From assembly GCA_964576535.1 (NCBI GenBank), contig CAZNWB010000006.1:1088-65087 (forward strand): DNA of 64,000 bases. Direction: 5' to 3'. Position numbers and translations under genes: made by a program. The notes beneath the pieces are model-generated. The model did not search any database. It was not told the origin of the DNA and was given only the letters and a program-made list of their open reading frames with translations. Shown piece after piece: positions 1-64,000 of the stretch (its first letter is position 1; each line of letters starts with the position of its first letter). The stretch is from an uncultured bacterium (GTDB lineage: Bacteria > Methylomirabilota > Methylomirabilia > Methylomirabilales > 2-02-FULL-66-22).

Positions 1-102
1 CTCCTCGAGTTCCTTTCCTGTGTGGATTACGTCTTGGTGGCTCTTGGTACCTCCATGCTCCTGATCGCTGGTGCAACCAAGGCTTGAAGAAGGAGTCGGC
101 CC

Positions 103-768
103 ATGAAATCCATCTTACGGGCGGGACAATTCCTGCGCCGGACGTTCAAGGATCCGCTGGACCTGGAGATCACAAGCAACCACAACCATGGCAGTCCGGG
201 CATGGAGCGCGGTTTCAGCATCAAGGCCAAGGGGCAGGAGATCGTGGGGATACGCCTGGGGGCGAACGGGCACATTCACCTCGCCGTGAAGATGCTCAGG
301 GCGAATCCCGTGTCCGTGGTCTGCTGCGGGGCCCAGACCATGCCAATCGTCGGTACTGATCCGGAGCGGAAGGCCGTAACCGTCGCCGGTCCCGGCGCCG
401 CGGATGGGCCGCACGCCGCCCCCCAGCGGAAAAGCAGTCCACAAGATGGCTCCGGAGAGGCGGGGGGGATCGAGAGCCCACGGGAACCGGAAGAGGCCCA
501 AGTGAGTGAAACCCATGAGCGGGTGACCGGCTGGATTACAGAAGGTCAGCGCGTGCTTGATTTTCTTCCCCGGCTCCTGGCTGAGCAGTGGGGGCTCGCC
601 GCCAAGGTCGAGGCGGCGGAGCGAAAGTGTCAGCGGCTGGAGGAGGGAAGCCGAGCGCTCCGAAGCGAAAACGACCACCTTCGAAAACAGCGGACTCGGC
701 TCGCAGAGACCCTTCGAACTCTGGCCAGGGAGCTATTCGTGGATTCGGGAAGCGGGAAACTTCATTAA
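103..768 (+). CDS. hypothetical protein with C-terminal coiled-coil-like region
   Basis: 221-aa ORF; ATG preceded by GAAGGAG; ends 7 nt before the receiver gene (operon-like); charged heptad-like C-terminus (AERKCQRLEEGSRALRSENDHLRKQRTRL); no family recognised. Confidence 0.45.
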   Translation: MKSILRAGQFLRRTFKDPLDLEITSNHNHGSPGMERGFSIKAKGQEIVGIRLGANGHIHLAVKMLRANPVSVVCCGAQTMPIVGTDPERKAVTVAGPGAADGPHAAPQRKSSPQDGSGEAGGIESPREPEEAQVSETHERVTGWITEGQRVLDFLPRLLAEQWGLAAKVEAAERKCQRLEEGSRALRSENDHLRKQRTRLAETLRTLARELFVDSGSGKLH

Positions 769-774
769 CGATCC

Positions 775-1206
775 ATGACGCAAAAGACCAACTCTTCAGA
801 CGGCGGGACGATTCTCGTGGTGGACGACCAGAGACTCGTCTGTGAGGGCATCCGGGGGATGCTGGAGGCCACCGGCTTCGCCGTCCTCACCGCCGAGAGT
901 GGCCGCACCGGGGTGACCCTCTTCCGCCGACACGCCAGCGCGATCCGAGCGGTGCTGCTGGACCTCAGGCTGCCCGGGGAGAACGCATCGGAGGTCTTCG
1001 ATGCGATGCGCCACCTACGGCCAGACGTCCCCATCATCCTCATCACCGGGACCCCAGAGGCAATCGCGAGGCAAGAGCTTGCCCGCCCCGGGCTGAGCGG
1101 CTTCCTCCAGAAGCCGTTCGACGTTGCGACGGCCATCCGAATCATTCGCGAGACCTTGCAGAAGGCACCCCCGGCCCGAGACACGAAGGGCTCCCCTGCG
1201 GGTTGA
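775..1206 (+). CDS. stand-alone response regulator receiver (CheY-like)
   Basis: 143 aa; ILVVDDQ, LLDLRLPG, ILITG and FLQKPF are canonical receiver-domain motifs; no output domain. Confidence 0.85.
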   Translation: MTQKTNSSDGGTILVVDDQRLVCEGIRGMLEATGFAVLTAESGRTGVTLFRRHASAIRAVLLDLRLPGENASEVFDAMRHLRPDVPIILITGTPEAIARQELARPGLSGFLQKPFDVATAIRIIRETLQKAPPARDTKGSPAG

Positions 1207-1438
1207 CAGGCTGTGCAAAATCGGTCGGCATGGCCCGGTGAATTTCGGCGGCGTGTAGCGAGCCCAGGCGGGCCTCTTTTCCCTTGCAATGCCTGGGGAT
1301 TCTGATACCTTCCTCCGAAACTCACGGCGGCCACCAAGAGACCAGGAGTCCGGCGGGCTGCTGCTTGCGGCATCCAAGGCCCTGGGTGTGGCTGTCCGCA
1401 GTCCGCCCAGGGTCTTGCTGTTCCCCCTCTAGGAAACC

Positions 1439-1816
1439 ATGACTGACTCCCCAGAGCGACGTAGGGCGGCACGGGTCTCCATCCCTGCTCGGCCCGGTGA
1501 TCGAGCACAGGCCATCCTGGAGATCCGTTTGGTTGACCTCAGCGTCACCGGGGCCCGCATCGAACACCTCGATCTCCTGCGGCCAGGCTCCTCCGTCATC
1601 GTCGAACTGCCAACTGCGATGAAGCCGCAGGCCCTCGGCGCACGGGTCGTCTGGAGCAAGGTCATGGGCGGTGAGCAGACGCCGGAGGGTGAGCGGCACC
1701 TCCATTATCAGAGCGGCCTGGCCTTCACCGGCCTCACGGCGGGCGAGACCCTCCTTTTGACGAACAGCCTGGAACAACTGACTGACAGCGGCGGCGGAGG
1801 CCGTGGCTCCCTGTGA
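1439..1816 (+). CDS. PilZ domain protein
   Basis: 125 aa; RRAAR (RxxxR) followed by DLSVTGARI (D/NxSxxG), the c-di-GMP-binding PilZ signature. Confidence 0.75.
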   Translation: MTDSPERRRAARVSIPARPGDRAQAILEIRLVDLSVTGARIEHLDLLRPGSSVIVELPTAMKPQALGARVVWSKVMGGEQTPEGERHLHYQSGLAFTGLTAGETLLLTNSLEQLTDSGGGGRGSL

Positions 1817-1869
1817 GGGGGGCGTGCAGGCGGTTGGAGCTCCCAAGGCATGGTTGGAGGCGCGGCGGC

Positions 1870-2403
1870 ATGACGCCAATCGAACTGCGGTGTGAGACCT
1901 GCAGTGTCCAAAAGACCCTGACCTCCCGCGAGGTGGAAGAATTCGTCGCGGCGTTCCAGCAGGGGAACACAGAGCGGCTCCGATGCCTGACCTGCGGGAC
2001 GAGCTTGTCCAGACCGCTCCAGCGGGCCCTCGACCTACCCCCGCAGCAGGCCCCCCAAACGTCCGTGATCCAGACGCGGCGACGCCATGTGCGGCTCCCG
2101 GTAGACTTGCCTGCGGGCTACCAGCGGCCAGACGGCGAGCAGGGCTGGGGTCGGGTGAAGAATCTCAGCGACGGGGGCCTGCTCCTGTTTGCCCACGAGC
2201 CCCTGCCCCCATCCACGAGCCTGCGCCTGCAGCTCCACGCCCATCACGGGGTGCGTTCCTTTGAAGGGGTCGTGGTGTGGAACGCCGCGGGACCGGGGGC
2301 CGGTAAATCCCCCGTCGCCCATGGAATCCACTTCACCAGCCCGGTGAGCGAGGGATTCGCCGTGGAGCTGTTTCTCTCCGAATCCTTCCCTCACCAGGGC
2401 TAG
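1870..2403 (+). CDS. zinc-ribbon-like + PilZ domain protein
   Basis: ATG 1870 with GGAGG 8 nt upstream (track ORF opens at 1813); N-terminal CETC...CLTC pair, then PilZ motifs RRRHVR and NLSDGGLL. Confidence 0.7.
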   Translation: MTPIELRCETCSVQKTLTSREVEEFVAAFQQGNTERLRCLTCGTSLSRPLQRALDLPPQQAPQTSVIQTRRRHVRLPVDLPAGYQRPDGEQGWGRVKNLSDGGLLLFAHEPLPPSTSLRLQLHAHHGVRSFEGVVVWNAAGPGAGKSPVAHGIHFTSPVSEGFAVELFLSESFPHQG

Positions 2404-2469
2404 AAATGCGGGGCGAGGGGCCGGGGTACGAGAGTCCGGCGTCGTTTCGGCGGCAGATGGGACACAAGA

Positions 2470-3027
2470 GTGCATAGAAGAGGAGCACGGACGTTCCTGA
2501 AGTGCGTCATAGCAGTCCTGTTGCTGGCCGTCCTGCTCTCCGGATGCGGGCCTTCGCAGGCCGAGCGGCACGCAGCGTGGCTGCAGGCCTTTCAGATGGA
2601 TCTGGATACCACCCACGACAAGTGGGAGGCCGACGTCGCCCGCAAGTGGTTCAGAAATAATGCCGAGGCCTTGCGGGAGTTGAACGCTCGGTATGAGCAG
2701 GTGTACGCCCGCTGGTTGATGCGCGTTGACCCCCTGAGTCAAGCGATCCTGTCCTACACCGTCGCCTTGGGAAACCGGGTGGACCGGGGGGAAGTAAGCC
2801 GGGAGGAGGCACAGCGGATCCACGAAAAGTTGAAGGCGGACATTACCCTTGGAAGGCAGGCACTCACACAGGACGCGAACCAAACCCAGCGCGATGCCGC
2901 CATGCTCCAGTGGTGGGAAGCCTACTGGAGCCGCCAGCGCGAGACCTACCAAGCCACGCCAGGCAATCCCATAGACTGTAGGGTTACTTCGGACGAGGCT
3001 CGGGGCATTCTGATCCAGTGCGATTGA
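2470..3027 (+). CDS. hypothetical lipoprotein
   Basis: GTG start; N-terminus KCVIAVLLLAVLLSGC = signal peptide plus lipobox; no family recognised. Confidence 0.6.
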   Translation: MHRRGARTFLKCVIAVLLLAVLLSGCGPSQAERHAAWLQAFQMDLDTTHDKWEADVARKWFRNNAEALRELNARYEQVYARWLMRVDPLSQAILSYTVALGNRVDRGEVSREEAQRIHEKLKADITLGRQALTQDANQTQRDAAMLQWWEAYWSRQRETYQATPGNPIDCRVTSDEARGILIQCD

Positions 3028-3321
3028 TCTTGGAAGAGGAAACGGACACCGTGACAAAGGTTCCGGGCACCTTCTTCGCTCCGAGTGGTTAATTTTTCGC
3101 TGGGCCGTTTTCCACTTCTTTGAATCAATACTCAGTCTAGTGAGTGTCCACTCTCTAAGAAGACCCACCCTCTCACCCGCCCTACTGCCCGCGGACGCCG
3201 TTCGAGAACCCAGACGATAACCTCGAAGAGCCAACCATTGGAAATCGCCTCACCAGGAGCGGAATGCAGAACGGCAGCCTTGACAGGGTCGGGCAAGTGT
3301 GCGACCGTTTTTGCAACAGTA

Positions 3322-3447
3322 AGCTATCAGCCTTCAGCGGTCAGCGATCAGCTCTTGGACGAAGAGAACTGGGTACCCTGCGTGGAAAGGGCGTTCGAGG
3401 GGTCCGCGGAATCGGTAGCTGATAGCTGACGGCTGACCGCTGAGAGC
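3322..3447. repeat. stutter palindrome (word TCAGC/GCTGA)
   Basis: left arm 3322-3353 = 4 tandem nnTCAGC units; right arm 3417-3447 = 4 tandem GCTGAnn units; 63-nt spacer; ends 23 nt before the uvrC ATG. Confidence 0.85.
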
Positions 3448-3469
3448 CAGCCAGTTCTTGGGCATACGC

Positions 3470-5260
3470 ATGGACCTTCAGGAGAAGATTCGCAGCCTGC
3501 CGGACGCGCCGGGGGTGTACCTGTTCAAGGACGCCCGGGGGGAGCACCTCTACATCGGCAAGGCAGTCTCCCTCCGCAAGCGGGTCCAGTCGTACTTCAC
3601 CGACCGCGACTTCGGCTACGACGCCGAGCGCCTCAGAACAATGGTGGGGCAGATCGCCGACGTGGAGTTCCTGCTCACCGCCAACGAGCTGGAGGCGCTG
3701 ATCCTCGAAAGCAACCTCATCAAGCAGCGGCGGCCGCGCTACAACATCGTTCTCAGGGACGACAAGCACTACCCCTTCATCCGCCTGAACCTCAAGGACC
3801 CGTTCCCCGCCCTGCAGGTGACCCGCCGGATCAAGAACGACGGCGCCCTCTACTTCGGCCCCTATGTCCCGGCCGGGACCATGTGGAACCTCCTCGCGCT
3901 GATCAACCGGACCTTTCCCCTGCGGACGTGCCGCAGCATCGCCGGGCGCACGCTGTGCCTCGAGTATCACCTGGGTCGCTGCCTGGGCCCGTGCGAGGGC
4001 CTGGTGACACAGAAGGACTACGCGGAGATCGTCCAGAAGGTGCGGCTCGTCCTGGAGGGGAAGGACCAAGAGGTCGTCCGGCAGATGGAGGGGCAGATGC
4101 GCCAGGCGGCGGACCGACTGGAGTACGAGCGGGCCGCCAAGATCCGGGATCGGATCGAGACCCTCCGGGATGCGACGGAGAATCAGCGGGTGATCTCGGC
4201 CCGGGGCGAGGACCAGGACATCTTCGGCCTCGCCCAGGAGGGAAGCGAGGTCCAGGTGCAGCTTCTCGTGGTCCGGGGCGGGCAGCTCATCGGGCGAGAT
4301 AGCTTTGTCTTCGAGGGTGTGGCCTCCGGCGGTGCCCCGGAACTGTTGAGTTCGCTCCTGGCCCAGTACTACCTGGGGTCCCGCTACATTCCGAAGACGA
4401 TCCTGACCTCGCACCTGCCATCGGATGCGGACCTTTTGGCGGCCATGCTGTCGGGGCGGGCGAAACGCCAGGTGGAGATCCGGGTGCCCGAGCGGGGACC
4501 CAAGGCCCACCTGGTGGAGATGGCGGTGGGGAACGCCCAGGCCCTCTTGGCCCAGAGCCTCACATCGGCCGCGTCCCGCGAGAAGGCCATGGTAGAGGTG
4601 CAGGACGCACTCGCTCTTCCCGGCCCTCCGCGGCGGATCGAGTGCACGGACATCTCCAACATCTCCGGCGTCCTGGCGGTCGGGTCACTGGTCACCTTTG
4701 TGGACGGGCGGCCGCACCGGCAAGAGTACAAGCGGTTCCGGATTCAGAGCGTGCTGGGGGCCGACGACTACGCCATGCTGCGCGAGGTGCTCCAGCGCCG
4801 GTTTGCCAAGAAGGAGTGGCCGCTCCCCGACCTCTTGCTGATTGACGGGGGACGCGGGCAGCTCAACGTGGGGATCCTGGCGGCGAAGGAGGCTGGGCTG
4901 GCGGACCTGCCGGTGGCCAGTCTGGCCAAGGAAGAAGAGCTGGTGTTTCGCCCGGGCCGACCGGAACCGATCCGGCTCCCGGATGGATCGCGGGGCAAGC
5001 ACCTGCTTCAGCAGGTGCGGGACGAGACACACCGGTTCGCCCTGACGTACCATCGAAGCCTGCGGGGAAAGAGCGGCATGCGGTCCATCCTGGATGAGAT
5101 CCCGGGGATCGGGCCGCGGCGGAAGCGCGTGCTCCTGCAGCGGTTCGGGAGCCTGAAGCGCCTGCGGGCCGCCTCGCTGGAGGAACTCACGACGGTGGGG
5201 GGCCTTCCCCCTCGTATCGCCGAGGCGACCCACCGCCTCCTAAGTGCTGCGGCCGATTAA
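3470..5260 (+). CDS. uvrC: excinuclease ABC subunit C
   Basis: GIY-YIG N-terminus (GVYLFKDARGEHLYIGKAVSLRKRV), UVR-type helix (LEYERAAKIRDRIETL), C-terminal HhH region; ~596 aa from ATG 3470 (ORF opens at TTG 3458). Confidence 0.95.
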   Translation: MDLQEKIRSLPDAPGVYLFKDARGEHLYIGKAVSLRKRVQSYFTDRDFGYDAERLRTMVGQIADVEFLLTANELEALILESNLIKQRRPRYNIVLRDDKHYPFIRLNLKDPFPALQVTRRIKNDGALYFGPYVPAGTMWNLLALINRTFPLRTCRSIAGRTLCLEYHLGRCLGPCEGLVTQKDYAEIVQKVRLVLEGKDQEVVRQMEGQMRQAADRLEYERAAKIRDRIETLRDATENQRVISARGEDQDIFGLAQEGSEVQVQLLVVRGGQLIGRDSFVFEGVASGGAPELLSSLLAQYYLGSRYIPKTILTSHLPSDADLLAAMLSGRAKRQVEIRVPERGPKAHLVEMAVGNAQALLAQSLTSAASREKAMVEVQDALALPGPPRRIECTDISNISGVLAVGSLVTFVDGRPHRQEYKRFRIQSVLGADDYAMLREVLQRRFAKKEWPLPDLLLIDGGRGQLNVGILAAKEAGLADLPVASLAKEEELVFRPGRPEPIRLPDGSRGKHLLQQVRDETHRFALTYHRSLRGKSGMRSILDEIPGIGPRRKRVLLQRFGSLKRLRAASLEELTTVGGLPPRIAEATHRLLSAAAD

Positions 5261-5272
5261 ACCCAAGCATCG

Positions 5273-5429
5273 CACCGCAAAGCTCGCAAAGGTCGCAAAG
5301 GTCCGCCAAGTTTCAACAACCTGAGGCCGGCGCATGGGCCAAAATACTCCGGTATGCTCCGGGCGTTTTTTCCCCACCGTCACTTTGGATATGAGGGATT
5401 TCTTTGCGGCCTTGGCGACCTTGGCGGTG
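5273..5429. repeat. stutter palindrome (words CGCAAAG/CCAAG)
   Basis: left arm 5273-5310 = 4 units (CCGCAAAG, TCGCAAAG, TCGCAAAG, CCGCCAAG); right arm 5402-5429 = CTTTGCGG, CTTGGCGA, CTTGGCGG; 91-nt spacer; starts 13 nt after the uvrC stop. Confidence 0.85.
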
Positions 5430-5478
5430 AAAAATCCGGTTTCATTCCGAAGGTCTTGAACGAAGAACGGGAGGCAAG

Positions 5479-5874
5479 ATGAAGCGCGAGGCGGTACGAA
5501 CCGACAGGGCACCGAAGGCGATCGGTCCCTACGAGCAGGCGCTGAAGGTTGACGGGTGGGTGTTCACGTCCGGCCAGATCCCCCTAGACCCCAAGACCGG
5601 CGCCATGGTGGAGGGGGGCATCGGCGCCCAGACCCGGCAGGTGCTGGACAATCTCCGGGCTGTGCTGGAGGCGGCCGGGACCTCGATGAGTCGGGTCGTG
5701 AAGACCACGGTGTACATGGCCAACCTTGCGGACTTCCAGAAGATGAACGAGGTCTACGCCGAGTACTTCCCGCAGGACAAACCCGCCCGCTCCACCGTCG
5801 GTGTCGCGGCCCTGCCGCGCGGGGCCATGATCGAGATCGACGTCGTGGCCCAAACCCCGCTGCGCGGGGAATGA
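5479..5874 (+). CDS. RidA/YjgF family reactive-intermediate deaminase
   Basis: 131 aa; APKAIGPYEQA, FTSGQIPLDP and ARSTVGVAALPRGAMIEIDVVA match the RidA family pattern. Confidence 0.9.
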   Translation: MKREAVRTDRAPKAIGPYEQALKVDGWVFTSGQIPLDPKTGAMVEGGIGAQTRQVLDNLRAVLEAAGTSMSRVVKTTVYMANLADFQKMNEVYAEYFPQDKPARSTVGVAALPRGAMIEIDVVAQTPLRGE

Positions 5875-5983
5875 AAAACCGACAACTGACAACGGACAAC
5901 CGGCCATTGTAATTGACCGGTTTTGAGTTGTCGGTTGTCGGTTTTCAATTGGTGTGGTCAGTTGTCCGTTGTCTGTTTTTCAC
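5873..5983. repeat. stutter palindrome (word GACAAC/GTTGTC)
   Basis: 5873-5903 = 3 x nGACAAC; 5921-5946 and 5957-5983 each hold 2 x GTTGTCn; followed by GC hairpin GCCCCGCG-tct-CGCGGGGC (5986-6004); between convergent genes. Confidence 0.85.
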
Positions 5984-6003
5984 TGGCCCCGCGTCTCGCG
6001 GGG

Positions 6004-8319
6004 CTACTTGATAGCCACCGCCTTGACCTGCTTGAAGTCGGTCCAGCCCTGCACTACCTTGATGACCCCGTCCTGGACCAGGGTGGTCATCCCCTGATCC
6101 CGGGCAACCTTCAAGAGTTCTTCGGCCGTCGCGCGCTTCTGGATCATCCGCTTGATCTCATCGGTCCCGATCAGCAGCTCGTGCAGGCCCGTCCGCCCCC
6201 GCAATCCGGTGTTCTTGCACGCCTCGCACCCCTTGCCCCGGTAGAGCACGAAGCTGTCGTCGTACGTGTAGCCGAGCCCGGCGAAGGCCTCTTCCCCATA
6301 GGCGTGGGCCAGCTCCTCGAAGGCCTCCGTCCCCGGGTGGAACTTTTCCTTGCAATCCTTGCAGACGGTCTTGCACAGGCGCTGGGCCAGCACCCCCAGC
6401 AGGGCATCGGCGAAGTTGAAGGGGTCCATCCCCATTTCCAGCAGGCGGGTGACCGTCTCCACCGCGCTGTTGGTGTGCAGGGTGCTGAAGACCAGGTGGC
6501 CGGTGAGGGAGGCCTCGATCCCGGTCTCGGCCGTCTCCTTGTCCCGCATCTCGCCCACCATGATCACGTCGGGATCGGCGCGCAGGAAGGACCGCATGGC
6601 CGCCGCGAAGGTGAGGCCGATCTTCGGCTGGACCTGGAGCTGCCGCAGCCCGTACTGGGTGATCTCGACCGGGTCCTCGGCGGTCCAGATCTTCCGCACG
6701 GGGGTGTTGATGTCGCCCAGGATGGCGTGCAGGGTGGTGGTCTTGCCCGACCCGGTGGGTCCGACGCACAGGATGATCCCGTAGGGTTTGGCCGCGATGT
6801 CCTTGATCTCGCGCAGGTTCCGCTCGGATATGTTCAGCCGGTCCAGGGGCAGCGGCTCGCTGGCCGCCAGGATGCGCATCACCACGTCCTCGTTGAAGCC
6901 GGCGGTGGGCACGGTGGCGACGCGCAGCTCGATCTCCTTGTTGCCCGCCAGGAACTTGATCTTGCCGTCCTGGGGCTTCCGCTTCTCGGCGATGTCCAGC
7001 CGCGACATGATCTTGTACCGGGAGACCAGCGCGCGCCGGTAGGCGGGCGGGATCTTCTGGTACTCGAAGCAGCTCCCGTCCACCCGGAAACGGACCACCG
7101 TCTCCCGCTTGTCGGAGTACGGTTCGATGTGGATGTCGGAGGCCCCCTGCTTGTAAGCGTCCATGATGATCTGGTGGGCCAGCCGGACGATGATGCTGTC
7201 GTTCTCGTCCACGGCCGAGGTGCTGGCCTCTTCCCGCTTCTCCTGCTCGGCCTCGCTCACCAGCTCGCCCATGATCTCGGCAATGGAGCCCCCGCCCGTC
7301 AGGAGGCCCGTCTCGCCACTCGGGGCGAGGAGGAACTGGAGGATATCGCGGCGCAGCCCCACGGCGAAATGGACGGTGCGGCCGATGAAGATCCGCTGGA
7401 TGTCCTGGACGCGTTCCAGGCTGTTGGGGTCGTCGATGAGGACCTGGACCCCGTCCTTGTCCCGCTTCAGCGGGATCCAGTAGTTCTTCTTCAGGTAGTC
7501 CAGGTTGAGGGTCTTGAGCAGGTCTGGATCGATGGTCGTTCGCCCGTCATACTCAACGAAGGGGCACCGGTAGAACTGGCCCAGGGACATGCCGATCTCC
7601 GCCTTGGGGACCTTGTACCTGTCCAGCAGGAGGGTTTCGACATCCGTCTGGCCCCTGCGGGCCTCGGCGATGGCGGCGTCCAGCTCGGCCTGGGTGATCC
7701 GGTTGTTGGCCACCAGGTAGTCGAACTTCGTCGGGGTCTTGCGGGCCAGCTTGAGCTGGGTGTGAAAGGCGATCCCCAGCATCCGGGCGATCTCGACGAC
7801 CGAGTCCTCGTCCTTCTTGGTGAACCGCCCGCCACTCTTCTTGTTGACGAGCTGGATGATGCCCACCAGGTACTTGTTCTCGGCCACGATCGGATAGGTC
7901 AGGATCTGCTTGGTGTGGAAGCCGCTCTTCTTGTCCCAGGAGCTGTCGAAGCCCAGGGCGGGGCTGATGCTGCTGAGCTCGACCCGGTTATAGGCGTCGC
8001 CGATGTTGAGGGGCCGGCGGTACTTGGCCACAAATCCGGCGAGGCTCTGCTCGCTGATGGGAACCCGGATTACCTTGATCCCGTCGATGTCCGGGAATTT
8101 GGAATAGATCTCCTTTCGCTCGGCATCCACGGCGTACAGCGTGATCCGCTCCGCATCGAAGACCCCGAGGATCTCGTCCTGCAGGTCCACCAGGATGTGA
8201 TCCAGGTCCTTGGCGGAGTGGATCTGGTTGGCGATGTGCTTGACGTGCTCGGCATACGCGACCTTCTGCTGAAGTTCCTGCAGGGTCTCGGGTGGGACCG
8301 TGGCCGTCGTGGGCTGCAT
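6004..8319 (-). CDS. GAF domain-containing GspE/PilB-family secretion ATPase
   Basis: 771 aa; Walker A GPTGSGKTTT, Walker B DPDVIMVGEMRD, His box TGHLVFSTLHTN, tetra-Cys CKDCK...CEACKNTG; N-terminal GAF-like region plus T2SSE_N-like domain. Confidence 0.9.
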   Translation of the reverse strand: MQPTTATVPPETLQELQQKVAYAEHVKHIANQIHSAKDLDHILVDLQDEILGVFDAERITLYAVDAERKEIYSKFPDIDGIKVIRVPISEQSLAGFVAKYRRPLNIGDAYNRVELSSISPALGFDSSWDKKSGFHTKQILTYPIVAENKYLVGIIQLVNKKSGGRFTKKDEDSVVEIARMLGIAFHTQLKLARKTPTKFDYLVANNRITQAELDAAIAEARRGQTDVETLLLDRYKVPKAEIGMSLGQFYRCPFVEYDGRTTIDPDLLKTLNLDYLKKNYWIPLKRDKDGVQVLIDDPNSLERVQDIQRIFIGRTVHFAVGLRRDILQFLLAPSGETGLLTGGGSIAEIMGELVSEAEQEKREEASTSAVDENDSIIVRLAHQIIMDAYKQGASDIHIEPYSDKRETVVRFRVDGSCFEYQKIPPAYRRALVSRYKIMSRLDIAEKRKPQDGKIKFLAGNKEIELRVATVPTAGFNEDVVMRILAASEPLPLDRLNISERNLREIKDIAAKPYGIILCVGPTGSGKTTTLHAILGDINTPVRKIWTAEDPVEITQYGLRQLQVQPKIGLTFAAAMRSFLRADPDVIMVGEMRDKETAETGIEASLTGHLVFSTLHTNSAVETVTRLLEMGMDPFNFADALLGVLAQRLCKTVCKDCKEKFHPGTEAFEELAHAYGEEAFAGLGYTYDDSFVLYRGKGCEACKNTGLRGRTGLHELLIGTDEIKRMIQKRATAEELLKVARDQGMTTLVQDGVIKVVQGWTDFKQVKAVAIK

Positions 8320-8657
8320 GGGAACGCCTCCACAAACATCCCCGGGCGGGAAACGCCAGGAGAGGAGGGGCCTCCTCCCTGTCTGGTCCGCGGGATCCGG
8401 GTTTACGAAGGGACGCTCTGGGGGTGCCCGGCCCGGCAGAAGACCCCTGTGGGCCGGGTGCGGCCAAGCCTATTCCGGATCGCGCGGCAAGGCAAGTTGA
8501 AAGAGGAGGCCGGGAATCCGCCTGGACTGGTCCAGGAAGCCGTCATCGAATGGGGAACCGTCCGCGCCCGTCAGTTGTTCTTGACGGGTGGGGGTTGGCA
8601 GGGTAGGTTCTGCCGTCTTACCGGCCATTCACACATTCAGCCAAAGGAGGAGAGACC

Positions 8658-8903
8658 GTGAAGAAGCTTGCACTTGTTGCCGTGGTTGCAGCGCTCGTCC
8701 TGGCGGTGGGGGCTCCGGCCTATGCTTTCACGTGCCCGGCCCTGATCCGGCAGGCGAACGAGCAGATGGCCAAGATGGACCAGAATAGCGACAAGATCGT
8801 GAAGGCCAAGGCCCTGGTCGAGGAAGCCGACAAGCTGCACAAGGCCGGGAACCACGATGAGTCGACGAAGAAGGCCAGGGAGGCCCTGGACACCCTGAAG
8901 TAA
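8658..8903 (+). CDS. small secreted protein, unknown function
   Basis: 81 aa; GTG start with AAGGAGGAG upstream; signal peptide (ALVLAVGAPAYA); charged helical remainder; strong terminator downstream. Confidence 0.55.
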   Translation: MKKLALVAVVAALVLAVGAPAYAFTCPALIRQANEQMAKMDQNSDKIVKAKALVEEADKLHKAGNHDESTKKAREALDTLK

Positions 8904-8929
8904 CCGTCCCGAAACGCGGGGCCAGAACC

Positions 8930-8970
8930 GACGGGCCACCCGGAAGCAATCCGGGTGGCCCGTCGTGTTT
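8930..8970 (+). terminator. hairpin terminator
   Basis: perfect 14-bp stem GACGGGCCACCCGG/CCGGGTGGCCCGTC, 7-nt loop, then GTGTTTC; 27 nt after the stop at 8903. Confidence 0.6.
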
Positions 8971-9181
8971 CGGGGCCGGGCGGCCCACCCCCGGCTTCCC
9001 CCAACGACATCCCTTGCCCGGTTGTCGGCCTGCGTCGAGCTCAGGCGAGACGTTGTCAGTTGTGCATTGGCGCACCCGGCGCGCATCCCCGGGCGCCAAG
9101 AAAGTGGTGGACCCCGCCCTTCGGGGTGTGGTATGTAAAAACCCTCTTGCGAGCCGCCACGGTCCGTGGTGAACGTCGCGC

Positions 9182-9258
9182 GGGCGCTTAGCTCAGCTGG
9201 TTAGAGCGCCGTCTTCACACGGCGGAGGTCACTGGTTCGATCCCAGTAGCGCCCACCA
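9182..9258 (+). tRNA. tRNA-Val (anticodon CAC)
   Basis: cloverleaf read by eye: acceptor GGGCGCT/AGCGCCC, D arm GCTC-AGCTGGTTA-GAGC, anticodon stem CCGTC/GGCGG with loop TTCACAC, T arm ACTGG-TTCGATC-CCAGT, encoded CCA. Confidence 0.95.
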
Positions 9259-9269
9259 AGGAAGATGGA

Positions 9270-9301
9270 GGGGTTGGCCGATCCGGGTCAGCCCCTTTTT
9301 T
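9270..9301 (+). terminator. rho-independent terminator after the tRNA
   Basis: stem GGGGTTGGCC/GGTCAGCCCC (with G-U pairs), 6-nt loop, then a T run; about 12 nt after the tRNA 3' end. Confidence 0.7.
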
Positions 9302-9352
9302 GCTGGGTCGGCTGGTGTCCCCCGCTGGGCACACCGTGGGAGGGGCTCAGGA

Positions 9353-9712
9353 GTGGGGTGGCAAGGTCTGTGGGAGGATGTGCGACGCGTTCACCGGCGC
9401 GTGAATGCGTTCCTGGAGGAGTTCTACCGGCTTGGCCCCTCGGCCCACGGGGTTCAGGGTGTCCTGGCAGAATTCCTCGACGGGCCGCCGGACGGCGTAC
9501 AAGTGACCTGGAAGCATGCAAAGCACGGGCTCACCTGCGAGGCCCGCGACGGACGCGGCTCCTACCGGATCGACGTCGGTCGAAAGGACGGCCGCTGGTT
9601 TGCCTTCGCGTGTTCCTGTCTGGCCTTCCAGGAGGTCCGTCGAGAATGTCGCCACCTCCGGGCGGCCCGCCAAGGGCTCGCCTCGTCCCCCCATCTCTCT
9701 GTCCGGCCCTGA
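9353..9712 (+). CDS. small SWIM-type zinc-finger protein
   Basis: 119 aa with neighbour-like codon usage; C-terminal CSC-x9-CRH fits the SWIM pattern CxCxnCxH; the overlapping ORF 9265..9795 is Arg/Pro/Gly-rich and rejected. Confidence 0.5.
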   Translation: MGWQGLWEDVRRVHRRVNAFLEEFYRLGPSAHGVQGVLAEFLDGPPDGVQVTWKHAKHGLTCEARDGRGSYRIDVGRKDGRWFAFACSCLAFQEVRRECRHLRAARQGLASSPHLSVRP

Positions 9713-9754
9713 TTCTGCGCGGCAGTCCTCGCCGCGCGAGCCGGACGGGACGCG

Positions 9755-10666
9755 CTAGCGTGCCTCCCGAAGGCCGAGGTGGTTCACCAGGGTAGCCGTC
9801 GGGCCACCCGTCAGGCCGGCCGCCACCACGGCAGCCCCCAGCGCTCCCTCATAGCCATCCCCGGGCATGGGGAGGGTGACGAGGGGAAGCCGATGCCCCA
9901 GGGCCTGCGTGACCTCGGCGTGTCGAGCCCCGGTGACGATCACCTCCGAGAGTTTGTGGAAGCTGAGCATGGCCAGGCAATCCTTCTCGACGGCCTCCCA
10001 CAGCGCCAGCTGGGCGCAATCAGGGGAGTGGGCTTCGACATTCGCAGGGTGATGGGCCTCACCACTGCGGCCGGCATCCTGCCCGAGCGCGGCCTCGAGT
10101 CGTTTCCGGCTCGGGCCTCCCTGCTCCCAGGTTCCCCCCGCCCCGTCCACGATGCGGCCTGCCTTGAGAGCCAGGACGTGGATCGCGCCCGTCGCGGCGT
10201 GGAGGAGGACGAAATCGCACGCGGCAAGCGCGCGACCCGTCGTGGACTGGAAGTGCAAGGCCCAGGCGGCGGCGCACAGGACATCTGAGGTGCCCAGATC
10301 CGCCCGGGGCAGCTTGCGGTGGGGCGGCAGCGAGGGGAGGAGCTTGACGGCGGGGATGCAATACGCGCGCAGGGCGCGACGCCGGGCCTCGGCCAGGAAC
10401 AGGGCAAGGTCGTCGGCGGCGGATCCGGGGGGCTCCACGGTCATCCTGGTGATGTCCCGGTCCAGGAGATCGCCGGCCCGGGTAATGGGGACCCCGTACC
10501 CGGAGGGGAGCACGATGGGTGTCGCGGGGTGGAGGGTGAGGAGATCTTCGAGGAACTGCCACACCTCCCCCAAGCGGGGGAACGTGTGCAGGTCGGCGGC
10601 CCGATTTTCATCCCAGACGGCCACCTTCCAGGCTCCGGCGTCGTACTCCATTCCCAGCGTAAGCAT
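9755..10666 (-). CDS. hypothetical protein, possibly ASKHA-fold (DUF1464-like)
   Basis: 303-aa ORF with coding-like composition; family resemblance is tentative and from memory only. Confidence 0.45.
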   Translation of the reverse strand: MLTLGMEYDAGAWKVAVWDENRAADLHTFPRLGEVWQFLEDLLTLHPATPIVLPSGYGVPITRAGDLLDRDITRMTVEPPGSAADDLALFLAEARRRALRAYCIPAVKLLPSLPPHRKLPRADLGTSDVLCAAAWALHFQSTTGRALAACDFVLLHAATGAIHVLALKAGRIVDGAGGTWEQGGPSRKRLEAALGQDAGRSGEAHHPANVEAHSPDCAQLALWEAVEKDCLAMLSFHKLSEVIVTGARHAEVTQALGHRLPLVTLPMPGDGYEGALGAAVVAAGLTGGPTATLVNHLGLREAR

Positions 10667-10949
10667 CGCAGTGTCACCTCACATGTGTTGCGGAAGAGTC
10701 TACCCATTTCCAGCTTCGGCGGCAAGCCCCGATCCTTTCTTCCCTCTCGCCGCCCTTCCCCCGGCCACTCGGCGGGGCACCCTCGGCGTAGCGAGAGACG
10801 GCGAGAGGGGCCCGGGGTCGCGGAGGAAGATTGACCACGCGGGTGCCAGGTGGCATCCTGCACGCCCGCGGGGTGGGCTTGACCGTCGGGAACCCACTGT
10901 AGGGGGCATCCAGAATGGACAAGGCCAGAGGAATCAAGGGAGGATGTGA

Positions 10950-12167
10950 ATGATCGGTCCAGGCGGATCCAGTGTGGCAGCGATCCGGGAATTCGGCGAA
11001 GGCTCGAACCGACGGTGTGAGGGTGTCTGGAGACTCCTACTGAGCGGGGCCCTGCTCTTGTCCTTCCTGGCAAGTCCCGCCGTGGCCGCAAGGTCCCGGC
11101 CGAAATCCCCGCCGGTCAAGCCTGAGGCCGAAGCAGCCTGGATCACCATGGATGCGGACTCGGGAGATGTCATAGCCAGCCGGAATCCCGATGGTCCGGT
11201 CGCCCCGGCCTCCATGACCAAGATGATGCTGGCCCTCCTGGTCATGGAGGCGATCCGGGATGGCCAGATGACCCTGGCGGATCCGGTCCGGACCTCGCCG
11301 CTGGCCAGCAAGATGGGTGGTTCCCAAGTGTTCCTGAAGTCCGGAGAGGCGTTCCCGGTCGAGGACATGATGGCGGCACTGCTCATCGGCTCCGCCAACG
11401 ATGCGTCCGTGGCCCTGGCCGAGCGATTGGGCGGCAGCGTTCCGGGGGCGCTCCACCGGATGAACGAGCGGGCGGCCGCGCTGGGTCTTTCCCGGACGCG
11501 CTTCGCGTCCGTCCACGGGCTTCCCCCCGGAGCGGGGCAAGAGGGAGATATCTCCACACCGCGGGACATGGCCCGCCTCTCCCAGGAGCTGGTCAAGTTC
11601 CCGGACATCCTCCGCTGGACGTCCACCGAGGAGGCTCCGTTCCGCCAGGGGGCGTTCATCCTGCGAAACAGCAATCAGTTGATCGGTCACTTTCCGGGGG
11701 CGGATGGGCTGAAGACAGGTCATATCCGGGAGGCCGGGTACAATCTCGCCGCCACGGCGAAGCGGGGCGCAGTGCGCCTCATCACCGTCGTGATGGGCGC
11801 GGGAAGCAATCGGGCGCGGTTTGCAGAGGCGGCGCGGCTCTTGGAGGAGGGGTTCAGCCGCTATGTCGAGGTCACCGTGGCAAGGGGAGGACAGCCCGCG
11901 GGGACAGAGATCCACCTTCCCCGCGCCAACGGGGCCTTCCGTCCCGTGCCCACGGGGGATCTGAGGGTCTTCGTGAAGCGTGAGGCACGAGAGACGGTCC
12001 GGACGACCGTCGAAGTCCAATCGGGCCTGCGAGCACCGGTGACAAAGGGACAGCCGGTGGGCCATCTGGTCGCCCGCATCGGCGATCGTGAGATCGCCCG
12101 CGTTCAGGTGGTGGCGGGGGTGGGGGTGCGGAGAACCTTCTTCTGGTGGCTCACGCCCTGGCGCTGA
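10950..12167 (+). CDS. D-alanyl-D-alanine carboxypeptidase (peptidase S11)
   Basis: 405 aa; GGGAGG upstream; signal peptide; motifs SMTK (SxxK), SAN (SxN) and KTG (LKTGHI). Confidence 0.85.
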   Translation: MIGPGGSSVAAIREFGEGSNRRCEGVWRLLLSGALLLSFLASPAVAARSRPKSPPVKPEAEAAWITMDADSGDVIASRNPDGPVAPASMTKMMLALLVMEAIRDGQMTLADPVRTSPLASKMGGSQVFLKSGEAFPVEDMMAALLIGSANDASVALAERLGGSVPGALHRMNERAAALGLSRTRFASVHGLPPGAGQEGDISTPRDMARLSQELVKFPDILRWTSTEEAPFRQGAFILRNSNQLIGHFPGADGLKTGHIREAGYNLAATAKRGAVRLITVVMGAGSNRARFAEAARLLEEGFSRYVEVTVARGGQPAGTEIHLPRANGAFRPVPTGDLRVFVKREARETVRTTVEVQSGLRAPVTKGQPVGHLVARIGDREIARVQVVAGVGVRRTFFWWLTPWR

Positions 12168-12189
12168 GCCGAGACATCTCATCTGACTC

Positions 12190-12217
12190 TTGCCAAGTCA
12201 GAAGTGGTCGGTATAAT
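12190..12217 (+). promoter_or_regulatory. sigma70-type promoter candidate
   Basis: TTGCCA (12190-12195), 16-nt spacer, TATAAT (12212-12217); about 60 nt upstream of ATG 12280. Confidence 0.55.
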
Positions 12218-12279
12218 GCGGCCAGCATCAGCGCCAGCCCCGTCCCGTGGGGACCGGCGGGAGCCTGGAGGTTTCGCGC

Positions 12280-13056
12280 ATGCTGACCGGCATTCTGTAT
12301 CGGCTCTACGAGCGGCGGCTCCAGGCCGAGATCGGGCGGGAGCCGTCCCCCCGCCATATCGGCCTGATCCTGGACGGGAATCGCCGCTTTGCCCGCCAGC
12401 TCGGGCTGCCCGACGTCATCCTGGGGCACGAGCGCGGGGCGGCCAAGCTGGAGGAGATGCTGGAGTGGTGCAAGGAGCTGGGGGTCCCGATGATCACCAT
12501 CTGGATCCTGTCCACGGAGAACCTGGCGCGCCCGCCGGAGGAGCTCCAGCCGCTCCTGTCCCTGATCGAGCGGAAGATGCGCGAGGCCGCCGTGGACCCG
12601 AAGATCCACCGGCGCCAGGTCCGGATCCGGGCCATTGGCCAACTGGACCTGTTGCCGCCCCCACTGCAGGACGCCATCCGGATCGCGGAGGCGGCCACGG
12701 CGGAGTACGAGCAGTTCCATCTCAACGTGGCGGTGGGCTACGGCGGCCGCCAGGAGGTCGTTGACGCCGTCAAGGGACTCCTGCGCGACTGGGGCCGGCA
12801 GGGCCTGGCGCTCGAGGAGATCGCCGATCGCCTCACCGCCGACATGATCGGGAAGTACCTCTACACCTACGACCTGCCCGACCCCGACCTGATCATCCGC
12901 ACCAGCGGCGAGGTGCGGTTGAGCGGGTTCCTGCTCTGGCAGAGCGCCTACAGCGAGTATTACTTCTGCGACGCCTACTGGCCCGCCTTCCGCAAGATCG
13001 ACCTACTCCGCGCCATCCGCAACTACCAGCAGCGCCAGCGCCGCTTCGGCCGCTGA
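12280..13056 (+). CDS. uppS: isoprenyl transferase (undecaprenyl-diphosphate synthase family)
   Basis: ATG 12280 with GGAGG upstream (ORF opens at GTG 12247); HIGLILDGNRRFA, ITIWILSTENL and IIRTSGEVRLSGFLLWQSAYSE. Confidence 0.85.
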   Translation: MLTGILYRLYERRLQAEIGREPSPRHIGLILDGNRRFARQLGLPDVILGHERGAAKLEEMLEWCKELGVPMITIWILSTENLARPPEELQPLLSLIERKMREAAVDPKIHRRQVRIRAIGQLDLLPPPLQDAIRIAEAATAEYEQFHLNVAVGYGGRQEVVDAVKGLLRDWGRQGLALEEIADRLTADMIGKYLYTYDLPDPDLIIRTSGEVRLSGFLLWQSAYSEYYFCDAYWPAFRKIDLLRAIRNYQQRQRRFGR

Positions 13057-13148
13057 CCTCCCGCCGCCGGATGGGGGGGGATGACCCTCAAACCGGTGCG
13101 CCCCGGTCCTCATTACTGATGCCACCCTGCGGAACCGCTCGGGCTCCG

Positions 13149-13177
13149 TTGACGATTCGAGATTCCACCCATATACT
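13149..13177 (+). promoter_or_regulatory. near-consensus sigma70-type promoter
   Basis: TTGACG (13149-13154), 17-nt spacer, TATACT (13172-13177); next credible start codon is about 300 nt downstream. Confidence 0.55.
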
Positions 13178-13480
13178 CAGCGGCGCGCAACTTGGGCTAC
13201 ATGGTCGCTCGCGCCGCTTCGTTCGCGGGGAAGGCCCTCGCCCTTGCAAGGCACGCGGCAAGTTCTCGGCCCTCCCCGCGCACCCACGCCTCCGGCGCGG
13301 GTACCCGACCGAGAGGGGCGGGCCCCAACCGACGCGCGTCCGCGCGCGGCGGGACGCGATGCCCCTCCTCGGACTCTCCCCCCGGACTGTGCGGTCCGAC
13401 GTCAACTGTGGTTTATCTTATGCACCGCACAGTAGTAACCAGGTTCCCTGCAGAAGCCCGTTCTTGGAGCGGAGGGTACG

Positions 13481-13570
13481 ATGACGGTGTTCACGGAACT
13501 GAACCGCGAGCCGGAGGGGAAGGATACCCACATGCGGCTCAAGCACAAGACATCCCAGAGGCGCAGATGA
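13481..13570 (+). CDS. candidate 29-aa upstream ORF / leader peptide
   Basis: ATG 13481 with GGAGGG 5 nt upstream; encodes MTVFTELNREPEGKDTHMRLKHKTSQRRR; its TGA overlaps the adaptor gene ATG (ATGA at 13567-13570); too short for the ORF track. Confidence 0.3.
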   Translation: MTVFTELNREPEGKDTHMRLKHKTSQRRR

Positions 13571-14790
13571 CGGAGCAGACCAAGGGCCCCGATCTGTCCG
13601 CCCTCAGGATCGACGAGCGCGCGCGGCGTAGCGAGGGGCGTTTCAGATGGCTCCGCTGGTTCGGCGCCGGGTTCGGGGGCGTATTGTTGGTTGCGGCCGT
13701 GGTGTTTACTCTCAAAGGGAAAACACCCGTGGTGGAGGTGGCCACCGTGCGCGCCGGCGAGCCGGGCCGGCCTGCGCTGTTGAACGCGAGCGGGTATGTG
13801 ACGCCCCGGCGGCGTGCCACGATCGCGGCCAAGATCACTGGCCGCGTCAGCGAGGTTTTCGCAGAAGAGGGGATGCGCGTTGAACCGGGGCAGATTCTCG
13901 CCACCCTGGACGATTCGGACACGCGGGCGCGCCTGATTTCCGCCACGGCCGACCGCGAGGCAACCGCGGCCACGCTGGCCGATCTGCGGGTCAACCTCGC
14001 CAGTGCCGAGCGCGACCGGCGGCGCATGGAGGCATTGTGGAAGGACGGAGGGGTCAGCGAGCAGCTTGTCGATCAGGCGCGGACGGCGGCAGACAGCCTG
14101 CGGGCGCGTATCGGGATGGCCGAGGAACAGGTGCGCGCCGCGGAGGCGCGCATCGCGGTCGCGCGGCAGGACCTGGACAACACGATTATTCGGGCGCCGT
14201 TTGCCGGCATCGTGGTTTCCAAGGATGCGCAACGGGGCGAGATGGTGTCGCCGATCTCTGCCGGCGGTGGGTTTACGCGCACAGGCATTGCCACCATCGT
14301 TGACATGAATTCCTTGGAGATCGAAGTGGATGTGAACGAATCCTATATTGCCCGGGTGAAGGCGGGACAGCCGGTGACGGCTGCCCTTGACGCGTACCCC
14401 GACTGGAAGATTCCTGCCAAAGTGCGCACGGTGATTCCGACGGCCGACCGGCAGAAGGCGACGGTGAAGGTCAGGGTAAGCTTCGATCGCCTGGACCCGC
14501 GCATTCTCCCCGATATGGGCGTGAAGGTGGCGTTTCTCGGAGAGGAGTCGAGTACCCGAGCGACAGGCGCGACCCGGGTTCTTGTTCCTCGGTCGGCCGT
14601 GCGAGAGGAAGGCGGCAGCCAAGTGGTGTTCGTGTACCGCGACGGGCGCGTGGAACGGCGCGCCGTCCGCCTGGGCCAGGTGCAGGGCAACGACCAAGAG
14701 GTGGTTGCAGGCCTGTCCAACGGAGAACAGATCGTGGTGAAAGGACTCGAAGGCCTCCGGGAGGGCCTTCGCGTACGCATACAGGGGTAA
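13567..14790 (+). CDS. HlyD/MacA-type periplasmic adaptor subunit
   Basis: ATG 13567 (the part from 13192 is Arg/Pro/Gly-rich and rejected); N-terminal TM helix, coiled-coil segment, IIRAPFAGIVVSKDAQRGEMV barrel motif. Confidence 0.85.
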   Translation: MTEQTKGPDLSALRIDERARRSEGRFRWLRWFGAGFGGVLLVAAVVFTLKGKTPVVEVATVRAGEPGRPALLNASGYVTPRRRATIAAKITGRVSEVFAEEGMRVEPGQILATLDDSDTRARLISATADREATAATLADLRVNLASAERDRRRMEALWKDGGVSEQLVDQARTAADSLRARIGMAEEQVRAAEARIAVARQDLDNTIIRAPFAGIVVSKDAQRGEMVSPISAGGGFTRTGIATIVDMNSLEIEVDVNESYIARVKAGQPVTAALDAYPDWKIPAKVRTVIPTADRQKATVKVRVSFDRLDPRILPDMGVKVAFLGEESSTRATGATRVLVPRSAVREEGGSQVVFVYRDGRVERRAVRLGQVQGNDQEVVAGLSNGEQIVVKGLEGLREGLRVRIQG

Positions 14791-14801
14791 CGGAGGCGTG
14801 A

Positions 14802-15527
14802 ATGGTCAGAATCGATGGCAACGGCAACGAGAGCAGCCTGGTTCGGGTGCGGGGGCTGAATAAGACGTATCAGCGGGGAGGCGAGGAGATCCACGTGCTT
14901 CAGGGCCTGAACCTGGACGTGGATGCGGGGGAGTTCGTGGCCTTCATGGGTCCCAGCGGGTCCGGCAAGACGACGTTGTTGAACCTGCTGGGTGGGCTGG
15001 ACCTGCCCTCGGCCGGCAGTATCACCGTGGCCGGCGACGAGATCACCCGAATGTCGGCCCGCAAGCTGACGGCGTGGCGGGCGCGGCATGTGGGGTTCGT
15101 GTTTCAGATGTACAACCTCATCCCTGTGCTCACCGCGTACCAGAATGTCGAATTGCCATTGCTGCTGACCGGCCTCTCGACGGCGGAGCGCCGCAAGCAC
15201 GTGGAGACGGCATTGGCGGTTGTGGGTCTTGCCGACCGTATGCAGTACTATCCGCGACAGTTGTCCGGTGGGCAAGAGCAGCGTGTGGGAATCGCGCGCG
15301 CCATTGTGGCCGACCCAACCTTCCTGCTCTGCGACGAGCCGACCGGCGACCTTGACCGCAAGAGCGCGGACGAGATCCTCGACTTGCTCGCCCGGCTCGT
15401 GCGAGAGCACGGCAAGACCGCGCTCATGGTGACCCACGACCCGCTGGCCGCAGACCGCGCGCGCGTCGTGCTTCACCTGGAAAAGGGCGTGCTCGTGGAC
15501 GCGGTGATGGCGGGAGGCGCCCGATGA
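14802..15527 (+). CDS. ABC transporter ATP-binding protein (MacB/LolD type)
   Basis: Walker [10 protein letters not shown], signature LSGGQEQRV, Walker [13 protein letters not shown]; GGAGG upstream. Confidence 0.9.
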
Positions 15528-16663
15528 AGTACCGCCATCTCCTCTTTGCCAATCTGTTGCGGAAGAAGATCCGGACCAGCCTGACGGCCGGCTCCTTCGC
15601 CGCCGCGTTGTTCCTGTTCGGGATCCTGGCCGTGGTCCGCGGCGCGTTCCACCAAGGCGTGGAGGTGGCTGGTGCGGACCGGCTGGTGGTGGTGAACAAG
15701 ATCTCCATCATCCAACCGCTCCCGCTCTCCTACCGGGACCGATTGCTGCGAATCCCCGGCGTGACGCAGGCAACGTTCGCCAACTGGTTCGGGGGCGTGT
15801 ATCAGGATGAGCGCAACTTCTTCCCCCAGTTCGCCATCGATCGCGAAGCCTACCGGCAGATGTACCCTGAGTTCGTCATTCCCGACGGCCAGTGGCAGGC
15901 GTTCCTTGCGGACCGGGAAGGGGGAATCGTGGGCGAGGGTCTGGCGGAGCGGTTCAAATGGAAGCTGGGAGATCGCATTCCCATCCAAGGCACGATCTTC
16001 CCCGGCACGTGGGAGTTCAACATCCGTGGCATCTATCGCGGCAAGCGGCGGGAGGACGACACGACGCAGTTCTGGTTCCGCTGGGACTATCTGGACGAGC
16101 GGAAGGCGTTCCAGAAGGGATTCGTGGGGTGGTATGTGGTCCGAATCGCCAATCCGGACGATGGCGTCCGCGTGGTGAAGGCGATCGACGAGGAATTCGC
16201 GAACTCTCCTTGGGAGACGAAGACCGACACGGAGAAGGCATTCGCGGCATCCTGGGTGAAACAGATGGGGAACATCCAGTTCCTGATCTTGACCATCGGC
16301 GGCGTGGTGTTCTTCACGCTCTTGCTGGTGACCGGGAACACGATGGCCATCGCCGTGCGCGAGCGCGTCCGGGAACTGGCGGTGCTGAAGGCGATCGGAT
16401 TGTCGGATCGGTTCGTGCTGATCCTGGTCATGACCGAGACGATGATCGTGGCGATCGTCGGGGGAGGGATCGGGCTGGCCCTGGCGAAACTGTTTACGCT
16501 GCGGGGGGATCCGACCCGGGGCCTGCTGCCATTCTTCTACTTGCCTCCGGATGCAATCGTCCTTGGGTTCGTGCTGGCGCTCGCGGTCGGCCTCATGTCC
16601 GGCATCCTGCCGGCGGTTTCCGCCATGCGACTCCGCGTGGTTGACGCCCTCCGGAGGGTCTGA
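15524..16663 (+). CDS. ABC transporter permease (FtsX/MacB type)
   Basis: 379 aa; ATG overlaps the ATPase stop (ATGA); N-terminal TM helix, large extracytoplasmic domain, three C-terminal TM helices. Confidence 0.85.
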   Translation: MKYRHLLFANLLRKKIRTSLTAGSFAAALFLFGILAVVRGAFHQGVEVAGADRLVVVNKISIIQPLPLSYRDRLLRIPGVTQATFANWFGGVYQDERNFFPQFAIDREAYRQMYPEFVIPDGQWQAFLADREGGIVGEGLAERFKWKLGDRIPIQGTIFPGTWEFNIRGIYRGKRREDDTTQFWFRWDYLDERKAFQKGFVGWYVVRIANPDDGVRVVKAIDEEFANSPWETKTDTEKAFAASWVKQMGNIQFLILTIGGVVFFTLLLVTGNTMAIAVRERVRELAVLKAIGLSDRFVLILVMTETMIVAIVGGGIGLALAKLFTLRGDPTRGLLPFFYLPPDAIVLGFVLALAVGLMSGILPAVSAMRLRVVDALRRV

Positions 16664-16664
16664 T

Positions 16665-17834
16665 ATGGCCATACCCCTGACCTACAACCTGCGGAGCCTG
16701 AAGGCGCGCTGGACCTCGACCGTGGTGGCCGTGCTGGGCATCGCGGGCACCGTGGGGGTTTTTGTGGCCATGCTTTCGCTGGCGCGGGGGTTCAAGGCGA
16801 CGCTGGTGGCATCGGGCTCCGCCCAGAACGCTATCGTGCGACGGGCGGGTTCCACCTCCGAGATGGAGAGCGTGGTCACGCTGGATCAGGCCCGGGTGAT
16901 CGAGGACGCGCCGGGCGTCGCGCGGGGGAGCGCCGGTGCCCTGGTCAGCCCCGAAGTCGTCGTGGTGGCTCCATTTCCCCTGAAGAGCACCGGGACGGAT
17001 GCCAATGTGCAGGTGCGGGGAGTCTCGCCGAAGGTTCTTTCGGTGCGAGACTCCGTCAGGATCACCGCGGGCCGGTTCTTTCAACCCGGGCTGAACGAAC
17101 TGGTGGTGGGTGGGAATGTGACGCAGAGCTATGTCGGCTTTGAATTGGGGAAGACCGTGCGATTCGGCGGCGGATCCTGGACCGTGGTGGGGGTCTTCGA
17201 GGCCGGCGGAAGCGCGTTCGACTCCGAATTGTGGTGCGACGCCAATGTGCTCAATCAGGTCTACCAGCGCCCGCGGAACATCTTCCAGGCAGTCACGGTG
17301 CGGCTCACGTCCTCAGACGCACTGACCAGGTTCAAGGACGCGCTCACCTCCGACCCCCGGGTGACGGTGCAGGTGGATCGCGAGGTGGATTACTACGAGA
17401 AGCAGTCGCGGCAACTGACGACGCTGATTACGGTCTTGGGCGCGATCGTGGCGGTGGTCATGGGCATCGGCGCGGTCTTCGGTGCTTTGAACACGATGTA
17501 TTCGGCGGTGGCGGAGCGGTCACGGGAAATCGCGACCATGCGGGCGCTGGGGTTCGGCACCGGCAGCGTCGTGATGTCCTTTGTCTTCGAGGCGCTGTGC
17601 ATTGCCTTTGTCGGCGGTCTGCTGGGCTGTGTGGCCGTGTTGCCTCTGAACGGGCTGACAACGGGAGCCATGAACTGGCAGACCTTCTCACACCTGGCGT
17701 TCGCTTTCCGCGTCACCCCCTCTCTGCTGGGTTCAGGGCTGATATTCGCCTTGTTGATGGGGCTTGTTGGTGGCGTGCCACCCGCCATTCGGGCGGCACG
17801 ACAACGAGTTGCGGTGGCGCTGCGAGAACTCTGA
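16665..17834 (+). CDS. ABC transporter permease (FtsX/MacB type), second copy
   Basis: ATG 16665 is 2 nt after the previous stop (ORF opens at 16551); same architecture as 15524..16663. Confidence 0.85.
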   Translation: MAIPLTYNLRSLKARWTSTVVAVLGIAGTVGVFVAMLSLARGFKATLVASGSAQNAIVRRAGSTSEMESVVTLDQARVIEDAPGVARGSAGALVSPEVVVVAPFPLKSTGTDANVQVRGVSPKVLSVRDSVRITAGRFFQPGLNELVVGGNVTQSYVGFELGKTVRFGGGSWTVVGVFEAGGSAFDSELWCDANVLNQVYQRPRNIFQAVTVRLTSSDALTRFKDALTSDPRVTVQVDREVDYYEKQSRQLTTLITVLGAIVAVVMGIGAVFGALNTMYSAVAERSREIATMRALGFGTGSVVMSFVFEALCIAFVGGLLGCVAVLPLNGLTTGAMNWQTFSHLAFAFRVTPSLLGSGLIFALLMGLVGGVPPAIRAARQRVAVALREL

Positions 17835-17981
17835 GGGAACCGGGCGGTCGGGCGCGCGGCCCACGGGCACGGCGTCTTGGAGCGCCCCCGGGGCTCGGCT
17901 TATGCGGGCGGAGTTCAGACACACATGACTAGCATGGCGCGAGACATTTGGATCGGTGCAGGCGTCGCCCACGAGAGGATC

Positions 17982-18743
17982 ATGAGACTTCGACGGGCCA
18001 CTCCCCCCGGCTGGACCCTGTGCTTGCTGGGGGTGTTGGTGGCGGCCTGCTCGAGTGCCCCCGTTGCGATCCCACCGCAGGCCGTCGAGACTTACCAGTT
18101 CCAGCAGATTCTGGGTGGCGTCCGCGTGGCCGTGGACCCGTTCTTCACCGTGGAGCGAACCCGGGGCGCCTTCCGCGGGGGCGACGAGTTTCCGGAGAAG
18201 GGTCTGCTGCCCGTACGGGTGGTCATCGATAACGGGGGTGCTGGCGACATCCGGGTGGATCCGAGCGGGTTCCGGCTCGTCCGCGCGAATGGCGACACCG
18301 AGGTTCCCCTGTCCCCGTACGATGCCTTCTCCATGATACGGTTGTCGGTGGGGTGGTGGGGACTGGGGGCGGGATTCGTTGGCGGCTCGGTCCCGGCGGT
18401 CCGAAACGAGGGTCGCATGAAGGACATCGAGGCCCGGGCGCTGAAAGAGACGACGGTCTCCCCGGGCAGGTCGGCCACCGGCTTTGTGTACTTTGCGATC
18501 CGGGAAGGGGAAGTCAACCTGTCGGGCCATCGCATCGCATTTCCGCTGCAAGGACCGGCGACCCGGGAGATGACCTACGAGATCCCCATCGCCGGCCGGC
18601 GGGACATCCCGACGCCGGCCAGTCGGCCTGAGACTGCACCCCCGGCGAAGCCCTTGGCGCCGTCGGACCCGACAGCCCCCCAGGCTCCCATCCGCACCGA
18701 GGGTGCCGGCGGCGGCGTGATCATCCGCAGCCCCTCGCCGTAA
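17982..18743 (+). CDS. hypothetical lipoprotein
   Basis: ATG 17982 (ORF opens at 17877); MRLRRATPPGWTLCLLGVLVAAC = signal peptide plus lipobox; Pro-rich C-terminal tail. Confidence 0.55.
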   Translation: MRLRRATPPGWTLCLLGVLVAACSSAPVAIPPQAVETYQFQQILGGVRVAVDPFFTVERTRGAFRGGDEFPEKGLLPVRVVIDNGGAGDIRVDPSGFRLVRANGDTEVPLSPYDAFSMIRLSVGWWGLGAGFVGGSVPAVRNEGRMKDIEARALKETTVSPGRSATGFVYFAIREGEVNLSGHRIAFPLQGPATREMTYEIPIAGRRDIPTPASRPETAPPAKPLAPSDPTAPQAPIRTEGAGGGVIIRSPSP

Positions 18744-18750
18744 TCCGACG

Positions 18751-18832
18751 CGGCAACCAGGCAATTGGGCGATCCGGCAATCTGGGTCTTCCTGGTTGCC
18801 AAATTGCCAAGTTGCCTGATTGCCTGATTGCC
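18751..18832. repeat. stutter palindrome (word GGCAA/TTGCC)
   Basis: left arm 18751-18782 (3 GGCAAy words), 11-nt spacer, right arm 18794-18832 = 5 x rTTGCCnn; fills the 89-nt gap between convergent stops. Confidence 0.85.
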
Positions 18833-19939
18833 TCAGCGGAAGGTGACGACGCTGCGGGCGACCTCGCCGCGCTCCAGGGCGGCGTAGGCCTCGTTGATCT
18901 CTTCGATGGGGTAGGTGCGGGTGACGAGTTCGTCCAACTTCAGCTTTCCCGCCTGGTACAGGTCAATCAGCTTTAGGATGTCCTGCCGGAAGTCGCCCGA
19001 CCCGTAGAGGCTCCCCGTGAGGACCCGCTCATCCCAGGCCAAGGGCAGAGCAGGAATCGGAACCTCGGCCTTGGTCGGGCTGATGCCCACGACGACCGCC
19101 ATGCCGCACTTGGCGAGAACGTCGTACGCCTGGCGGATCGTGAGCGGCAGGCCCACCACCTCGAAGGCGTAGTCCACCCCCCGCTTGCCCGTAAGGGTGC
19201 GGACCTGTTTCACAGGATCGCCGGCAGAGGCGTTGACAGTGTGGGTGGCGCCGAACTGGCGCGCGTACTCCAGCTTGTTCTCCCGCAGGTCCACCGCGAT
19301 GATCATTCTGGCGCCGGCGAGCGCCGCGGCCTGGACGACGTTCAGCCCGACGCCCCCCGTGCCGAAGACGGCGACACTGGTCCCGGGTGCGACCTTGGCG
19401 GCATGCATCACCGCGCCATACCCGGTGGTCACCGCACAGCCGAGCAGCGCCATCCGATCCAGGGGGAGGTGGGGGGGAACCCTGAGAAGTGCTCTCTCCG
19501 GGATCACGGAATATTCTGCAAAGGTGGACACGCCGCCGAACCGCTTGATCTCCTGGCCGTCCAGGCTGAAGCCGGTGCCGCCGCCCGGCAGGGTGCCCGT
19601 CCGCCGGAGCTCCGTGCCCGTAACGCACAGCGCCGGTTTCCCCCGGAGACAGAATTCGCAGCTCCCGCAACTCAGGCGCCAGAGTGGAACGACGTGGTCT
19701 CCGGGCTTCAGGGAGGTCCCAGCGGTTCCCACCTCGGCGACAACACCCGCTCCCTCGTGTCCCAGGACCGCGGGCAGCGGCGCCTCCAGATCGCCCTTCA
19801 TCACGTGCAGGTCGCTGTGGCAGACGCCCCCGACCGCCATGCGCACCAGGACCTCGCCCGCCCGGGGAGACGCGACCTCCACCTCGCGGATGGCAAGCGG
19901 CTGGCCCGGCTCGAAGAGAACGGCCGCTCTGGCCTTCAT
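18833..19939 (-). CDS. zinc-dependent alcohol dehydrogenase
   Basis: 368 aa; GVCHSDLH, GHEGAGVV, structural-Zn Cys cluster CGSCEFCLRGKPALC, Rossmann VFGTGGVG. Confidence 0.9.
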   Translation of the reverse strand: MKARAAVLFEPGQPLAIREVEVASPRAGEVLVRMAVGGVCHSDLHVMKGDLEAPLPAVLGHEGAGVVAEVGTAGTSLKPGDHVVPLWRLSCGSCEFCLRGKPALCVTGTELRRTGTLPGGGTGFSLDGQEIKRFGGVSTFAEYSVIPERALLRVPPHLPLDRMALLGCAVTTGYGAVMHAAKVAPGTSVAVFGTGGVGLNVVQAAALAGARMIIAVDLRENKLEYARQFGATHTVNASAGDPVKQVRTLTGKRGVDYAFEVVGLPLTIRQAYDVLAKCGMAVVVGISPTKAEVPIPALPLAWDERVLTGSLYGSGDFRQDILKLIDLYQAGKLKLDELVTRTYPIEEINEAYAALERGEVARSVVTFR

Positions 19940-20004
19940 GGTTGGACACCCGTCTGCTCACCGGGTGACTCCCCCGGCCATCCCTGGCCCGGGGTCCCGG
20001 CGGA

Positions 20005-20799
20005 TTACATCACCACGCCGCCGTCCACGTGCAGGGCCTGGCCCGTGATGTTGCGCGCCTCGTCCGAGGCGAGGAAGACGGCGGCCCAGCCGATGTCCTC
20101 GGGCATCTGTTCCCGCTTCATGGGGACGATGGCGTTCACCCGGCTCTCGAAGACCTGGCGCGGCGTCATGCCTGAGAACTGGCCGCCCGACTTGGCCATC
20201 CGCTCCGCCGTCTCCTGCCAGAAGGCAGTCCAGAGAATGCCGGGGCAGATGGCGTTGACATTGATGTTATGCGCGGCCAGCTCCTTGGCCACGATCTTTG
20301 TAAAGGTGATGACCCCCATCTTGGAGACGCTGTAGGGGGGCATCGAGGGCGAATTCATCGGCCCGGCAATGGAGGCGATGTTGATGATCTTGCCGGCCTT
20401 CCGCTCGATGAAGTGGGGAGCGATGGACTTGCACGCCAGGAAGACCGACTTCACGTTGACGGCATAGACGCGGTCCCAGTCCGCCTCGGTGTTGTTGGTG
20501 AAGGGGAGACCGGGCTTGCTGGAGACACCGGCGTTGTTCACCAGAACGTCAATTCTGCCTAGGTCCCGCCTCACCCGGTCAAAGAGGGCCTGAATGTCGG
20601 CCTCCTTGGTCACGTCGGTCTTGACGACCACGGCCTTCCGGCCCAGGGCCTTGACCTCGTCGGCGACCTTGCCGGCCGGCTCGACCTGGAGGTCGGCGAT
20701 GGCGACGTCCGCCCCTTCCTTCGCCATGCAGAGGACGATTCCCTGCCCGATGCCCATGGCGCCGCCGGTTACGATGGCTACCTTGCCTGCGAGTCGCAT
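20005..20799 (-). CDS. short-chain dehydrogenase/reductase (SDR)
   Basis: ATG 20799 with GGAGG upstream (longer ORF to 21285 rejected); TGGAMGIG, NNAG, YSVSK (YxxxK). Confidence 0.9.
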   Translation of the reverse strand: MRLAGKVAIVTGGAMGIGQGIVLCMAKEGADVAIADLQVEPAGKVADEVKALGRKAVVVKTDVTKEADIQALFDRVRRDLGRIDVLVNNAGVSSKPGLPFTNNTEADWDRVYAVNVKSVFLACKSIAPHFIERKAGKIINIASIAGPMNSPSMPPYSVSKMGVITFTKIVAKELAAHNINVNAICPGILWTAFWQETAERMAKSGGQFSGMTPRQVFESRVNAIVPMKREQMPEDIGWAAVFLASDEARNITGQALHVDGGVVM

Positions 20800-20828
20800 G
20801 AGACCTCCTTTCCCGAAGACCCTTCTTG

Positions 20829-20974
20829 ATCCACAGATTTCGCAGATTCCCGCAGATTCATCCGGAACGACCTCCCCCTTGAAATCGGCCAATCTGCGCC
20901 CCTCGGTTGCACTCGGGGCCGTTCGGCTGAGCTCACGACGAAGCCCTGAGCCTGCCGAAGGGTAATCTGTGGAT
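20829..20974. repeat. stutter palindrome (word CGCAGATT/AATCTGCG)
   Basis: 20829-20863 = CCACAGATT, CGCAGATT, CGCAGATT in tandem; complements AATCTGCG (20891-20898) and AATCTGTGG (20964-20972); between the AOR stop and the SDR start. Confidence 0.75.
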
Positions 20975-20987
20975 AAATGATCGTCCG

Positions 20988-22877
20988 TTACCAGGTGTCC
21001 CCGGGCCTGGCCGCCCACTCGATCCCCAGCTCGGACAGCTTGGCGAAGGTCGGCCAGCCGGTGTCGGGGTCCCAGCCCTCCATCTGATGGTAGAGGCGGA
21101 GGGCACGGGCGAATGTCTCCGGGTCGATCCGGACGCCCTTCAGCGGCCCGTCGGTGAAGGCCTCGTGCAGGCGGGCCGGCAGCAGGTCGTCCTTGGGCGT
21201 GAAGCCCTCGCGGCAGTTGAAGACGCGGGCCAGGGCCGCGCCGCGCTCCACCACCTTGAAGAGCTCCCACAGGCTGGTGTCCCAACCGGTGAGGGCCCGG
21301 GCCAGGTTCACCACGGGGGTGACACCCAGGATGTCAATGGGCGCCGCTGCCAGGTTGCAGATTCCCAGGGAATGACCCAGGTTCCACCAGTGCTGGGCGT
21401 AATAATACGCCCGAACCTTGCGCGGCGACAACTCCAGGCGGGGCATGGGGTCGCACAGGCCCAGGGGCTCCAGGGCGTGGCCGCCGGAGGGATGGAGCCC
21501 CTCGTACGCCGGATCGTGCGGGGCCCGCATGTGATCGGCGCCCCCCGGCGACGTGGCGTAGGCGAGCGAGAGCCCCTGCTTGCCTCGCGGCTCGTGCAGG
21601 GGGATCTCCTGTCCCTTGACGTGCAAGGCATAGCGCTCCGCGCCCCGACCGATCCGCTGGGCCGCCCGCTTCACCCCGTCCGCCAGGACGTCGCCGAAGC
21701 CTTCCCGGCGGGCCATCTTGACCACCAGCTGGAGCAGCGCGTCCGCGTTGCCGAAGCGGAGGTCGATCCCGTCGGTGTCGGCCTTGGTCAGGATACCCCG
21801 TTCAAAGCATTCCATGGCGAAGGCGATGGTCATGCCGGCCGAGATGGTGTCCAGGACGTATTCGCCGCAGAGCTGGTTGAACTTGGCGATGGCCTGGATG
21901 TCCCCGATCCCGCAGGCGGAGCCGCCGGCCCCGATGGTCTCGTACTCGGGACCGCCGTACTTGGGCGTGACCTCGAGCGCCGGGACCTCCACCTCGCGCT
22001 TGCAGGCGATAGCGCAGGCGAAGCAGGTGCCCTCGTCGGTGAGGATGGTCGCGGCCATGTGCTGGCCGCTGATCTCCTTGGCGTGCTCGAAGGATCCCTG
22101 CTGGAAGTTGCGGGTCGGGAGGATCCCATCGGTGCTGAAGGCGACGACGTTCCGCGAGGTGCCGAACTTGTGGAGCATGTCGGCATTCCGGTCATAGTGC
22201 TCGCGGAACCACTTCTGGACCTGGGCCAGCGCATCGGGATCCTTGGGCTCCAGCTTGCCCTTCCCCCGGACGGCGATGGCCTTGAGCCGCTTGCTGCCCA
22301 TGACGGCGCCCAGGCCGCAGCGGCCGTTGAAGTGCTTCAGCTCGTTGACGATGTTGGCCAGCCGGACGCCGTTCTCGCCGGCGACGCCGCACTGGAGGAT
22401 GCGGGCCCGCTTGTCCGTCTCCTGCTTGAGGGTGTCCTGGACCTCGCCCGACAGCTTCCCCCACAGGTGGGAGGCGTCCCGGAGTTCCGCCTTCTCCTCG
22501 GCGATCCACAGGTAAACCGGCCGGGGCGATTGACCGGTGACGAGGATGCCGTCGAAGCCGGCCAGCTTCAGCTCGGGCCCCCACCAGCCGCCGGCCTCTG
22601 CCTCGCCATATCCGCCGGTGAGGGGGGACTTAGCCGCCACGCTGAACCGGTTGGTCCCGGAGACCGGCGCCCCCGTGGTGAGGCACGTGGCGATGACCAG
22701 GACGTTGTCGGGGCCGAGCGGATCGATTCCCGGCTTGACCTCCCGGACGAGCCAGTAGGCCGCCATGGCGTTTCCGCCCAGGTACATGCGGTAGGTGAGC
22801 TCGGGGACCTCCTCGACCCGGGTCTCCCCCCGGGTCAGGTCCACCCGCAGGAATTTGCCGTTATATGGACCCTGCAT
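20988..22877 (-). CDS. aldehyde:ferredoxin oxidoreductase (tungsten/molybdopterin AOR family)
   Basis: 629 aa; N-terminus GKFLRVDLTRGETRVEEV and Cys motif CFACAIAC (CxxCxxxC) are typical of AOR-family enzymes. Confidence 0.9.
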   Translation of the reverse strand: MQGPYNGKFLRVDLTRGETRVEEVPELTYRMYLGGNAMAAYWLVREVKPGIDPLGPDNVLVIATCLTTGAPVSGTNRFSVAAKSPLTGGYGEAEAGGWWGPELKLAGFDGILVTGQSPRPVYLWIAEEKAELRDASHLWGKLSGEVQDTLKQETDKRARILQCGVAGENGVRLANIVNELKHFNGRCGLGAVMGSKRLKAIAVRGKGKLEPKDPDALAQVQKWFREHYDRNADMLHKFGTSRNVVAFSTDGILPTRNFQQGSFEHAKEISGQHMAATILTDEGTCFACAIACKREVEVPALEVTPKYGGPEYETIGAGGSACGIGDIQAIAKFNQLCGEYVLDTISAGMTIAFAMECFERGILTKADTDGIDLRFGNADALLQLVVKMARREGFGDVLADGVKRAAQRIGRGAERYALHVKGQEIPLHEPRGKQGLSLAYATSPGGADHMRAPHDPAYEGLHPSGGHALEPLGLCDPMPRLELSPRKVRAYYYAQHWWNLGHSLGICNLAAAPIDILGVTPVVNLARALTGWDTSLWELFKVVERGAALARVFNCREGFTPKDDLLPARLHEAFTDGPLKGVRIDPETFARALRLYHQMEGWDPDTGWPTFAKLSELGIEWAARPGDTW

Positions 22878-23066
22878 GCGTCCCTCCTTCTCGTGGCATC
22901 AGGATTCCGCACGGTGTGCCGGCGCCCGGCCTCACAGGGCCGGTCAAGTGCAAGGGCTCCCCCCGGAATTCTGCCGCAAGATCCCGGGCGGGAAAACCCC
23001 TGACCGAGAGAGGTTCGGATGTGCAGACCTTTTCCCCGCGGGGCCGGCGGTGGGCAGCCACCCGGG

Positions 23067-23095
23067 AGTCTAGACATATGAGGACAGTCTCGCAA
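23067..23095 (-). promoter_or_regulatory. sigma70-type promoter candidate for the AOR gene
   Basis: minus strand TTGCGA (23095-23090), 17-nt spacer, TAGACT (23072-23067); implies a ~180-nt leader. Confidence 0.45.
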
Positions 23096-23254
23096 GCCGG
23101 AGGAGGCAAAGGATCGGAAAACATACAGGAGGAAAAGGGGTCGTTCACTCAGGAACGGATCACAGGATGAGGGCTGGCGCAAATACCGTAGGCCCGAGAG
23201 GACTTGCCACTCGTCCCCAATCGTTCGACACCAGCGATGCGACCCGGGACGACC

Positions 23255-23284
23255 TTGCAGCGGGTCGGCCAGTTGGGGCATAAT
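23255..23284 (+). promoter_or_regulatory. promoter candidate carrying a shared 17-mer box
   Basis: TTGCAG, 18-nt spacer, CATAAT; contains CCAGTTGGGGCATAATG (23269-23285), identical to 25672-25688. Confidence 0.45.
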
Positions 23285-23391
23285 GCATTCGGCGTCATTG
23301 GGGATGACGAAGGGACGGCCACCCGTCCTGGCCCACGAAGGGGAGACAGGTCGGGGAGAAGGCAAGATTGCCCAGAAAGGATGGGGGGGTC

Positions 23392-23991
23392 ATGGCAACC
23401 CTGCATCTGGGGTTTCTGGCATCCCATGGCGGCAGCAACATGCAGGCGATCATTGATGCCTGCAAGGCCGGGCAACTGGACGGCAAGCCATGCGTCGTCA
23501 TCAGCAACAACTCGGATTCGATGGCCCTGCAGCGGGCTCGGAACGAGGGGATCCCCTGCTATCACATCGGTGGACTCACGCATCCTGGGTCGGCGGAGGA
23601 TGAGGAGATCCTGCGGGTCTTGAAGCGACATGGTGTGGATACGGTGATCCTGGCTGGGTACATGAAGAAACTGGGGAACCTTACGCTGCAGGCGTATCGA
23701 GGGCGGATCCTCAACATCCACCCGGCCCTACTGCCGAAATTCGGCGGCAAGGGGATGTACGGCAAGCGTGTGCACGAGGCGGTGCTGGCGGCGGGAGAGA
23801 AGGTCACTGGTGTCACGATCCACCTGATTGATGAGAACTACGATACCGGGCCGATCATCAATCAATGCCAGGTCCCGGTGTGTGAAAGCGATAGCGTGGA
23901 TTCCTTGAGCGAGAGGGTGCTGAAGCACGAGCACAGGCTGTACGTAGAGACCTTGCAGATGATCAGCGACGGAAGGATCCGGTTGCCATAA
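23392..23991 (+). CDS. purN: phosphoribosylglycinamide formyltransferase
   Basis: ATG 23392; 199 aa; GSNMQAIIDA, ILAGYMK, NIHPALLPKFGG and TGVTIHLIDENYDTGPII. Confidence 0.9.
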   Translation: MATLHLGFLASHGGSNMQAIIDACKAGQLDGKPCVVISNNSDSMALQRARNEGIPCYHIGGLTHPGSAEDEEILRVLKRHGVDTVILAGYMKKLGNLTLQAYRGRILNIHPALLPKFGGKGMYGKRVHEAVLAAGEKVTGVTIHLIDENYDTGPIINQCQVPVCESDSVDSLSERVLKHEHRLYVETLQMISDGRIRLP

Positions 23992-24130
23992 TCGGCCGCC
24001 CGCCAATCAGCCCACACTTCTCCCCGCAGCGTCGAACTTCCTTCGGCTTTCAGGCAGGGAACATCGCGGGCCCTGAGCCATCGAATGCGGTCGGAAAAGC
24101 CAGTACGGCGGCGGCATCGCCGGAGGGCGT

Positions 24131-24245
24131 CCACGGCTCCCGTCTGGCGAAGGCTCAGCGCCTCGGCCGGTGAGTAGTCGAGTTCGGCGAGAATCTCGTC
24201 GGTGTACTGGCCGAGGTGGGGCGGGGGGGTCATGCGGTGGACAGC
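24131..24245 (-). pseudogene. C-terminal remnant of a family III (CaiB/BaiF) CoA-transferase
   Basis: minus frame reads PPPHLGQYTDEILAELDYSPAEALSLRQTGAV, the typical extreme C-terminus of this family; the ~350 upstream residues are missing. Confidence 0.4.
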
Positions 24246-24455
24246 GTGGGGGCTGGCCATGCCTTCAATGCCGGCTTCCTCTACGGCATGTTAAAAGATC
24301 TCCCGTTCCAAGAATGTGCCCGACTCGGTCAGATCGTGGCCCACTGTTCCCTGCGGGCCCCGGGGGCCCGCGAAGGATTACCCACATTCCGGGAGTTGCA
24401 ACAGGCCTATCGGCGGCACTTCGGATCGGACCTCAGTTCGCCGCCCGCTTCCTGA
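24216..24455 (+). pseudogene. C-terminal remnant of a PfkB-family sugar kinase
   Basis: 79-aa ORF equals the last ~65 aa of a ribokinase/PfkB kinase (VDSVGAGHAFNAGFLYG; canonical GAGDAF with D to H); the N-terminal ~240 aa are absent. Confidence 0.55.
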
Positions 24456-24506
24456 TTCATCCCCCTTCTGAACACACGGGAGACCGCAAGTCCACTTCGT
24501 CAACAA

Positions 24507-24543
24507 CGTCCCTCATCCCGTCCCTCATCCCGTCCCTCATTCC
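24507..24543. repeat. direct tandem repeat, 12-mer x3
   Basis: CGTCCCTCATCC, CGTCCCTCATCC, CGTCCCTCATTCC; lies between the PfkB remnant and the iolB stop. Confidence 0.9.
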
Positions 24544-24586
24544 AGATCGAGGAGGTTCATACCTTCCAGGGTTCCCTCCATGCTGT

Positions 24587-25456
24587 CTAGCCCTTGCCGC
24601 CGATCAAGTCGTAGAGCGGAGAATCGGTTTCCCGGGGGGCCCAGGTTTCGCGCACCCAGGCGTAGGTGGGGTCATCGGCGGCCTGCATGGACCGGACGTC
24701 CCCGGCCAGCACGTTGAGGTAGTAGCAGTGGGATCCCGGGCCGGCCACCACGGGGTGGTAGCCCTCTCGGATCAGCACGAGGTCGTTGTCCCGCAGCGTG
24801 AGGGTTTCATCGATCCGGCCGTCCTTGGTGTACAGCCGCTGGATGGCGAAGCCGTCCGGGTGGCTCATCTTGTAGTAATAGATCTCCTCCAGCTTGACCT
24901 CGTGGGCCGAGTTGGCCTGGTCATGCTTGTGGGGCGGGTAGCTCGACCAGTTGCCGCTGGGGGTGAAGACCTCGACGATCAGCAGGCGCTGGGCGGGAAA
25001 ATCGGGCCGCACCACGTGAAAGATCCGCCGGGTGACGTTCTTGCTGCCGCGGATTTCGATGGTCACGTCTTCGGGCCGGATGACTCGTGGGGGAAAATCC
25101 CGCTCGGCCTTAGCGCTGCACAGTGCAACCTCGAGTGCGGTGATGGCCCGCACCGCATAGGCGGTCCGCCGGGGGAGGTACAGGGCGTAGGGCAACCCGT
25201 CGAAGACGTTCTGGCGTTTTCCGAGACCTTTCCAGGTGCCCGCGGTGGACTCGACCTCGCACTCCCCTCCCAGGATGATCAGCGCGGTTTCGCGGTCCCC
25301 CGTCTCTGCAGAGAGCTTGTCTCCCGCCCGGAGGCTTCGGACGGCGAAACTGATGTACCGCCAGCCCGCACGGTCGGGAGTCAGGGAAATGATTTCCCCC
25401 GCCTCTCCGGGTTTCAAGGAATTCGGACGGATCAACAGGTCGGTGTGGGTCGGCAT
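24587..25456 (-). CDS. iolB: 5-deoxy-glucuronate isomerase
   Basis: 289 aa; cupin-type signature GNWSSYPPHKHD and family-typical length. Confidence 0.8.
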   Translation of the reverse strand: MPTHTDLLIRPNSLKPGEAGEIISLTPDRAGWRYISFAVRSLRAGDKLSAETGDRETALIILGGECEVESTAGTWKGLGKRQNVFDGLPYALYLPRRTAYAVRAITALEVALCSAKAERDFPPRVIRPEDVTIEIRGSKNVTRRIFHVVRPDFPAQRLLIVEVFTPSGNWSSYPPHKHDQANSAHEVKLEEIYYYKMSHPDGFAIQRLYTKDGRIDETLTLRDNDLVLIREGYHPVVAGPGSHCYYLNVLAGDVRSMQAADDPTYAWVRETWAPRETDSPLYDLIGGKG

Positions 25457-25658
25457 CTGCTCTCCCTCCCGTGGCTGGACAGGCCGGAACGCTCCGTGGC
25501 GGCTTCAGAGGATTGAGGGTCCACCGGGCAGGGGCCCCGGCCCGTTCCGGTGACGTCAGGGGAACGATATCATACCAGATGTTCACTCTGCCACCAGGAA
25601 TCAGGCAAGGCGTGGGAGATGCCAGATGCCCTGTCGTGTCGGCCCGACGCTTCCCAGC

Positions 25659-25687
25659 TTGCCGGGCATGTCCAGTTGGGGCATAAT
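25659..25687 (+). promoter_or_regulatory. promoter candidate carrying a shared 17-mer box
   Basis: TTGCCG, 17-nt spacer, CATAAT; contains CCAGTTGGGGCATAATG (25672-25688). Confidence 0.45.
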
Positions 25688-25825
25688 GGCCCGGCACGCC
25701 AAGAATGGTTTATCTTCGGATGTGAGCCACACCAGGAGTCCACGATGCCACAGAGGGGCGGGAGGGGAATACCCAAGCAGGGGAACAAGGCAGCCACCCG
25801 TGCAGTTGAGAGGAGAGAGGGGACC

Positions 25826-26323
25826 ATGCTCACCAAAGCCATACAGGATGCCATCAACGATCAGATCAATGCCGAGCTCAACTCCGCCTACCTGTATCTC
25901 TCGATGTCGGCCTACTGCGCTGCCGCCAATTGGACGGGCTCCGCCCGGTGGATGCGGGTGCAAAGCCAGGAGGAGCTGTCCCACGCCATCAAGTTGTTTG
26001 ACTACATCACCGATCGGGGTGGGCGCGCGACACTCAGACCCCTCTCCCAGCCAACGACGGACTTCAAGTCGCTGCACGCAGTCTTCCAGCAAGTCCTGGA
26101 GCACGAGCAGGGGGTGACCAAGAAGATCCACAAGCTGTGCGAGCTGGCAGTCAAGGAGAATGACTACGCGACCCAGGTCATGTTGCAGTGGTTCGTCACG
26201 GAACAGGTCGAAGAGGAAAAGACCGTCAGCGAGATCCTGGCCCAAGTGAAGATGATTGGAGAGCAGAGCACTGCCCTGTTCATGCTGGATCGGCACCTGG
26301 GCACGCGGACGGCGGGGAGCTGA
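25826..26323 (+). CDS. ferritin-like iron-storage protein
   Basis: ATG 25826 with a purine-rich RBS (ORF opens at 25550); 165 aa; di-iron ligand contexts (QEELSHA, EHEQ) and length typical of bacterial ferritin. Confidence 0.8.
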   Translation: MLTKAIQDAINDQINAELNSAYLYLSMSAYCAAANWTGSARWMRVQSQEELSHAIKLFDYITDRGGRATLRPLSQPTTDFKSLHAVFQQVLEHEQGVTKKIHKLCELAVKENDYATQVMLQWFVTEQVEEEKTVSEILAQVKMIGEQSTALFMLDRHLGTRTAGS

Positions 26324-26429
26324 TACGCGGCGGATCTGGGGGACGAGGGTCCGCCCCCTCTTCCTCGTGTGGAGAGGGGGCGGTGCCATTTGTATTGACC
26401 TCGAGGGATGCCAGAGAAAGGAACCGCAC

Positions 26430-26822
26430 ATGGCAAGCATCCAGCCGTATTGCGCCAAAGAGGTGTTCGACCCCCCCACCTATGCCCAGGCAATGAAGGT
26501 CAGCGGGGCCCAGACGATCCTGTTCCTGTCGGGCCAGGTGGCTTACGACGAGAAGGGGAATCCGGCCCACCGGGGCGACTTCGCTGCCCAGGCCCGCGCC
26601 GTCTTCCGGGCCATCCAGGCCCAAGTCGAGGCCGGCGGGGGCACCCTGGCGAGCGTCGTGAAGCTGAATACGTACCTCACGGACATCCGGCAGCGCGCCG
26701 ACCTGATCCCGGTGCGGGAGGAGTTTTTCGGCAAGAAACTGCCGGCGTCCACCTTGGTGGGTGTGAGCGCCCTGGCCCACCCGGACTGGCTGATCGAGGT
26801 GGAAGCCATCGCCGTGGTGTGA
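26430..26822 (+). CDS. RidA/YjgF family protein (second copy)
   Basis: ATG 26430 (ORF opens at 26256); 130 aa; FLSGQVA, VKLNTYLTD and STLVGVSALAHPDWLIEVEAIAVV. Confidence 0.8.
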   Translation: MASIQPYCAKEVFDPPTYAQAMKVSGAQTILFLSGQVAYDEKGNPAHRGDFAAQARAVFRAIQAQVEAGGGTLASVVKLNTYLTDIRQRADLIPVREEFFGKKLPASTLVGVSALAHPDWLIEVEAIAVV

Positions 26823-26844
26823 GCCAATACCGCATTCGACCCTG

Positions 26845-27980
26845 GTGTCGAATCCGGAAGACCTCGCGATGGGGAAAAGGCGCTTGGCTTCGAACCGCTC
26901 CCGACGGGCGACGTTTGCCATCCTGGCGTTGCTGCCGGCGACGCTGCTCATGGGAATGGGCAGCTCGACGATCGGACCGGACGAGGTGGTGGTATTCTAC
27001 CCCACGGCAGGGTACCGGAGCGGGGACGGCTGGACCGTGCCCATCCATGGGGTGATCTACAAGCCGAAGGAACCTCGCGCCTTCGCGCCGCCACGGTCGG
27101 ACTCTTCCGCCGGCTCTTCAGTGTGAAGCAAGGAGAGGGCGGTGAGGTGTTCACCGAGAGAGCCAGGCCCTTCCTGGTGGACAACCAGCAGGGGAAGGCG
27201 ATCTCCGTCCGACTGGGAACCAAGGACTATCCCGTTGGCCAATCCGGGGCCAATGGGCATTTCCGGGGGACCATCCGCCTGGGGAAGGAAGAGGCGGCGG
27301 CCCTGGTTCGCGGCCCCGGGGGTCAGGCCGGATGGGTAATGTTCCAGGCCGTCACGCCGCCGGGGGACGACCGGATATTCCCGGGGAAAGTGGGGTTGCT
27401 GGCCGAGACGGGAATCTCCGTGATCTCGGACGTGGATGACACGGTCAAGGTGAGCCAGGTACGGGACCGGCGCGAGTTGTTGGCCAACACCTTCCTGCGT
27501 GAGTTCCGGGGCGTCCCGGGCATGGCGGAGGCATACCGGAAGTGGGCCGCAGATGGGGCGGCGTTCCATTACGTGTCGGCAAGCCCCTGGCAGCTCTACG
27601 ACCCCCTCGCCCGATTCCTCGCCGCCGAGGGCTTCCCCGACGGCAGCTTTCACCTGAAGGTCTTCCGCCTGAAGGACCCGAGCTTTTTCGATCTCTACGC
27701 CGACCCCGAGGCGTACAAGCGCCGGGCCATCGAACCGATCCTCAAGAGCTTTCCAGGCCGCAAGTTCGTGCTCGTAGGCGACTCAGGGGAGAAGGACCCC
27801 GAGGTCTATGGGGCCCTGGCCCGCGACCATCGCGCCCAGATCGTCCGGATCTTCATCCGGGACGTTACCGGAGAGCCGGCCGACGGCGAGCGGTATCGGA
27901 CCGCCTTTCAAGCGGTGGGGAAAGAGCGCTGGAGGGTCTTCCGAAGCGCGGACGAAATCCGAGATCTCATCCTGCCTTGA
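26845..27980 (+). pseudogene. App1/DUF2183-type phosphatase interrupted by a frameshift
   Basis: ORFs 26845..27126 and 27123..27980 together resemble one DUF2183 protein (ISDVDDTV = DxDxT; GDSGEKDPEVY); the downstream frame stays open and protein-like (LRAATVGLFRRLFSVKQGE) upstream of 27123, placing a 1-nt shift near 27060-27075. Confidence 0.6.
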
Positions 27981-28029
27981 ATTGGGTGTTCGATCCTCAG
28001 CGGTGGAATGGGCCCGCGGCCATACATTG

Positions 28030-28275
28030 ATGAACGCCAGCAGGGCCATGCGGCATCGGAAATCATCGCCGGAGGGGAGACGCGAGCGACTGCTGCGGCG
28101 CCATTTCCCGGACGCCGAGGAGTACCTGGTGAGGATTCCCGGGGCCATCCCTGACCTCATCGACTCCTACGCCCTTCTCTGGACGGCCCGGAGGATTGCA
28201 CGCCAGCAAGCGGTGGTTCTTCCCCCGGACCCGGAAATGGACGCGCGCGGTCTTCGCGCCGAGATCGTCGCTTGA
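28030..28275 (+). pseudogene. possible C-terminal remnant of a DUF429 (RNase-H-like) gene
   Basis: 81-aa ORF resembling only the C-terminal end of DUF429 proteins (PDLIDSYALLWTARRIA...GLRAEIV); family pattern recalled from memory. Confidence 0.35.
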
Positions 28276-28310
28276 GGGATGATGCGGTTTCTACCGGTTG
28301 GTGGGTCTCG

Positions 28311-28350
28311 AAAAAAGCATGCGGGAGGGGTCTTTCGACCTCTCCCGCAT
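28311..28350 (-). terminator. rho-independent terminator of the transketolase-like gene
   Basis: stem ATGCGGGAGGGGTC/GACCTCTCCCGCAT (one G-U), 4-nt loop; plus-strand AAAAAA at 28311-28316 gives a U-run on the minus-strand transcript; about 45 nt after the stop at 28396. Confidence 0.7.
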
Positions 28351-28395
28351 CCCAGGAACGAGCCGCCAGTCGAAGAAAGATAGTAGCCGTCGTTC

Positions 28396-30846
28396 CTAAC
28401 CCCGCCGGCGCGCCGTTGCTTGCGACTTGCGGCGCACACGTTTCCCGCCTCCGGCAGGACCGGCTCCCATGGCCACCTTGCCCTTGGGTCGGAGGGCGTC
28501 CAGGTACCTCTTGATGGTGCGATACTGGCTCTTGCCGTCCAGACCCGCCTCCGCCAGCACCATCTCGCCCTGACCGCTCCCGAGGAAGTGCCCCTTGCGG
28601 AACGGGTGGAGCGTCAGGGAGCGACCCAGATCGGACTTCACCCACCGGAACATGGTGGGCAGGGTAAAGCCGGTGATCCCCATGGCCTCCAGGGCCCGCT
28701 CCTCGGGGAAGATCTGGCGCTGTTTGACGGCGGGGAGCAGGTCGAAGAGCTCCGCGCTGGACACGTAGTAGACCCAGAGGTCCAGCCCGCCCTTGTCGAT
28801 CAGCGGCAGGGCCTCTTGGAGGAACGCATACGTGGCCGCGCTCTCCTGCAGGACCAGCGTCCCCTCCCCCTTTCCGCGAGGCTTCCGCAACAGGTAGACG
28901 CCGCTGACGGCATCCTCCACCGGCGCCAACCCGAGTGCCGCCCGGTCCAGGACCTTCTCGTTGGGCCGCGTCACGAAGGGGGCGATGAGCGCGGGCCGCC
29001 TTGCGAGCGCGGCCGCAAGCAGCGGGAAGTTCTCCTGGGGGTCCCACGGCGTCAGCGTGATGGCCGTCCCCCGCGGGAAGTTCTCCTGAAGGATCTGGAG
29101 CGGCTGCGGATCGGCATGGGTCGGGCCATCCTCGCCCGTCTTCAGGCCGGCGTGGGCGCAGATGATGATCATCGGCCGGTAGGGTTCTCCGGTCAGGGCG
29201 TGGCGCGCCTGGGCGCCGATGGCATGCAGGCGCGCGGCGATGTGGCTCAGCGGAGCGATGAAGGCGCCATACGAGGAACCGACGCCGATGTGATGGCCGA
29301 ACGTCGAGAGGCCGGCCAGGACCCCCGACATCCCGTCCTCACAGATCCCGCCGATGGACAGGATCCGCGGAGCCGGGTTCTTGACGGCGTTCCAGTACCC
29401 GTCACCGAACCCTGCCCCCGTGACATTCACGCTGGTCGAGCCCAAGAGGTCGGCGGCCGCGGCGAAGATCGCCCCGCCGGACACCTGGTTGAAGTGCTGC
29501 AAGGCCCGTCCCAACTCGGCCCGCAGCGTGGTGACCGCCCCGGGCTTGAGCCGGAGTTCCGCGGGGGTGCCGGGACCCTTTGCGGCCAGCTGGTAGACGG
29601 CGTCCACCTTCGGCGCGTTCGGTCGAGGCCTGCGGTTCAGCCGGTTGAGTCGATCGCGGGCCGCGACCAGCCGGGCGACCAGGGCTTGAGCCGCCGGGCG
29701 GCTGTCCTCGATCACCTTGCGCACGATCTGGAGGGATTCCCAGAAGCACTGCTCCAGGATGGCGGCGCCGTCATCGCTCGTCTGGCACCGCTGTTTCCCG
29801 GCCTCACAGGTGGGAACCATCATGTCCGCCTTGCCGGTCAGGTCCGCCAGCGCCTGACAGAAACCGTCGGAGCACAGCTTGTGGCCGGCACCGTGTGCGG
29901 CCTTGCCTTCGACCCCGTACTGCCAGCCCTTGACCGTGCGGTAGATGACCGCGGTGGGCTGGCCGTTGCTGAGCCCCACCGCGGCGCGCTGGGCGGCAAT
30001 GACCTGCTGGAAGTCCTTTCCGTCCGGGACAAAGACCACGTTCCAGTCGTGGAGGTGAAACAGCTCCATGGGGGTCCATTGAACGTAGTCACCGGGTTGG
30101 CTGCCTTCCCGGCAGACGCGGTTGGAGTCGATGGATGCCTGGTTCCAGTCCAGGTGCAGGATCGCATTTCCCAGGGATGCGGTGCCGGCCGCCGCCAGCA
30201 CTTCATAGACGCGACCGGGGGTCAATCCTCCTTCGCCCTCCACGATGTGGATGCGGGGGGCGTTTGCGCCATAGTAATCCTTCGCCCCAAAGGCGAGCCC
30301 CAGCGAGCTGGCGACCCCCACGCCGGAGGCCCCGGTCGAGAGCCGGATGAACGGCGTCTGAGGGGTTGGATGGCCATCCAGGGCCTTGGCGCGAAACTTG
30401 GTGAAGAGGGGGGTCTGCGTGATGGGATTGCGGCGGAAGCCCAGGAGATCCTCCAGGCGCAGGCGGAACTTCACGTCCTTGGGCAGCAGATCGGGTGCGT
30501 GGAGGCGCGCGATCTCGTCCCGGATCGCCCACATCGCGTACAGGCCCATGGCTTTGTGTCCGGCGGCATAGGAGATGATGTCGGCGTCCTCCCGATCGGG
30601 CTGCGCCAGATCGTAGTTCACCGCGTCGAAGAGCAGCCCGGCCACGAAGCGTCCGGAGGAAATCGACCCTCCCGGGTGTCCGGACATCGGCACGTAGTTG
30701 TACAAGAGGGCACACAGCGAGCGATAAACGAGGTCCAGGGTTTCGAAGTGGCCGATCTCCTCGGGCGAGAGGGGCGGCTTCTCGGATTTCAGAAGGGTGG
30801 TCACATCCGCATACGTTCCGCGTCTCGGCCCAAACTCGAATGCCAT
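28396..30846 (-). CDS. transketolase-like thiamine-diphosphate enzyme (long form)
   Basis: 816 aa from ATG 30846 (GGAGG upstream; ORF opens at 31032); SGHPGGSIS, GHKAMGLYA, VEGEGGLTPGRV and LDWNQASID; Lys/Arg-rich ~30-aa tail. Confidence 0.8.
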   Translation of the reverse strand: MAFEFGPRRGTYADVTTLLKSEKPPLSPEEIGHFETLDLVYRSLCALLYNYVPMSGHPGGSISSGRFVAGLLFDAVNYDLAQPDREDADIISYAAGHKAMGLYAMWAIRDEIARLHAPDLLPKDVKFRLRLEDLLGFRRNPITQTPLFTKFRAKALDGHPTPQTPFIRLSTGASGVGVASSLGLAFGAKDYYGANAPRIHIVEGEGGLTPGRVYEVLAAAGTASLGNAILHLDWNQASIDSNRVCREGSQPGDYVQWTPMELFHLHDWNVVFVPDGKDFQQVIAAQRAAVGLSNGQPTAVIYRTVKGWQYGVEGKAAHGAGHKLCSDGFCQALADLTGKADMMVPTCEAGKQRCQTSDDGAAILEQCFWESLQIVRKVIEDSRPAAQALVARLVAARDRLNRLNRRPRPNAPKVDAVYQLAAKGPGTPAELRLKPGAVTTLRAELGRALQHFNQVSGGAIFAAAADLLGSTSVNVTGAGFGDGYWNAVKNPAPRILSIGGICEDGMSGVLAGLSTFGHHIGVGSSYGAFIAPLSHIAARLHAIGAQARHALTGEPYRPMIIICAHAGLKTGEDGPTHADPQPLQILQENFPRGTAITLTPWDPQENFPLLAAALARRPALIAPFVTRPNEKVLDRAALGLAPVEDAVSGVYLLRKPRGKGEGTLVLQESAATYAFLQEALPLIDKGGLDLWVYYVSSAELFDLLPAVKQRQIFPEERALEAMGITGFTLPTMFRWVKSDLGRSLTLHPFRKGHFLGSGQGEMVLAEAGLDGKSQYRTIKRYLDALRPKGKVAMGAGPAGGGKRVRRKSQATARRRG

Positions 30847-31185
30847 ACCGAGCCTCCTTTCTGGCTGGTGAGCCACGTGTTGAACGCGGCCGATTTCGAC
30901 AGGGGTTGACCGTGCGGTCCGGGGCCGTCCGGGCAGAAAACGGGGCCCACGGATCCGAGCCGCCTGACCGATGCTGCCAAGATAGAATTTTCCGGGAAGG
31001 GCTCGCAATCGTTTTTCACGGATTGGAAGCAAAGTAGGACAGCGGGGGGGGTCGAGGCGGCGGCCGCCAGTCTCGGCCGGGGCCTGTGCCCCGGAACGGA
31101 GGTGTCCCGGGACGACGTTGCGGGCGCGGGCAGGTGGGTACCGGTCACGCGGCGGGGGGACGAGCGGGCAGATCGGATGAGAAGA

Positions 31186-32622
31186 TCAACAACTGAGGGG
31201 GCGGACAATCACGGTGTTGCCACCCTTGGACTGCGCCTCGTGGAGAGCGGCCAGGCTGGCCTGGACCAGATCGGCGGCGCCGTCCGGGCCATTCGGGATC
31301 CCCGCGGCCACGCCCAGGCTGATGGTGACCGAGCCGGCCGGGGCGCCGCCGAGGTCTTGGCCCTGGATGGCCGAACGAAGGCGATCGGCTTTCACCCGCG
31401 CTCCCTCCGCGGGAGTGACCGGGAGCATGAGCAAGAGGTGACCGGACGTGTCTCGGCTCAGCAGGTCAGTCTTGCGAAGGTTCGCCTTGACGAACATCGC
31501 CAGGTCCCGCAGAGCCGACTCGGATTCCAGGGGGGCGCCGGGGTCTGGCCCGATGGCGACGCACGACACGGGATGGCGGTGCCGCGAGGCCCTGGCCACC
31601 TCCTCCTCCAATCGTCGGCGGAAGACGTGCAGGTGGTAGACGCCCAGGCGCTCGTCCTCCAGGGCGAACCGCTGCAGGTCCACCTGGTCGAGTTCGAGAT
31701 TCTCGAAGACATGCGCGTTCCGCAGGGCGTTGGCGGCCACCTCGGCCACGAACTGGCAGGTGCGGACGTTCCGCTCGCTGAAGGGACGGGTGGTCCTTGC
31801 GGTGCAGAGCACCAGCGTGCCCACCACGCTGTCCCGCAGGCTGATGGGAAGGACCAGGAGGGAGCGGAAACCGAGGGCGCGCATATTGTCCCGCACTGGG
31901 GCCATGAGCGGGTCCGTATCCACGTCCTGGATCAAGACCAGCTTGCGCTCCTGGACGGCCTGGATGATCTCGGGGTACTGGGTGAGGTCGAGGTGGAACT
32001 TCCGGAAGGGCGCCTGGCTGGAGGCTAATACCAACCCCTGCTGATCATGCTGGCGGATCACGACCAGGGAGCAGCGGGGGGCATCCACCAGCCTCGCCGT
32101 TCCCTCCACGATGATCCGGAAGGTTTCTTCGGAGGGGAGGGCAGAGGTGACCGCCTTGGACATCTCCAGAACGCTGGCCAGGTCCTGTTTTTCTCCCTCG
32201 AGCTCGTCCTGGTACGTCTTGGCCCGCAGGTGCCCCTTCACGCGGGCTAACAGCTCGACCTGGCTCACCGGTTTCACCAGGAAGTCGTCCGCCCCGGCCT
32301 CGAACCCCTTGACCATCTCGGTCTTCCCGCTCGGCTCCGTCATCAGGATGACGGGCAGGTGCTGGCCGCTGGTCGTCTTGCGGACCTGGTGCAAGACGGC
32401 CAGGCCATTGACATCGGGAAGGTGGATGTCCAGCAGGAGCAGGTCCGGGGGGTCGTGCCGGATGCGCCGGAGGACCTGGGGCCCGCTGCCGACCACCCGA
32501 ACGAGATAGCCGGCGCTGGCCAGCAGGTCCCGCAGGAAATTGCGAGAGAGCCGATCCCCGTCGGCCACCAGAATGACCCGCTGCTCGCTCCAGCCCGTCC
32601 CTTGGCCTCCGGGCCGGTTCAC
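31186..32622 (-). CDS. response regulator: REC - GAF-like - degenerate GGDEF
   Basis: GTG 32622 overlaps the kinase stop (GTGA); REC motifs ILVADGD, LLLDIHLPDVNG, FLVKP; the C-terminal GGDEF-like fold has SRDTSGHLLLML where RxGGDEF is expected. Confidence 0.8.
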   Translation of the reverse strand: MNRPGGQGTGWSEQRVILVADGDRLSRNFLRDLLASAGYLVRVVGSGPQVLRRIRHDPPDLLLLDIHLPDVNGLAVLHQVRKTTSGQHLPVILMTEPSGKTEMVKGFEAGADDFLVKPVSQVELLARVKGHLRAKTYQDELEGEKQDLASVLEMSKAVTSALPSEETFRIIVEGTARLVDAPRCSLVVIRQHDQQGLVLASSQAPFRKFHLDLTQYPEIIQAVQERKLVLIQDVDTDPLMAPVRDNMRALGFRSLLVLPISLRDSVVGTLVLCTARTTRPFSERNVRTCQFVAEVAANALRNAHVFENLELDQVDLQRFALEDERLGVYHLHVFRRRLEEEVARASRHRHPVSCVAIGPDPGAPLESESALRDLAMFVKANLRKTDLLSRDTSGHLLLMLPVTPAEGARVKADRLRSAIQGQDLGGAPAGSVTISLGVAAGIPNGPDGAADLVQASLAALHEAQSKGGNTVIVRPLSC

Positions 32623-34364
32623 GCCGACCTCTCTTCGCCGCGGGCGGGACGCTGACGCGCACTGCACTGGGTCCCCCGAAGGTCGGCGTTGAGGTGCGCC
32701 AGGACCTGGAGAATCGCCTTCGCCGTCACAGGCTTGGCCAGGATGGCGTCCACCTCGGGCCGGTGCCGGTCCGCCTCGCTGAGGGTCGCGCCCCATCCCG
32801 TGATCAGGACCACGGGTGTCCGCGGTCGGAGCCGCTTCACGCCCTGGGCGACCTGCCAGCCGCTCATCCCGGGCATTCCGAGGTCGGTAAGGACCACGTC
32901 GAACTTGGAGATCCCGAAGAGCCGAAGCCCCTCCTCGCCCGAGCCCGCCACCGCCACGAAGTGCCCCTCTCGTTGCAGGGCCGCGTAGAGGCTGACCCGA
33001 ATTCCCTCGTCGTCATCGACCACCAGGATCCGGAGGGGTCCAGGCACGGAGACGGATGCCTCGGGCTCCTCGGCCAGCTTGCCCTCGGCCGCCGGAAGCG
33101 TGACTGTGAAGGTTGTCCCGGCCCCGGGGGCCGTCTTGACACTGATGGTGCCGCTGTGGCTCTTCACAATCCCGTAGCTCACGCTGAGCCCCAGGCCCGA
33201 GCCGCCAGGGCCTTTGGTGGTGAAGAACGGATCGAAAATCTGGGCGCGGACCCCCTCGGCCATCCCGATGCCGGTGTCGGCCACGGTGAGCTCCACGCGG
33301 CTGCTATCGGGCAGGCCGCGGGTGGCCAGGCGGAGGATGCCACCCTTGGGCATGGCATCCACCGCGTTCACGATGAGGTTGGTCAGGACCTCCCGGATCT
33401 CGGAGGCGTCCCCCAGCGCCGGTGGGATGTCCCCGAGTTCGGTCTGCACCTCGATGTGGATGTCGGACAGGTGGGCGTCGTCCTTCCACCGGGACTTGGT
33501 GATCTCCAGGCTGTCGCGAACGGCGCTGTTGAGATCGACGGGGCGGAGGTCCGCGGTCTTGGCCGGCCGGGTGAACTCCTGGAGGCGCCGGACGGTGCGG
33601 GCCCCGTCGTGCGCGACGCGTTCGATCACCTCGACGTGGGAGATCCACTTGGGATCCGGAAGCACCTGGCGGAGCAGCTCGGACCGGACCATGATGGTGG
33701 CCAAGATGTTGTTGAAGTCGTGCGCCACCCCCGCGGCCATCTCTCCCAGGGCGGCGAGACGCTCCGTGCTCAGGTGTTGTCCCTGGGATTCCTTCAGCTC
33801 CTGGTAAGACCGTTCGAGGCTGGCCCGCCTTGCCGCCGCGTCCAGGATCGTTCCCAGGTGCGCGGCGATGCCGGCCAGGGATGCCAGGTCGCCCGCTCTC
33901 AGGCGCCAGCATCGGCGCCGCCACAGCACGATGGCTGCGACGGGCCCGTCGGATCCCAAGCATGGGACTCCGACGACGGAGCCCACCTTCTCATTCGCCA
34001 GGGCGAGCGTCCCTGGCTGCCGGCCGCGGCGCGTGTCGGAGATGCAGTGGGCGCCTCCCTGTGTCAGCATCGAGGAGGCAAGGGCGCGAACGGAGCCGGG
34101 CACCGGGTCAGCCTGGGTGTCTCCCGCCTCCGGGATCCCGTCTCCGCTGGCCGTGTGGATCAGGATCTCGCTTTCCGGGAATCCCTTGCACAGGGCATCC
34201 CGGGCGAGGGAGAGGAGCTGCGGCGTCGTGCCTGAGTTCGAGGGAATGCGGCGGAGGGCATCATGAACCTCGGCGCACGTGTGGGTACGGCGCGGCCGCA
34301 CCGGAATTGTTGCGCGGCCTCGCACGTGAGGCGCCTCGGGATGGTTCCTGGACCGCGATCGCAT
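32619..34364 (-). CDS. hybrid sensor histidine kinase (GAF-like, HisKA, HATPase_c, REC)
   Basis: H-box AHDFNNIL, G-boxes DTGIGM and GGSGLGLSVSYGIV, C-terminal receiver ILVVDDDEG...VLTDLGMPGMSG. Confidence 0.85.
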   Translation of the reverse strand: MRSRSRNHPEAPHVRGRATIPVRPRRTHTCAEVHDALRRIPSNSGTTPQLLSLARDALCKGFPESEILIHTASGDGIPEAGDTQADPVPGSVRALASSMLTQGGAHCISDTRRGRQPGTLALANEKVGSVVGVPCLGSDGPVAAIVLWRRRCWRLRAGDLASLAGIAAHLGTILDAAARRASLERSYQELKESQGQHLSTERLAALGEMAAGVAHDFNNILATIMVRSELLRQVLPDPKWISHVEVIERVAHDGARTVRRLQEFTRPAKTADLRPVDLNSAVRDSLEITKSRWKDDAHLSDIHIEVQTELGDIPPALGDASEIREVLTNLIVNAVDAMPKGGILRLATRGLPDSSRVELTVADTGIGMAEGVRAQIFDPFFTTKGPGGSGLGLSVSYGIVKSHSGTISVKTAPGAGTTFTVTLPAAEGKLAEEPEASVSVPGPLRILVVDDDEGIRVSLYAALQREGHFVAVAGSGEEGLRLFGISKFDVVLTDLGMPGMSGWQVAQGVKRLRPRTPVVLITGWGATLSEADRHRPEVDAILAKPVTAKAILQVLAHLNADLRGTQCSARQRPARGEERSA

Positions 34365-34711
34365 ACGCCCTTCGCCCTCGGGAAGTTCCGGAAGGTGCCT
34401 GAGGCAGTTGGCTGCTAAAGAGAAATGGTCCAGCTGGGCGATCCTGGGAACAGAGCGGTGCCCGGAAAGGCGTCAATCTAGCTAAGATTTGCAACCTTTG
34501 TTCCCCCATGTGGAGGAGGTCACGCTGGGGTACAGAGAGGCAGGAACTCGCGGAATATACTGATCTCGTGAGGGGTTCTCCAAGGGGACGCCGCCTCAGG
34601 CAGGGTGCGTCCAGTGGGGCTCATTCCGTCACAGCACGGCCTGCTGAGGCAGAAGCCGTCTGAAATCCCACCAGACAGGAAAAGCGCTCGCCCCACGCGG
34701 GACAGCAGTCT

Positions 34712-35509
34712 CTATTTTGCCCTTGCTCTTTTCTCCCATGGGTAAGGAGTCGCTTGGTCCGGTAGGCTGGCTCCCAGCAGGTCATCCTGCGGGTACGCGT
34801 GGCCCTTGTGCTGGCGATATCCCTCTGCGCAGGCGACGCCGGCCAACGCGCCGCGTTCCCGGCTCCAGCGCCGGGCAGTGTCCAGGTACTCATCCACCCC
34901 GTGATGACTCCGGAGCCACTCGCGCTGGGAGGCATGGCACGCCAGCATGGCGAGCTTGGTGTCCAGGGTGGTGCTGATATCGATCAACAGCCCGGGGAAG
35001 ACAGGATCGCCCAGGGTGTCCTTTCCTTCGATCGGATCGGCGTAATACAGGTGAGGGATTGCCTCGAGCGGACGCGAGCCGGGCGGTGCCGGCGCGTTTG
35101 GGATGGGCGCGCTGAAGGCCGCGGCCCGCGCCACCAGGGAGATCTGCTCGTGGTCCAGCATGTAATCGCTCGGGCCGTGGGTGATGACGAGGCGGGGGCG
35201 GACCTCCCGGAGGAGCCCGCAGGCGGCCACCAGCGTGTCCGCATCGTACCTGACTTGCAGGTCGCGTCGCTCCAGGCAGTGGAACTGCCCGCCCAGCATG
35301 GCGACCGCCGATCGGGCTTCTTGTCGCCGGATGGCGGCGATCGCCTCGGGCTTCAGGGTGGTGGAGCCGCAATCGCCCGGTGTCGCCGTGGCGACATGGA
35401 TTCGCCAGCCTTGCTTGGCCAGCAGCGCCAGGGTGCCGCCGCACAGGAACTCGGCGTCATCCGGATGCGCCATGAGGGTCAGGACAACGTCTTGCGTGAC
35501 CCCTTCCAT
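34712..35509 (-). CDS. PIG-L/LmbE family deacetylase
   Basis: 265 aa; N-terminal VLTLMAHPDDAEFLCGGT motif. Confidence 0.85.
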   Translation of the reverse strand: MEGVTQDVVLTLMAHPDDAEFLCGGTLALLAKQGWRIHVATATPGDCGSTTLKPEAIAAIRRQEARSAVAMLGGQFHCLERRDLQVRYDADTLVAACGLLREVRPRLVITHGPSDYMLDHEQISLVARAAAFSAPIPNAPAPPGSRPLEAIPHLYYADPIEGKDTLGDPVFPGLLIDISTTLDTKLAMLACHASQREWLRSHHGVDEYLDTARRWSRERGALAGVACAEGYRQHKGHAYPQDDLLGASLPDQATPYPWEKRARAK

Positions 35510-35535
35510 GTTTCTTCCTAGTTTGACTCTCTACG

Positions 35536-35907
35536 TCACACGGCGATTCGAACCTCAATTTCCTTGAAGGTGACCCGGGGAACGGTGGTAGGCCGGCCTG
35601 TGGTACCGCGGCTCTTCCTGAGCGATATCAAGCCCAGTTCGGCCAAAGCTCGCACGTCTTCCTGGACATTTTTCGTATCCCGACCCACAAGACGGGAGAG
35701 TCGATATAGGGACTCCGGGCGTTCTCGCCTAGTCACCCGGAGAATCTCCAGGCGCTTGGGAGTGAGAACCTTCCGGGCAGCCTCCAGGCTGGTGAAGTAC
35801 GTCCCGCCTTGCTGCTTGACCTCCTTGCCCTGCTCCAGGGCTTTCCAGGTCTTCCGAAAGTCTTCGAGTGCCTGTCCGATGCCTCGGATTCGGATACGCT
35901 GCCTCAT
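35536..35907 (-). CDS. winged-helix DNA-binding protein, antitoxin-like
   Basis: 123 aa; ATG shares a base with the upstream stop (TAATG); wHTH pattern LTPKRLEILRVTRRERPESLYRLSRLVGRDTKNVQEDVRALAELGLI. Confidence 0.6.
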   Translation of the reverse strand: MRQRIRIRGIGQALEDFRKTWKALEQGKEVKQQGGTYFTSLEAARKVLTPKRLEILRVTRRERPESLYRLSRLVGRDTKNVQEDVRALAELGLISLRKSRGTTGRPTTVPRVTFKEIEVRIAV

Positions 35908-36218
35908 TATCTGCTCTCCTTTCGCGCGGATTTAGCCCGGCGGATATCCGTCTGGAAATCAGCGAGCAACTGATCAACAGACAAGAACTGGTACGGCTCC
36001 TCGACCCCGCCCAGATGCCGGTGGTGCCCTTTCGGATGATGGTTATCGTACAGAATGGCCGGTTGCCTGCTGTCCGCTAGTAGGAAAGCCAGCCGGTACC
36101 GAATGCCTTCCGGGTGCTTGGGTGACCGGGGAACCTGCCAGAGGACCAGCTCTGTCAGGTCTCCGTCCTCATCAATTACCCGCTCCCGGAGGATCAGAAC
36201 GGCCCGCATATATGGCAT
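35907..36218 (-). CDS. DUF6516/TumE-like putative toxin
   Basis: 103 aa; ILYDNHHPKGHHRHLGG resembles the His-rich core I associate with the TumE family; coupled to the downstream wHTH gene. Confidence 0.5.
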   Translation of the reverse strand: MPYMRAVLILRERVIDEDGDLTELVLWQVPRSPKHPEGIRYRLAFLLADSRQPAILYDNHHPKGHHRHLGGVEEPYQFLSVDQLLADFQTDIRRAKSARKESR

Positions 36219-36486
36219 ATCATACCCTATATTGCCTTGGGAGCGCCAGCATTTCTCGCTGCGGCTGGACGGGTCCAGCGGACCCCAGTGTCTCCCGCAT
36301 CAAGGTGGAGGCGTGGACGCGACGGTGCAGGAAATGCGGAATCGAGCCCCTCCGGGGGGGTTGCGGGGGGAAACCTTGAGCGTTTGCCAATCGGCTAAGG
36401 GGTGGGGCAATCGCAGGAAGGTCGGCCGATCTACAATCTCGCAGCGCCAGTCAAAATCCGAAATCCATTATTCGAGGTTGCCTGAC

Positions 36487-36760
36487 CTATCGCGCCAGCA
36501 TCTGCTTGAGGTAGGCGAGGGCGCGGGGGATGCCGGTGGTCTCCGGCGCGTCAACCGACTCGGGGCTCGAGCGGAGCCGGCGGGACGGCGAGGCAGGGGA
36601 AGAACCGACGCGCATGTGGCAGACGGTGAAGACGGTGCCCGCAGCGGGGGGACATGTCGAGTCGAAGCAAGAAATCCTTGGAGGGGCCACGTGGCCGGAG
36701 CCGCGGCCCTGCGGGGTGGCTGAATCATGGACCCCCACGTGAAGCTCGAACACCATGATT
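36487..36760 (-). pseudogene. decayed 3' fragment of a xylose-isomerase-like TIM-barrel gene
   Basis: 36494-36543 is about 46/50 identical to 37906-37955 (3' end of gene 37899..38681); encodes ..ETTGIPRALAYLKQMLAR versus ..EATGIPRALAYLKRMLAG; upstream similarity fades across frames. Confidence 0.55.
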
Positions 36761-36858
36761 CGCTCTCCCTCCCGGCACCACCGCGAGTCAGCCGATTGCT
36801 GCGGCCTGCCTGCGTGTTCTTTCAGCACATTGCAGACGGAGGCTCATCCAGCTCGTGC

Positions 36859-36875
36859 CTGGCACATTTGTTGCC
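36859..36875 (+). promoter_or_regulatory. sigma54-type (-24/-12) promoter candidate
   Basis: CTGGCACATTTGTTGCC matches TGGCAC-N5-TTGC with correct GG/GC spacing; 17 nt upstream of ATG 36892. Confidence 0.4.
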
Positions 36876-36891
36876 CCGATAATCCCCCTGT

Positions 36892-37725
36892 ATGATTTCC
36901 CGGCTGCTCGCATTGCTCACCCTTGGCACCCTGGCCGCACTCGCCGCATGTCCCACCGTGGAGGCCGAGCCCGTATTGGTCCGCTTTACCGAGGGGGTCG
37001 CCCGCGGGTTCCTGACCCTGCGGTCAGCCAACGGGGACAAGCTGGCAGACGGCGAGCTGGTCCAGGTCCTCCGGCCCCATGGCCTAGAGGGTCATCTCTA
37101 CTTCCGCTTTGCGGACGGCTCCCTCTATGACGAGACCGTGCTCTATTCCCAGCGGCGCGTCTTCACGCTCCTCCGCTACCGCCTGATCCAGCGGGGGCCC
37201 TCGTTCCCCCTCAACCTGGAGGCCTCGTTCGATCGAAAGACGGCGCAATACAGGGTTCGCTACGGCAACGGCACCGGGCGCGAAGAGACGCTCGATGGGA
37301 AGCTCGAGCTGCCGTCCGATGTTTACAACGGCATGATCGCCACGCTGCTCAAGAACCTGCGGCGCGGGGCCAACGAATCGGTCCATCTGGTAGCCTTTAC
37401 CCCGAAACCGCGACTGGTGAAATTGCACCTGACCCCGGTAGGTGAGGAGGTGGTGCGGGTGGGCGATGCATCGATGAGGGCGGCGCGGTATCAGGCCAAG
37501 ACGGACCTTGAGGGTTCTATTGGTGGCTTCCTTGCCTCCCTTTTGAACAAGGAACTGCCCGTCCTGCACTATTGGATCGTCCCCGGGGAGGTGCCCGCCT
37601 TCGTGAGATTCGAAGGTCCTTTTTTCATGGAAGGCCCCGTCTGGCGGGTCGGCTCCAGCTACCGCACCGACGGCCCTGACGATACCCCGAGGCTCGCGGA
37701 CATCCTCAGGGCACGCCCCAATTAA
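36892..37725 (+). CDS. secreted hypothetical protein
   Basis: 277 aa; N-terminal signal peptide (LLALLTLGTLAALAACP); no family recognised. Confidence 0.6.
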   Translation: MISRLLALLTLGTLAALAACPTVEAEPVLVRFTEGVARGFLTLRSANGDKLADGELVQVLRPHGLEGHLYFRFADGSLYDETVLYSQRRVFTLLRYRLIQRGPSFPLNLEASFDRKTAQYRVRYGNGTGREETLDGKLELPSDVYNGMIATLLKNLRRGANESVHLVAFTPKPRLVKLHLTPVGEEVVRVGDASMRAARYQAKTDLEGSIGGFLASLLNKELPVLHYWIVPGEVPAFVRFEGPFFMEGPVWRVGSSYRTDGPDDTPRLADILRARPN

Positions 37726-37869
37726 TTCCGGGCCGCCACCCACCTCCTGATCCCAGGCGACCTTCCCAGCACCCTCCGCCAGCCCTTTCGCGGCCGGAGA
37801 CCCCGACAGGGGGATATCCGGCCCCGGGAACGCCCGACGCGAACGAGGAGGCGGGGGTCAGATGCCACT

Positions 37870-37898
37870 CCGAAATCCACAATCCGAAATCGAAAATG
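37870..37898. repeat. direct stutter repeat (word CCGAAATC)
   Basis: CCGAAATCCACAATCCGAAATCGAAAATG abuts the stop at 37899; a related AAAATCCGAAATCC sits at 36453-36466 after the decayed paralog. Confidence 0.7.
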
Positions 37899-38681
37899 TC
37901 ATCCGGCCAGCATCCGCTTGAGGTAGGCGAGGGCGCGGGGGATGCCCGTGGCCTCGGGCTCCTCCGCCTCGTACTCGAAGCTCACCCAGCCGGTGTAGCC
38001 GGCGGCGCGCAGGGTCGGGACGATCCGGGCGTAGTCCACGGACGGATCGGAGCCGTCACCGGCCACCTTCCAGAACTTGGCGTGCACGTGGACCGCCAGG
38101 CCCAGGGTCTTCTCCAGCGACGGCCAGCCGTCGGTGTAGTTGCCGGTATCCAGCAGGGGGACGAGGTGCGGAGACTTCACCTCGTCCAGGACGCGCAGGT
38201 ATTCGGCCGCGGTGGGTGTGAAGGCGGCGTGGTTATGGTTCTCTAGCCCCAGGCGCAGCCCCGCGTGTCCGGCGAAGGCGGCCACGTCGCGCAGACAATC
38301 GATCATGGCGGGCCAGCGCGCCCCGCTCTGGGCGGGGCCGCCCTCGGGGTACCCGGCGAAAACCCGGACCAGGGGGGCGCCGAGCTGCTCGGCCACCTCG
38401 ATCCACTGCTTGACCTTCACTACCTCGCTCTGCCGCATGGTGTTGTCGGCCCGGCCGAAATCGTTGTGGACGCCGATGCCGGTGATGGCGAGGTTCAGGT
38501 CCCTGGCCGTCCGGCGGAGCATCTGGAGATACGCCGGACGGGTCTGGGGAAAATGGATGTCCTGCAGTTCCACCCCCTCGACGCGAAGGTCTGTGGCGCA
38601 TCGAACAAGGAAGCGCACCTGGTCCATGGTCCCGGCGTCGAAGGAGCGATTGAAGGTACCGCAGATGCAGCCGAGTCTCAT
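37899..38681 (-). CDS. sugar phosphate isomerase/epimerase (xylose-isomerase-like TIM barrel)
   Basis: ATG 38681 overlaps the upstream stop (ATGA); 260 aa; VRVFAG, LGLENH, HVHAKF and GYTGWVSFEYE. Confidence 0.85.
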   Translation of the reverse strand: MRLGCICGTFNRSFDAGTMDQVRFLVRCATDLRVEGVELQDIHFPQTRPAYLQMLRRTARDLNLAITGIGVHNDFGRADNTMRQSEVVKVKQWIEVAEQLGAPLVRVFAGYPEGGPAQSGARWPAMIDCLRDVAAFAGHAGLRLGLENHNHAAFTPTAAEYLRVLDEVKSPHLVPLLDTGNYTDGWPSLEKTLGLAVHVHAKFWKVAGDGSDPSVDYARIVPTLRAAGYTGWVSFEYEAEEPEATGIPRALAYLKRMLAG

Positions 38682-39601
38682 GACATGAGTCCTTTCGGGG
38701 GAGTGACACCCTTGAGCGCCTGGAGGACCTCGGCGTGCAGGCGTGGATTGGCGCTGCACACCAGGGTGTACACGGCATGGATATCGGGACGGAACCGGAT
38801 GGGGGCGCCGTCCCATTGGGTCACCACGCAGCCGGCACGCTCGGCAATGTAGCTGGCGGAAAACACCTCCGTCAGCGACTCGTTCCAGCCGAAGTACACG
38901 TCGATCCGGCCGCAGGCGACGTCCGCGAATCCATAGGGACCGCCGTTTCCCAGGATGAACTTGGCCCGCTCGAAGAGTGGGCGTAGCGCCGTGGCCATCG
39001 CGTACAGATAGGGTGGCTTCTTGAGATACGTTTCCAGGAAGGCACCGTCCAGGCTGGCCGTCCGGGCGGGGTGGACCGGCACAGGGCGGGCACCGGGACG
39101 CGGGATCCGGACGACGCCTGCAGGCTCGGCCAGGATGATTTCGCCGGTGATGTGGTCTGTCACGCCGGCGGCCCGGGGCTGCCCATCCTGCCCGTAAATG
39201 GCGAGCGCGGAGAACCAGTGGGCTGGGATGCCGCGGCGGTACAGCAAGCTGCCGTCGAACGGATCCATGATGACGTACACCGGCTCCGATCCAGCCCCGG
39301 AACGCGCCGATCGTCCCGCCATCGTCGTTTCGCCGGCCTCCTCGGACAGCAGCGTGCCGCGAATGCCGCCGCGGTTGAGGGCGGCCAGGATCGCCCGTTC
39401 CGTGGCCGTGTCCACGCCGATGACCTCGGGGTCCCAGGGACGGTAGCCTGCCTCTCGCCCGGCCACCACGCGCTGGCCCGCCCGCGGTGCCAGCCGCCGG
39501 ACGGCAGCACGCGCGGCCCGCAGACCCTCCTGCACCCGCTGCCGCCAGGGGAATGCGCTCCTCCGGTACATTGCCCGCCTTGCGGTAACTCGCTTCGCCA
39601 T
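38678..39601 (-). CDS. divergent inositol-monophosphatase/FBPase-family protein
   Basis: 307 aa; GGGAGG upstream; DPFDGS (DPxDG) and VACGRIDVYFG...AGCVVTQWDG align with IMPase-family motifs; Arg-rich N-terminal extension. Confidence 0.7.
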   Translation of the reverse strand: MAKRVTARRAMYRRSAFPWRQRVQEGLRAARAAVRRLAPRAGQRVVAGREAGYRPWDPEVIGVDTATERAILAALNRGGIRGTLLSEEAGETTMAGRSARSGAGSEPVYVIMDPFDGSLLYRRGIPAHWFSALAIYGQDGQPRAAGVTDHITGEIILAEPAGVVRIPRPGARPVPVHPARTASLDGAFLETYLKKPPYLYAMATALRPLFERAKFILGNGGPYGFADVACGRIDVYFGWNESLTEVFSASYIAERAGCVVTQWDGAPIRFRPDIHAVYTLVCSANPRLHAEVLQALKGVTPPKGLMS

Positions 39602-39633
39602 CTGGCCTCCCAGCTCACATCATGGGACGCCCG

Positions 39634-39708
39634 CTTATGGCGTAGAGCCTATGGCCTATGGTCCGGACTTGACCATACGCCATTTGCCATAAGCCATACG
39701 CCATTGGC
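39634..39708. repeat. stutter palindrome (word TATGG/CCATA)
   Basis: left arm 39634-39661 (TTATGGCG, CTATGGC, CTATGG), 11-nt spacer, right arm 39673-39708 = 5 x CCATwnn; 10 nt from the stop at 39718. Confidence 0.85.
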
Positions 39709-39717
39709 TCCCACCGG

Positions 39718-40464
39718 CTACTCCGTCCCCTCACGCTCGATACGTTGCAAGAGGTTCACGGTCTCGTTCACGACGTGCTGCATGACCCGCTCGCCAAGGT
39801 CGCGGGACACCTTGGAGGTGTCGCCCCGCACCCCCGTGGGGAATTCCCTCTCGGGATTGGCCAACACTCGGAACTTGGAAAGGCGCGGCCGGGTCACCTT
39901 GGGGATGCGATCCATGCGGACCAGCCCTTCCGCCACCACCAGCATCCCGGAGGTTTCGATGGATCCGGCGTGACCGTCCGCGCCCACGAGCCCGGCCTCG
40001 CGCCGGACGGGGTCCAGGAAATCATACGGACCGATGGTGACGACGGTCAGGGCAGGGTCGGCGTTCACCAGGGGCAGCACGCCCTCGCGCATCGCCTCCA
40101 TCTGGGCGGGCTCTGCGTGGCCGGTGATCAGGGCGAACCTCCGCCCGCCGTGGCGGACGTATTCCGTGATCACGTCTCGCACGACGGCTTGCAAGGTGGC
40201 CGGGGTCAGCGAGATGGTCCCCGGGAAGTTGCGAAAGGTCCGGCAGACGCCATAGGGCAGCACTGGGGCCACCAGCCCGTTGACCCGTTCGGCGACTGCG
40301 GCGCAGATGTGCTCCGCCTGGAGCAGGTCGGTGGCGAGGGGCAGGTGTGGGCCGTGCGCTTCCATCGTTCCGAAAGGCAGCAGGACCCACCGGCCTTCGC
40401 GCATCGCGACAGCGAACTCGTCCTTCGTCAGTTCGGCGAGACGGAACCGGTCTTGCTCGGGCAT
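39718..40464 (-). CDS. creatininase-family amidohydrolase
   Basis: ATG 40464 with GGAGGA upstream (ORF opens at 40524 inside the repeat); LLPFGTMEAHGPHLPLATD is the family signature. Confidence 0.85.
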   Translation of the reverse strand: MPEQDRFRLAELTKDEFAVAMREGRWVLLPFGTMEAHGPHLPLATDLLQAEHICAAVAERVNGLVAPVLPYGVCRTFRNFPGTISLTPATLQAVVRDVITEYVRHGGRRFALITGHAEPAQMEAMREGVLPLVNADPALTVVTIGPYDFLDPVRREAGLVGADGHAGSIETSGMLVVAEGLVRMDRIPKVTRPRLSKFRVLANPEREFPTGVRGDTSKVSRDLGERVMQHVVNETVNLLQRIEREGTE

Positions 40465-40478
40465 GAGTCCTCCAGGGG

Positions 40479-40547
40479 CGTTCGGTTGTTCGAGGGTTCG
40501 AGTGTTCGGTCGTACGGGAACCACCGAACTGCCGAACGATCGAACGC
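40479..40547. repeat. stutter palindrome (word GTTCG/CGAAC)
   Basis: left arm 40479-40512 = 4 x GTTCGrnn, 8-nt spacer, right arm 40521-40547 = 3 x CGAAC words; 3 nt from the stop at 40550. Confidence 0.85.
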
Positions 40548-40549
40548 TT

Positions 40550-41623
40550 TTAGCCGGTTGTCATGGCCCAGCACCGGATGCGGGGCAGACGCAGGCGCAC
40601 GGGCGCACCCGGAGAAAGGCGCCGCTGGGCATCGCCTTGCACGCGGAGCGCCAGCCCCTGCCCGAAAGTTACCCGATAGTCCATGGTGTCGCCCAGGTAG
40701 GTGGCCTTCTCCACGCGCGCCTCGAAGACATCCGCCCCTCCGGGCTCCCCGGGGTCCAGGAGCTCGATCTCGTTGGGGCGCACGAAGAGCAGGACGCGCT
40801 GGCCGGGGCCTGTCTGTGGCAGGGCAGGGGCCGTCATCCTGAGGTCGCCGACCGTGACCCGCATGGTGCCCCCGTCCACGGCCTCGATGCGGCCCTCCAG
40901 GAAATTCGAGAGGCCGATAAACTCCGCCACGAACCGGGACTGGGGCTGCTCGTAGATCTCCTCGGGTGTGCCCACCTGCTCCAGCCGGCCGCGGTGCATG
41001 ATGGCCACCCGGTCGGACAGGGCCAGGGCCTCTGCCTGGTCGTGGGTGACGTACACGGCGGTGATCCCCAGGCGCGTCACCAGCTCCTTGATCTCGAAGC
41101 GCATCTCCTCCCGCAGCTTGGCGTCCAGGTTGGAGAGGGGTTCGTCCAGGAGCAGCACCTTGGGCCGGTAGACCAGGGCACGGGCCAGGCCGACGCGCTG
41201 CTGCTGCCCGCCAGAGAGCTGGCGGGGGTAGTGGGACTCGTACCCCTCCAGGCGGACGAGCCGCAAAGCGTCGGCCGCCATCTTTGTCCGCTGATCCTTG
41301 GGGAGGTTCCGGATCATCAAGGGGAACCCGACGTTGTCCTGCACGGTCAGGTGGGGAAAGAGAGCGAAGTTCTGGAAGACCATTCCCAGTTCGCGCTGGT
41401 GGGTGGGCACGTCGGTGACGTCCTTGCCATCGATGAAGATCCGACCCTCGTCGGGCCGGATGTAGCCGGTGAGGCACCGCAGCGCCGTGGTCTTGCCGCA
41501 GCCCGACGGACCCAGGAGGGTCATCAGCTCTCCCCGCCGGATGGTCAGGCTGAGGTGATCGTTCGCCACCAGGGTGCCGTACCGTTTGCTGACGTCACGG
41601 AATTCTATCATGGCGTCAGTCAT
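40550..41623 (-). CDS. ABC transporter ATP-binding protein (PotA/FbpC type)
   Basis: 357 aa; Walker A GPSGCGKTT, LSGGQQQRV, Walker B LLLDEPLSNLD, C-terminal regulatory (TOBE-like) domain. Confidence 0.9.
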   Translation of the reverse strand: MTDAMIEFRDVSKRYGTLVANDHLSLTIRRGELMTLLGPSGCGKTTALRCLTGYIRPDEGRIFIDGKDVTDVPTHQRELGMVFQNFALFPHLTVQDNVGFPLMIRNLPKDQRTKMAADALRLVRLEGYESHYPRQLSGGQQQRVGLARALVYRPKVLLLDEPLSNLDAKLREEMRFEIKELVTRLGITAVYVTHDQAEALALSDRVAIMHRGRLEQVGTPEEIYEQPQSRFVAEFIGLSNFLEGRIEAVDGGTMRVTVGDLRMTAPALPQTGPGQRVLLFVRPNEIELLDPGEPGGADVFEARVEKATYLGDTMDYRVTFGQGLALRVQGDAQRRLSPGAPVRLRLPRIRCWAMTTG

Positions 41624-41626
41624 GTA

Positions 41627-42463
41627 TCACACTCCCTTGAATCCGCCCACCAGCTTCTCCGGCTCGGCCCGCCGCTGGATGAGAGCCAGGATGACCAGGG
41701 ACGGAACGACCATGATCACCGCCATGGCGCTGGTGATCTCCCAGTACCCGTCGCCGACCGCCAGGTACGTGCGCACCGGCAGGGTGACGGTATGGGGCCC
41801 ATAGGTCAAGAGGGTCAGGGTAAACTCGTTGTAGGAATGGGTGAAGGTGAAGATCATGGAGGCCAGGATGCCCGGCATGATCAGGGGCAGGACCACGTAG
41901 AAGAAGCGCTTGATCGTATTGGCCCCGCAGACCCCGGCAGCCTCCAGCACCCGCTCGTCCAATCCCTCGAAGGTGGCGGACAGGACCAGGATGGCGTAGG
42001 GGGCGCAGACGGACACGTGGGCCAGCGCCACGCCCAGGTAGGTATCCACCAGCTCCAGGGTGTAGAAGATCTTCGCCACCCCCAGCGCGTAGGTGATGGG
42101 GGGGATCATCCGGGGCAACAGCACGATGGCCATCGCGACTTCCTTACCCGGCATCTGTCGCCGGCCGAAGGCCCAGCCGGCGAAGATGCCGATCACGGTG
42201 CTGATGGCGGTGGCGATGATCCCGATGATGAGGGTGTTCTTCATGACCTCGGGGATGTTGCCCACTTCGACCGCCCAGCGGTACCAATCCAGGGTGAGCT
42301 GAGGAGGCAGCCAGAGCCGGCCGAACCATCCCTTCCCGACCGATCGCAGGGCGATCATCAGGAAGGGGGCGACGATGAACAACGTGAGACTCAGGAGCAG
42401 GGTGTAGCCCAGGATCATCCGACCGTCCCACAGGCCCCGAATGTACGCCCTGGCAAGCCTCAT
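41627..42463 (-). CDS. ABC transporter permease (PotC-like)
   Basis: 278 aa, multi-TM, binding-protein-dependent permease pattern; 3 nt upstream of the ATPase gene. Confidence 0.85.
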   Translation of the reverse strand: MRLARAYIRGLWDGRMILGYTLLLSLTLFIVAPFLMIALRSVGKGWFGRLWLPPQLTLDWYRWAVEVGNIPEVMKNTLIIGIIATAISTVIGIFAGWAFGRRQMPGKEVAMAIVLLPRMIPPITYALGVAKIFYTLELVDTYLGVALAHVSVCAPYAILVLSATFEGLDERVLEAAGVCGANTIKRFFYVVLPLIMPGILASMIFTFTHSYNEFTLTLLTYGPHTVTLPVRTYLAVGDGYWEITSAMAVIMVVPSLVILALIQRRAEPEKLVGGFKGV

Positions 42464-43329
42464 CGCGAGCCTCCGGCGCCGCCGGCCCGGCGGACGTAAC
42501 GCATGTAGAGGCTCAGGAAGATCACCTGCAATACTCCCATGACCACGGCAATGGCGCTGGCCGCGGACCAGCGGGCGGGGATGAAGATGGAGATTTCTTT
42601 ATAGATCTCCACCGAGAGGGGGCGGTAGTTGCCGCCGGCGATCAGGGGGACGCTGAAGGCCCCAAAGGCCGCCATGAAGGTCAGCACCGACCCGGCCAGG
42701 ATCGCCGGCGTGATCAGGGGCAAGACGATGTGGCGCAGGACCTGCCACCGGGTCGCTCCTGACACCGCCCCGGCCTCCTCGATGCTCCGGTCCAGGGATT
42801 CCAGCGAAGAGAGCGTGGTCACGCAGGTGTAGGGGAAGTACAGCCAGACGTAGAACATGATCAGACCGTGGAGCGTATAGTCGACAGGGAAGGGGCGCTC
42901 CACGAACGGAACGAATTGGGTCAAGAAGAGATTGAACCATCCCCGCGTCCCCCAGAAAAGGAGCAGGCCCAGGGCCCCGATGAGGCCGGGGATCACCAGG
43001 GGGACGAGGACGATCAGGCGGTAGAACCGATGCCCCCGGACCTTCTCCCGCAGGATCAGGGCCAGCGGCACGCTCAGGAGGATCGAGAGGGCCGTGGAAC
43101 CCAGGGCCAGGATGAAGGTGAGGACGATGACCCAGCGACCATCCGGATTGCTGAGGAAGCGGCCGTAATTTTCCAGGGTCCAGCCAAGGATCTCCCCCTC
43201 CGGGCGGAAACTCAGGATCAGCGTGAGCACCATGGGATAAAAGAACAGGCCGAAGAAGCTCACCAGGGCTGGCGTGAGTAGGAGCAGGGTGATCAGGCCC
43301 GATGAATTCCTACGCCAGAAGGCGGTCAT
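42460..43329 (-). CDS. ABC transporter permease (PotB-like)
   Basis: 289 aa, multi-TM; 4-nt overlap with the next permease gene. Confidence 0.85.
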   Translation of the reverse strand: MTAFWRRNSSGLITLLLLTPALVSFFGLFFYPMVLTLILSFRPEGEILGWTLENYGRFLSNPDGRWVIVLTFILALGSTALSILLSVPLALILREKVRGHRFYRLIVLVPLVIPGLIGALGLLLFWGTRGWFNLFLTQFVPFVERPFPVDYTLHGLIMFYVWLYFPYTCVTTLSSLESLDRSIEEAGAVSGATRWQVLRHIVLPLITPAILAGSVLTFMAAFGAFSVPLIAGGNYRPLSVEIYKEISIFIPARWSAASAIAVVMGVLQVIFLSLYMRYVRRAGGAGGSR

Positions 43330-43853
43330 GTCGACCTTTCACCTTGCACGTCCTCGCAACCCCTCGGAGTCTTCTCACTTGAATGGCGAACGAGATGGGG
43401 TCGGCTCACGGTCCGGCATGGCCGTGCTCATCTTGATCCGGTCTCGAATGGTTCTCTTTCCGCCCGGGCACCTGTGAAATCCGATCCCATCTCTGTCGTG
43501 GAGAGTCCCGACTGGAAGGGGATGTGCTAATTTGGGGCACCTGCCGATCCTTGTCAGGCTGACCGAAGACACCGCTGACCCTTCGTATCCCTTATTGTGA
43601 CAGGGATGGGGTGCTAAGTAGCTATTTTTCTTTGAAAGGGAGGGGGGGAGTCAAAACCTCCACTTTCCGACTGGAGAGCCGGCAGCTCGTGGCCTCGTTT
43701 ATGTATGGGAGTAGCAGCCCTCCCCAAAGTGGTCGGAATCTGTCCGAGTAATCCTCACAGAGATGAGCCAGGTCCATGGAGATTCGCGGGCGTGATCCCA
43801 GGGGAAGGCAGACGAGGGGAGCGTTGAACCCCAGGTGGGGGATCGCCTTCCTC

Positions 43854-44651
43854 ATGGCCGTCTTTATCCACACGCAAGCCTGCACCCCGCTCCTTGTCGT
43901 CGGCTCGGCGATTGGGTTCGGCGTTACCTATTACTCCGGGAACGTCGCCGAGCGGACATTCACGTATGAGCTTACCAAGGTTTGGGAAGCCACCGTTAGC
44001 GCCCTGGACGAGATGGCCATTACGGTCGTGGACAAGAACCAAGGGGAAACCGCGTGGGAGATCCAGGCCAGGACCGACGAGCTGAGCATCGAGATCATGT
44101 TCGATGCGGTGACGCCATCGACGACCAAGGTGAAGGTGACCGCGGCCAGGAATGGCATCCTCAGGGACATGGCCACCGCGACGGAGATTGTGGCGCAAAT
44201 CAACAACCAGCTCGTGAGAGAAGAGGCAAAACGACCGGCCCACAAGTCAAAGGGGAAGGTGGCTGGCCTGAGCGGGAACGATCGGAAGCGATCCACGAAC
44301 GGCGCGTCCACGAATGCGACGTCCTCAAAGGAGACCTCGGGTCCGGCCCGCAGGTTCGTCGAGATCAGGGTCGATTCGGCCAACATCCGTGCCGAAGGGA
44401 CCACGGACAGCCAGGTGCTGGTGACCCTCCCGCGAGGAACGAAGCTCGAACAGCTGGCCGAGATGTCGGATTGGGTGAAGGTACGGCTGGCAGGTGGGCT
44501 CGAAGGGTTCATCGCACGGCGGCTGGTGCAGGAGATCGACGGGATCCCACAGGCCGGTTCGGGAATCGCCGGTGCCATCTCCCCCCAAACTCGGAGTTCC
44601 CCTGTGACTCCAAGTCCAATCCATCCGGCCGAATACGCCGGCTCGCGTTGA
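43854..44651 (+). CDS. lipoprotein with C-terminal SH3b-like domain
   Basis: probable start ATG 43854 (MAVFIHTQAC lipobox; ORF opens at 43776); C-terminal ANIRAEGTTDSQVLVTLPRGTKLEQLAEMSDWVKVRL resembles bacterial SH3. Confidence 0.55.
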   Translation: MAVFIHTQACTPLLVVGSAIGFGVTYYSGNVAERTFTYELTKVWEATVSALDEMAITVVDKNQGETAWEIQARTDELSIEIMFDAVTPSTTKVKVTAARNGILRDMATATEIVAQINNQLVREEAKRPAHKSKGKVAGLSGNDRKRSTNGASTNATSSKETSGPARRFVEIRVDSANIRAEGTTDSQVLVTLPRGTKLEQLAEMSDWVKVRLAGGLEGFIARRLVQEIDGIPQAGSGIAGAISPQTRSSPVTPSPIHPAEYAGSR

Positions 44652-44681
44652 GCGCCCCTCGCTGCTTCCCCTCCGCCCGGT

Positions 44682-44711
44682 GATGGGGGCGGGCCATTGC
44701 CCGCCCCCATC
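44682..44711. terminator. bidirectional hairpin between convergent genes
   Basis: perfect 12-bp stem GATGGGGGCGGG/CCCGCCCCCATC with a 6-nt loop; between stops at 44651 and 44745; no clear U-run. Confidence 0.5.
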
Positions 44712-44744
44712 CCTCCCCGCCCGCCTCTCCCTACCGCCCCGGAC

Positions 44745-45887
44745 CTAGGGGATCAGCTCCTTGGCGTGGCCCTTTATGTAGTCAATCATATCCTTGCGGA
44801 CGCGATCCCGCGGGATGGCCGTCTTGGTCAGGACGTCCAGCTTGGGCACGATCTCCCAGACGATGCCTGGGGCCTGATCCGTGATGTCGGTCCCGGGATA
44901 CTGCCACATGGTCGTGAGCAGGCGGATCTGTTGATCATCGGAGAGCAGATAGTTGACCACCTTCAGGGCCACGGCCTTGTACTCCGGGGGGGTGTTGGCG
45001 GGCACGGCCAGGTAGGCCGTGCCGATCTCGTCCGCGCCCTCCTCCGGATAGACGGCCTTGATGGTGGGCGGCATGGTTCCCTGACGCGCCGACCACAGGG
45101 AGTAGTCCTGGGCATACAATGCGATCCAGGTCTCGCCGGAATTGAAATCCTCGAACAGGTTCGGCGGCTCCGCCGGGAGGGGCAGCTTCGCGTAGTTGGT
45201 GAAGTCCTTCAGCTTGTTCCACGCGTCGATGAAGGCCGGATCCTTCTCCAGTTGGGCCATGGGCATGGCCATCTTCTCCTTCAGGAACGCGTGCAGGAAC
45301 ACCAGCCGCTGCCGCCAGGCGGAGCTGGACTTGGCGTCGGCCCGGACCAGGCCGATGTGCCCCTTGAACTCCGCCCGGCGATCGTAGAACTCCTTCCAGG
45401 ACTTGGGCGGGTTCTTGACGTACTGGCTGTTGTAGATGAGGGCGTACGAGGTTCGCCAGTAGAGCGCCCCCTTCCCCTGCAGATTCACGCCCTCATCGGT
45501 GGCGAGGAACTTGGGATCGATCTTGGCCAGGTTCGGCACGCTCGCCGGGCTGAGCGTCTCCAGGGGAACCCCCGAGGTCACCCAGGACGCGATGGACTTG
45601 GGGAAGAGGATGTGGACATCTCCCTGGCCCGGTCTCCATGCCTTGGCCTTCTGGATCTGCTCCGCGTCGCTGCTCACGAGGTACTTGAGATTCACGCCCA
45701 GGCTTTGCTTGACCGCCGGGATCACGTACTTCTGCCAGTAGGCCTGGAAGTTCGCCCCCGACTGGCTATCGGCGATGACCAGTTCCGTCGGGGCGGCGCC
45801 GGCGCCGGCCCCGGGCACTCCCAGCGAGGCGAGTGCCAGGCCGAAACTCACAAGCACGGTTCCGACTATCCAGATACGGCGTCTCAT
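44745..45887 (-). CDS. ABC transporter substrate-binding protein (family 1, PotD-like)
   Basis: 380 aa; signal peptide ([18 protein letters not shown]); length and composition of periplasmic solute-binding proteins. Confidence 0.8.
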
Positions 45888-46077
45888 GTCTTACCCCCTT
45901 CCCGCTTGAAATGGCAACGTGAAGATTTCGCCCATGCGCATCACGGTCGTCCTGTGTGGGTCTCGATCACCTCCCTCTCCCCTCGGCGGGGCCCCAATGC
46001 CCGTTGCTCCTCACGAAGCATTATCTCCCATTCCGTTCCGCTCCTGCAAATGCCTTCGCGTCCACGCCGGCCACCAT

Positions 46078-46156
46078 CCCCCTCACCTCCCCTCTCCCCG
46101 GTACCCGTTGCTCTTCCCCATGCAACGGGTGATGGGAGAGGGCCAGGGTGAGGGGG
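46078..46156. repeat. long imperfect palindrome (C/T-rich vs G/A-rich arms)
   Basis: CCCCCTCACC...ACCCGTTGC, 10-nt loop, GCAACGGGT...GGTGAGGGGG; the outer 10 bp and inner 9 bp are perfect; partial extra copy at 45968-46013. Confidence 0.8.
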
Positions 46157-46187
46157 CGAAACGGCTGACACAGGGCCTCGTATCGTC

Positions 46188-47375
46188 TCAGGCTCCGGGG
46201 CTGTCGCCTTTCCGCGCGGGCGCCTTCAGCCGGATGTGCCTGCCCGCCCGCGCCGCCTGGAGCAGGGCGTCGCAAATCACGGCGTTGACGTACCCATCGT
46301 GGAAGTCGGCCGCCAGCGGTGCCACCGCGGCATCACCGGTGATGGCCTTCACCAAATGGTGGAGCTGGTGGATGAAGGTGTGTTCCCATCCCAGGAGGTG
46401 TCCCGGCGGCCACCAGGTGCCACCGTAGGGGTGATCGCTGTCGGTCACCAGGACGGTCTTGAACCCCCGATCGCGCCGCCCCCTGGGCTCCACCCGATAG
46501 ACCTCCAGCTCGTTCAGGCGCTCCAGGTTGAAGCCGAGGCTCCCCCGGGTCCCGTTCACCTCGAAGGTCAGGTAGTTCTTCCGCCCCGGGCAGAGAGTCG
46601 AGACCTCGAGCGTGCCCACCGCCCCGTTGGCGAACTCCAGGACGCCCTCGTACAGGTCCTCGACGTCCACCGGCTTGGTATGCCGGGACCCCGCCGTGGC
46701 GGGGCGGCGGGGAATCACGATCCGGGAGAGGCCCGCCACGCCCTTGAGCTCGCCCACGAGGAACCGGCCCAGGTCCAGGACGTGAGAGGCGATGTCCCCG
46801 ACGGCGCCGCTGCCCGCCCGGCGCTTCTCCTGGCGCCAGGTGTGCGGGGTGCTGGGATCGCTGAGCGTGTCGTCCGTGTAGCGGGTGCGGAAGTGAATGA
46901 TCTCACCGAGGTCGCCTGCCTGAATCATCTCTCGCGCCAGCCGCACCGCCGGAATGAACCGGTAGTTGTAGCTCACCAGGTGCCGGATCCCGGCCCGGCG
47001 CACCCCCTCCCACATCCGCCGCGCCTCCTGACCGTCCCGCGCCAGGGGCTTCTCGCACAGGAGGTGCTTGCCCTTGGCGGCCGCGGCCAGGCACGGCTCG
47101 GCGTGGGCGTCGTTCGGGGCACAATTGATGAAGAGCCCGACGCGCGGATCGTCCACGAGCCGCCGCCACTCCGTGGTGCCGTATTCGAATCCGTACCGGC
47201 GTGCCGCAGCCTCCACCCCGTGGACCGACCGCCCGCCGATTCCCAGGAGGCGGAAGCGGACCGGGGAAGGCCAGAAGATGTACGGAAGTTTCTTGAGGGC
47301 ATTGAGATGAGCCCTGGCGACGCCGGCGTGCCCCAACACCCCGACGCCGAGTGACATGGGTGCGGTCGTGGGCAT
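46188..47375 (-). CDS. Gfo/Idh/MocA family oxidoreductase
   Basis: 395 aa; N-terminal Rossmann (GVGVLGHAGVA), conserved EKP (LLCEKPLA); ATG overlaps the upstream stop (TGATG). Confidence 0.9.
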   Translation of the reverse strand: MPTTAPMSLGVGVLGHAGVARAHLNALKKLPYIFWPSPVRFRLLGIGGRSVHGVEAAARRYGFEYGTTEWRRLVDDPRVGLFINCAPNDAHAEPCLAAAAKGKHLLCEKPLARDGQEARRMWEGVRRAGIRHLVSYNYRFIPAVRLAREMIQAGDLGEIIHFRTRYTDDTLSDPSTPHTWRQEKRRAGSGAVGDIASHVLDLGRFLVGELKGVAGLSRIVIPRRPATAGSRHTKPVDVEDLYEGVLEFANGAVGTLEVSTLCPGRKNYLTFEVNGTRGSLGFNLERLNELEVYRVEPRGRRDRGFKTVLVTDSDHPYGGTWWPPGHLLGWEHTFIHQLHHLVKAITGDAAVAPLAADFHDGYVNAVICDALLQAARAGRHIRLKAPARKGDSPGA

Positions 47376-48163
47376 CAGGACCTCCTGGACCCCGCCCTGG
47401 CCGGCCGGCCCGACAGGGCGCCGACCAGATGACGATGAATCCGACCGTTGCTGGCAAGGATGACAGGCTGCATCAGATCAAAGGACCCCCCCATCCCGTC
47501 GGTCACACGACCCCCGGCCTCGCCGACCAGGAGGATGCCGGCCGCCACGTCCCAGGGGTTCGCGCTCTGCTCCCAGTACCCGTCCAGCCGGCCGGACGCG
47601 ACGCAGGCCAGGGAGAAGGCGGCGCCGAAGATGCGGAGGCTGCGAACCCGAAGGGCCAGCCGCGCGATCCGCTCACGCAGGCGACGATTGCGCCAGACCG
47701 TGTCGTCGTGCCAGAGGGCGACCACGGCATTCCCCAGGCTGGTCGTTTGCGAAACCCGGAGACGGCGACCGTTCAGCCAGGCGCCTCGCCCGCGTTCGGC
47801 CACGAACAGTTCGCCGAGGCGAGGCAGGAAGATGACTCCGGCTTCGATGCGATCCCGCCGCTCCAGGGCGATGGAGACCCCGAAGAACGGCAGGCCGGCG
47901 ATGAACCCGATCGTCCCGTCCAGGGGGTCCACGATCCAGCGGCCCCCCGGCCCCTCGACCCCCTGCCCTTCCTCTCCCAGGAACCCGATCGCGGGGAAGC
48001 GGCGGTGAAGCATCCCCCGGATGCATTGCTCCGCCGCCAGGTCGGCCGCCGTGACCAGGTCCTTGGGTCCTTTCCTCCGGACCTTCTGGGCCCGCCCGAG
48101 ACGCCGTAGCAGGATCCGCCCGGCGGCACGCGCGGCCTGCACGGCCGCCCGCGTTTCCGGCAA
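47375..48163 (-). CDS. inositol monophosphatase family protein
   Basis: proposed TTG start at 48163 (in frame; PETRAAVQAARAAG aligns with SuhB-type N-termini); FLGEEG, WIVDPLDGT, PWDVAAG; the 578-aa track ORF runs through the upstream repeat and is rejected. Confidence 0.8.
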   Translation of the reverse strand: MPETRAAVQAARAAGRILLRRLGRAQKVRRKGPKDLVTAADLAAEQCIRGMLHRRFPAIGFLGEEGQGVEGPGGRWIVDPLDGTIGFIAGLPFFGVSIALERRDRIEAGVIFLPRLGELFVAERGRGAWLNGRRLRVSQTTSLGNAVVALWHDDTVWRNRRLRERIARLALRVRSLRIFGAAFSLACVASGRLDGYWEQSANPWDVAAGILLVGEAGGRVTDGMGGSFDLMQPVILASNGRIHRHLVGALSGRPARAGSRRS

Positions 48164-48166
48164 GAA

Positions 48167-48286
48167 CCGTTCGGTCGTTCGGGTGTTCGGGGCACCCACG
48201 CCACGGCGGTGGACATCCACCGCGGTGCCGTGGGTGCCGGTCGTTCTAGAACCACCGAACGACCGAACCACCGAACCACCGAACGC
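48167..48286. repeat. stutter palindrome (GTTCGG/CCGAAC) with a nested palindrome
   Basis: left arm 48167-48192 = 3 x GTTCGG words; core 48192-48237 is a ~22-bp-stem palindrome with 2 mismatches; right arm 48251-48286 = 4 x CCGAAC words. Confidence 0.85.
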
Positions 48287-48324
48287 TTGTTCCCTGTGCC
48301 GGAGGCTGGCGACTCGCCGATCCA

Positions 48325-49404
48325 TCATGCTAGCGGTCGTTTGATGGCCTTGAAGATCTTGTGGAGCAGCGCGACGTCGCCCTTGGCCTCCTCCGGCGTC
48401 GTGACGGGCGTCTTGCCCTTTTGCACGCACTCGGCGAAGTGGAGCAGCTCCTCTTTGAACGCCTCCTTCATGGAGGCGATGACCTGCTTCTCGAAGGGCT
48501 TCCCGTCCTCCATCCCCTCGACGAAGACCGGCGTCGGCATGTTGCGGAAGAAGGGGGAGGGGAAGATCAGACGGACCCGACCCGCCTTGGCGTAGTAGGC
48601 CACCGTCTCCTCGTAATTGGCCAGGTCGGGCAGGTACTGGAGGCTGATGATGGCGCGGACGCCGGAGGCGTACCGCATGCAGGTCAGCATTCCCTCGCCG
48701 CCGGCCCAGACATCGGTGAACAGAACCTCTGCGGGATCGCCCGACAGGGCGCGCAGGACGTTGATGTCGTGGACCAGGGTGGACAGGAGATTGTTGGCGA
48801 AGACCCGGCGCTCCAGGGGCGTGAAATCCCCGATCACCTCGCGGATCAGGGCGTCCTGCTCCGCCCGGAGCTGCTTCTGCGCCTTGGCCGGGACGTCGGG
48901 GAATCTTCTGACATCGTGGTGGCCGATCTGGTTTCCCTCCGAAGGGTGCAGGATCGTGATGTGGATGGCCTGCAGATCCTTCATCTTCTGGATGAGCGGC
49001 AGGGCATAGCGGAAGCCGGGATCGTACCGCTTCATGTAGGTGACCATGCAGACCGTGCCGGCCTTCTTGTGGGCGGCCAGGATCTCGTCCGCCTCGCGCA
49101 GGGTGAAGCACATCGGCTTCTCGGCAAAGACATGCTTTCCGGCCTTGAGGGCAGCCACAATGACCTGCCCGTGGGAGTCGGCGCTGAAGATCGCCACGGC
49201 ATCCAGCGGCTCCTTGAGGAGGACGGGGTAGTCGGTGAACCGTTTGGTCACCCCGTAGTAGTCCCCAACGTACTTCAGGGTCCCGGGGGACACATCACAC
49301 AGGGCGACGACCTCGAACAGATCGTGCAGCTCCTTCAGGTGGGGCAGGTGCATGATCTGAGCGATGCCCCCGCAGCCGATAACTCCGACTCGCATGCGAC
49401 TCAT
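48325..49404 (-). CDS. Gfo/Idh/MocA family oxidoreductase
   Basis: 359 aa; AAGGAG upstream; VGVIGCGGIAQ Rossmann motif, FAEKPM (EKP). Confidence 0.9.
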   Translation of the reverse strand: MSRMRVGVIGCGGIAQIMHLPHLKELHDLFEVVALCDVSPGTLKYVGDYYGVTKRFTDYPVLLKEPLDAVAIFSADSHGQVIVAALKAGKHVFAEKPMCFTLREADEILAAHKKAGTVCMVTYMKRYDPGFRYALPLIQKMKDLQAIHITILHPSEGNQIGHHDVRRFPDVPAKAQKQLRAEQDALIREVIGDFTPLERRVFANNLLSTLVHDINVLRALSGDPAEVLFTDVWAGGEGMLTCMRYASGVRAIISLQYLPDLANYEETVAYYAKAGRVRLIFPSPFFRNMPTPVFVEGMEDGKPFEKQVIASMKEAFKEELLHFAECVQKGKTPVTTPEEAKGDVALLHKIFKAIKRPLA

Positions 49405-49416
49405 GACTCACTCCTT

Positions 49417-49490
49417 GTGCTGCAGTGCTGCTGTTGGGGCAGGTCAGTACGGCAGCACCGCAGCATCCGCCAGAGGCGGACACTGCAGAA
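49417..49490. repeat. stutter palindrome (GTGCTGC/GCAGCAC) with core hairpin
   Basis: GTGCTGCA, GTGCTGCT ... GCAGCACC, GCAGCAT, then TCCGCC-aga-GGCGGA (49466-49480) and CACTGCAG; between the stop at 49497 and the start at 49404. Confidence 0.8.
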
Positions 49491-49496
49491 CGCCTG

Positions 49497-51689
49497 TTAT
49501 GAGTTCGCTGCAGCCTCCACCTGCATTAGGCGGCGGCGGCCCAGCCAATGGGCCGGAAGGATGCAGGCCGCCAGGACCAGGATGAGCAGCGTGGACAGGG
49601 CGGCCCCACGGCCGATGGTGCCGTACTCTGCCCACGAGAGGATGAGGACCGTCACCAGGTCGTGGCCCGGCGACACCAGGAAGATGACCTGGCTCACGGC
49701 CGTCATGGCCCGGACAAAGCTGTAGATCAGGCCGGTGAAGATGGCCGACCGGATCAAGGGGACCACCACGCGCCGCAGGGTGGTTGCCGTCCCCGCCTTC
49801 AGGGTAGCCGAGACCTCTTCCAGGCTGGGGTCGAGTTGGGCGAGGGCGGCCACCCCGCTTCGAATGCCCACGGGCATCCCGCGAAAGATGAATGCCAGGA
49901 CGATGATGGCTGCCGTCCCCGTGAGATGCAGCGCCCCGGTGTTGAAGGCCAGGATGTAACCGATCCCCATCACGGTGCCGGGGATCGCGTACGACAGCAT
50001 GGCCGAGAACTCCAAGGCGGTCCGCCCGACGAACCGGTGCCGAATGGTGAGATAGGCGATGAGAAACCCCAGGCCGGCCGAGGGGAACGCTGCCAGGGCC
50101 GACAGGCGCATGGTGTCCAGGAGCACGGGAACGCCATGACTCATGAGGTCCCGGTAATTCTGCAGGGTAAAGGTATGGTCAATACCCCAGAGCTTCACGA
50201 AACTGCCGAAGAAGATGGAGCCGTACAAAAGGGCTGCCACGGCCGCAAAAACCAGGAACACCCCGGTCAGAAGGAGGTCCGGTCCTAGTGACAAGGGAGT
50301 GGGACGTCCCCCCGACGGCTTCCCGGTCACAGTAACGTACGAGCGGCGGCCCAGCCAGTACCGCTGAAGGAAGAAAATGGTGAGGGTGATGGCCAGAAGG
50401 ACCAGGCCGTAGGTGGCCGCCTCTTGCTGATCGAAGCGGCCCTCGATGGCATAGAAGATCTCGGTCGGCAGGAAGGGGGCGCCGCCCCCCAAGAGGAGAG
50501 GATTCCCGAAATCGGCCAGACTCTCAATCATCACCAGGAGCAGGGCATTGGCCAACCCGGGTCGCATCAGTGGCCAGAGGATCGTCCGGAAGAGAGTCCA
50601 GCGATTCGCCCGCAGGGTCTGGGCCGCCTCCTCCAGCGAGACGTCCATGGCGTGGATCACGCCCACCAGGACTAGGTAGGCTATGGGGGTGAAGGCCAGG
50701 ACCTGTGCCACGCCCACGCCCAGGGGACCGAAGAAGGCGTTGGTCGAAAGCCCCAGGAGGGTGTGGGTGATGAACCCGCGCCGCCCGAACATATAGATCA
50801 TGGCGAGGCCGAGCACGAAGGCCGGGGTGATGATGGGCAGGATGGACAGCGGGCCCAGGAGATGTCGAGTCCACAGCCGGCTTCGCGATTCCAGCAGGGC
50901 GAAGGCGAAGCCCAGGCTGGTGGAGATCAGGCCCACGATAACGGCCAGGAACAGGCTGTTCCTGAGCGCCCCCATGCCAAGGGCCAGCATGGTCAGGACC
51001 CCCGCCCCGATCCCGACGCCCGCTCCCCAAAGCAGGCTGGCGCGGGTCCGCCGCGTGACTCCCCAGCCGGTGAGGGCTGCGATGGGCCCAGTAGCCACGC
51101 CAACCCCAATCCCCCACCTGATCGGATCCACGGGCAATTCCGGGTGGCGCAGGAGGAGAAAGATCGGCGACCGCAGGTACCGCAGGAGACCCGAGGTGGT
51201 GAGGCTCCCCTGGATCACAACACTCGCCTGTAGCATGGTGAAAAGTGGAAACAGGATGAAGATGATCACCAGGCCGGCCGCCCACAGGATGCCTGCCCCG
51301 ACGAAGGCACTTCCCCGGAGATATCCCGCCTGGGCCAGCCCGATCCCGGCTAGGGTGAGCAGGCCGAACAGGCTGATCATGGCTCCCAGACCGAAGGCGC
51401 GGCCCGTCGTGAACAACTGAATGAGCCCGGCCAGGAACCCCAGGCCGGACAGGGTGAGGAGCAGACGACCCGCCCGCTGGCTGCCGCCGCCGCCAAGCGC
51501 CAGGAAAATGGCAAGGCACGCGGCGACGCCCACCAAAGCCAGGGACCAGTGGCTCGGCACCTGGCCCAGGGCGGTCCGGGACCACGAGAGGGACAGGAAC
51601 GCCTTCCCGACCCGCTCCCACGGCAGGAGGGTGAATCCTCCCAGCGCCAGGAGACTCCAGACGATGGTCTCGCGCCGATACGCGCTCAT
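49497..51689 (-). CDS. fused ABC transporter permease (two MalFG-type domains, FbpB/AfuB-like)
   Basis: 730 aa, highly hydrophobic, two tandem permease modules. Confidence 0.85.
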   Translation of the reverse strand: MSAYRRETIVWSLLALGGFTLLPWERVGKAFLSLSWSRTALGQVPSHWSLALVGVAACLAIFLALGGGGSQRAGRLLLTLSGLGFLAGLIQLFTTGRAFGLGAMISLFGLLTLAGIGLAQAGYLRGSAFVGAGILWAAGLVIIFILFPLFTMLQASVVIQGSLTTSGLLRYLRSPIFLLLRHPELPVDPIRWGIGVGVATGPIAALTGWGVTRRTRASLLWGAGVGIGAGVLTMLALGMGALRNSLFLAVIVGLISTSLGFAFALLESRSRLWTRHLLGPLSILPIITPAFVLGLAMIYMFGRRGFITHTLLGLSTNAFFGPLGVGVAQVLAFTPIAYLVLVGVIHAMDVSLEEAAQTLRANRWTLFRTILWPLMRPGLANALLLVMIESLADFGNPLLLGGGAPFLPTEIFYAIEGRFDQQEAATYGLVLLAITLTIFFLQRYWLGRRSYVTVTGKPSGGRPTPLSLGPDLLLTGVFLVFAAVAALLYGSIFFGSFVKLWGIDHTFTLQNYRDLMSHGVPVLLDTMRLSALAAFPSAGLGFLIAYLTIRHRFVGRTALEFSAMLSYAIPGTVMGIGYILAFNTGALHLTGTAAIIVLAFIFRGMPVGIRSGVAALAQLDPSLEEVSATLKAGTATTLRRVVVPLIRSAIFTGLIYSFVRAMTAVSQVIFLVSPGHDLVTVLILSWAEYGTIGRGAALSTLLILVLAACILPAHWLGRRRLMQVEAAANS

Positions 51690-51698
51690 CCCACTCCG

Positions 51699-51850
51699 GG
51701 TCGAAAGGTCGAGTGGTCACCTCGTCGATTGGCCCAGCAGGGATGGGTGTTTCTCACGCTCCGTTGAGAACGGCCACTCGCCGGTCCTTCCCGGGCCTCG
51801 ACTGCCAGGCCTTCGACTACTCGACCAATTGACTATTCGACTCCTCGACG
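51699..51850. repeat. stutter palindrome (word GTCGA/TCGAC)
   Basis: 51699-51730 = 4 GTCGA-type words; 51796-51850 = 5-6 TCGAC words; about 65-nt spacer; between the stop at 51859 and the start at 51689. Confidence 0.8.
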
Positions 51851-51858
51851 GTTTTTCG

Positions 51859-52878
51859 TCATTTCGGCAGGGGGAAGACCTGCTCCGTCCATCGCTTGAT
51901 CAGCCCGTCCCGGACGGCGGGCGTGCCGTACTTGCCGAAGTCGTAGGCGATGACCTTGGCGTCCTCGAACCGGGGGACATCGGGATCAATAACCGATTTC
52001 GAGTTGGACGGGATGCTGACCTCGCCGTTCTGGGGGCCGAGCTTCTGGTTCTCCGGCTCCAGGGCCCAGTCAATGAGCTTCAACCCGTTCGCCCGATTGG
52101 GGCCGCCCTTCACCAGGTTGAGCCCTCCGATCTCGTAGCCGGTGCCGTCTCTCGGTCCCACGAAACGGATCGGGAAGCCCTTCCGCGCCCGCTCAACGAC
52201 GTCGTTGGCGAAGGAGACGCCGACGGCCACCTCGCCGCGGCCCGCCAGGAGGCTCGGGTCGCCACCGCTCCGGGTGTACTGGCCGATATTTCTATGGATG
52301 GCCTTGATCAATTCAAAGCCCTGGTCCTCGCCGTAGATCTGGACGATGGTGGTCATCATCACGTAGCCGGTACCCGAGGTGTTGGGGTTGGGCATGGCGA
52401 TGAGGCCCTTGTACTTCGGGTCCCCCAGCTCCTTCCAGGTCTCCGGGACGGGCAGGTTCTTCTCTTTCAAGATCTTCTCGTTGACGCCGAAGCCGTGCAG
52501 GCCGGTGTAGAGCGGGATATAATGCCCATCCACCGCCTTGGTGAGCTGTGGCCGCAGCTCGCCCCACGCCTTGGGTCGGAAGAACTCGGCCAGGCCCTCG
52601 GCCTCGGCCACCCACTGGGAGTCCCCGCTTCCACCGAACCACACGTCAAAGGCAGGATTCGCCTTCTCGGCGCGGAGTCGGGCCAGGGCCGCCCCGGAGC
52701 TGAGCCGCACGAACTCCGTCTGGATCCCGGTCTTGCTGAATTCGCGCTTCACCGCCTCGCACCAGGCCGGGTCGGGGCTGCACAGGATCGTCACCGTGTT
52801 CTCGCCCGCCAAGGCGGGCAGCGCAAACAGGACAGCCAGGGCGATCGCCAACAGAACCAGCCAACCTCTTCTTTTCAT
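51859..52878 (-). CDS. ABC substrate-binding protein (family 1, AfuA/FbpA/PotD-like), copy 2
   Basis: ATG 52878 with GAAGGAGGGG upstream (ORF opens at 52908); signal peptide; about 90% identical by eye to the 52910..53932 product. Confidence 0.85.
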   Translation of the reverse strand: MKRRGWLVLLAIALAVLFALPALAGENTVTILCSPDPAWCEAVKREFSKTGIQTEFVRLSSGAALARLRAEKANPAFDVWFGGSGDSQWVAEAEGLAEFFRPKAWGELRPQLTKAVDGHYIPLYTGLHGFGVNEKILKEKNLPVPETWKELGDPKYKGLIAMPNPNTSGTGYVMMTTIVQIYGEDQGFELIKAIHRNIGQYTRSGGDPSLLAGRGEVAVGVSFANDVVERARKGFPIRFVGPRDGTGYEIGGLNLVKGGPNRANGLKLIDWALEPENQKLGPQNGEVSIPSNSKSVIDPDVPRFEDAKVIAYDFGKYGTPAVRDGLIKRWTEQVFPLPK

Positions 52879-52909
52879 CGTGACCCCTCCTTCATTCCAC
52901 CAACTCACA

Positions 52910-53932
52910 TCACTTGGGCAGGGGAAAAACTTGCTCGGTCCACCTCTTGATCAGGCCATCGCGGACGGCGGGCGTGCCGTATTTGCCGAAATCGTAGGAA
53001 ATCACCTTGGCGTCTTCGAAGCGAGGCACGTCGGGATCAATGACCGATTTCGAGTGGGAGGGGATGCCGGGCTCACCGTTCTGGGGGCCCAGCTTCTGGT
53101 TTTCCGGCTCCAGGGCCCAGTCAATGAGCTTCAACCCGTTGGCCCGATTGGGGCCACCCTTCACCAGGCTGAGGCCCGCGATCTCGTAGCCGGTCCCGTC
53201 CTTGGGCGCCACGAAACGGATCGGGAAACCCTTCCGCACCCGCTCCACCACGTCATTCGCGAAGGAAACCCCGATGGCCACCTCGCCGCGGCCTGCCAGC
53301 AGGCTGGGGTCGCCGCCGCTCCGAGTGTACTGGCCGATGTTCTTGTGGACGGCCTTGATCAGCTCGAAGCCCGGGTCCTCGCCGTAGATCTGGACGATGG
53401 TGGTCATCATCACGTAGCCGGTCCCCGACGTGTTCGGGTTGGGCATAGCGATGAGCCCCTTGTAGCGCGGGTCGCCCAGCTCCTTCCAGGTTTCCGGGAT
53501 TGGCAGGTTCTTCTCCTTGAGGAGCTTCTCATTGACCCCAAACCCATGGAGCCCGGTGGTGAGGGGAATGTAGTGACCGTCCACCGCCTTGGTGAGCTGT
53601 GGCCGCAGCTCGCCCCATGCCTTGGGCCGGAAGAACTCGGTGAGCCCCTCGGCCTGCGCCACCCAGTGGGGATCACCCGTGCCGCCGAACCAGACGTCGA
53701 AGGCTGGGTTGGCCTTCTCTGCCCGCAGGCGAGTCAGGGCCGCGCCCGAGCTGAGGCGAACGAACTCCGTCTGGATCCCGGTCTTGCTGAATTCGCGCTT
53801 CACCGCCTCGCACCAAGCTGGGTCGGGGCTGCACAGGATCGTCACCTGGTTCTCCCCAGCCCAGGCTGGCAAGGCACACAGGACCGCCAGAACCGTTCCC
53901 ACCAACACCACCCATGAAGCTCTCCGGGTCAT
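52910..53932 (-). CDS. ABC substrate-binding protein (family 1, AfuA/FbpA/PotD-like), copy 1
   Basis: 340 aa; GGGAGGG upstream; signal peptide (VLVGTVLAVLCALPAWA); tandem paralog of 51859..52878. Confidence 0.85.
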   Translation of the reverse strand: MTRRASWVVLVGTVLAVLCALPAWAGENQVTILCSPDPAWCEAVKREFSKTGIQTEFVRLSSGAALTRLRAEKANPAFDVWFGGTGDPHWVAQAEGLTEFFRPKAWGELRPQLTKAVDGHYIPLTTGLHGFGVNEKLLKEKNLPIPETWKELGDPRYKGLIAMPNPNTSGTGYVMMTTIVQIYGEDPGFELIKAVHKNIGQYTRSGGDPSLLAGRGEVAIGVSFANDVVERVRKGFPIRFVAPKDGTGYEIAGLSLVKGGPNRANGLKLIDWALEPENQKLGPQNGEPGIPSHSKSVIDPDVPRFEDAKVISYDFGKYGTPAVRDGLIKRWTEQVFPLPK

Positions 53933-53954
53933 GACGTGCCCTCCCTTTTCTCAT

Positions 53955-54025
53955 GTGTTGCAGTCCTGCAGTGGTGGAACAGCAGTCCGCCTCTGGCGGA
54001 CAACACTTCCACACCGCAGCACAGT
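53955..54025. repeat. stutter palindrome (TGCAG/GCAGC words) with core hairpin
   Basis: GTGTTGCA, GTCCTGCA, GTGGTG...AGCAG, then TCCGCC-tct-GGCGGA (53986-54000), the exact reverse complement of 49466-49480, then ...CCGCAGCAC. Confidence 0.8.
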
Positions 54026-54031
54026 TTCGAG

Positions 54032-55342
54032 TTAGCCAAGCACTTGGTCCAGATTCGCGAAGACCCGCTGGAAGGCCTCCACGTATGCGCGCATCAGCTC
54101 CAGGGATTGCGGGAACAGGGGATAGGAATGCGACCCGATCACCAGCGAGTCGGTGAGCAGCTTGATGGTCTCGGGGTACTCGGTCAGGTCGTACTTCACC
54201 TCTTCGCCCAGCGGGCATTTCCAGGGGCAGGACAGACCGTAGCCGGTCCGCTCCTGGAACAACGTCTGGCCCGGGACCGGGACCGTCTGCCACAAGCTGA
54301 CCTCCACCCCCTCGGCCTTCAGGGCGGCGAGCAGCTTGAGCCGGAATTCCCTCGAGGGGATGTCCACGCCCGCAGCGCGGGGGTTCAACCGGATGCGATA
54401 CTGGTAGTAGCTCGAGGTGCAGTCGGGGGGAACGTAGGGGTGGATGATCCCCGGGATCTTCCCCAGGTGCTCCGTGAGGAAGGCGGCATTCTGTCGCGTG
54501 TTGACCAGCCAGTCATCCAGGCGGCGCAGCTGGCTCCGGCAGAGCGCGGCGGTGAGTTCGGTGGTCCGGTACATCCACCCCATCATCAGGGAGTTGTATT
54601 CCCGGATCCCATCCAGGGGACGGCTCGGGTCGAAGGCCTTGTGGTCGCTCTCCTGGATGTCCTCTCCGAACATCCGGAACCGATTGGCGCGATCCCGGAG
54701 ATCGGGACGGTTGGTCACGAACATTCCGCCCTCGCCCGCGGGCAGGTTCTTGCTGGCCTGGAAGGAGAAGCACCCCATGTCCCCGATCCCGCCGACCTTC
54801 TTGCCCTTGTAGAGCGACCCGTGGGCCTGGGCCGCGTCCTCGATCACCAGAAGGCCGTACTTGCTCGCGATGGCCTGGATGCGTTCCATGTCCGCAGGGA
54901 CGCCGTGGATGTGGACCGGGATGATGGCCTTGGTGCGGGCGGTGATCCGTTCCTCGATCTTGGCCGGGTCGATGGTGAAGGTCCGCGGGTCGATGTCCAC
55001 GAAGACGGGGACGGCGTTGTGCTGCAGGACCGCCAGGGCCGTCGCGAGGAACGTGAAGGCCGTGGTAATCACCTGATCCCCGGTGCCGATCCCGCCAGCC
55101 GCCACCGCGGTGTGCAGGGCGGCCGTCCCGCTGTTGGTGGCGAGGGCGTAGCGCACGCCGCAGTAGCGGGCCCACTCCTCCTCCAGGGCCTTCACCTGGG
55201 GGGCGTACGGACCGGAGACGATCCCGGAATCCAGGGCGGCCAGGACGGCCGCCTTGTCCTCGTCGCTGATCACAGGCCACCGGCGATGCAAGGTCTTGGG
55301 AACCACGGGGCTCCCCCCGCGAAGGGCAAGCCTCTCGCTCAT
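54032..55342 (-). CDS. DegT/DnrJ/EryC1/StrS family PLP aminotransferase
   Basis: ATG 55342 overlaps the LacI stop (ATGA); 436 aa; ATNSGTAALH, DAAQAHG, SFQASKNL (PLP-Lys context). Confidence 0.9.
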   Translation of the reverse strand: MSERLALRGGSPVVPKTLHRRWPVISDEDKAAVLAALDSGIVSGPYAPQVKALEEEWARYCGVRYALATNSGTAALHTAVAAGGIGTGDQVITTAFTFLATALAVLQHNAVPVFVDIDPRTFTIDPAKIEERITARTKAIIPVHIHGVPADMERIQAIASKYGLLVIEDAAQAHGSLYKGKKVGGIGDMGCFSFQASKNLPAGEGGMFVTNRPDLRDRANRFRMFGEDIQESDHKAFDPSRPLDGIREYNSLMMGWMYRTTELTAALCRSQLRRLDDWLVNTRQNAAFLTEHLGKIPGIIHPYVPPDCTSSYYQYRIRLNPRAAGVDIPSREFRLKLLAALKAEGVEVSLWQTVPVPGQTLFQERTGYGLSCPWKCPLGEEVKYDLTEYPETIKLLTDSLVIGSHSYPLFPQSLELMRAYVEAFQRVFANLDQVLG

Positions 55343-56538
55343 GGGTAACTCCTTCCCGTTCGGAGCGATCGCCGCGAGGTTCGGGCGCCACGACCACCGC
55401 CACCGGTGCCGCTCGCGGAACCGAATCCGGCACCGGAGCCGCTCCCGGCGCCGGCACCAAGCCTGGTGCCGACGCCGCCACCAGCAGCCAATCGGCTGCC
55501 GGCACCACATGACGAGCGAATCAACAGTGTGTGGGACACCACGGTGGTGGAGAAGACGTGCTGCTCCGCCTGTTCCATCTGAGCGATGGCCCGGCGGACG
55601 GCTAGGCGCCCCATCTCGTCCTTGGGGACGGCCACGGTAGTCAGGGGCGGGGTGGTGTGGGCCGCGTATTCAATGTCATCGTAGCCGACGAGGGCGAGGT
55701 CGTCGGGAACACGCAACCCCTGCTCGCGGATGGCCCGCATGGCCCCGATGGCCATGTCGTCGTTGGTGAAGATGGCGGTGGGGCGACCCGGGCCCTTGAG
55801 AAGGATCTCGGTGGCCGCGTGGCCACCCTCGGGTCGGAGCGGCGCTTCGACCACGAGGTCATCCTTGACGGGGATCCCGGCCTCGTGGAGGGCACGCCGG
55901 TAGCCGCTGGCCAGGGCCTGGGAGAAGGGGTGTCGGGCCGGACCGCGAATCAGGGCGATGCGGCGGTGCCCGAGCTTGATCAGGTGGCGGGTAGCCTCGT
56001 AGGCGCCCTGGGCGTCGTCACAGACCACGGCATCCGCGTCCCGGATCGGAGATCGCATGTCCACCAGGACGAGGGAAAAGCCGTTGGCGTGGAGCTGGCG
56101 CACCAGCCGAGGCGGCAGCTTGCCCACCAGGATCAGCCAGCGGGTCATCATCTCGCGGATCATCCGCGGGTATTCCGACGGGGGGGTGGCCTCGCCCATC
56201 CCGTACCCGAGCAAGAGGTGGCAGTCGAAGCGGCGCGCCTCGTCGGCGATGCCCTGGATGATCCCGGCGAAGTAGCTGTGAGAGGTCACGACCTCGGGGC
56301 TGAGGATGGTGCCGATAATGCGCTCGTCGCCCGCGCTCGGAGCGGTGCGGCTGGCCAGGCGCTGGGCGGCGGGGTTGGGGATGTACCCGAGTCGGCGGAC
56401 GGCGGCCAGGACCCTGCGCCGGCTGGCCGGGCTGACGTCCGGGCGGCCGCGGACCACCCGGGAGACGGTCATGATTGACAGCCCGGTGTGCCGTGCGATG
56501 TGCTTCAGCGTGACCGGAGCGCGCAGGGATCTCGGCAT
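55339..56538 (-). CDS. LacI family transcriptional regulator with a Gly/Ala/Ser-rich C-terminal extension
   Basis: HTH VTLKHIARHTGLSIMTVSRVV; sugar-binding core ends near ..TLLIRSS; 56 extra low-complexity residues follow (55342-55509). Confidence 0.85.
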   Translation of the reverse strand: MPRSLRAPVTLKHIARHTGLSIMTVSRVVRGRPDVSPASRRRVLAAVRRLGYIPNPAAQRLASRTAPSAGDERIIGTILSPEVVTSHSYFAGIIQGIADEARRFDCHLLLGYGMGEATPPSEYPRMIREMMTRWLILVGKLPPRLVRQLHANGFSLVLVDMRSPIRDADAVVCDDAQGAYEATRHLIKLGHRRIALIRGPARHPFSQALASGYRRALHEAGIPVKDDLVVEAPLRPEGGHAATEILLKGPGRPTAIFTNDDMAIGAMRAIREQGLRVPDDLALVGYDDIEYAAHTTPPLTTVAVPKDEMGRLAVRRAIAQMEQAEQHVFSTTVVSHTLLIRSSCGAGSRLAAGGGVGTRLGAGAGSGSGAGFGSASGTGGGGRGARTSRRSLRTGRSYP

Positions 56539-56558
56539 TGTTTGGGCCGGTGAGCTGT

Positions 56559-56583
56559 TAGCGTTAACGGTACGATTCGTACC
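56559..56583. promoter_or_regulatory. overlapping palindromes, candidate operator
   Basis: TAGCGTTAACGGTA (12/14 symmetric) overlapping GGTACGA-t-TCGTACC (perfect 7-bp arms); 20-45 nt upstream of the LacI start, in the divergent region. Confidence 0.4.
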
Positions 56584-56799
56584 CCAAATCGGTCCCGGGC
56601 GTCAAGGGGATTTTCGGCACACTGGGCCGAGCGGCTCCAACCAGAGCGGCGACATACGGCGGAGACCATTTCCGCTGGACACGACTGTTCCCACCTGTGA
56701 TTTCGTGTTGACTTTTGTTTGAGGCTGTGAGCCAATGGCCTGAGCACATCGGCCTGGCCGGCGAGGGGAGCAAGGCCGGCTTGGTTCCTGGAGGGGTGG

Positions 56800-57774
56800 A
56801 TGGCGGTTGCGCGGGTTGATCCGCACTGGCGGTACCACGATCTGCGCGTCATCGTGCTGGAGAACCCGTACCTGCGCCTCACCGTGCTTCCCGAGGTCGG
56901 GGCTAAGATCTACGATTTCATCTACCGGCCGGCCGACCGGAACTTCCTCTGGCACAACCCCCGACTCGAACCTCGCCGTCCCGTCTTCGGCGGTAACTTC
57001 GACGACTGGTGGAGCGGGGGCTGGGACGAGGTGTTTCCCACCTGTGACGTCAGCACGTACAAGGGTGAGACCTACCCGTACCTGGGGGAGCTCTGGTCGC
57101 TCCCCTGGCGCTGGGAGATCCACGAGCCCGGACCGTCCGCCGTCTCTCTGTATGTGTCGCGGACGACCATCATCGCCCCCGCGCGAATGGAAAAATGGAT
57201 CCGCCTCACGGCGGATGAGCCCGTCGTCCGGTTCCGCCACCGGCTGACGAACATCGGGACGCAACCTCTGGACTTCGTGTGGGGCATCCATCCGTGTTTT
57301 GGCATCGAGCCGGGCTACCGCATCGACGCCCCGGCCCGGGTCGGGGTGATCGGCCACACGGCCACCGCCCCCTTCGGGCCGGTGGGGACGACGTACCCAT
57401 GGCCGAAGGCCGAAGTGTGCACCGTTCCACCGGCGAGCCAGGGGTGGTGCGAAGGGCACTACGCGACCGAGCTGACCGATGGGTGGGTCGCCCTGACCGA
57501 TCCCAAGGAAGAAATCGGAATCGGCCTGGTCTTCCCCCGAGAGGTGTTTCCTGTCCTCTGGTGCTGGATGGTCTTCGGGGGCTGGCGCGGCCATTACCAC
57601 GTGGCACTGGAGCCATGGACCGGCTGGCCCCACCAACTGGACAAGGCGGTGGCGGCCGGTCGGCACCGGACCCTGGCCCCGGGCGAGGCGCTGGAGTGTG
57701 AGACGATGGCGGTCGTGTACACCGGCCGGAGGACGGTGCGGGCGATCGGCCGGGACGGCCACGTCCGCGGGTAG
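56800..57774 (+). CDS. aldose-1-epimerase-like (galactose mutarotase fold) protein
   Basis: 324 aa; GGAGGGG upstream; LENPYLRLTVLPEVGAKIYDFIYRP...FLWHNP resembles mutarotase-like families; call tentative. Confidence 0.55.
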   Translation: MAVARVDPHWRYHDLRVIVLENPYLRLTVLPEVGAKIYDFIYRPADRNFLWHNPRLEPRRPVFGGNFDDWWSGGWDEVFPTCDVSTYKGETYPYLGELWSLPWRWEIHEPGPSAVSLYVSRTTIIAPARMEKWIRLTADEPVVRFRHRLTNIGTQPLDFVWGIHPCFGIEPGYRIDAPARVGVIGHTATAPFGPVGTTYPWPKAEVCTVPPASQGWCEGHYATELTDGWVALTDPKEEIGIGLVFPREVFPVLWCWMVFGGWRGHYHVALEPWTGWPHQLDKAVAAGRHRTLAPGEALECETMAVVYTGRRTVRAIGRDGHVRG

Positions 57775-57794
57775 AAGAGCCCAAAACAATGCAA

Positions 57795-57825
57795 CCGCAG
57801 ATGAACGCACATGGACGCAGATTCC
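57795..57825. repeat. direct stutter repeat (word CGCAGAT)
   Basis: CCGCAGATGAA, CGCACATGGA, CGCAGATTCC; same word as 20829-20863; no inverted partner seen; 21 nt after the stop at 57774. Confidence 0.7.
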
Positions 57826-57845
57826 TTCACGGAAGGAGGGGAGTC

Positions 57846-58856
57846 ATGAGACGAGGCTGGTGGGTTGCGGGGGTACTGGGCGTGGTGGCACTGGCGACGG
57901 TCCCGACGATGCCCCTAGCCGGGGCGGCTGACCACGAGGGGACGGTGGTCCTCTACACGGCATCGCAAAGCGATCTCGTGCAGGCGATCGTCCCGCTGTT
58001 CGAGAAGAAAACCGGGATCAAGGTGCAGACGGTCGAGGCGGGCACCAGCGAGATCATCAAGCGGGCGCAGGCGGAAAAGGACAACCCCCTGGGAGACGTG
58101 TTCTGGGGCGTGGGGGCAGAGGTGCTCGATGCTCACAAGGCATTGCTGGAACCCTACGCGCCGGCCGACCTGGATAAGGTTCACCCGTCCTACCGGAAGA
58201 GTCCCGCCTGGGTCCCGAACAACGTGACCCCGATGGTGATCGTGTACAACAAGAACCTGGTCAGAGAGAGCGAAAAACCCAAGACGTGGAAGGAGCTGGC
58301 CGACCCCAAATGGAAAGGCAAGATCGCCTTCGCCGCGGCCGATCGCTCCGGCTCGGCCTACATCCAGTTGGCCACCATCCTCTCCATCTACGGGGACAAC
58401 GCCGCGGGCTGGACGGTGGTCGAGGACATCATGAAGAACGTGAAGGTCCTGCCCAGCTCCAGCAAGGTGCCCAACGGGGTGAAGGATGGCGAGTATGCCG
58501 TGGGCCTCTCCTACGAGGATATCGTGGGCCGGTTCATCGCCGGTGGGGCGCCCATTGGCGCGATCTACCCGGCAGACGGGACAGCCATCCCGCCCGACGC
58601 CAACGCCATCATCAAGGGTGCCAAACACCCCAAGGCGGCCCGGCTGCTGGTGGATTTCCTCCTGTCCAATGAGGTCATGACACTCCTGGCCCAGAAGTTT
58701 TCTCTGCGCTCGTCGCGGCCGGACGTGATCTCGCCGCCGGGCCTGCCGGACCTGAGGGAGATCAAGGCGATCAATTACGACTTCAACTGGGCCGCGGACA
58801 ACAAGGACCGGCTCATCAAGCAGTGGCGGGAGCTCATGTTGAAGCTTGGTGGCTGA
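57846..58856 (+). CDS. ABC substrate-binding protein (family 1, AfuA/FbpA-like)
   Basis: ATG 57846 with GGAAGGAGGGG upstream (ORF opens at 57789 inside the repeat); signal peptide; VVLYTASQ...IKVQTVEAGTSE pattern. Confidence 0.85.
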   Translation: MRRGWWVAGVLGVVALATVPTMPLAGAADHEGTVVLYTASQSDLVQAIVPLFEKKTGIKVQTVEAGTSEIIKRAQAEKDNPLGDVFWGVGAEVLDAHKALLEPYAPADLDKVHPSYRKSPAWVPNNVTPMVIVYNKNLVRESEKPKTWKELADPKWKGKIAFAAADRSGSAYIQLATILSIYGDNAAGWTVVEDIMKNVKVLPSSSKVPNGVKDGEYAVGLSYEDIVGRFIAGGAPIGAIYPADGTAIPPDANAIIKGAKHPKAARLLVDFLLSNEVMTLLAQKFSLRSSRPDVISPPGLPDLREIKAINYDFNWAADNKDRLIKQWRELMLKLGG

Positions 58857-58868
58857 TCAGTCTCCGGC

Positions 58869-60524
58869 ATGAGACGGCTCCATTGGCTGCCACGAGATGG
58901 ATGGTCGGGGGTGGCCCTGGCCATCCATCTCGTGATCGCGTTTCTCCTGGTGTACCCCCTGGCGAGACTCTTCACGGCCAGTTTCATCGGCGAGAGCGGG
59001 GGGATCAGCCTGGAAAACTACGTCCAGTTCTTCCACTACCGGTACTACCGGGGAAGTATCTGGAATAGCTTCCAGGTGAGTTTCCTCGTGACGGTGGGTG
59101 CCCTCGCGATCGGGGTGCCCCTGGCCTTCCTGGTCACTCGGTTCACCGTTCCCGGGAAACCCCTCGTCCGCACGCTGGCGGTGCTGCCCCTGCTCTCCCC
59201 GCCCTTCATCGGCGCCTACTCCTGGATCCTCCTCATGGGTCGCTCCGGCTACCTGCGGACCATGGTTCGGACCTGGGGGATCGACCTGCCCACCATCTAC
59301 GGCATGCATGGCATCGTGCTGTCGTTGACGTTGAACCTCTACCCCTTCGTGTTCCTGATCGTGTCAGGCGCCCTCATGACGGTGGACCGCGGACTGGAGG
59401 AGGCGGGGCAGAGTTTGGGCTCCAGCCCCCTCCGGACCTTCTTCACGGTGACCCTGCCCGTGACCCTGCCCTCCGTCCTGGCCGGGGCCCTCCTGGTGTT
59501 CCTGTCGGCCTTCGCCGAGTTCGGCTCGCCGATGATCATCGGCGAGGATTACACGGTGCTGCCCACCCTGATCTACACCCTGTTCATCAACGAGCTGGGG
59601 GGCAATCCCGCCATGGCCAGCACGGCCAGCTCGACCCTGGTCATCTGCTGCACCGCGGTCCTGCTGCTCCAACGCTGGTACAGCGGGCGGAAGGTCATCC
59701 AGATGTCCACCCTGAGCCGGCCCGAGGTGCAGGTCCTGCGCCCGGTGGCTCGCGCCCTGGTCACGATCACGGTGTACCTGGTGGTCGCGGTGTCCCTGCT
59801 GCCCTCCGTGGTGCTTCTCATCATTTCCTTTTTCAAGAGCCGCGGCCCTGTCCTCTACCCGGAATTCAGCCTGGACAACTACGCCAACATCTTCTTCTCG
59901 GTGCCCCGGGCCATCCTCAACAGCTTCTTGCTCTCCGGGCTGTCGTCGGCCCTGGATGTTCTGGTGGGGGCCCTGCTGGGCTACGTCCTGATCCGTCGAC
60001 CCTCCCCCGTGACCACCGTGCTCGACTCGGTGGTCATGCTGCCCTACGCCATCCCGGGGACGGTCATCGGGGTGGCGTACATCGTGGCCTTCAACCGGCC
60101 GCCCGTCGTGTTGACGGGAACGTTCCTCATCCTCATCCTGGCGTACTTCGTCCGGCGCCTCCCGTACTCGGTCCGGGCCAGTGCCGCCATCCTGCAGCAG
60201 ATCGACCCCAACGTGGAGGAAGCTTCGATCAGCCTCGGGGTTCCCCCGCTCAAGAGCTTCTTCAAGATCACCGCGCGTCTGATGGCGCCGGGCATCATCG
60301 CGGGTGGGGTGCTGACGTGGGTTCAGACCATTACGGAAATCAGTTCCACGATTTTCCTGTTCGTCGGCGCGTGGGCGACGATGACTGTCGTGATTTACCG
60401 CCAGGTGATCAGCAGCAACTTCGGCAGCGCCGCTGCGGCCTCGTCGCTGCTCCTGCTGGCCGTCTTCCTGCCCCTCCTCGCCTGGAACCTCCGGGCTGAT
60501 GAGAAGGCGATGGTTCTGACGTAA
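58869..60524 (+). CDS. fused ABC transporter permease (FbpB/AfuB-like)
   Basis: 551 aa, two tandem MalFG-type membrane domains. Confidence 0.85.
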   Translation: MRRLHWLPRDGWSGVALAIHLVIAFLLVYPLARLFTASFIGESGGISLENYVQFFHYRYYRGSIWNSFQVSFLVTVGALAIGVPLAFLVTRFTVPGKPLVRTLAVLPLLSPPFIGAYSWILLMGRSGYLRTMVRTWGIDLPTIYGMHGIVLSLTLNLYPFVFLIVSGALMTVDRGLEEAGQSLGSSPLRTFFTVTLPVTLPSVLAGALLVFLSAFAEFGSPMIIGEDYTVLPTLIYTLFINELGGNPAMASTASSTLVICCTAVLLLQRWYSGRKVIQMSTLSRPEVQVLRPVARALVTITVYLVVAVSLLPSVVLLIISFFKSRGPVLYPEFSLDNYANIFFSVPRAILNSFLLSGLSSALDVLVGALLGYVLIRRPSPVTTVLDSVVMLPYAIPGTVIGVAYIVAFNRPPVVLTGTFLILILAYFVRRLPYSVRASAAILQQIDPNVEEASISLGVPPLKSFFKITARLMAPGIIAGGVLTWVQTITEISSTIFLFVGAWATMTVVIYRQVISSNFGSAAAASSLLLLAVFLPLLAWNLRADEKAMVLT

Positions 60525-60528
60525 CGCC

Positions 60529-61533
60529 ATGCGGGCGGTGGTGTGGACCGGGAGTGGGACGGTCGAGGTGCGGGAGGTACCGCCGCCTTCGAGTCCCGGC
60601 GCAGTCCGAGTGCGGATGCGGGCGGCCGGGATCTGCGCCACAGACCTTCACATCCTGGATGGACGTCTCCGGTTTTCCAGGGCGCCCCTGATCCTGGGGC
60701 ACGAATTGGCGGGGGAGGTGGTCGAGGGAGCACCGGACCTGGCCGCGGGGACGCGGGTGGCGGTGGCCTCCGTGCTGAGCTGCCATGGCTGCCCCTACTG
60801 CCGACGGGGATTACCGCACCTGTGCGACACGCCCCGGGAACTCGGGATCACGGTGGATGGTGGTTGGTGCGAGGAAATCGCGGTGCCGCGGGAGAACCTG
60901 GTGCCGCTGCCGGCTGGGCTCTCCTGGGAAGCGGGCGCGCTCCTGGAACCCCTCAACTGCACCCTGGGCGCCATGGAGCGGGCTCGCGTGCGGGCCGGCG
61001 ATGACGTGCTGATCCTGGGGAGCGGCCCGGCCGGACTCCTGTTCGTCCAGTTGGCGCGGCTCAAGGGGGCGGGGCGCGTCCTGGTGGTGGGGACGACACC
61101 GGCCCGCCAGGCCCTCGCACAGGCCCTGGGGGCGGACTTTCTCCTGGATGCCGGCGAAGACCTGCTGAAGCGCAGCCGGGAGCTGTGCGGGGGCATCGGG
61201 CCGGACCTGGTGATCGAGGCCGTAGGGAGCGAGCGAACGATCCACGAGGCGTTCCGCCTAGTCCGCCGTGGCGGCCAGGTGGTGTTGTACGGCCTCCACG
61301 GCCGACCGATCGAGGCCTTCGACATGGATGGGATCGTGATGAATGCCCTGACGGTCGTCGGGCACCAGTCCTCGCCCGGCCTGTGGCCCGAGACGGTGAA
61401 GCTGGTGGAGACGGGACGGATCGACGTGGGCCGGATGGTCACCGGGCGCTTTCCCCTGAGCGATGCCCCGCGTGCCCTGGATGTGGCCCGGGACGAAGCG
61501 GCCGGCTCCATCAAGGTCATGCTGGAGATCTGA
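60529..61533 (+). CDS. MDR-family zinc-dependent dehydrogenase (polyol/threonine dehydrogenase-like)
   Basis: 334 aa; GICATDLH, GHELAGEV, structural-Zn CHGCPYCRRGLPHLC, GSGPAGLL. Confidence 0.9.
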   Translation: MRAVVWTGSGTVEVREVPPPSSPGAVRVRMRAAGICATDLHILDGRLRFSRAPLILGHELAGEVVEGAPDLAAGTRVAVASVLSCHGCPYCRRGLPHLCDTPRELGITVDGGWCEEIAVPRENLVPLPAGLSWEAGALLEPLNCTLGAMERARVRAGDDVLILGSGPAGLLFVQLARLKGAGRVLVVGTTPARQALAQALGADFLLDAGEDLLKRSRELCGGIGPDLVIEAVGSERTIHEAFRLVRRGGQVVLYGLHGRPIEAFDMDGIVMNALTVVGHQSSPGLWPETVKLVETGRIDVGRMVTGRFPLSDAPRALDVARDEAAGSIKVMLEI

Positions 61534-61540
61534 AGAGCGG

Positions 61541-61607
61541 GGGCCAGGGATCAGGGGCCAGGGATCAGGGGTCGGACCCCGACCCCTGGCACCTGATCCC
61601 CGAGCCC
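61541..61607. repeat. stutter palindrome (word GGATCAGG/CCTGATCC)
   Basis: GGCCAGGGATCAGG x2 in tandem, central hairpin GGGGTCGG-acc-CCGACCCC, then TGGCACCTGATCCCCGAGCCC; starts 8 nt after the stop at 61533. Confidence 0.85.
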
Positions 61608-61637
61608 GGTCGTTGGGGGAGGAGGGTAGGCCAGCCC

Positions 61638-62717
61638 ATGGCGGGAGAGGTCCGGGTCGAGAGGGTCAGCCGGAACTTCGGCACCGTCCAGGCCCTGGTG
61701 GAGGTGTCGCTGGAGATCCGGCAGGGCGAATTCTTCACCCTGCTTGGACCCAGCGGGTGCGGCAAGACGACCCTGCTGCGGATCATCGCCGGGTTCACCA
61801 AGCCGGATTCGGGCATGGTCTGGATCGGGGACGTGCGGCTGGATGCCTTGCCCGCCCATCGCCGGGACATCGGCATGGTCTTCCAGAATTACGCCATCTT
61901 TCCCCACCTCACGGTTTTCGACAACGTGGCCTACGGGCTGCGAGCCCGCCGGGTCCCGGACGCCGATATCCGTCGGCGCGTGGAGGAGGCCTTGCGGCTC
62001 GTCCACCTGGAGGCGCAGGCCACCCGGATGCCGCACCAACTCTCCGGGGGGCAGCAGCAGCGGGTGGCCACGGCTCGCGCGCTGGTGATCCAACCCCGCA
62101 TCCTTTTGATGGACGAGCCGCTCTCGAACCTGGATGCCAAGCTGCGGGTGGAGATGCGGACGGAGATCCGTCGACTCCAGCGGGACCTGGGGATCACCAC
62201 CATCTACGTCACCCACGACCAGGAAGAGGCGCTGGCCATCTCGGAGCGGCTGGCGGTCATGAACGCCGGCCGGGTGGAGCAGGTCGGATTGCCCTGGGAC
62301 GTGTACCAGGCGCCCGGGAGCGCTTTCGTGGCGCAGTTCATCGGGGCCAGTAACGCCCTCAGCGGCAGGCTGGTTGGGACCGAGGGAGAGTGGGCCCGGG
62401 TGGAGATCGGCGGATGGATCGTCCGCGCGCGCCGGGCGGGTGTGGCCACCGGCCGCGCCCTGGTGGTCTTTCGCCCGGAAGCTGTGGAATTGCTCTCTGA
62501 GGACGTCCTGCCTCCGGGGGCCACGCTAGGGGAGGGTGTGGTGATCAACCGGGAGTTTCTCGGTTCCGTGCTTCGCTACCGCCTGCGGCTTGTGGACGGC
62601 TCTCAGATCCATCTAGATGAACACAAGCCGGACGCCGCCCGCCTGCGAAAGGAGGGGGAACGGGTCCGCTTCGCCGTGCAACCCCAGGACGTCATGCTGT
62701 TTCCAACGGAGGGTTGA
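61638..62717 (+). CDS. ABC transporter ATP-binding protein (PotA/FbpC type)
   Basis: ATG 61638 with GGAGGAGGG upstream (ORF opens at 61185 and is rejected); GPSGCGKTT, LSGGQQQRV, LLMDEPLSNLD. Confidence 0.9.
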   Translation: MAGEVRVERVSRNFGTVQALVEVSLEIRQGEFFTLLGPSGCGKTTLLRIIAGFTKPDSGMVWIGDVRLDALPAHRRDIGMVFQNYAIFPHLTVFDNVAYGLRARRVPDADIRRRVEEALRLVHLEAQATRMPHQLSGGQQQRVATARALVIQPRILLMDEPLSNLDAKLRVEMRTEIRRLQRDLGITTIYVTHDQEEALAISERLAVMNAGRVEQVGLPWDVYQAPGSAFVAQFIGASNALSGRLVGTEGEWARVEIGGWIVRARRAGVATGRALVVFRPEAVELLSEDVLPPGATLGEGVVINREFLGSVLRYRLRLVDGSQIHLDEHKPDAARLRKEGERVRFAVQPQDVMLFPTEG

Positions 62718-62721
62718 AAGC

Positions 62722-62847
62722 AATGGAAAATTTCAAACCGACAATGAAAAACGGACAACGCGGAGCTGGCGAAGGCCGCATGCTGGTCGGGCCAATCGGG
62801 CCTCGGCTCATTGTCAGTTGTCAGTTGTCAGTTTTCCATTTTTCATT
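62722..62847. repeat. stutter palindrome (GACAA/TTGTC plus AATGAAAAA words)
   Basis: left arm 62722-62760 (AATGGAAAA..CCGACAATGAAAAACGGACAACG); right arm 62809-62847 (CATTGTCAGTTGTCAGTTGTCAGTTTTCCATTTTTCATT); 48-nt spacer; starts 5 nt after the stop. Confidence 0.85.
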
Positions 62848-62862
62848 GGAAGGACGTCGGCC

Positions 62863-63720
62863 ATGAAGGCCTCCGAGTTTCGGGCGGGGCAACTACCGAC
62901 GGACGTCCGGCGCTTGGTGACCGAGGCAATTCTCGTCGCGCGCGAGGCGGGCCGCATCCTTCGGCGCCGCTTCCGGACGGCGCTGCGCATTTCGAGGAAG
63001 GGGCCGGGCGACATCGTGACCGCGGCCGATGTGGAGGTCCAGGCCATGATCGCCCGGCGGCTGCGTCGGGCGTTCCCGACCCACGGCATCCTGGCGGAGG
63101 AGGGACTGGACGCCACGGCCGGGACAGAGTGGCGCTGGATCGTGGACCCGCTGGACGGAACCAAAAACTTCGCCCGCGGCATCCCCAGCTTTTGCGTGTC
63201 CATCGGGGCCGAGCGGGAGGGCAAGGTCGAGCTCGGCGTCGTGCTCGACCCGACCCAGGAAGAGTTGTTCGTGGGGGCACGCGGGGCCGGCGCCTGGTTG
63301 AACGGCCGGCGCATCCACGTCTCCGAGGTCTCGGATCTTGCGGGCGCGTTTCTGGGGACCGGACTTCCCAACCGGGTGCGAAGGTTCGCCGGCCCCGTGG
63401 CCCGGGTGTTCAGTCGCTTCGCTGCCCGCTGCCTGGGGGTCCGGGATCGCGGCGCCGGGGCCCTGGACCTGTGCTACGTCGCCTGCGGCCGGTTCGACGG
63501 CTACTGGGAGGTGGATCAATCCCCCTGGGACATCGCCGCAGGAGGCCTCATCGTGGAGGAGGCCGGCGGGCGCATGTCCAACTTCCGGGGCGGGCCGTTC
63601 GACATCTACGGAGGCGAGACAGTGGCGAGCAACGGGAAGATTCACGACCAGATGCTCGCGCTGCTGGGTGCCCGCGCCGGCATGCCCCGGGGCTACCGGC
63701 CTCCTGTACGACGACGCTAG
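62863..63720 (+). CDS. inositol monophosphatase family protein
   Basis: ATG 62863 with GGAAGGA upstream (ORF opens at 62617 across the repeat); ILAEEG, WIVDPLDGT, PWDIAAG. Confidence 0.85.
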   Translation: MKASEFRAGQLPTDVRRLVTEAILVAREAGRILRRRFRTALRISRKGPGDIVTAADVEVQAMIARRLRRAFPTHGILAEEGLDATAGTEWRWIVDPLDGTKNFARGIPSFCVSIGAEREGKVELGVVLDPTQEELFVGARGAGAWLNGRRIHVSEVSDLAGAFLGTGLPNRVRRFAGPVARVFSRFAARCLGVRDRGAGALDLCYVACGRFDGYWEVDQSPWDIAAGGLIVEEAGGRMSNFRGGPFDIYGGETVASNGKIHDQMLALLGARAGMPRGYRPPVRRR

Positions 63721-63748
63721 CGTGCTTGATCCAAACAGGAATAGCAAA

Positions 63749-63888
63749 CCGCCAAGACACCAAGAACACCAAGAAAGCCCAACTATTCTTCAAAGATGAG
63801 GGACCCGTGCAGAAGTGAAGAGGGGCTTCGATCTCCGAGAGGCATCGAGGAGTTGCTGAAGGTTGGTGAACCTTGGTGTCTTGGTGCC
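63749..63888. repeat. stutter palindrome (word CACCAAG/CTTGGTG)
   Basis: left arm 63749-63778 (CCGCCAAG, ACACCAAG, AACACCAAG); right arm 63861-63888 (GGTTGGTG, AACCTTGGTG, TCTTGGTG); 82-nt spacer; 29 nt after the stop. Confidence 0.85.
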
Positions 63889-64000
63889 TGCGAGGAAAAT
63901 CCCTGACGCGGTGTATCGTGGGGAGGGCCCTTGTGGCCCTCCGCCTTCGGAGGGCGGGTACCCGCACGAAGTGTGGGTGCAGCCCCCTCCCTACCGGCAT

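Follow-up and report, generated by a model that had tools for sequence, protein, structure and literature searches.

Repetitive Extragenic Palindromes Built from Short Tandem Words Trail Genes in NC10 Bacteria

The window, a 64,000-nt stretch of DNA from an uncultured NC10 bacterium, carries a class of repetitive extragenic palindromes in which both arms are short tandem arrays (stutter palindromes, table 1). The elements exist as dispersed families, which phages carry as well. There is about an even chance that they are REP-like stem-loops of intercistronic RNA, made up of short tandem repeats prone to slippage, and they probably tune expression within operons. The repeat class is little studied and poorly understood, the kind itself being already known from Xanthomonas.

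Architecture and Folding

The initial annotation assigned one architecture to 16 loci, and repeat finders and the printed sequence bear this out for 15 of them: two arms flank a spacer, the first made of 2-5 tandem words of 7-10 nt and the second of reverse-complement words. The locus that does not fit is 55342-55509. The arms are short tandem arrays (2-5 copies of a word of 7-9 nt), and in each word 2-3 variable bases accompany a core of 5-6 nt. The 64 kb contain at least 12 different words, and the claim that words recur between distant loci is borne out by GTTCG (40479 and 48167), GACAAC (5873 and 62722), CAGAT (20829 and 57795) and GCAGCAC (49417 and 53955). Tandem Repeats Finder detected arrays of period 7-9 in the two arms at 3322-3352/3417-3447, 5276-5303/5402-5426, 5877-5902/5926-5977, 39636-39661/39673-39704 and 48168-48191/48249-48284, and further arrays of this period at 18796-18832, 40488-40508, 51812-51842, 61540-61571, 62811-62833 and 63752-63775. 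An inverted-repeat finder joined these arms (pairs I1-I6, I12, I18, I20 and I21) in concordance with the printed sequence. The four loci described as direct repeats only are indeed single arms with no partner.

Table 1. Stutter palindromes, a nested palindrome and single arms in the window. Words are given as left arm / right arm; z, fold energy relative to dinucleotide shuffles; L numbers, sequences compared with the window.
Position	Words	Period	Context	z	Relatives and other features
3322..3447	TCAGCnn x4 / nnGCTGA x4	7	uvrC 5' leader, between conserved promoter-like box (3277-3310) and uvrC start (3470)	-3.6/-3.9	Present in L003; absent in L001, L002, L004, L005, L006, L013
5273..5429	CGCAAAGnn x3-4 / CCTTGGCGA x2.8	9	Between uvrC and RidA-family gene	-3.7	Arm CACCGCAAAGCTCGCARAG shared with L007, L010, L208
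5873..5983	GACAACn / GTTGTCn, nested	7	Overlaps stop codon of 5479-5874; between convergent genes	-4.6	Arm 90% identical to 62811-62840 over 30 nt
18751..18832	GGCAAnnn x4 / nnnTTGCC x5	8	Fills spacer of convergent genes	-6.2 to -6.8	Word family also in L002, L226, L210, L235, L239, L242
20829..20974	CAGATTnn x3 / single AATCTG copies (weaker case)		3' of AFOR gene stop	-4.0	Outer ends ATCCACAGATT..AATCTGTGGAT; termini shared with L001, L004, L209; center matches L004:3451-3698
39634..39708	ATGGCnn / GCCATnn	7	Starts 9 nt past creatininase-family stop codon	-5.5	Kept in L235 (128/145 nt; flanking 4-fold sites ~0.62 identical)
40479..40547	GTTCGnnn x4 / nnnCGAAC x4	8	From 2 nt past ABC-ATPase stop to next gene's Shine-Dalgarno sequence	-3.6	Orthologous elements in relatives
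46078..46156	C-rich/G-rich imperfect palindrome, CCCCTCnC words (weaker case)			-6.5	Nested perfect hairpin ACCCGTTGC..GCAACGGGT; 23-nt arm identical to L203:8905-9067, there in different spacer
48167..48286	GTTCGGnn x3-4 / CACCGAAC x4.5	8	Between GFO-1 and IMPase-1	-9.8	In 16/22 orthologous spacers; core identity 0.90-1.00
48191..48238	48-nt near-perfect palindrome GGCACCCACGCCACGGCGGT..ACCGCGGTGCCGTGGGTGCC		Nested in GTTCG element		Inverted-repeat finder (I10); at other GTTCG-element positions in L203 (spacers E, F) and L233 (spacers E, H); absent in L257
49417..49490	GTGCTGCn / GCAGCACn	8	Between fused permease and GFO-1	-5.3	Mini-hairpin 49465-49481; L203/L234 one word longer than L201/L236; different element in its place in L233
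51699..51850	GTCGAnnn/GTCAAnnn x5 / TCGAC x4	8	Fills SBP-to-permease spacer	-2.6	Palindrome in 25/27 orthologous spacers
53955..54025	GTGCTGC/TGCAG family (weaker case)		Between aminotransferase and SBP genes	-4.7	Mini-hairpin GTCCGCCTCTGGCGGAC at 53985-54001; L233 counterpart without it, with two extra words
55342..55509	Doubtful: separate GC-rich hairpins, not stutter architecture		Inside or adjoining ~50-codon extension of LacI reading frame		Judged on structure; orthologs end near residue 347
61541..61607	GGGnCAG (14-nt double unit x2.3, perfect) / CTGnCCC	7		-5.5 to -6.4	Left arm G-quadruplex-capable (G3-4 N3-4)
62722..62847	GACAAn / TTGTCAG x3.3 (perfect)	7	Breaks conserved ATGA stop/start overlap	-3.2	145-nt insertion, window only; 2-3 nt spacer in 6/6 orthologs
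63749..63888	CACCAAGAA x2.8 / CTTGGTG x3	9	3' of IMPase-2 stop codon	-5.1	Orthologous element with same arms in L206
24507..24543	Single arm CGTCCCTCATCC x2.8, perfect	12			No reverse-complement partner
36453..36466	Single arm AAAATCC GAAATCC (CCGAAAT word)				No partner
37870..37898	Single arm, CCGAAAT-type words x4	7			No partner
57795..57825	Single arm, CGCAGATnn words x2.4	10	Upstream of SBP-2 gene		No partner

The architecture is more frequent than expected by chance. An exact-core detector (two or more copies of a 5-mer core spaced by 6-12 nt, with two or more copies of the reverse complement no more than 250 nt away) found 6 loci with at least five cores in all, compared with 0.125 +/- 0.36 (maximum 2) in 200 dinucleotide shuffles, and 4 loci with at least six cores, compared with 0.005. 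Per 64 kb, the 6 exact-core loci of the window compare with 2.4-4.0 in other NC10 loci, 1.3 in pSymB and none in the Escherichia coli and Ralstonia megaplasmid control sequences. Each of the 16 listed loci folds into a more stable structure than its dinucleotide shuffles (z -2.6 to -9.8), and a fold tool agreed for five. Arrays of period 7-8 are ~6-fold denser in intergenic than in coding DNA, and reverse-complement cores lie near 52 of the 75 intergenic arrays.

The arms show 69% Watson-Crick pairing with mismatches that look random; the variable positions of the words are essentially unpaired and arm pairing rests on the invariant cores. In the fold of 40479-40547, 2x2 internal loops divide the stem into 6-bp helices, and the minimum-energy and centroid structures of 3322-3447 differ by one word, in line with the claim that the arms can pair in several registers. 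The variable positions showed no detectable strand asymmetry. In 31 of 45 spacers (p 0.02) the better fold is that of the sense transcript, and G-T oppositions outnumber A-C oppositions (123 vs 79.5); however, spacers without elements show the same bias, and these data lack independence.

Relation to Known Repeats

The initial annotation had recognized no known class of repeat. This holds for CRISPR, GTAG/CGTC-tagged REPs and clear MITEs with TIRs and TSDs, all of which were rejected, and for classical terminators, rejected for most copies, but it overlooked a precedent in Xanthomonas (PMC4692102). This closest precedent consists of inverted pairs of arrays of the GGGAATC heptamer (Rehm 2015), which are intergenic and obey the same rules of placement (PMC4692102); transcripts of them are known, formation of G4 has been proposed for them, and polymerase slippage has been suggested in the literature as the origin of heptamer repeats.

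Placement and Retention

According to the gene map the elements begin 0-38 nt (median about 8) after a stop codon. The single exception to this rule, which had been claimed with one exception, is 3322-3447, an element of the uvrC 5' leader and not of a 3' end. Among 26 NC10 loci, elements occupy 26 of 166 tandem spacers, in agreement with the reported location between codirectional genes, and 4 of 18 convergent spacers, whereas none of the 32 divergent spacers contains one (vs 30/184 other spacers; Fisher p 0.010). Several elements directly adjoin the Shine-Dalgarno sequence of the gene that is co-transcribed downstream.

The same spacers carry such elements in ~40 NC10 genomes. Across these genomes an element is present at 45 of 51 SBP-to-permease junctions (25/27, 10/12, and 10/12), with at least six different words, and at all ATPase-to-creatininase junctions (9/9), but at no junction that leads from a permease to another permease or an ATPase (0/12, 0/11, and 0/11); junction retention holds despite word turnover. 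Between the window and L235 the spacer C element (51699-51850) has an identity of 0.858 (4-fold sites 0.689) and the GTTCG cores are 0.90-1.00 identical (4-fold sites 0.53-0.92), core conservation exceeding the synonymous rate. Orthologous copies with conserved cores persist across genomes that are ~80% identical in protein. Junction-specific retention could simply mark sites that tolerate insertion, and gene conversion among family copies could be a source of apparent conservation. Arm-to-arm covariation, which the initial annotation had proposed as a check, did not emerge: in a chimeric-arm test cognate arms pair no better than arms swapped between orthologs, and classical covariation therefore lends no support.

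Proposed Function

As RNA stem-loops, the elements would be co-transcribed with the preceding genes and their arms would pair core to core in the mRNA, forming a long stem of 5-6-bp helices with a small internal loop per word, a few bases past the stop codon. The stem may block 3'-to-5' exonucleolytic decay, or may partly terminate or process the transcript, and expression of the upstream cistron (e.g., the solute-binding protein of an ABC operon) would become independent of, and exceed, that of the downstream cistrons. REPs in malE-malF and hisJ-hisQ stabilize the upstream mRNA segment. The NC10 stems may resemble REP and phage intercistronic hairpins in action. The stabilizer or attenuator role and the slippage origin that had been suggested initially receive indirect support from junction retention, from conservation that exceeds the synonymous rate and from indels of whole words between close relatives.

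Turnover, Dispersal, and Alternative Explanations

The same architecture was found in Acidobacteriota, Planctomycetota, Bacteroidota, and Chloroflexota. The words themselves recur across phyla in a fixed arm order (TCAGC..GCTGA, GTTCG..CGAAC) that RNA stability does not explain. In a tailed phage, a 9.2-kb stretch contains eight elements, every one immediately 3' of a gene of the TerL-portal-protease-capsid module; most genes of this head module are trailed by an element. Dispersed families, nested insertions, replacement, gain, and spread across phyla and into phage go beyond what the initial annotation had observed.

It is possible, if rather doubtful, that the elements are a selfish, non-autonomous kind of mobile DNA (MITE- or REPIN-like) with arms that serve as binding or cleavage sites of an enzyme specific for structure or sequence, building up wherever insertion is harmless and affecting expression incidentally. 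Near-identical arms and centers shared by nonorthologous loci and by different genomes (90.7% over 75 nt, 100% over 23 nt, and 96% over 28 nt) speak for mobility, as do family-specific termini (ATCCRCAGATT..AATCTGYGGAT, CACCGCAAAGCTCGCARAG, and AATGAAAAACnGACAAC), the presence/absence polymorphism in the uvrC leader, the one clean gain (145 nt, splitting the ATGA overlap), the high copy number in phage and the cross-phylum arm order, as for oriented recognition. Furthermore, other small palindromes are nested in elements (insertion site GTTCGG^CCGAAC), and entire elements have been replaced or gained anew; in spacer D the replacement separates genomes that are 95-97% identical in protein, which argues against a strict need for a particular sequence. 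However, no target-site duplication was identifiable at the sole clean gain, no transposase or RAYT was found among the 30 window proteins scanned, and the at least 12 words would call for many enzymes or a sequence-blind one. The persistence of orthologous copies and the conservation of their cores above the synonymous rate also count against this reading. The two readings are compatible, REPs being both mobile and functional, and RNA stem-loops remain the best explanation.

An action at the DNA level, as arrays of protein-binding sites or as non-B DNA (cruciform, G-quadruplex) influencing supercoiling, replication or transcription, much as BIMEs bind gyrase and IHF, is unlikely. It would suit the strand-symmetric architecture with its fixed convergent word order, as for oriented DNA-binding sites, the lack of detected strand asymmetry at variable positions, the preservation of cores as sequence and not just as pairing, and the G4-capable left arm at 61541, which resembles the Xanthomonas GGGNATC. 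Yet no single DNA-binding specificity fits words that change from locus to locus, G4 is impossible for most of them, a spacing of 7-8 bp is tight for duplex-binding domains, and placement tracks transcription units (3' of stop codons, never in divergent spacers).

Arms differ between relatives by gain or loss of whole words (one word between L201/L236 and L203/L234), changes that we infer to result from replication slippage, and a single arm is perfectly expanded at 62811, 48249, and 61540. The mini-hairpin TCCGCC-nnn-GGCGGA stands where a relative has GCGGA and fits snap-back copying. These observations, the single-arm loci and the published slippage suggestion would agree with a pure mutational by-product of slippage and intra-strand template switching in quasi-palindromes, lacking function and dedicated machinery, but this is quite improbable, since bacterial and even more so phage genomes shed useless DNA while the elements persist at the same junctions despite deep divergence, and since slippage cannot lengthen a 2-nt spacer by 145 nt; core conservation, exclusion from divergent spacers, the recurrence of words and arm order across phyla, and the empty E. 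coli and Ralstonia controls point the same way. More doubtful still are ordinary Rho-independent terminators with stems that are repetitive by chance, because a terminator scan of 38-58 kb called no element, most elements lack a T-run (as claimed initially), several abut a Shine-Dalgarno sequence, one lies in a 5' leader, and periodic internal loops and long centers are unlike canonical stems, although spacer E elements end in CGAACGnTTTTC in many relatives and Haliscomenobacter copies end in T6-7. Of the window's elements, only 5873-5983 and, less clearly, 62722-62847 have T-runs; the former, preceded by A5 and followed by T5, resembles a bidirectional terminator between its convergent genes.

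Architecture and Abundance of the Stutter Palindromes

The stutter palindromes, in which an arm of two to five tandem 7–10-nt words is followed by a spacer and an arm of the reverse-complement words, form a class of extragenic palindromes that is real, abundant, and dispersed. The initial annotation had described 16 two-arm loci and four loci with a single arm. Tandem Repeats Finder identified arrays with a period of 7–9 and 2.6–7.6 copies at 14 loci, located in both arms where the initial annotation had placed them. The two arms were paired by an inverted-repeat finder and the words are directly visible in the printed sequences, as in AGCTA TCAGCCT TCAGCGG TCAGCGA TCAGCTC ... GCTGATA GCTGACG GCTGACC GCTGAGA and in a second element, GTTCGGTT GTTCGAGG GTTCGAGT GTTCGGTC ... 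CGAACTGC CGAACGAT CGAACGC. Overall, the architecture fits 15 out of the 16 two-arm loci, with weaker cases at 20829, 46078, and 53955 (elements are named by start coordinate), and the remaining locus is a string of separate GC-rich hairpins. At all four single-arm loci the partner arm was indeed absent.

Abundance was assessed with an exact-core detector (a 5-mer occurring two or more times at 6–12-nt spacing, with two or more copies of its reverse complement within 250 nt), which is insensitive because exact cores are required. It was used instead of a strict periodicity detector (+1/−2 scoring) that missed most loci because two to three bases per word vary. With at least five cores in all, six loci were detected in the window and 0.125 ± 0.36 in 200 dinucleotide shuffles; with at least six cores, the values were four and 0.005, so that the density exceeds the shuffled control. 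The number of loci per 64 kb was six in the window, 2.4–4.0 in other NC10 loci, 1.3 in pSymB, and zero in both E. coli and a Ralstonia megaplasmid. A palindrome-alignment score is inflated by length on long spacers and no extra loci were claimed from it. All 16 loci fold more stably than their shuffles (z = −2.6 to −9.8), five of them re-confirmed by fold prediction. The observation made in the initial annotation is confirmed and its interpretation is supported in part.

Each word consists of an invariant 5–6-nt core and 2–3 variable bases, and at least 12 different words (period 7–9) occur in the window, among which only that of 61541 is capable of forming a G-quadruplex (G4). A screening of 85 kb of NC10 intergenic DNA revealed 49 arrays of period 8, 33 of period 7, and 27 of period 9, and in 373 kb of coding DNA the counts for periods 8 and 7 were 43 and 18. 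A second, convergent array of the reverse-complement unit accompanied 52 out of 75 intergenic arrays in the NC10 loci. Among 38 spacers with a palindromic alignment score of at least 40, 69% of the aligned arm positions were Watson–Crick pairs and the mismatches (363 transversions to 202 transitions) were close to the 2:1 ratio of random bases. The stem is thus predicted to resemble a ladder, in which helices of 5–6 bp alternate with small internal loops, as is plain in the predicted fold of 40479. That the arms can pair in several registers was borne out at 3322, where the minimum-energy and centroid folds differ by a one-word shift, indicating that register slippage is real.

Outer words surround inner words at 5873, in the comparison loci L027 and L038, and downstream of uvrC in three others (L001, L002, and L004). 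In addition, a 48-nt perfect palindrome is nested within the GTTCG element 48167, and a 17-nt mini-hairpin (GTCCGCC-nnn-GGCGGAC) is located within arms at 49465 and 53985. The nested palindromes were considered as a high-copy REP family and rejected, each having only two matches in the window and two in 229 loci. Two regions of L027, a Terriglobales locus (8673–8903 and 11890–12123), carry outer TCAGCAn arms, inner TTAGCAn arms, and a REP-like central GTAG-tagged hairpin (GTAGAGACGTAGC..GCTACGTCTC) and are copies of one composite element.

Placement Relative to Genes

The elements start 0–38 nt from a stop codon (median ~8), as the initial annotation had proposed, with the exception of 3322, an element in the uvrC leader that follows a promoter-like box conserved across at least eight NC10 genomes. 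Elements in operons often extend to the Shine–Dalgarno sequence of the next gene. When the exact-core detector was applied to 26 NC10 loci, elements were identified in 26 out of 166 co-directional and 4 out of 18 convergent spacers but in none of the 32 divergent spacers, although these are the longest class (0/32 compared with 30/184 others; Fisher p = 0.010). Features discussed in the text are listed in the table; genes were mapped with a simple codon-bias caller, so that stops are reliable and starts approximate, and the Pfam check covered 30 window proteins.

Positions of elements, genes, and other features in the window
Feature	Position	Strand	Remarks
Promoter-like box	3277–3310		GCCTTGACAGGGTCGGGCAAGTGTGCGACCGT; upstream of uvrC
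Element 3322	3322–3447		uvrC leader
uvrC	3470–5257		
Element 5873	5873–5983		A5 before, T5 after
tRNA-Val	9182–9255		Confirmed by Rfam
Element 20829	20829–20974		
HVO_A0114 gene	35536–35907	−	Pfam; small gene
TumE toxin gene	35907–36218	−	Pfam; small gene
Sugar/inositol-type operon	38.6–56.5 kb	−	LacI, DegT aminotransferase, two solute-binding proteins (SBPs), fused permease, GFO/IDH/MocA oxidoreductases, inositol monophosphatase (IMPase)-family genes, second ABC system, creatininase-family gene
Element 40479	40479–40547		
DUF3568/SH3-domain gene	43776–44651	+	
Compact hairpin	44680–44713		Near-perfect; between convergent genes
Element 48167 (spacer E)	48167–48286		GFO-1 to IMPase-1
“tRNA-Arg” call	48173–48265		ARAGORN; 93 nt; in GTTCG stutter palindrome
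Nested perfect palindrome	48191–48238		Within element 48167
Element 49417 (spacer D)	49417–49490		Permease to GFO-1
Element 51699 (spacer C)	51699–51850		SBP to permease
SBP gene	51859–52851		Tandem paralog
Spacer between SBP genes	52852–52909		
SBP gene	52910–53911		Tandem paralog
LacI-family reading frame	55339–56538		
String of hairpins	55342–55509		GC-rich
Another ABC operon	56.8–63.7 kb	+	Gene map
Element 61541	61541–61607		
Clean gain (spacer M)	62718–62862		
“tRNA-Pro” call	63916–63998		ARAGORN; 83 nt; window end

Most elements lack a T-run, in agreement with the initial annotation, and most are not classical intrinsic terminators: a terminator scan of 38–58 kb called no element, and terminator features were found only at 5873 and in some relatives. 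Judged by its flanking A and T runs, 5873 looks like a bidirectional terminator. Screening against Rfam at the gathering score passed only tRNA-Val and matched no family to the elements; at E ≤ 1, only sub-threshold miRNA-precursor hairpin matches appeared, at 46078 and 61540. Since Rfam supports tRNA-Val alone among the tRNA calls of the window, the tRNA-Arg and tRNA-Pro calls of ARAGORN are false calls produced by the hairpins. In the annotation of high-GC metagenome-assembled genomes (MAGs), the elements lead both tRNA finders and gene callers astray.

Retention at Specific Operon Junctions

The uvrC neighborhood and the sugar operon were compared among 13 + 13 NC10 genomes and ~35 metagenome contigs, and spacers were aligned gene by gene. 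Stutter palindromes are retained over the long term at specific operon junctions and their cores are conserved. A strong palindrome was retained in 25 out of 27 spacers between SBP and fused permease, in 10 out of 12 each between SBP8 and permease and between SBP-2 and permease-2, in 9 out of 9 between ATPase and creatininase, in 9 out of 10 between permease and GFO-1, and in 16 out of 22 between GFO-1 and IMPase-1. The corresponding numbers were 0 out of 12 for permease to permease, 0 out of 11 for permease to ATPase, and 0 out of 11 for ATPase-2 to IMPase-2. Words at the first SBP-to-permease junction differ by lineage (GTCGAnnn/GTCAAnnn, GGTGGATT, CGCCAAGG, CCCTCTCC, and GAATGG).

The 169-nt element in spacer C has an identity of 0.858 between the window and the comparison locus L235, compared with 0.689 at pooled 4-fold degenerate sites. 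The GTTCG cores of spacer E are 0.90–1.00 identical between genomes (4-fold sites 0.53–0.92, variable positions 0.39–0.94); the arrays were aligned by word register, which forces cores onto cores, and the weight rests on the persistence of the word over this divergence, not on the core figure. Retention at the junctions could represent tolerance of insertions rather than function, and gene conversion among family copies could account for the conservation of the cores.

Gain, Loss, and Dispersal of Elements

Elements undergo whole-word indels, nested insertions, replacements, gains, and losses. A difference of one whole word (an extra GTGCTGCT) separates the comparison loci L203 and L234 from L201 and L236. 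A 48–50-nt palindrome was inserted at GTTCGG^ or ^CCGAAC, in different arms, in spacer E of the window, spacers E and H of L233, and spacers E and F of L203, and is absent in L257; the mini-hairpin is likewise present or absent among close relatives. A 196-nt element of the CCCTC type takes the place of the window's GTGCTGC element in spacer D of L233, between flanking proteins that are 95–97% identical, and five loci (L209, L211, L239, L254, and L272) have lost the element from spacer E, which measures merely 26–44 nt. A clean gain is represented by spacer M, which splits two genes that share an ATGA overlap in 6 out of 6 orthologs; a search for a target-site duplication found weak GGAGG/GGAAGG similarity at its flanks. 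Perfect one-arm arrays at 62811, 48249, 61540, and 24507 point to recent slippage.

Arms and centers also recur at non-orthologous positions. Window 48185–48259 and a different spacer of L203 share 90.7% identity over 75 nt, 46134–46156 has an identical match at L203:8905–9067, 5870–5899 matches 62811–62840, and the center of 20829 matches L004:3451–3698. Families share their termini, which read ATCCRCAGATT..AATCTGYGGAT, CACCGCAAAGCTCGCARAG, or AATGAAAAACnGACAAC..GTTGTCnGTTTTTCAY. The elements are therefore not only local growths from a chance seed. A further near-identity, between the GTTCGGTG arms of L350 7779–7959 (a “Sulfotelmatobacter” contig) and element 48167 (34/35 identical), was discounted as a transfer between phyla, the contig having 70% G+C and probably being a misbinned NC10-like sequence.

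Occurrence in Other Phyla and in Phages

The uvrC loci of some Acidobacteriota display the same architecture, with the words TCAGCAn, GTCATTGr, ATCGGGnn, GGATTTn, and AATTGrT. A search with one genome per species returned at least 120 stretches for TCAGCnn x4, which among the matches listed belong mostly to the Acidobacteriota but also to the Verrucomicrobiota, Planctomycetota, Chloroflexota, Cyanobacteria, Omnitrophota, Poribacteria, and Bacteroidota. The same search with GTTCGnnn x4 returned at least 117 stretches, with NC10, Bacteroidota (Haliscomenobacter), Vicinamibacterales, Chloroflexota, Lentisphaerota, and Burkholderiales among the matches listed. The order of the arms is fixed: among the matches listed, TCAGC precedes GCTGA in 13 out of 13 strict cases (43 compared with 5 under lenient matching) and GTTCG precedes CGAAC in ~19 independent cases compared with none in the opposite order. 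RNA stability does not explain the order, because both orders have the same nearest-neighbor stacks, and neither does the direction of transcription, because the architecture reads alike on both strands. This fixed order and the common vocabulary across phyla pose a puzzle beyond stability.

The TCAGC pattern is common in IMG/VR viral contigs (at least 120 stretches). One such contig (L437), encoding large terminase, portal, head protease, and major head protein, contains eight TCAGC stutter palindromes within 9.2 kb, each located 3–10 nt after the stop of a co-directional gene, and two further contigs (L436 and L445) resemble it. For 34 out of 46 viral elements, the stop of a reading frame of at least 300 nt lies no more than 40 nt away on one side or both. 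Phages could plausibly carry the elements between hosts, and an element at the density found in L437 is unlikely to be inert in a size-limited genome.

Comparison with Known Repeat Systems

The elements belong with the intergenic heptamer/octamer arrays in inverted arrangement, a kind of repeat that is known but has not been explained. The closest published system is represented by the GGGAATC heptamer arrays of Xanthomonas, which consist of at least two tandem 7-nt units (~4 preferred) and include 70–75 cases per genome of two convergent arrays that can form a stem-loop (Rehm et al. 2015, PMC4692102). These arrays are intergenic, lie between aligned ORFs at most 50 bp from a stop codon, are under-represented between divergent ORFs, are transcribed, and occur between the same gene pairs in related species with varying length; a G-quadruplex was proposed and the authors left the function open (PMC4692102). 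GGGGA(C/T)T arrays occur in Nostoc (Rehm et al. 2015, PMC4692102). The window elements share the tandem units (here 7–9 nt), the convergent partner, the intergenic placement near stops, and the rarity between divergent ORFs. However, a single G-rich word dominates the Xanthomonas genome, whereas the window contains at least 12 words, most of them unable to form a G4, and its elements differ further in their nested architectures, dispersed families with conserved termini, cross-phylum spread, and carriage by phages.

Heptamer repeats of the STRR type were reportedly described in cyanobacteria by Mazel in 1990. Direct TAACTGA heptamers are found in Beggiatoaceae, cyanobacteria, and Bacteroidetes (MacGregor 2015, PMC4679880). 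Both resemble the window elements in being intergenic tandem heptamers, with two to six or more copies, that are patchy across phyla and whose spreading mechanism is not established, and TAACTGA-like words (CAACTGA/TCAGTTG) occur in the window at 5873 and 62811. Unlike the inverted pairs of the window, the STRR and TAACTGA repeats are nearly always direct arrays, with a single inverted case reported from the BOGUAY genome; they use one word per genome and are mostly found immediately before start codons. Full-text searches of the published literature turned up no description of the form with many words, nesting, and occurrence across phyla, nor of such elements in NC10, Acidobacteriota, or phages.

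Classical REP sites include the SBP-to-permease junctions malE-malF and hisJ-hisQ. Like REP, BIME, and REPIN sequences, the window elements are extragenic palindromes in spacers at 3′ ends or inside operons (predicted here to be transcribed), are hairpin-forming, dispersed, nested or mosaic, and polymorphic in presence, and consist of two inverted halves in fixed orientation. REPs have one or few genome-wide consensus sequences, often with a GTAG or CGTC tag (PMC3733652), and are tied to RAYTs. In contrast to the 20–40-nt imperfect palindrome and genome-wide consensus of REPs, the window arms are tandem words that differ between loci, with many unrelated words. No GTAG or CGTC tag was found in the printed window elements (GTAG occurs only as the nested center in the Terriglobales locus) and no RAYT (IS200-like Y1 transposase) was found among the 30 window proteins scanned against Pfam. 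The elements would work most like REPs, yet in consensus and tag they are not REPs.

The elements are small, non-coding, inverted-repeat-bounded, dispersed, intergenic, and polymorphic in gain and loss, as are MITEs (Correia, ERIC, and Nezha); as for terminal inverted repeats, the arms are inverted and some families have common termini, yet the arms are degenerate tandem arrays of variable copy number. No related autonomous insertion sequence was found in the window. The initial annotation had not recognized the elements as REP/BIME or TIR-bounded MITEs, and they are neither tagged REPs nor clear MITEs with terminal inverted repeats and a target-site duplication. An autonomous element between distant inverted TCAGC arrays of the comparison locus L097 was considered and rejected, the 1.7-kb interval comprising two separate hairpins and ordinary ORFs with no transposase. 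CRISPR arrays consist of identical 24–48-nt direct repeats and unique spacers of similar length; the units here are 7–10 nt, contiguous, and followed by an inverted second arm, and the elements are not CRISPR.

The RNase III sites of phage T7 are intercistronic processing or stabilizing hairpins of polycistronic mRNA. The window elements likewise form long irregular hairpins with internal loops between cistrons, and those of L437 follow most head-module genes; the T7 sites differ in that they are not made of tandem words and are not common to host genomes.

Possible Function and Origin

The palindromes may act as mRNA stem-loops that would protect the upstream cistron from 3′ decay or would attenuate or process the transcript, by analogy with the REPs at malE-malF and hisJ-hisQ or with the intercistronic hairpins of T7. 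This reading is consistent with where the elements are found, at SBP-to-permease junctions and in the phage head module. More speculatively, periodic internal loops may prevent a long stem from acting as a substrate of RNase III or as a DNA palindrome that is unstable. G–T oppositions outnumber A–C oppositions (123 to 79.5) and the sense strand folds better than the antisense in 31 out of 45 cases, a lean to RNA that is weak because spacers without elements lean likewise. Variable positions displayed no strand asymmetry, the variable dinucleotides of the two arms being compositional complements. Arm-to-arm covariation, raised in the initial annotation, was not found: in duplex energy, cognate arms had no advantage over swapped orthologous arms (p = 0.46, 0.21, and 0.67 for spacers E, C, and D).

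A serious rival to the stem-loop reading, and one that is compatible with a function, is that the elements are mobile DNA, as suggested by their dispersal, clean gain, replacement, nesting, and fixed polarity; searches found no clear target-site duplication at the clean gain, no transposase among the 30 window proteins scanned, and no tag in the printed elements, which together with the multiplicity of words counts against the known mobile mechanisms. Four general explanations were rejected, each of which fits only some words: G-quadruplex formation, purine-rich internal loops, the avoidance of C-rich 5′ arms that load Rho, and stop codons in all three frames.

A wider reading, which we consider rather improbable, is that one unrecognized polarity-dependent process common to many phyla and phages writes gene-punctuating hairpins from a limited vocabulary (TCAGC, GTTCG, GTCGA, CAGAT, CAATGAC, and others) with the same arm always first. 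Candidates would be a structure-specific enzyme for mobilization or copying, or a host factor recognizing tandem words in a defined order, and STRR, the GGGAATC arrays of Xanthomonas, the TAACTGA repeats of Beggiatoa, and the window elements would be manifestations of one system.

Since STRR became known in 1990, intergenic heptamer repeats have stayed without function or mechanism. The elements offer a comparative handle, since the same operon junctions keep hairpins over ~40 genomes while the word changes, cores are conserved above the synonymous rate, and a tailed phage has elements after most head genes. REP-like control of cistron stoichiometry by hairpins of slippage-prone repeats is a testable hypothesis, and the elements mark transcript architecture in uncultured phyla.

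Genomic Setting

The window has a G+C content of 65%. Its UvrC protein is 76–87% identical to UvrC of NC10/Methylomirabilota MAGs and 38–44% identical to that of Acidobacteriota. The promoter-like box upstream of uvrC is 90–97% conserved in at least seven other NC10 genomes, the surrounding spacer not being conserved, and it may be the promoter plus operator of uvrC. The adjoining TumE and HVO_A0114 genes are likely a toxin–antitoxin pair, and the patch around them reads AT-richer than its surroundings.

The LacI-family reading frame continues ~50 codons beyond the end of all orthologs, through the hairpin-rich and GC-rich string, and where its true stop or true spacer lies is uncertain. The two tandem paralogous SBP genes are represented by a single SBP gene in all orthologous operons, and the spacer between them contains no hairpin element. 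The DUF3568/SH3-domain gene is located between the SBP8 gene and its permease genes, on the opposite strand; SBP8 and permease genes are ~100 nt apart in most orthologous operons where both were found. The compact hairpin between convergent genes does not belong to the stutter type and could be an ordinary terminator. In many orthologous operons (L204, L205, L208–L211, and many metagenome loci), an extra 0.9–2.4 kb separates the fused permease from GFO-1, compared with only the 101-nt spacer of the window.
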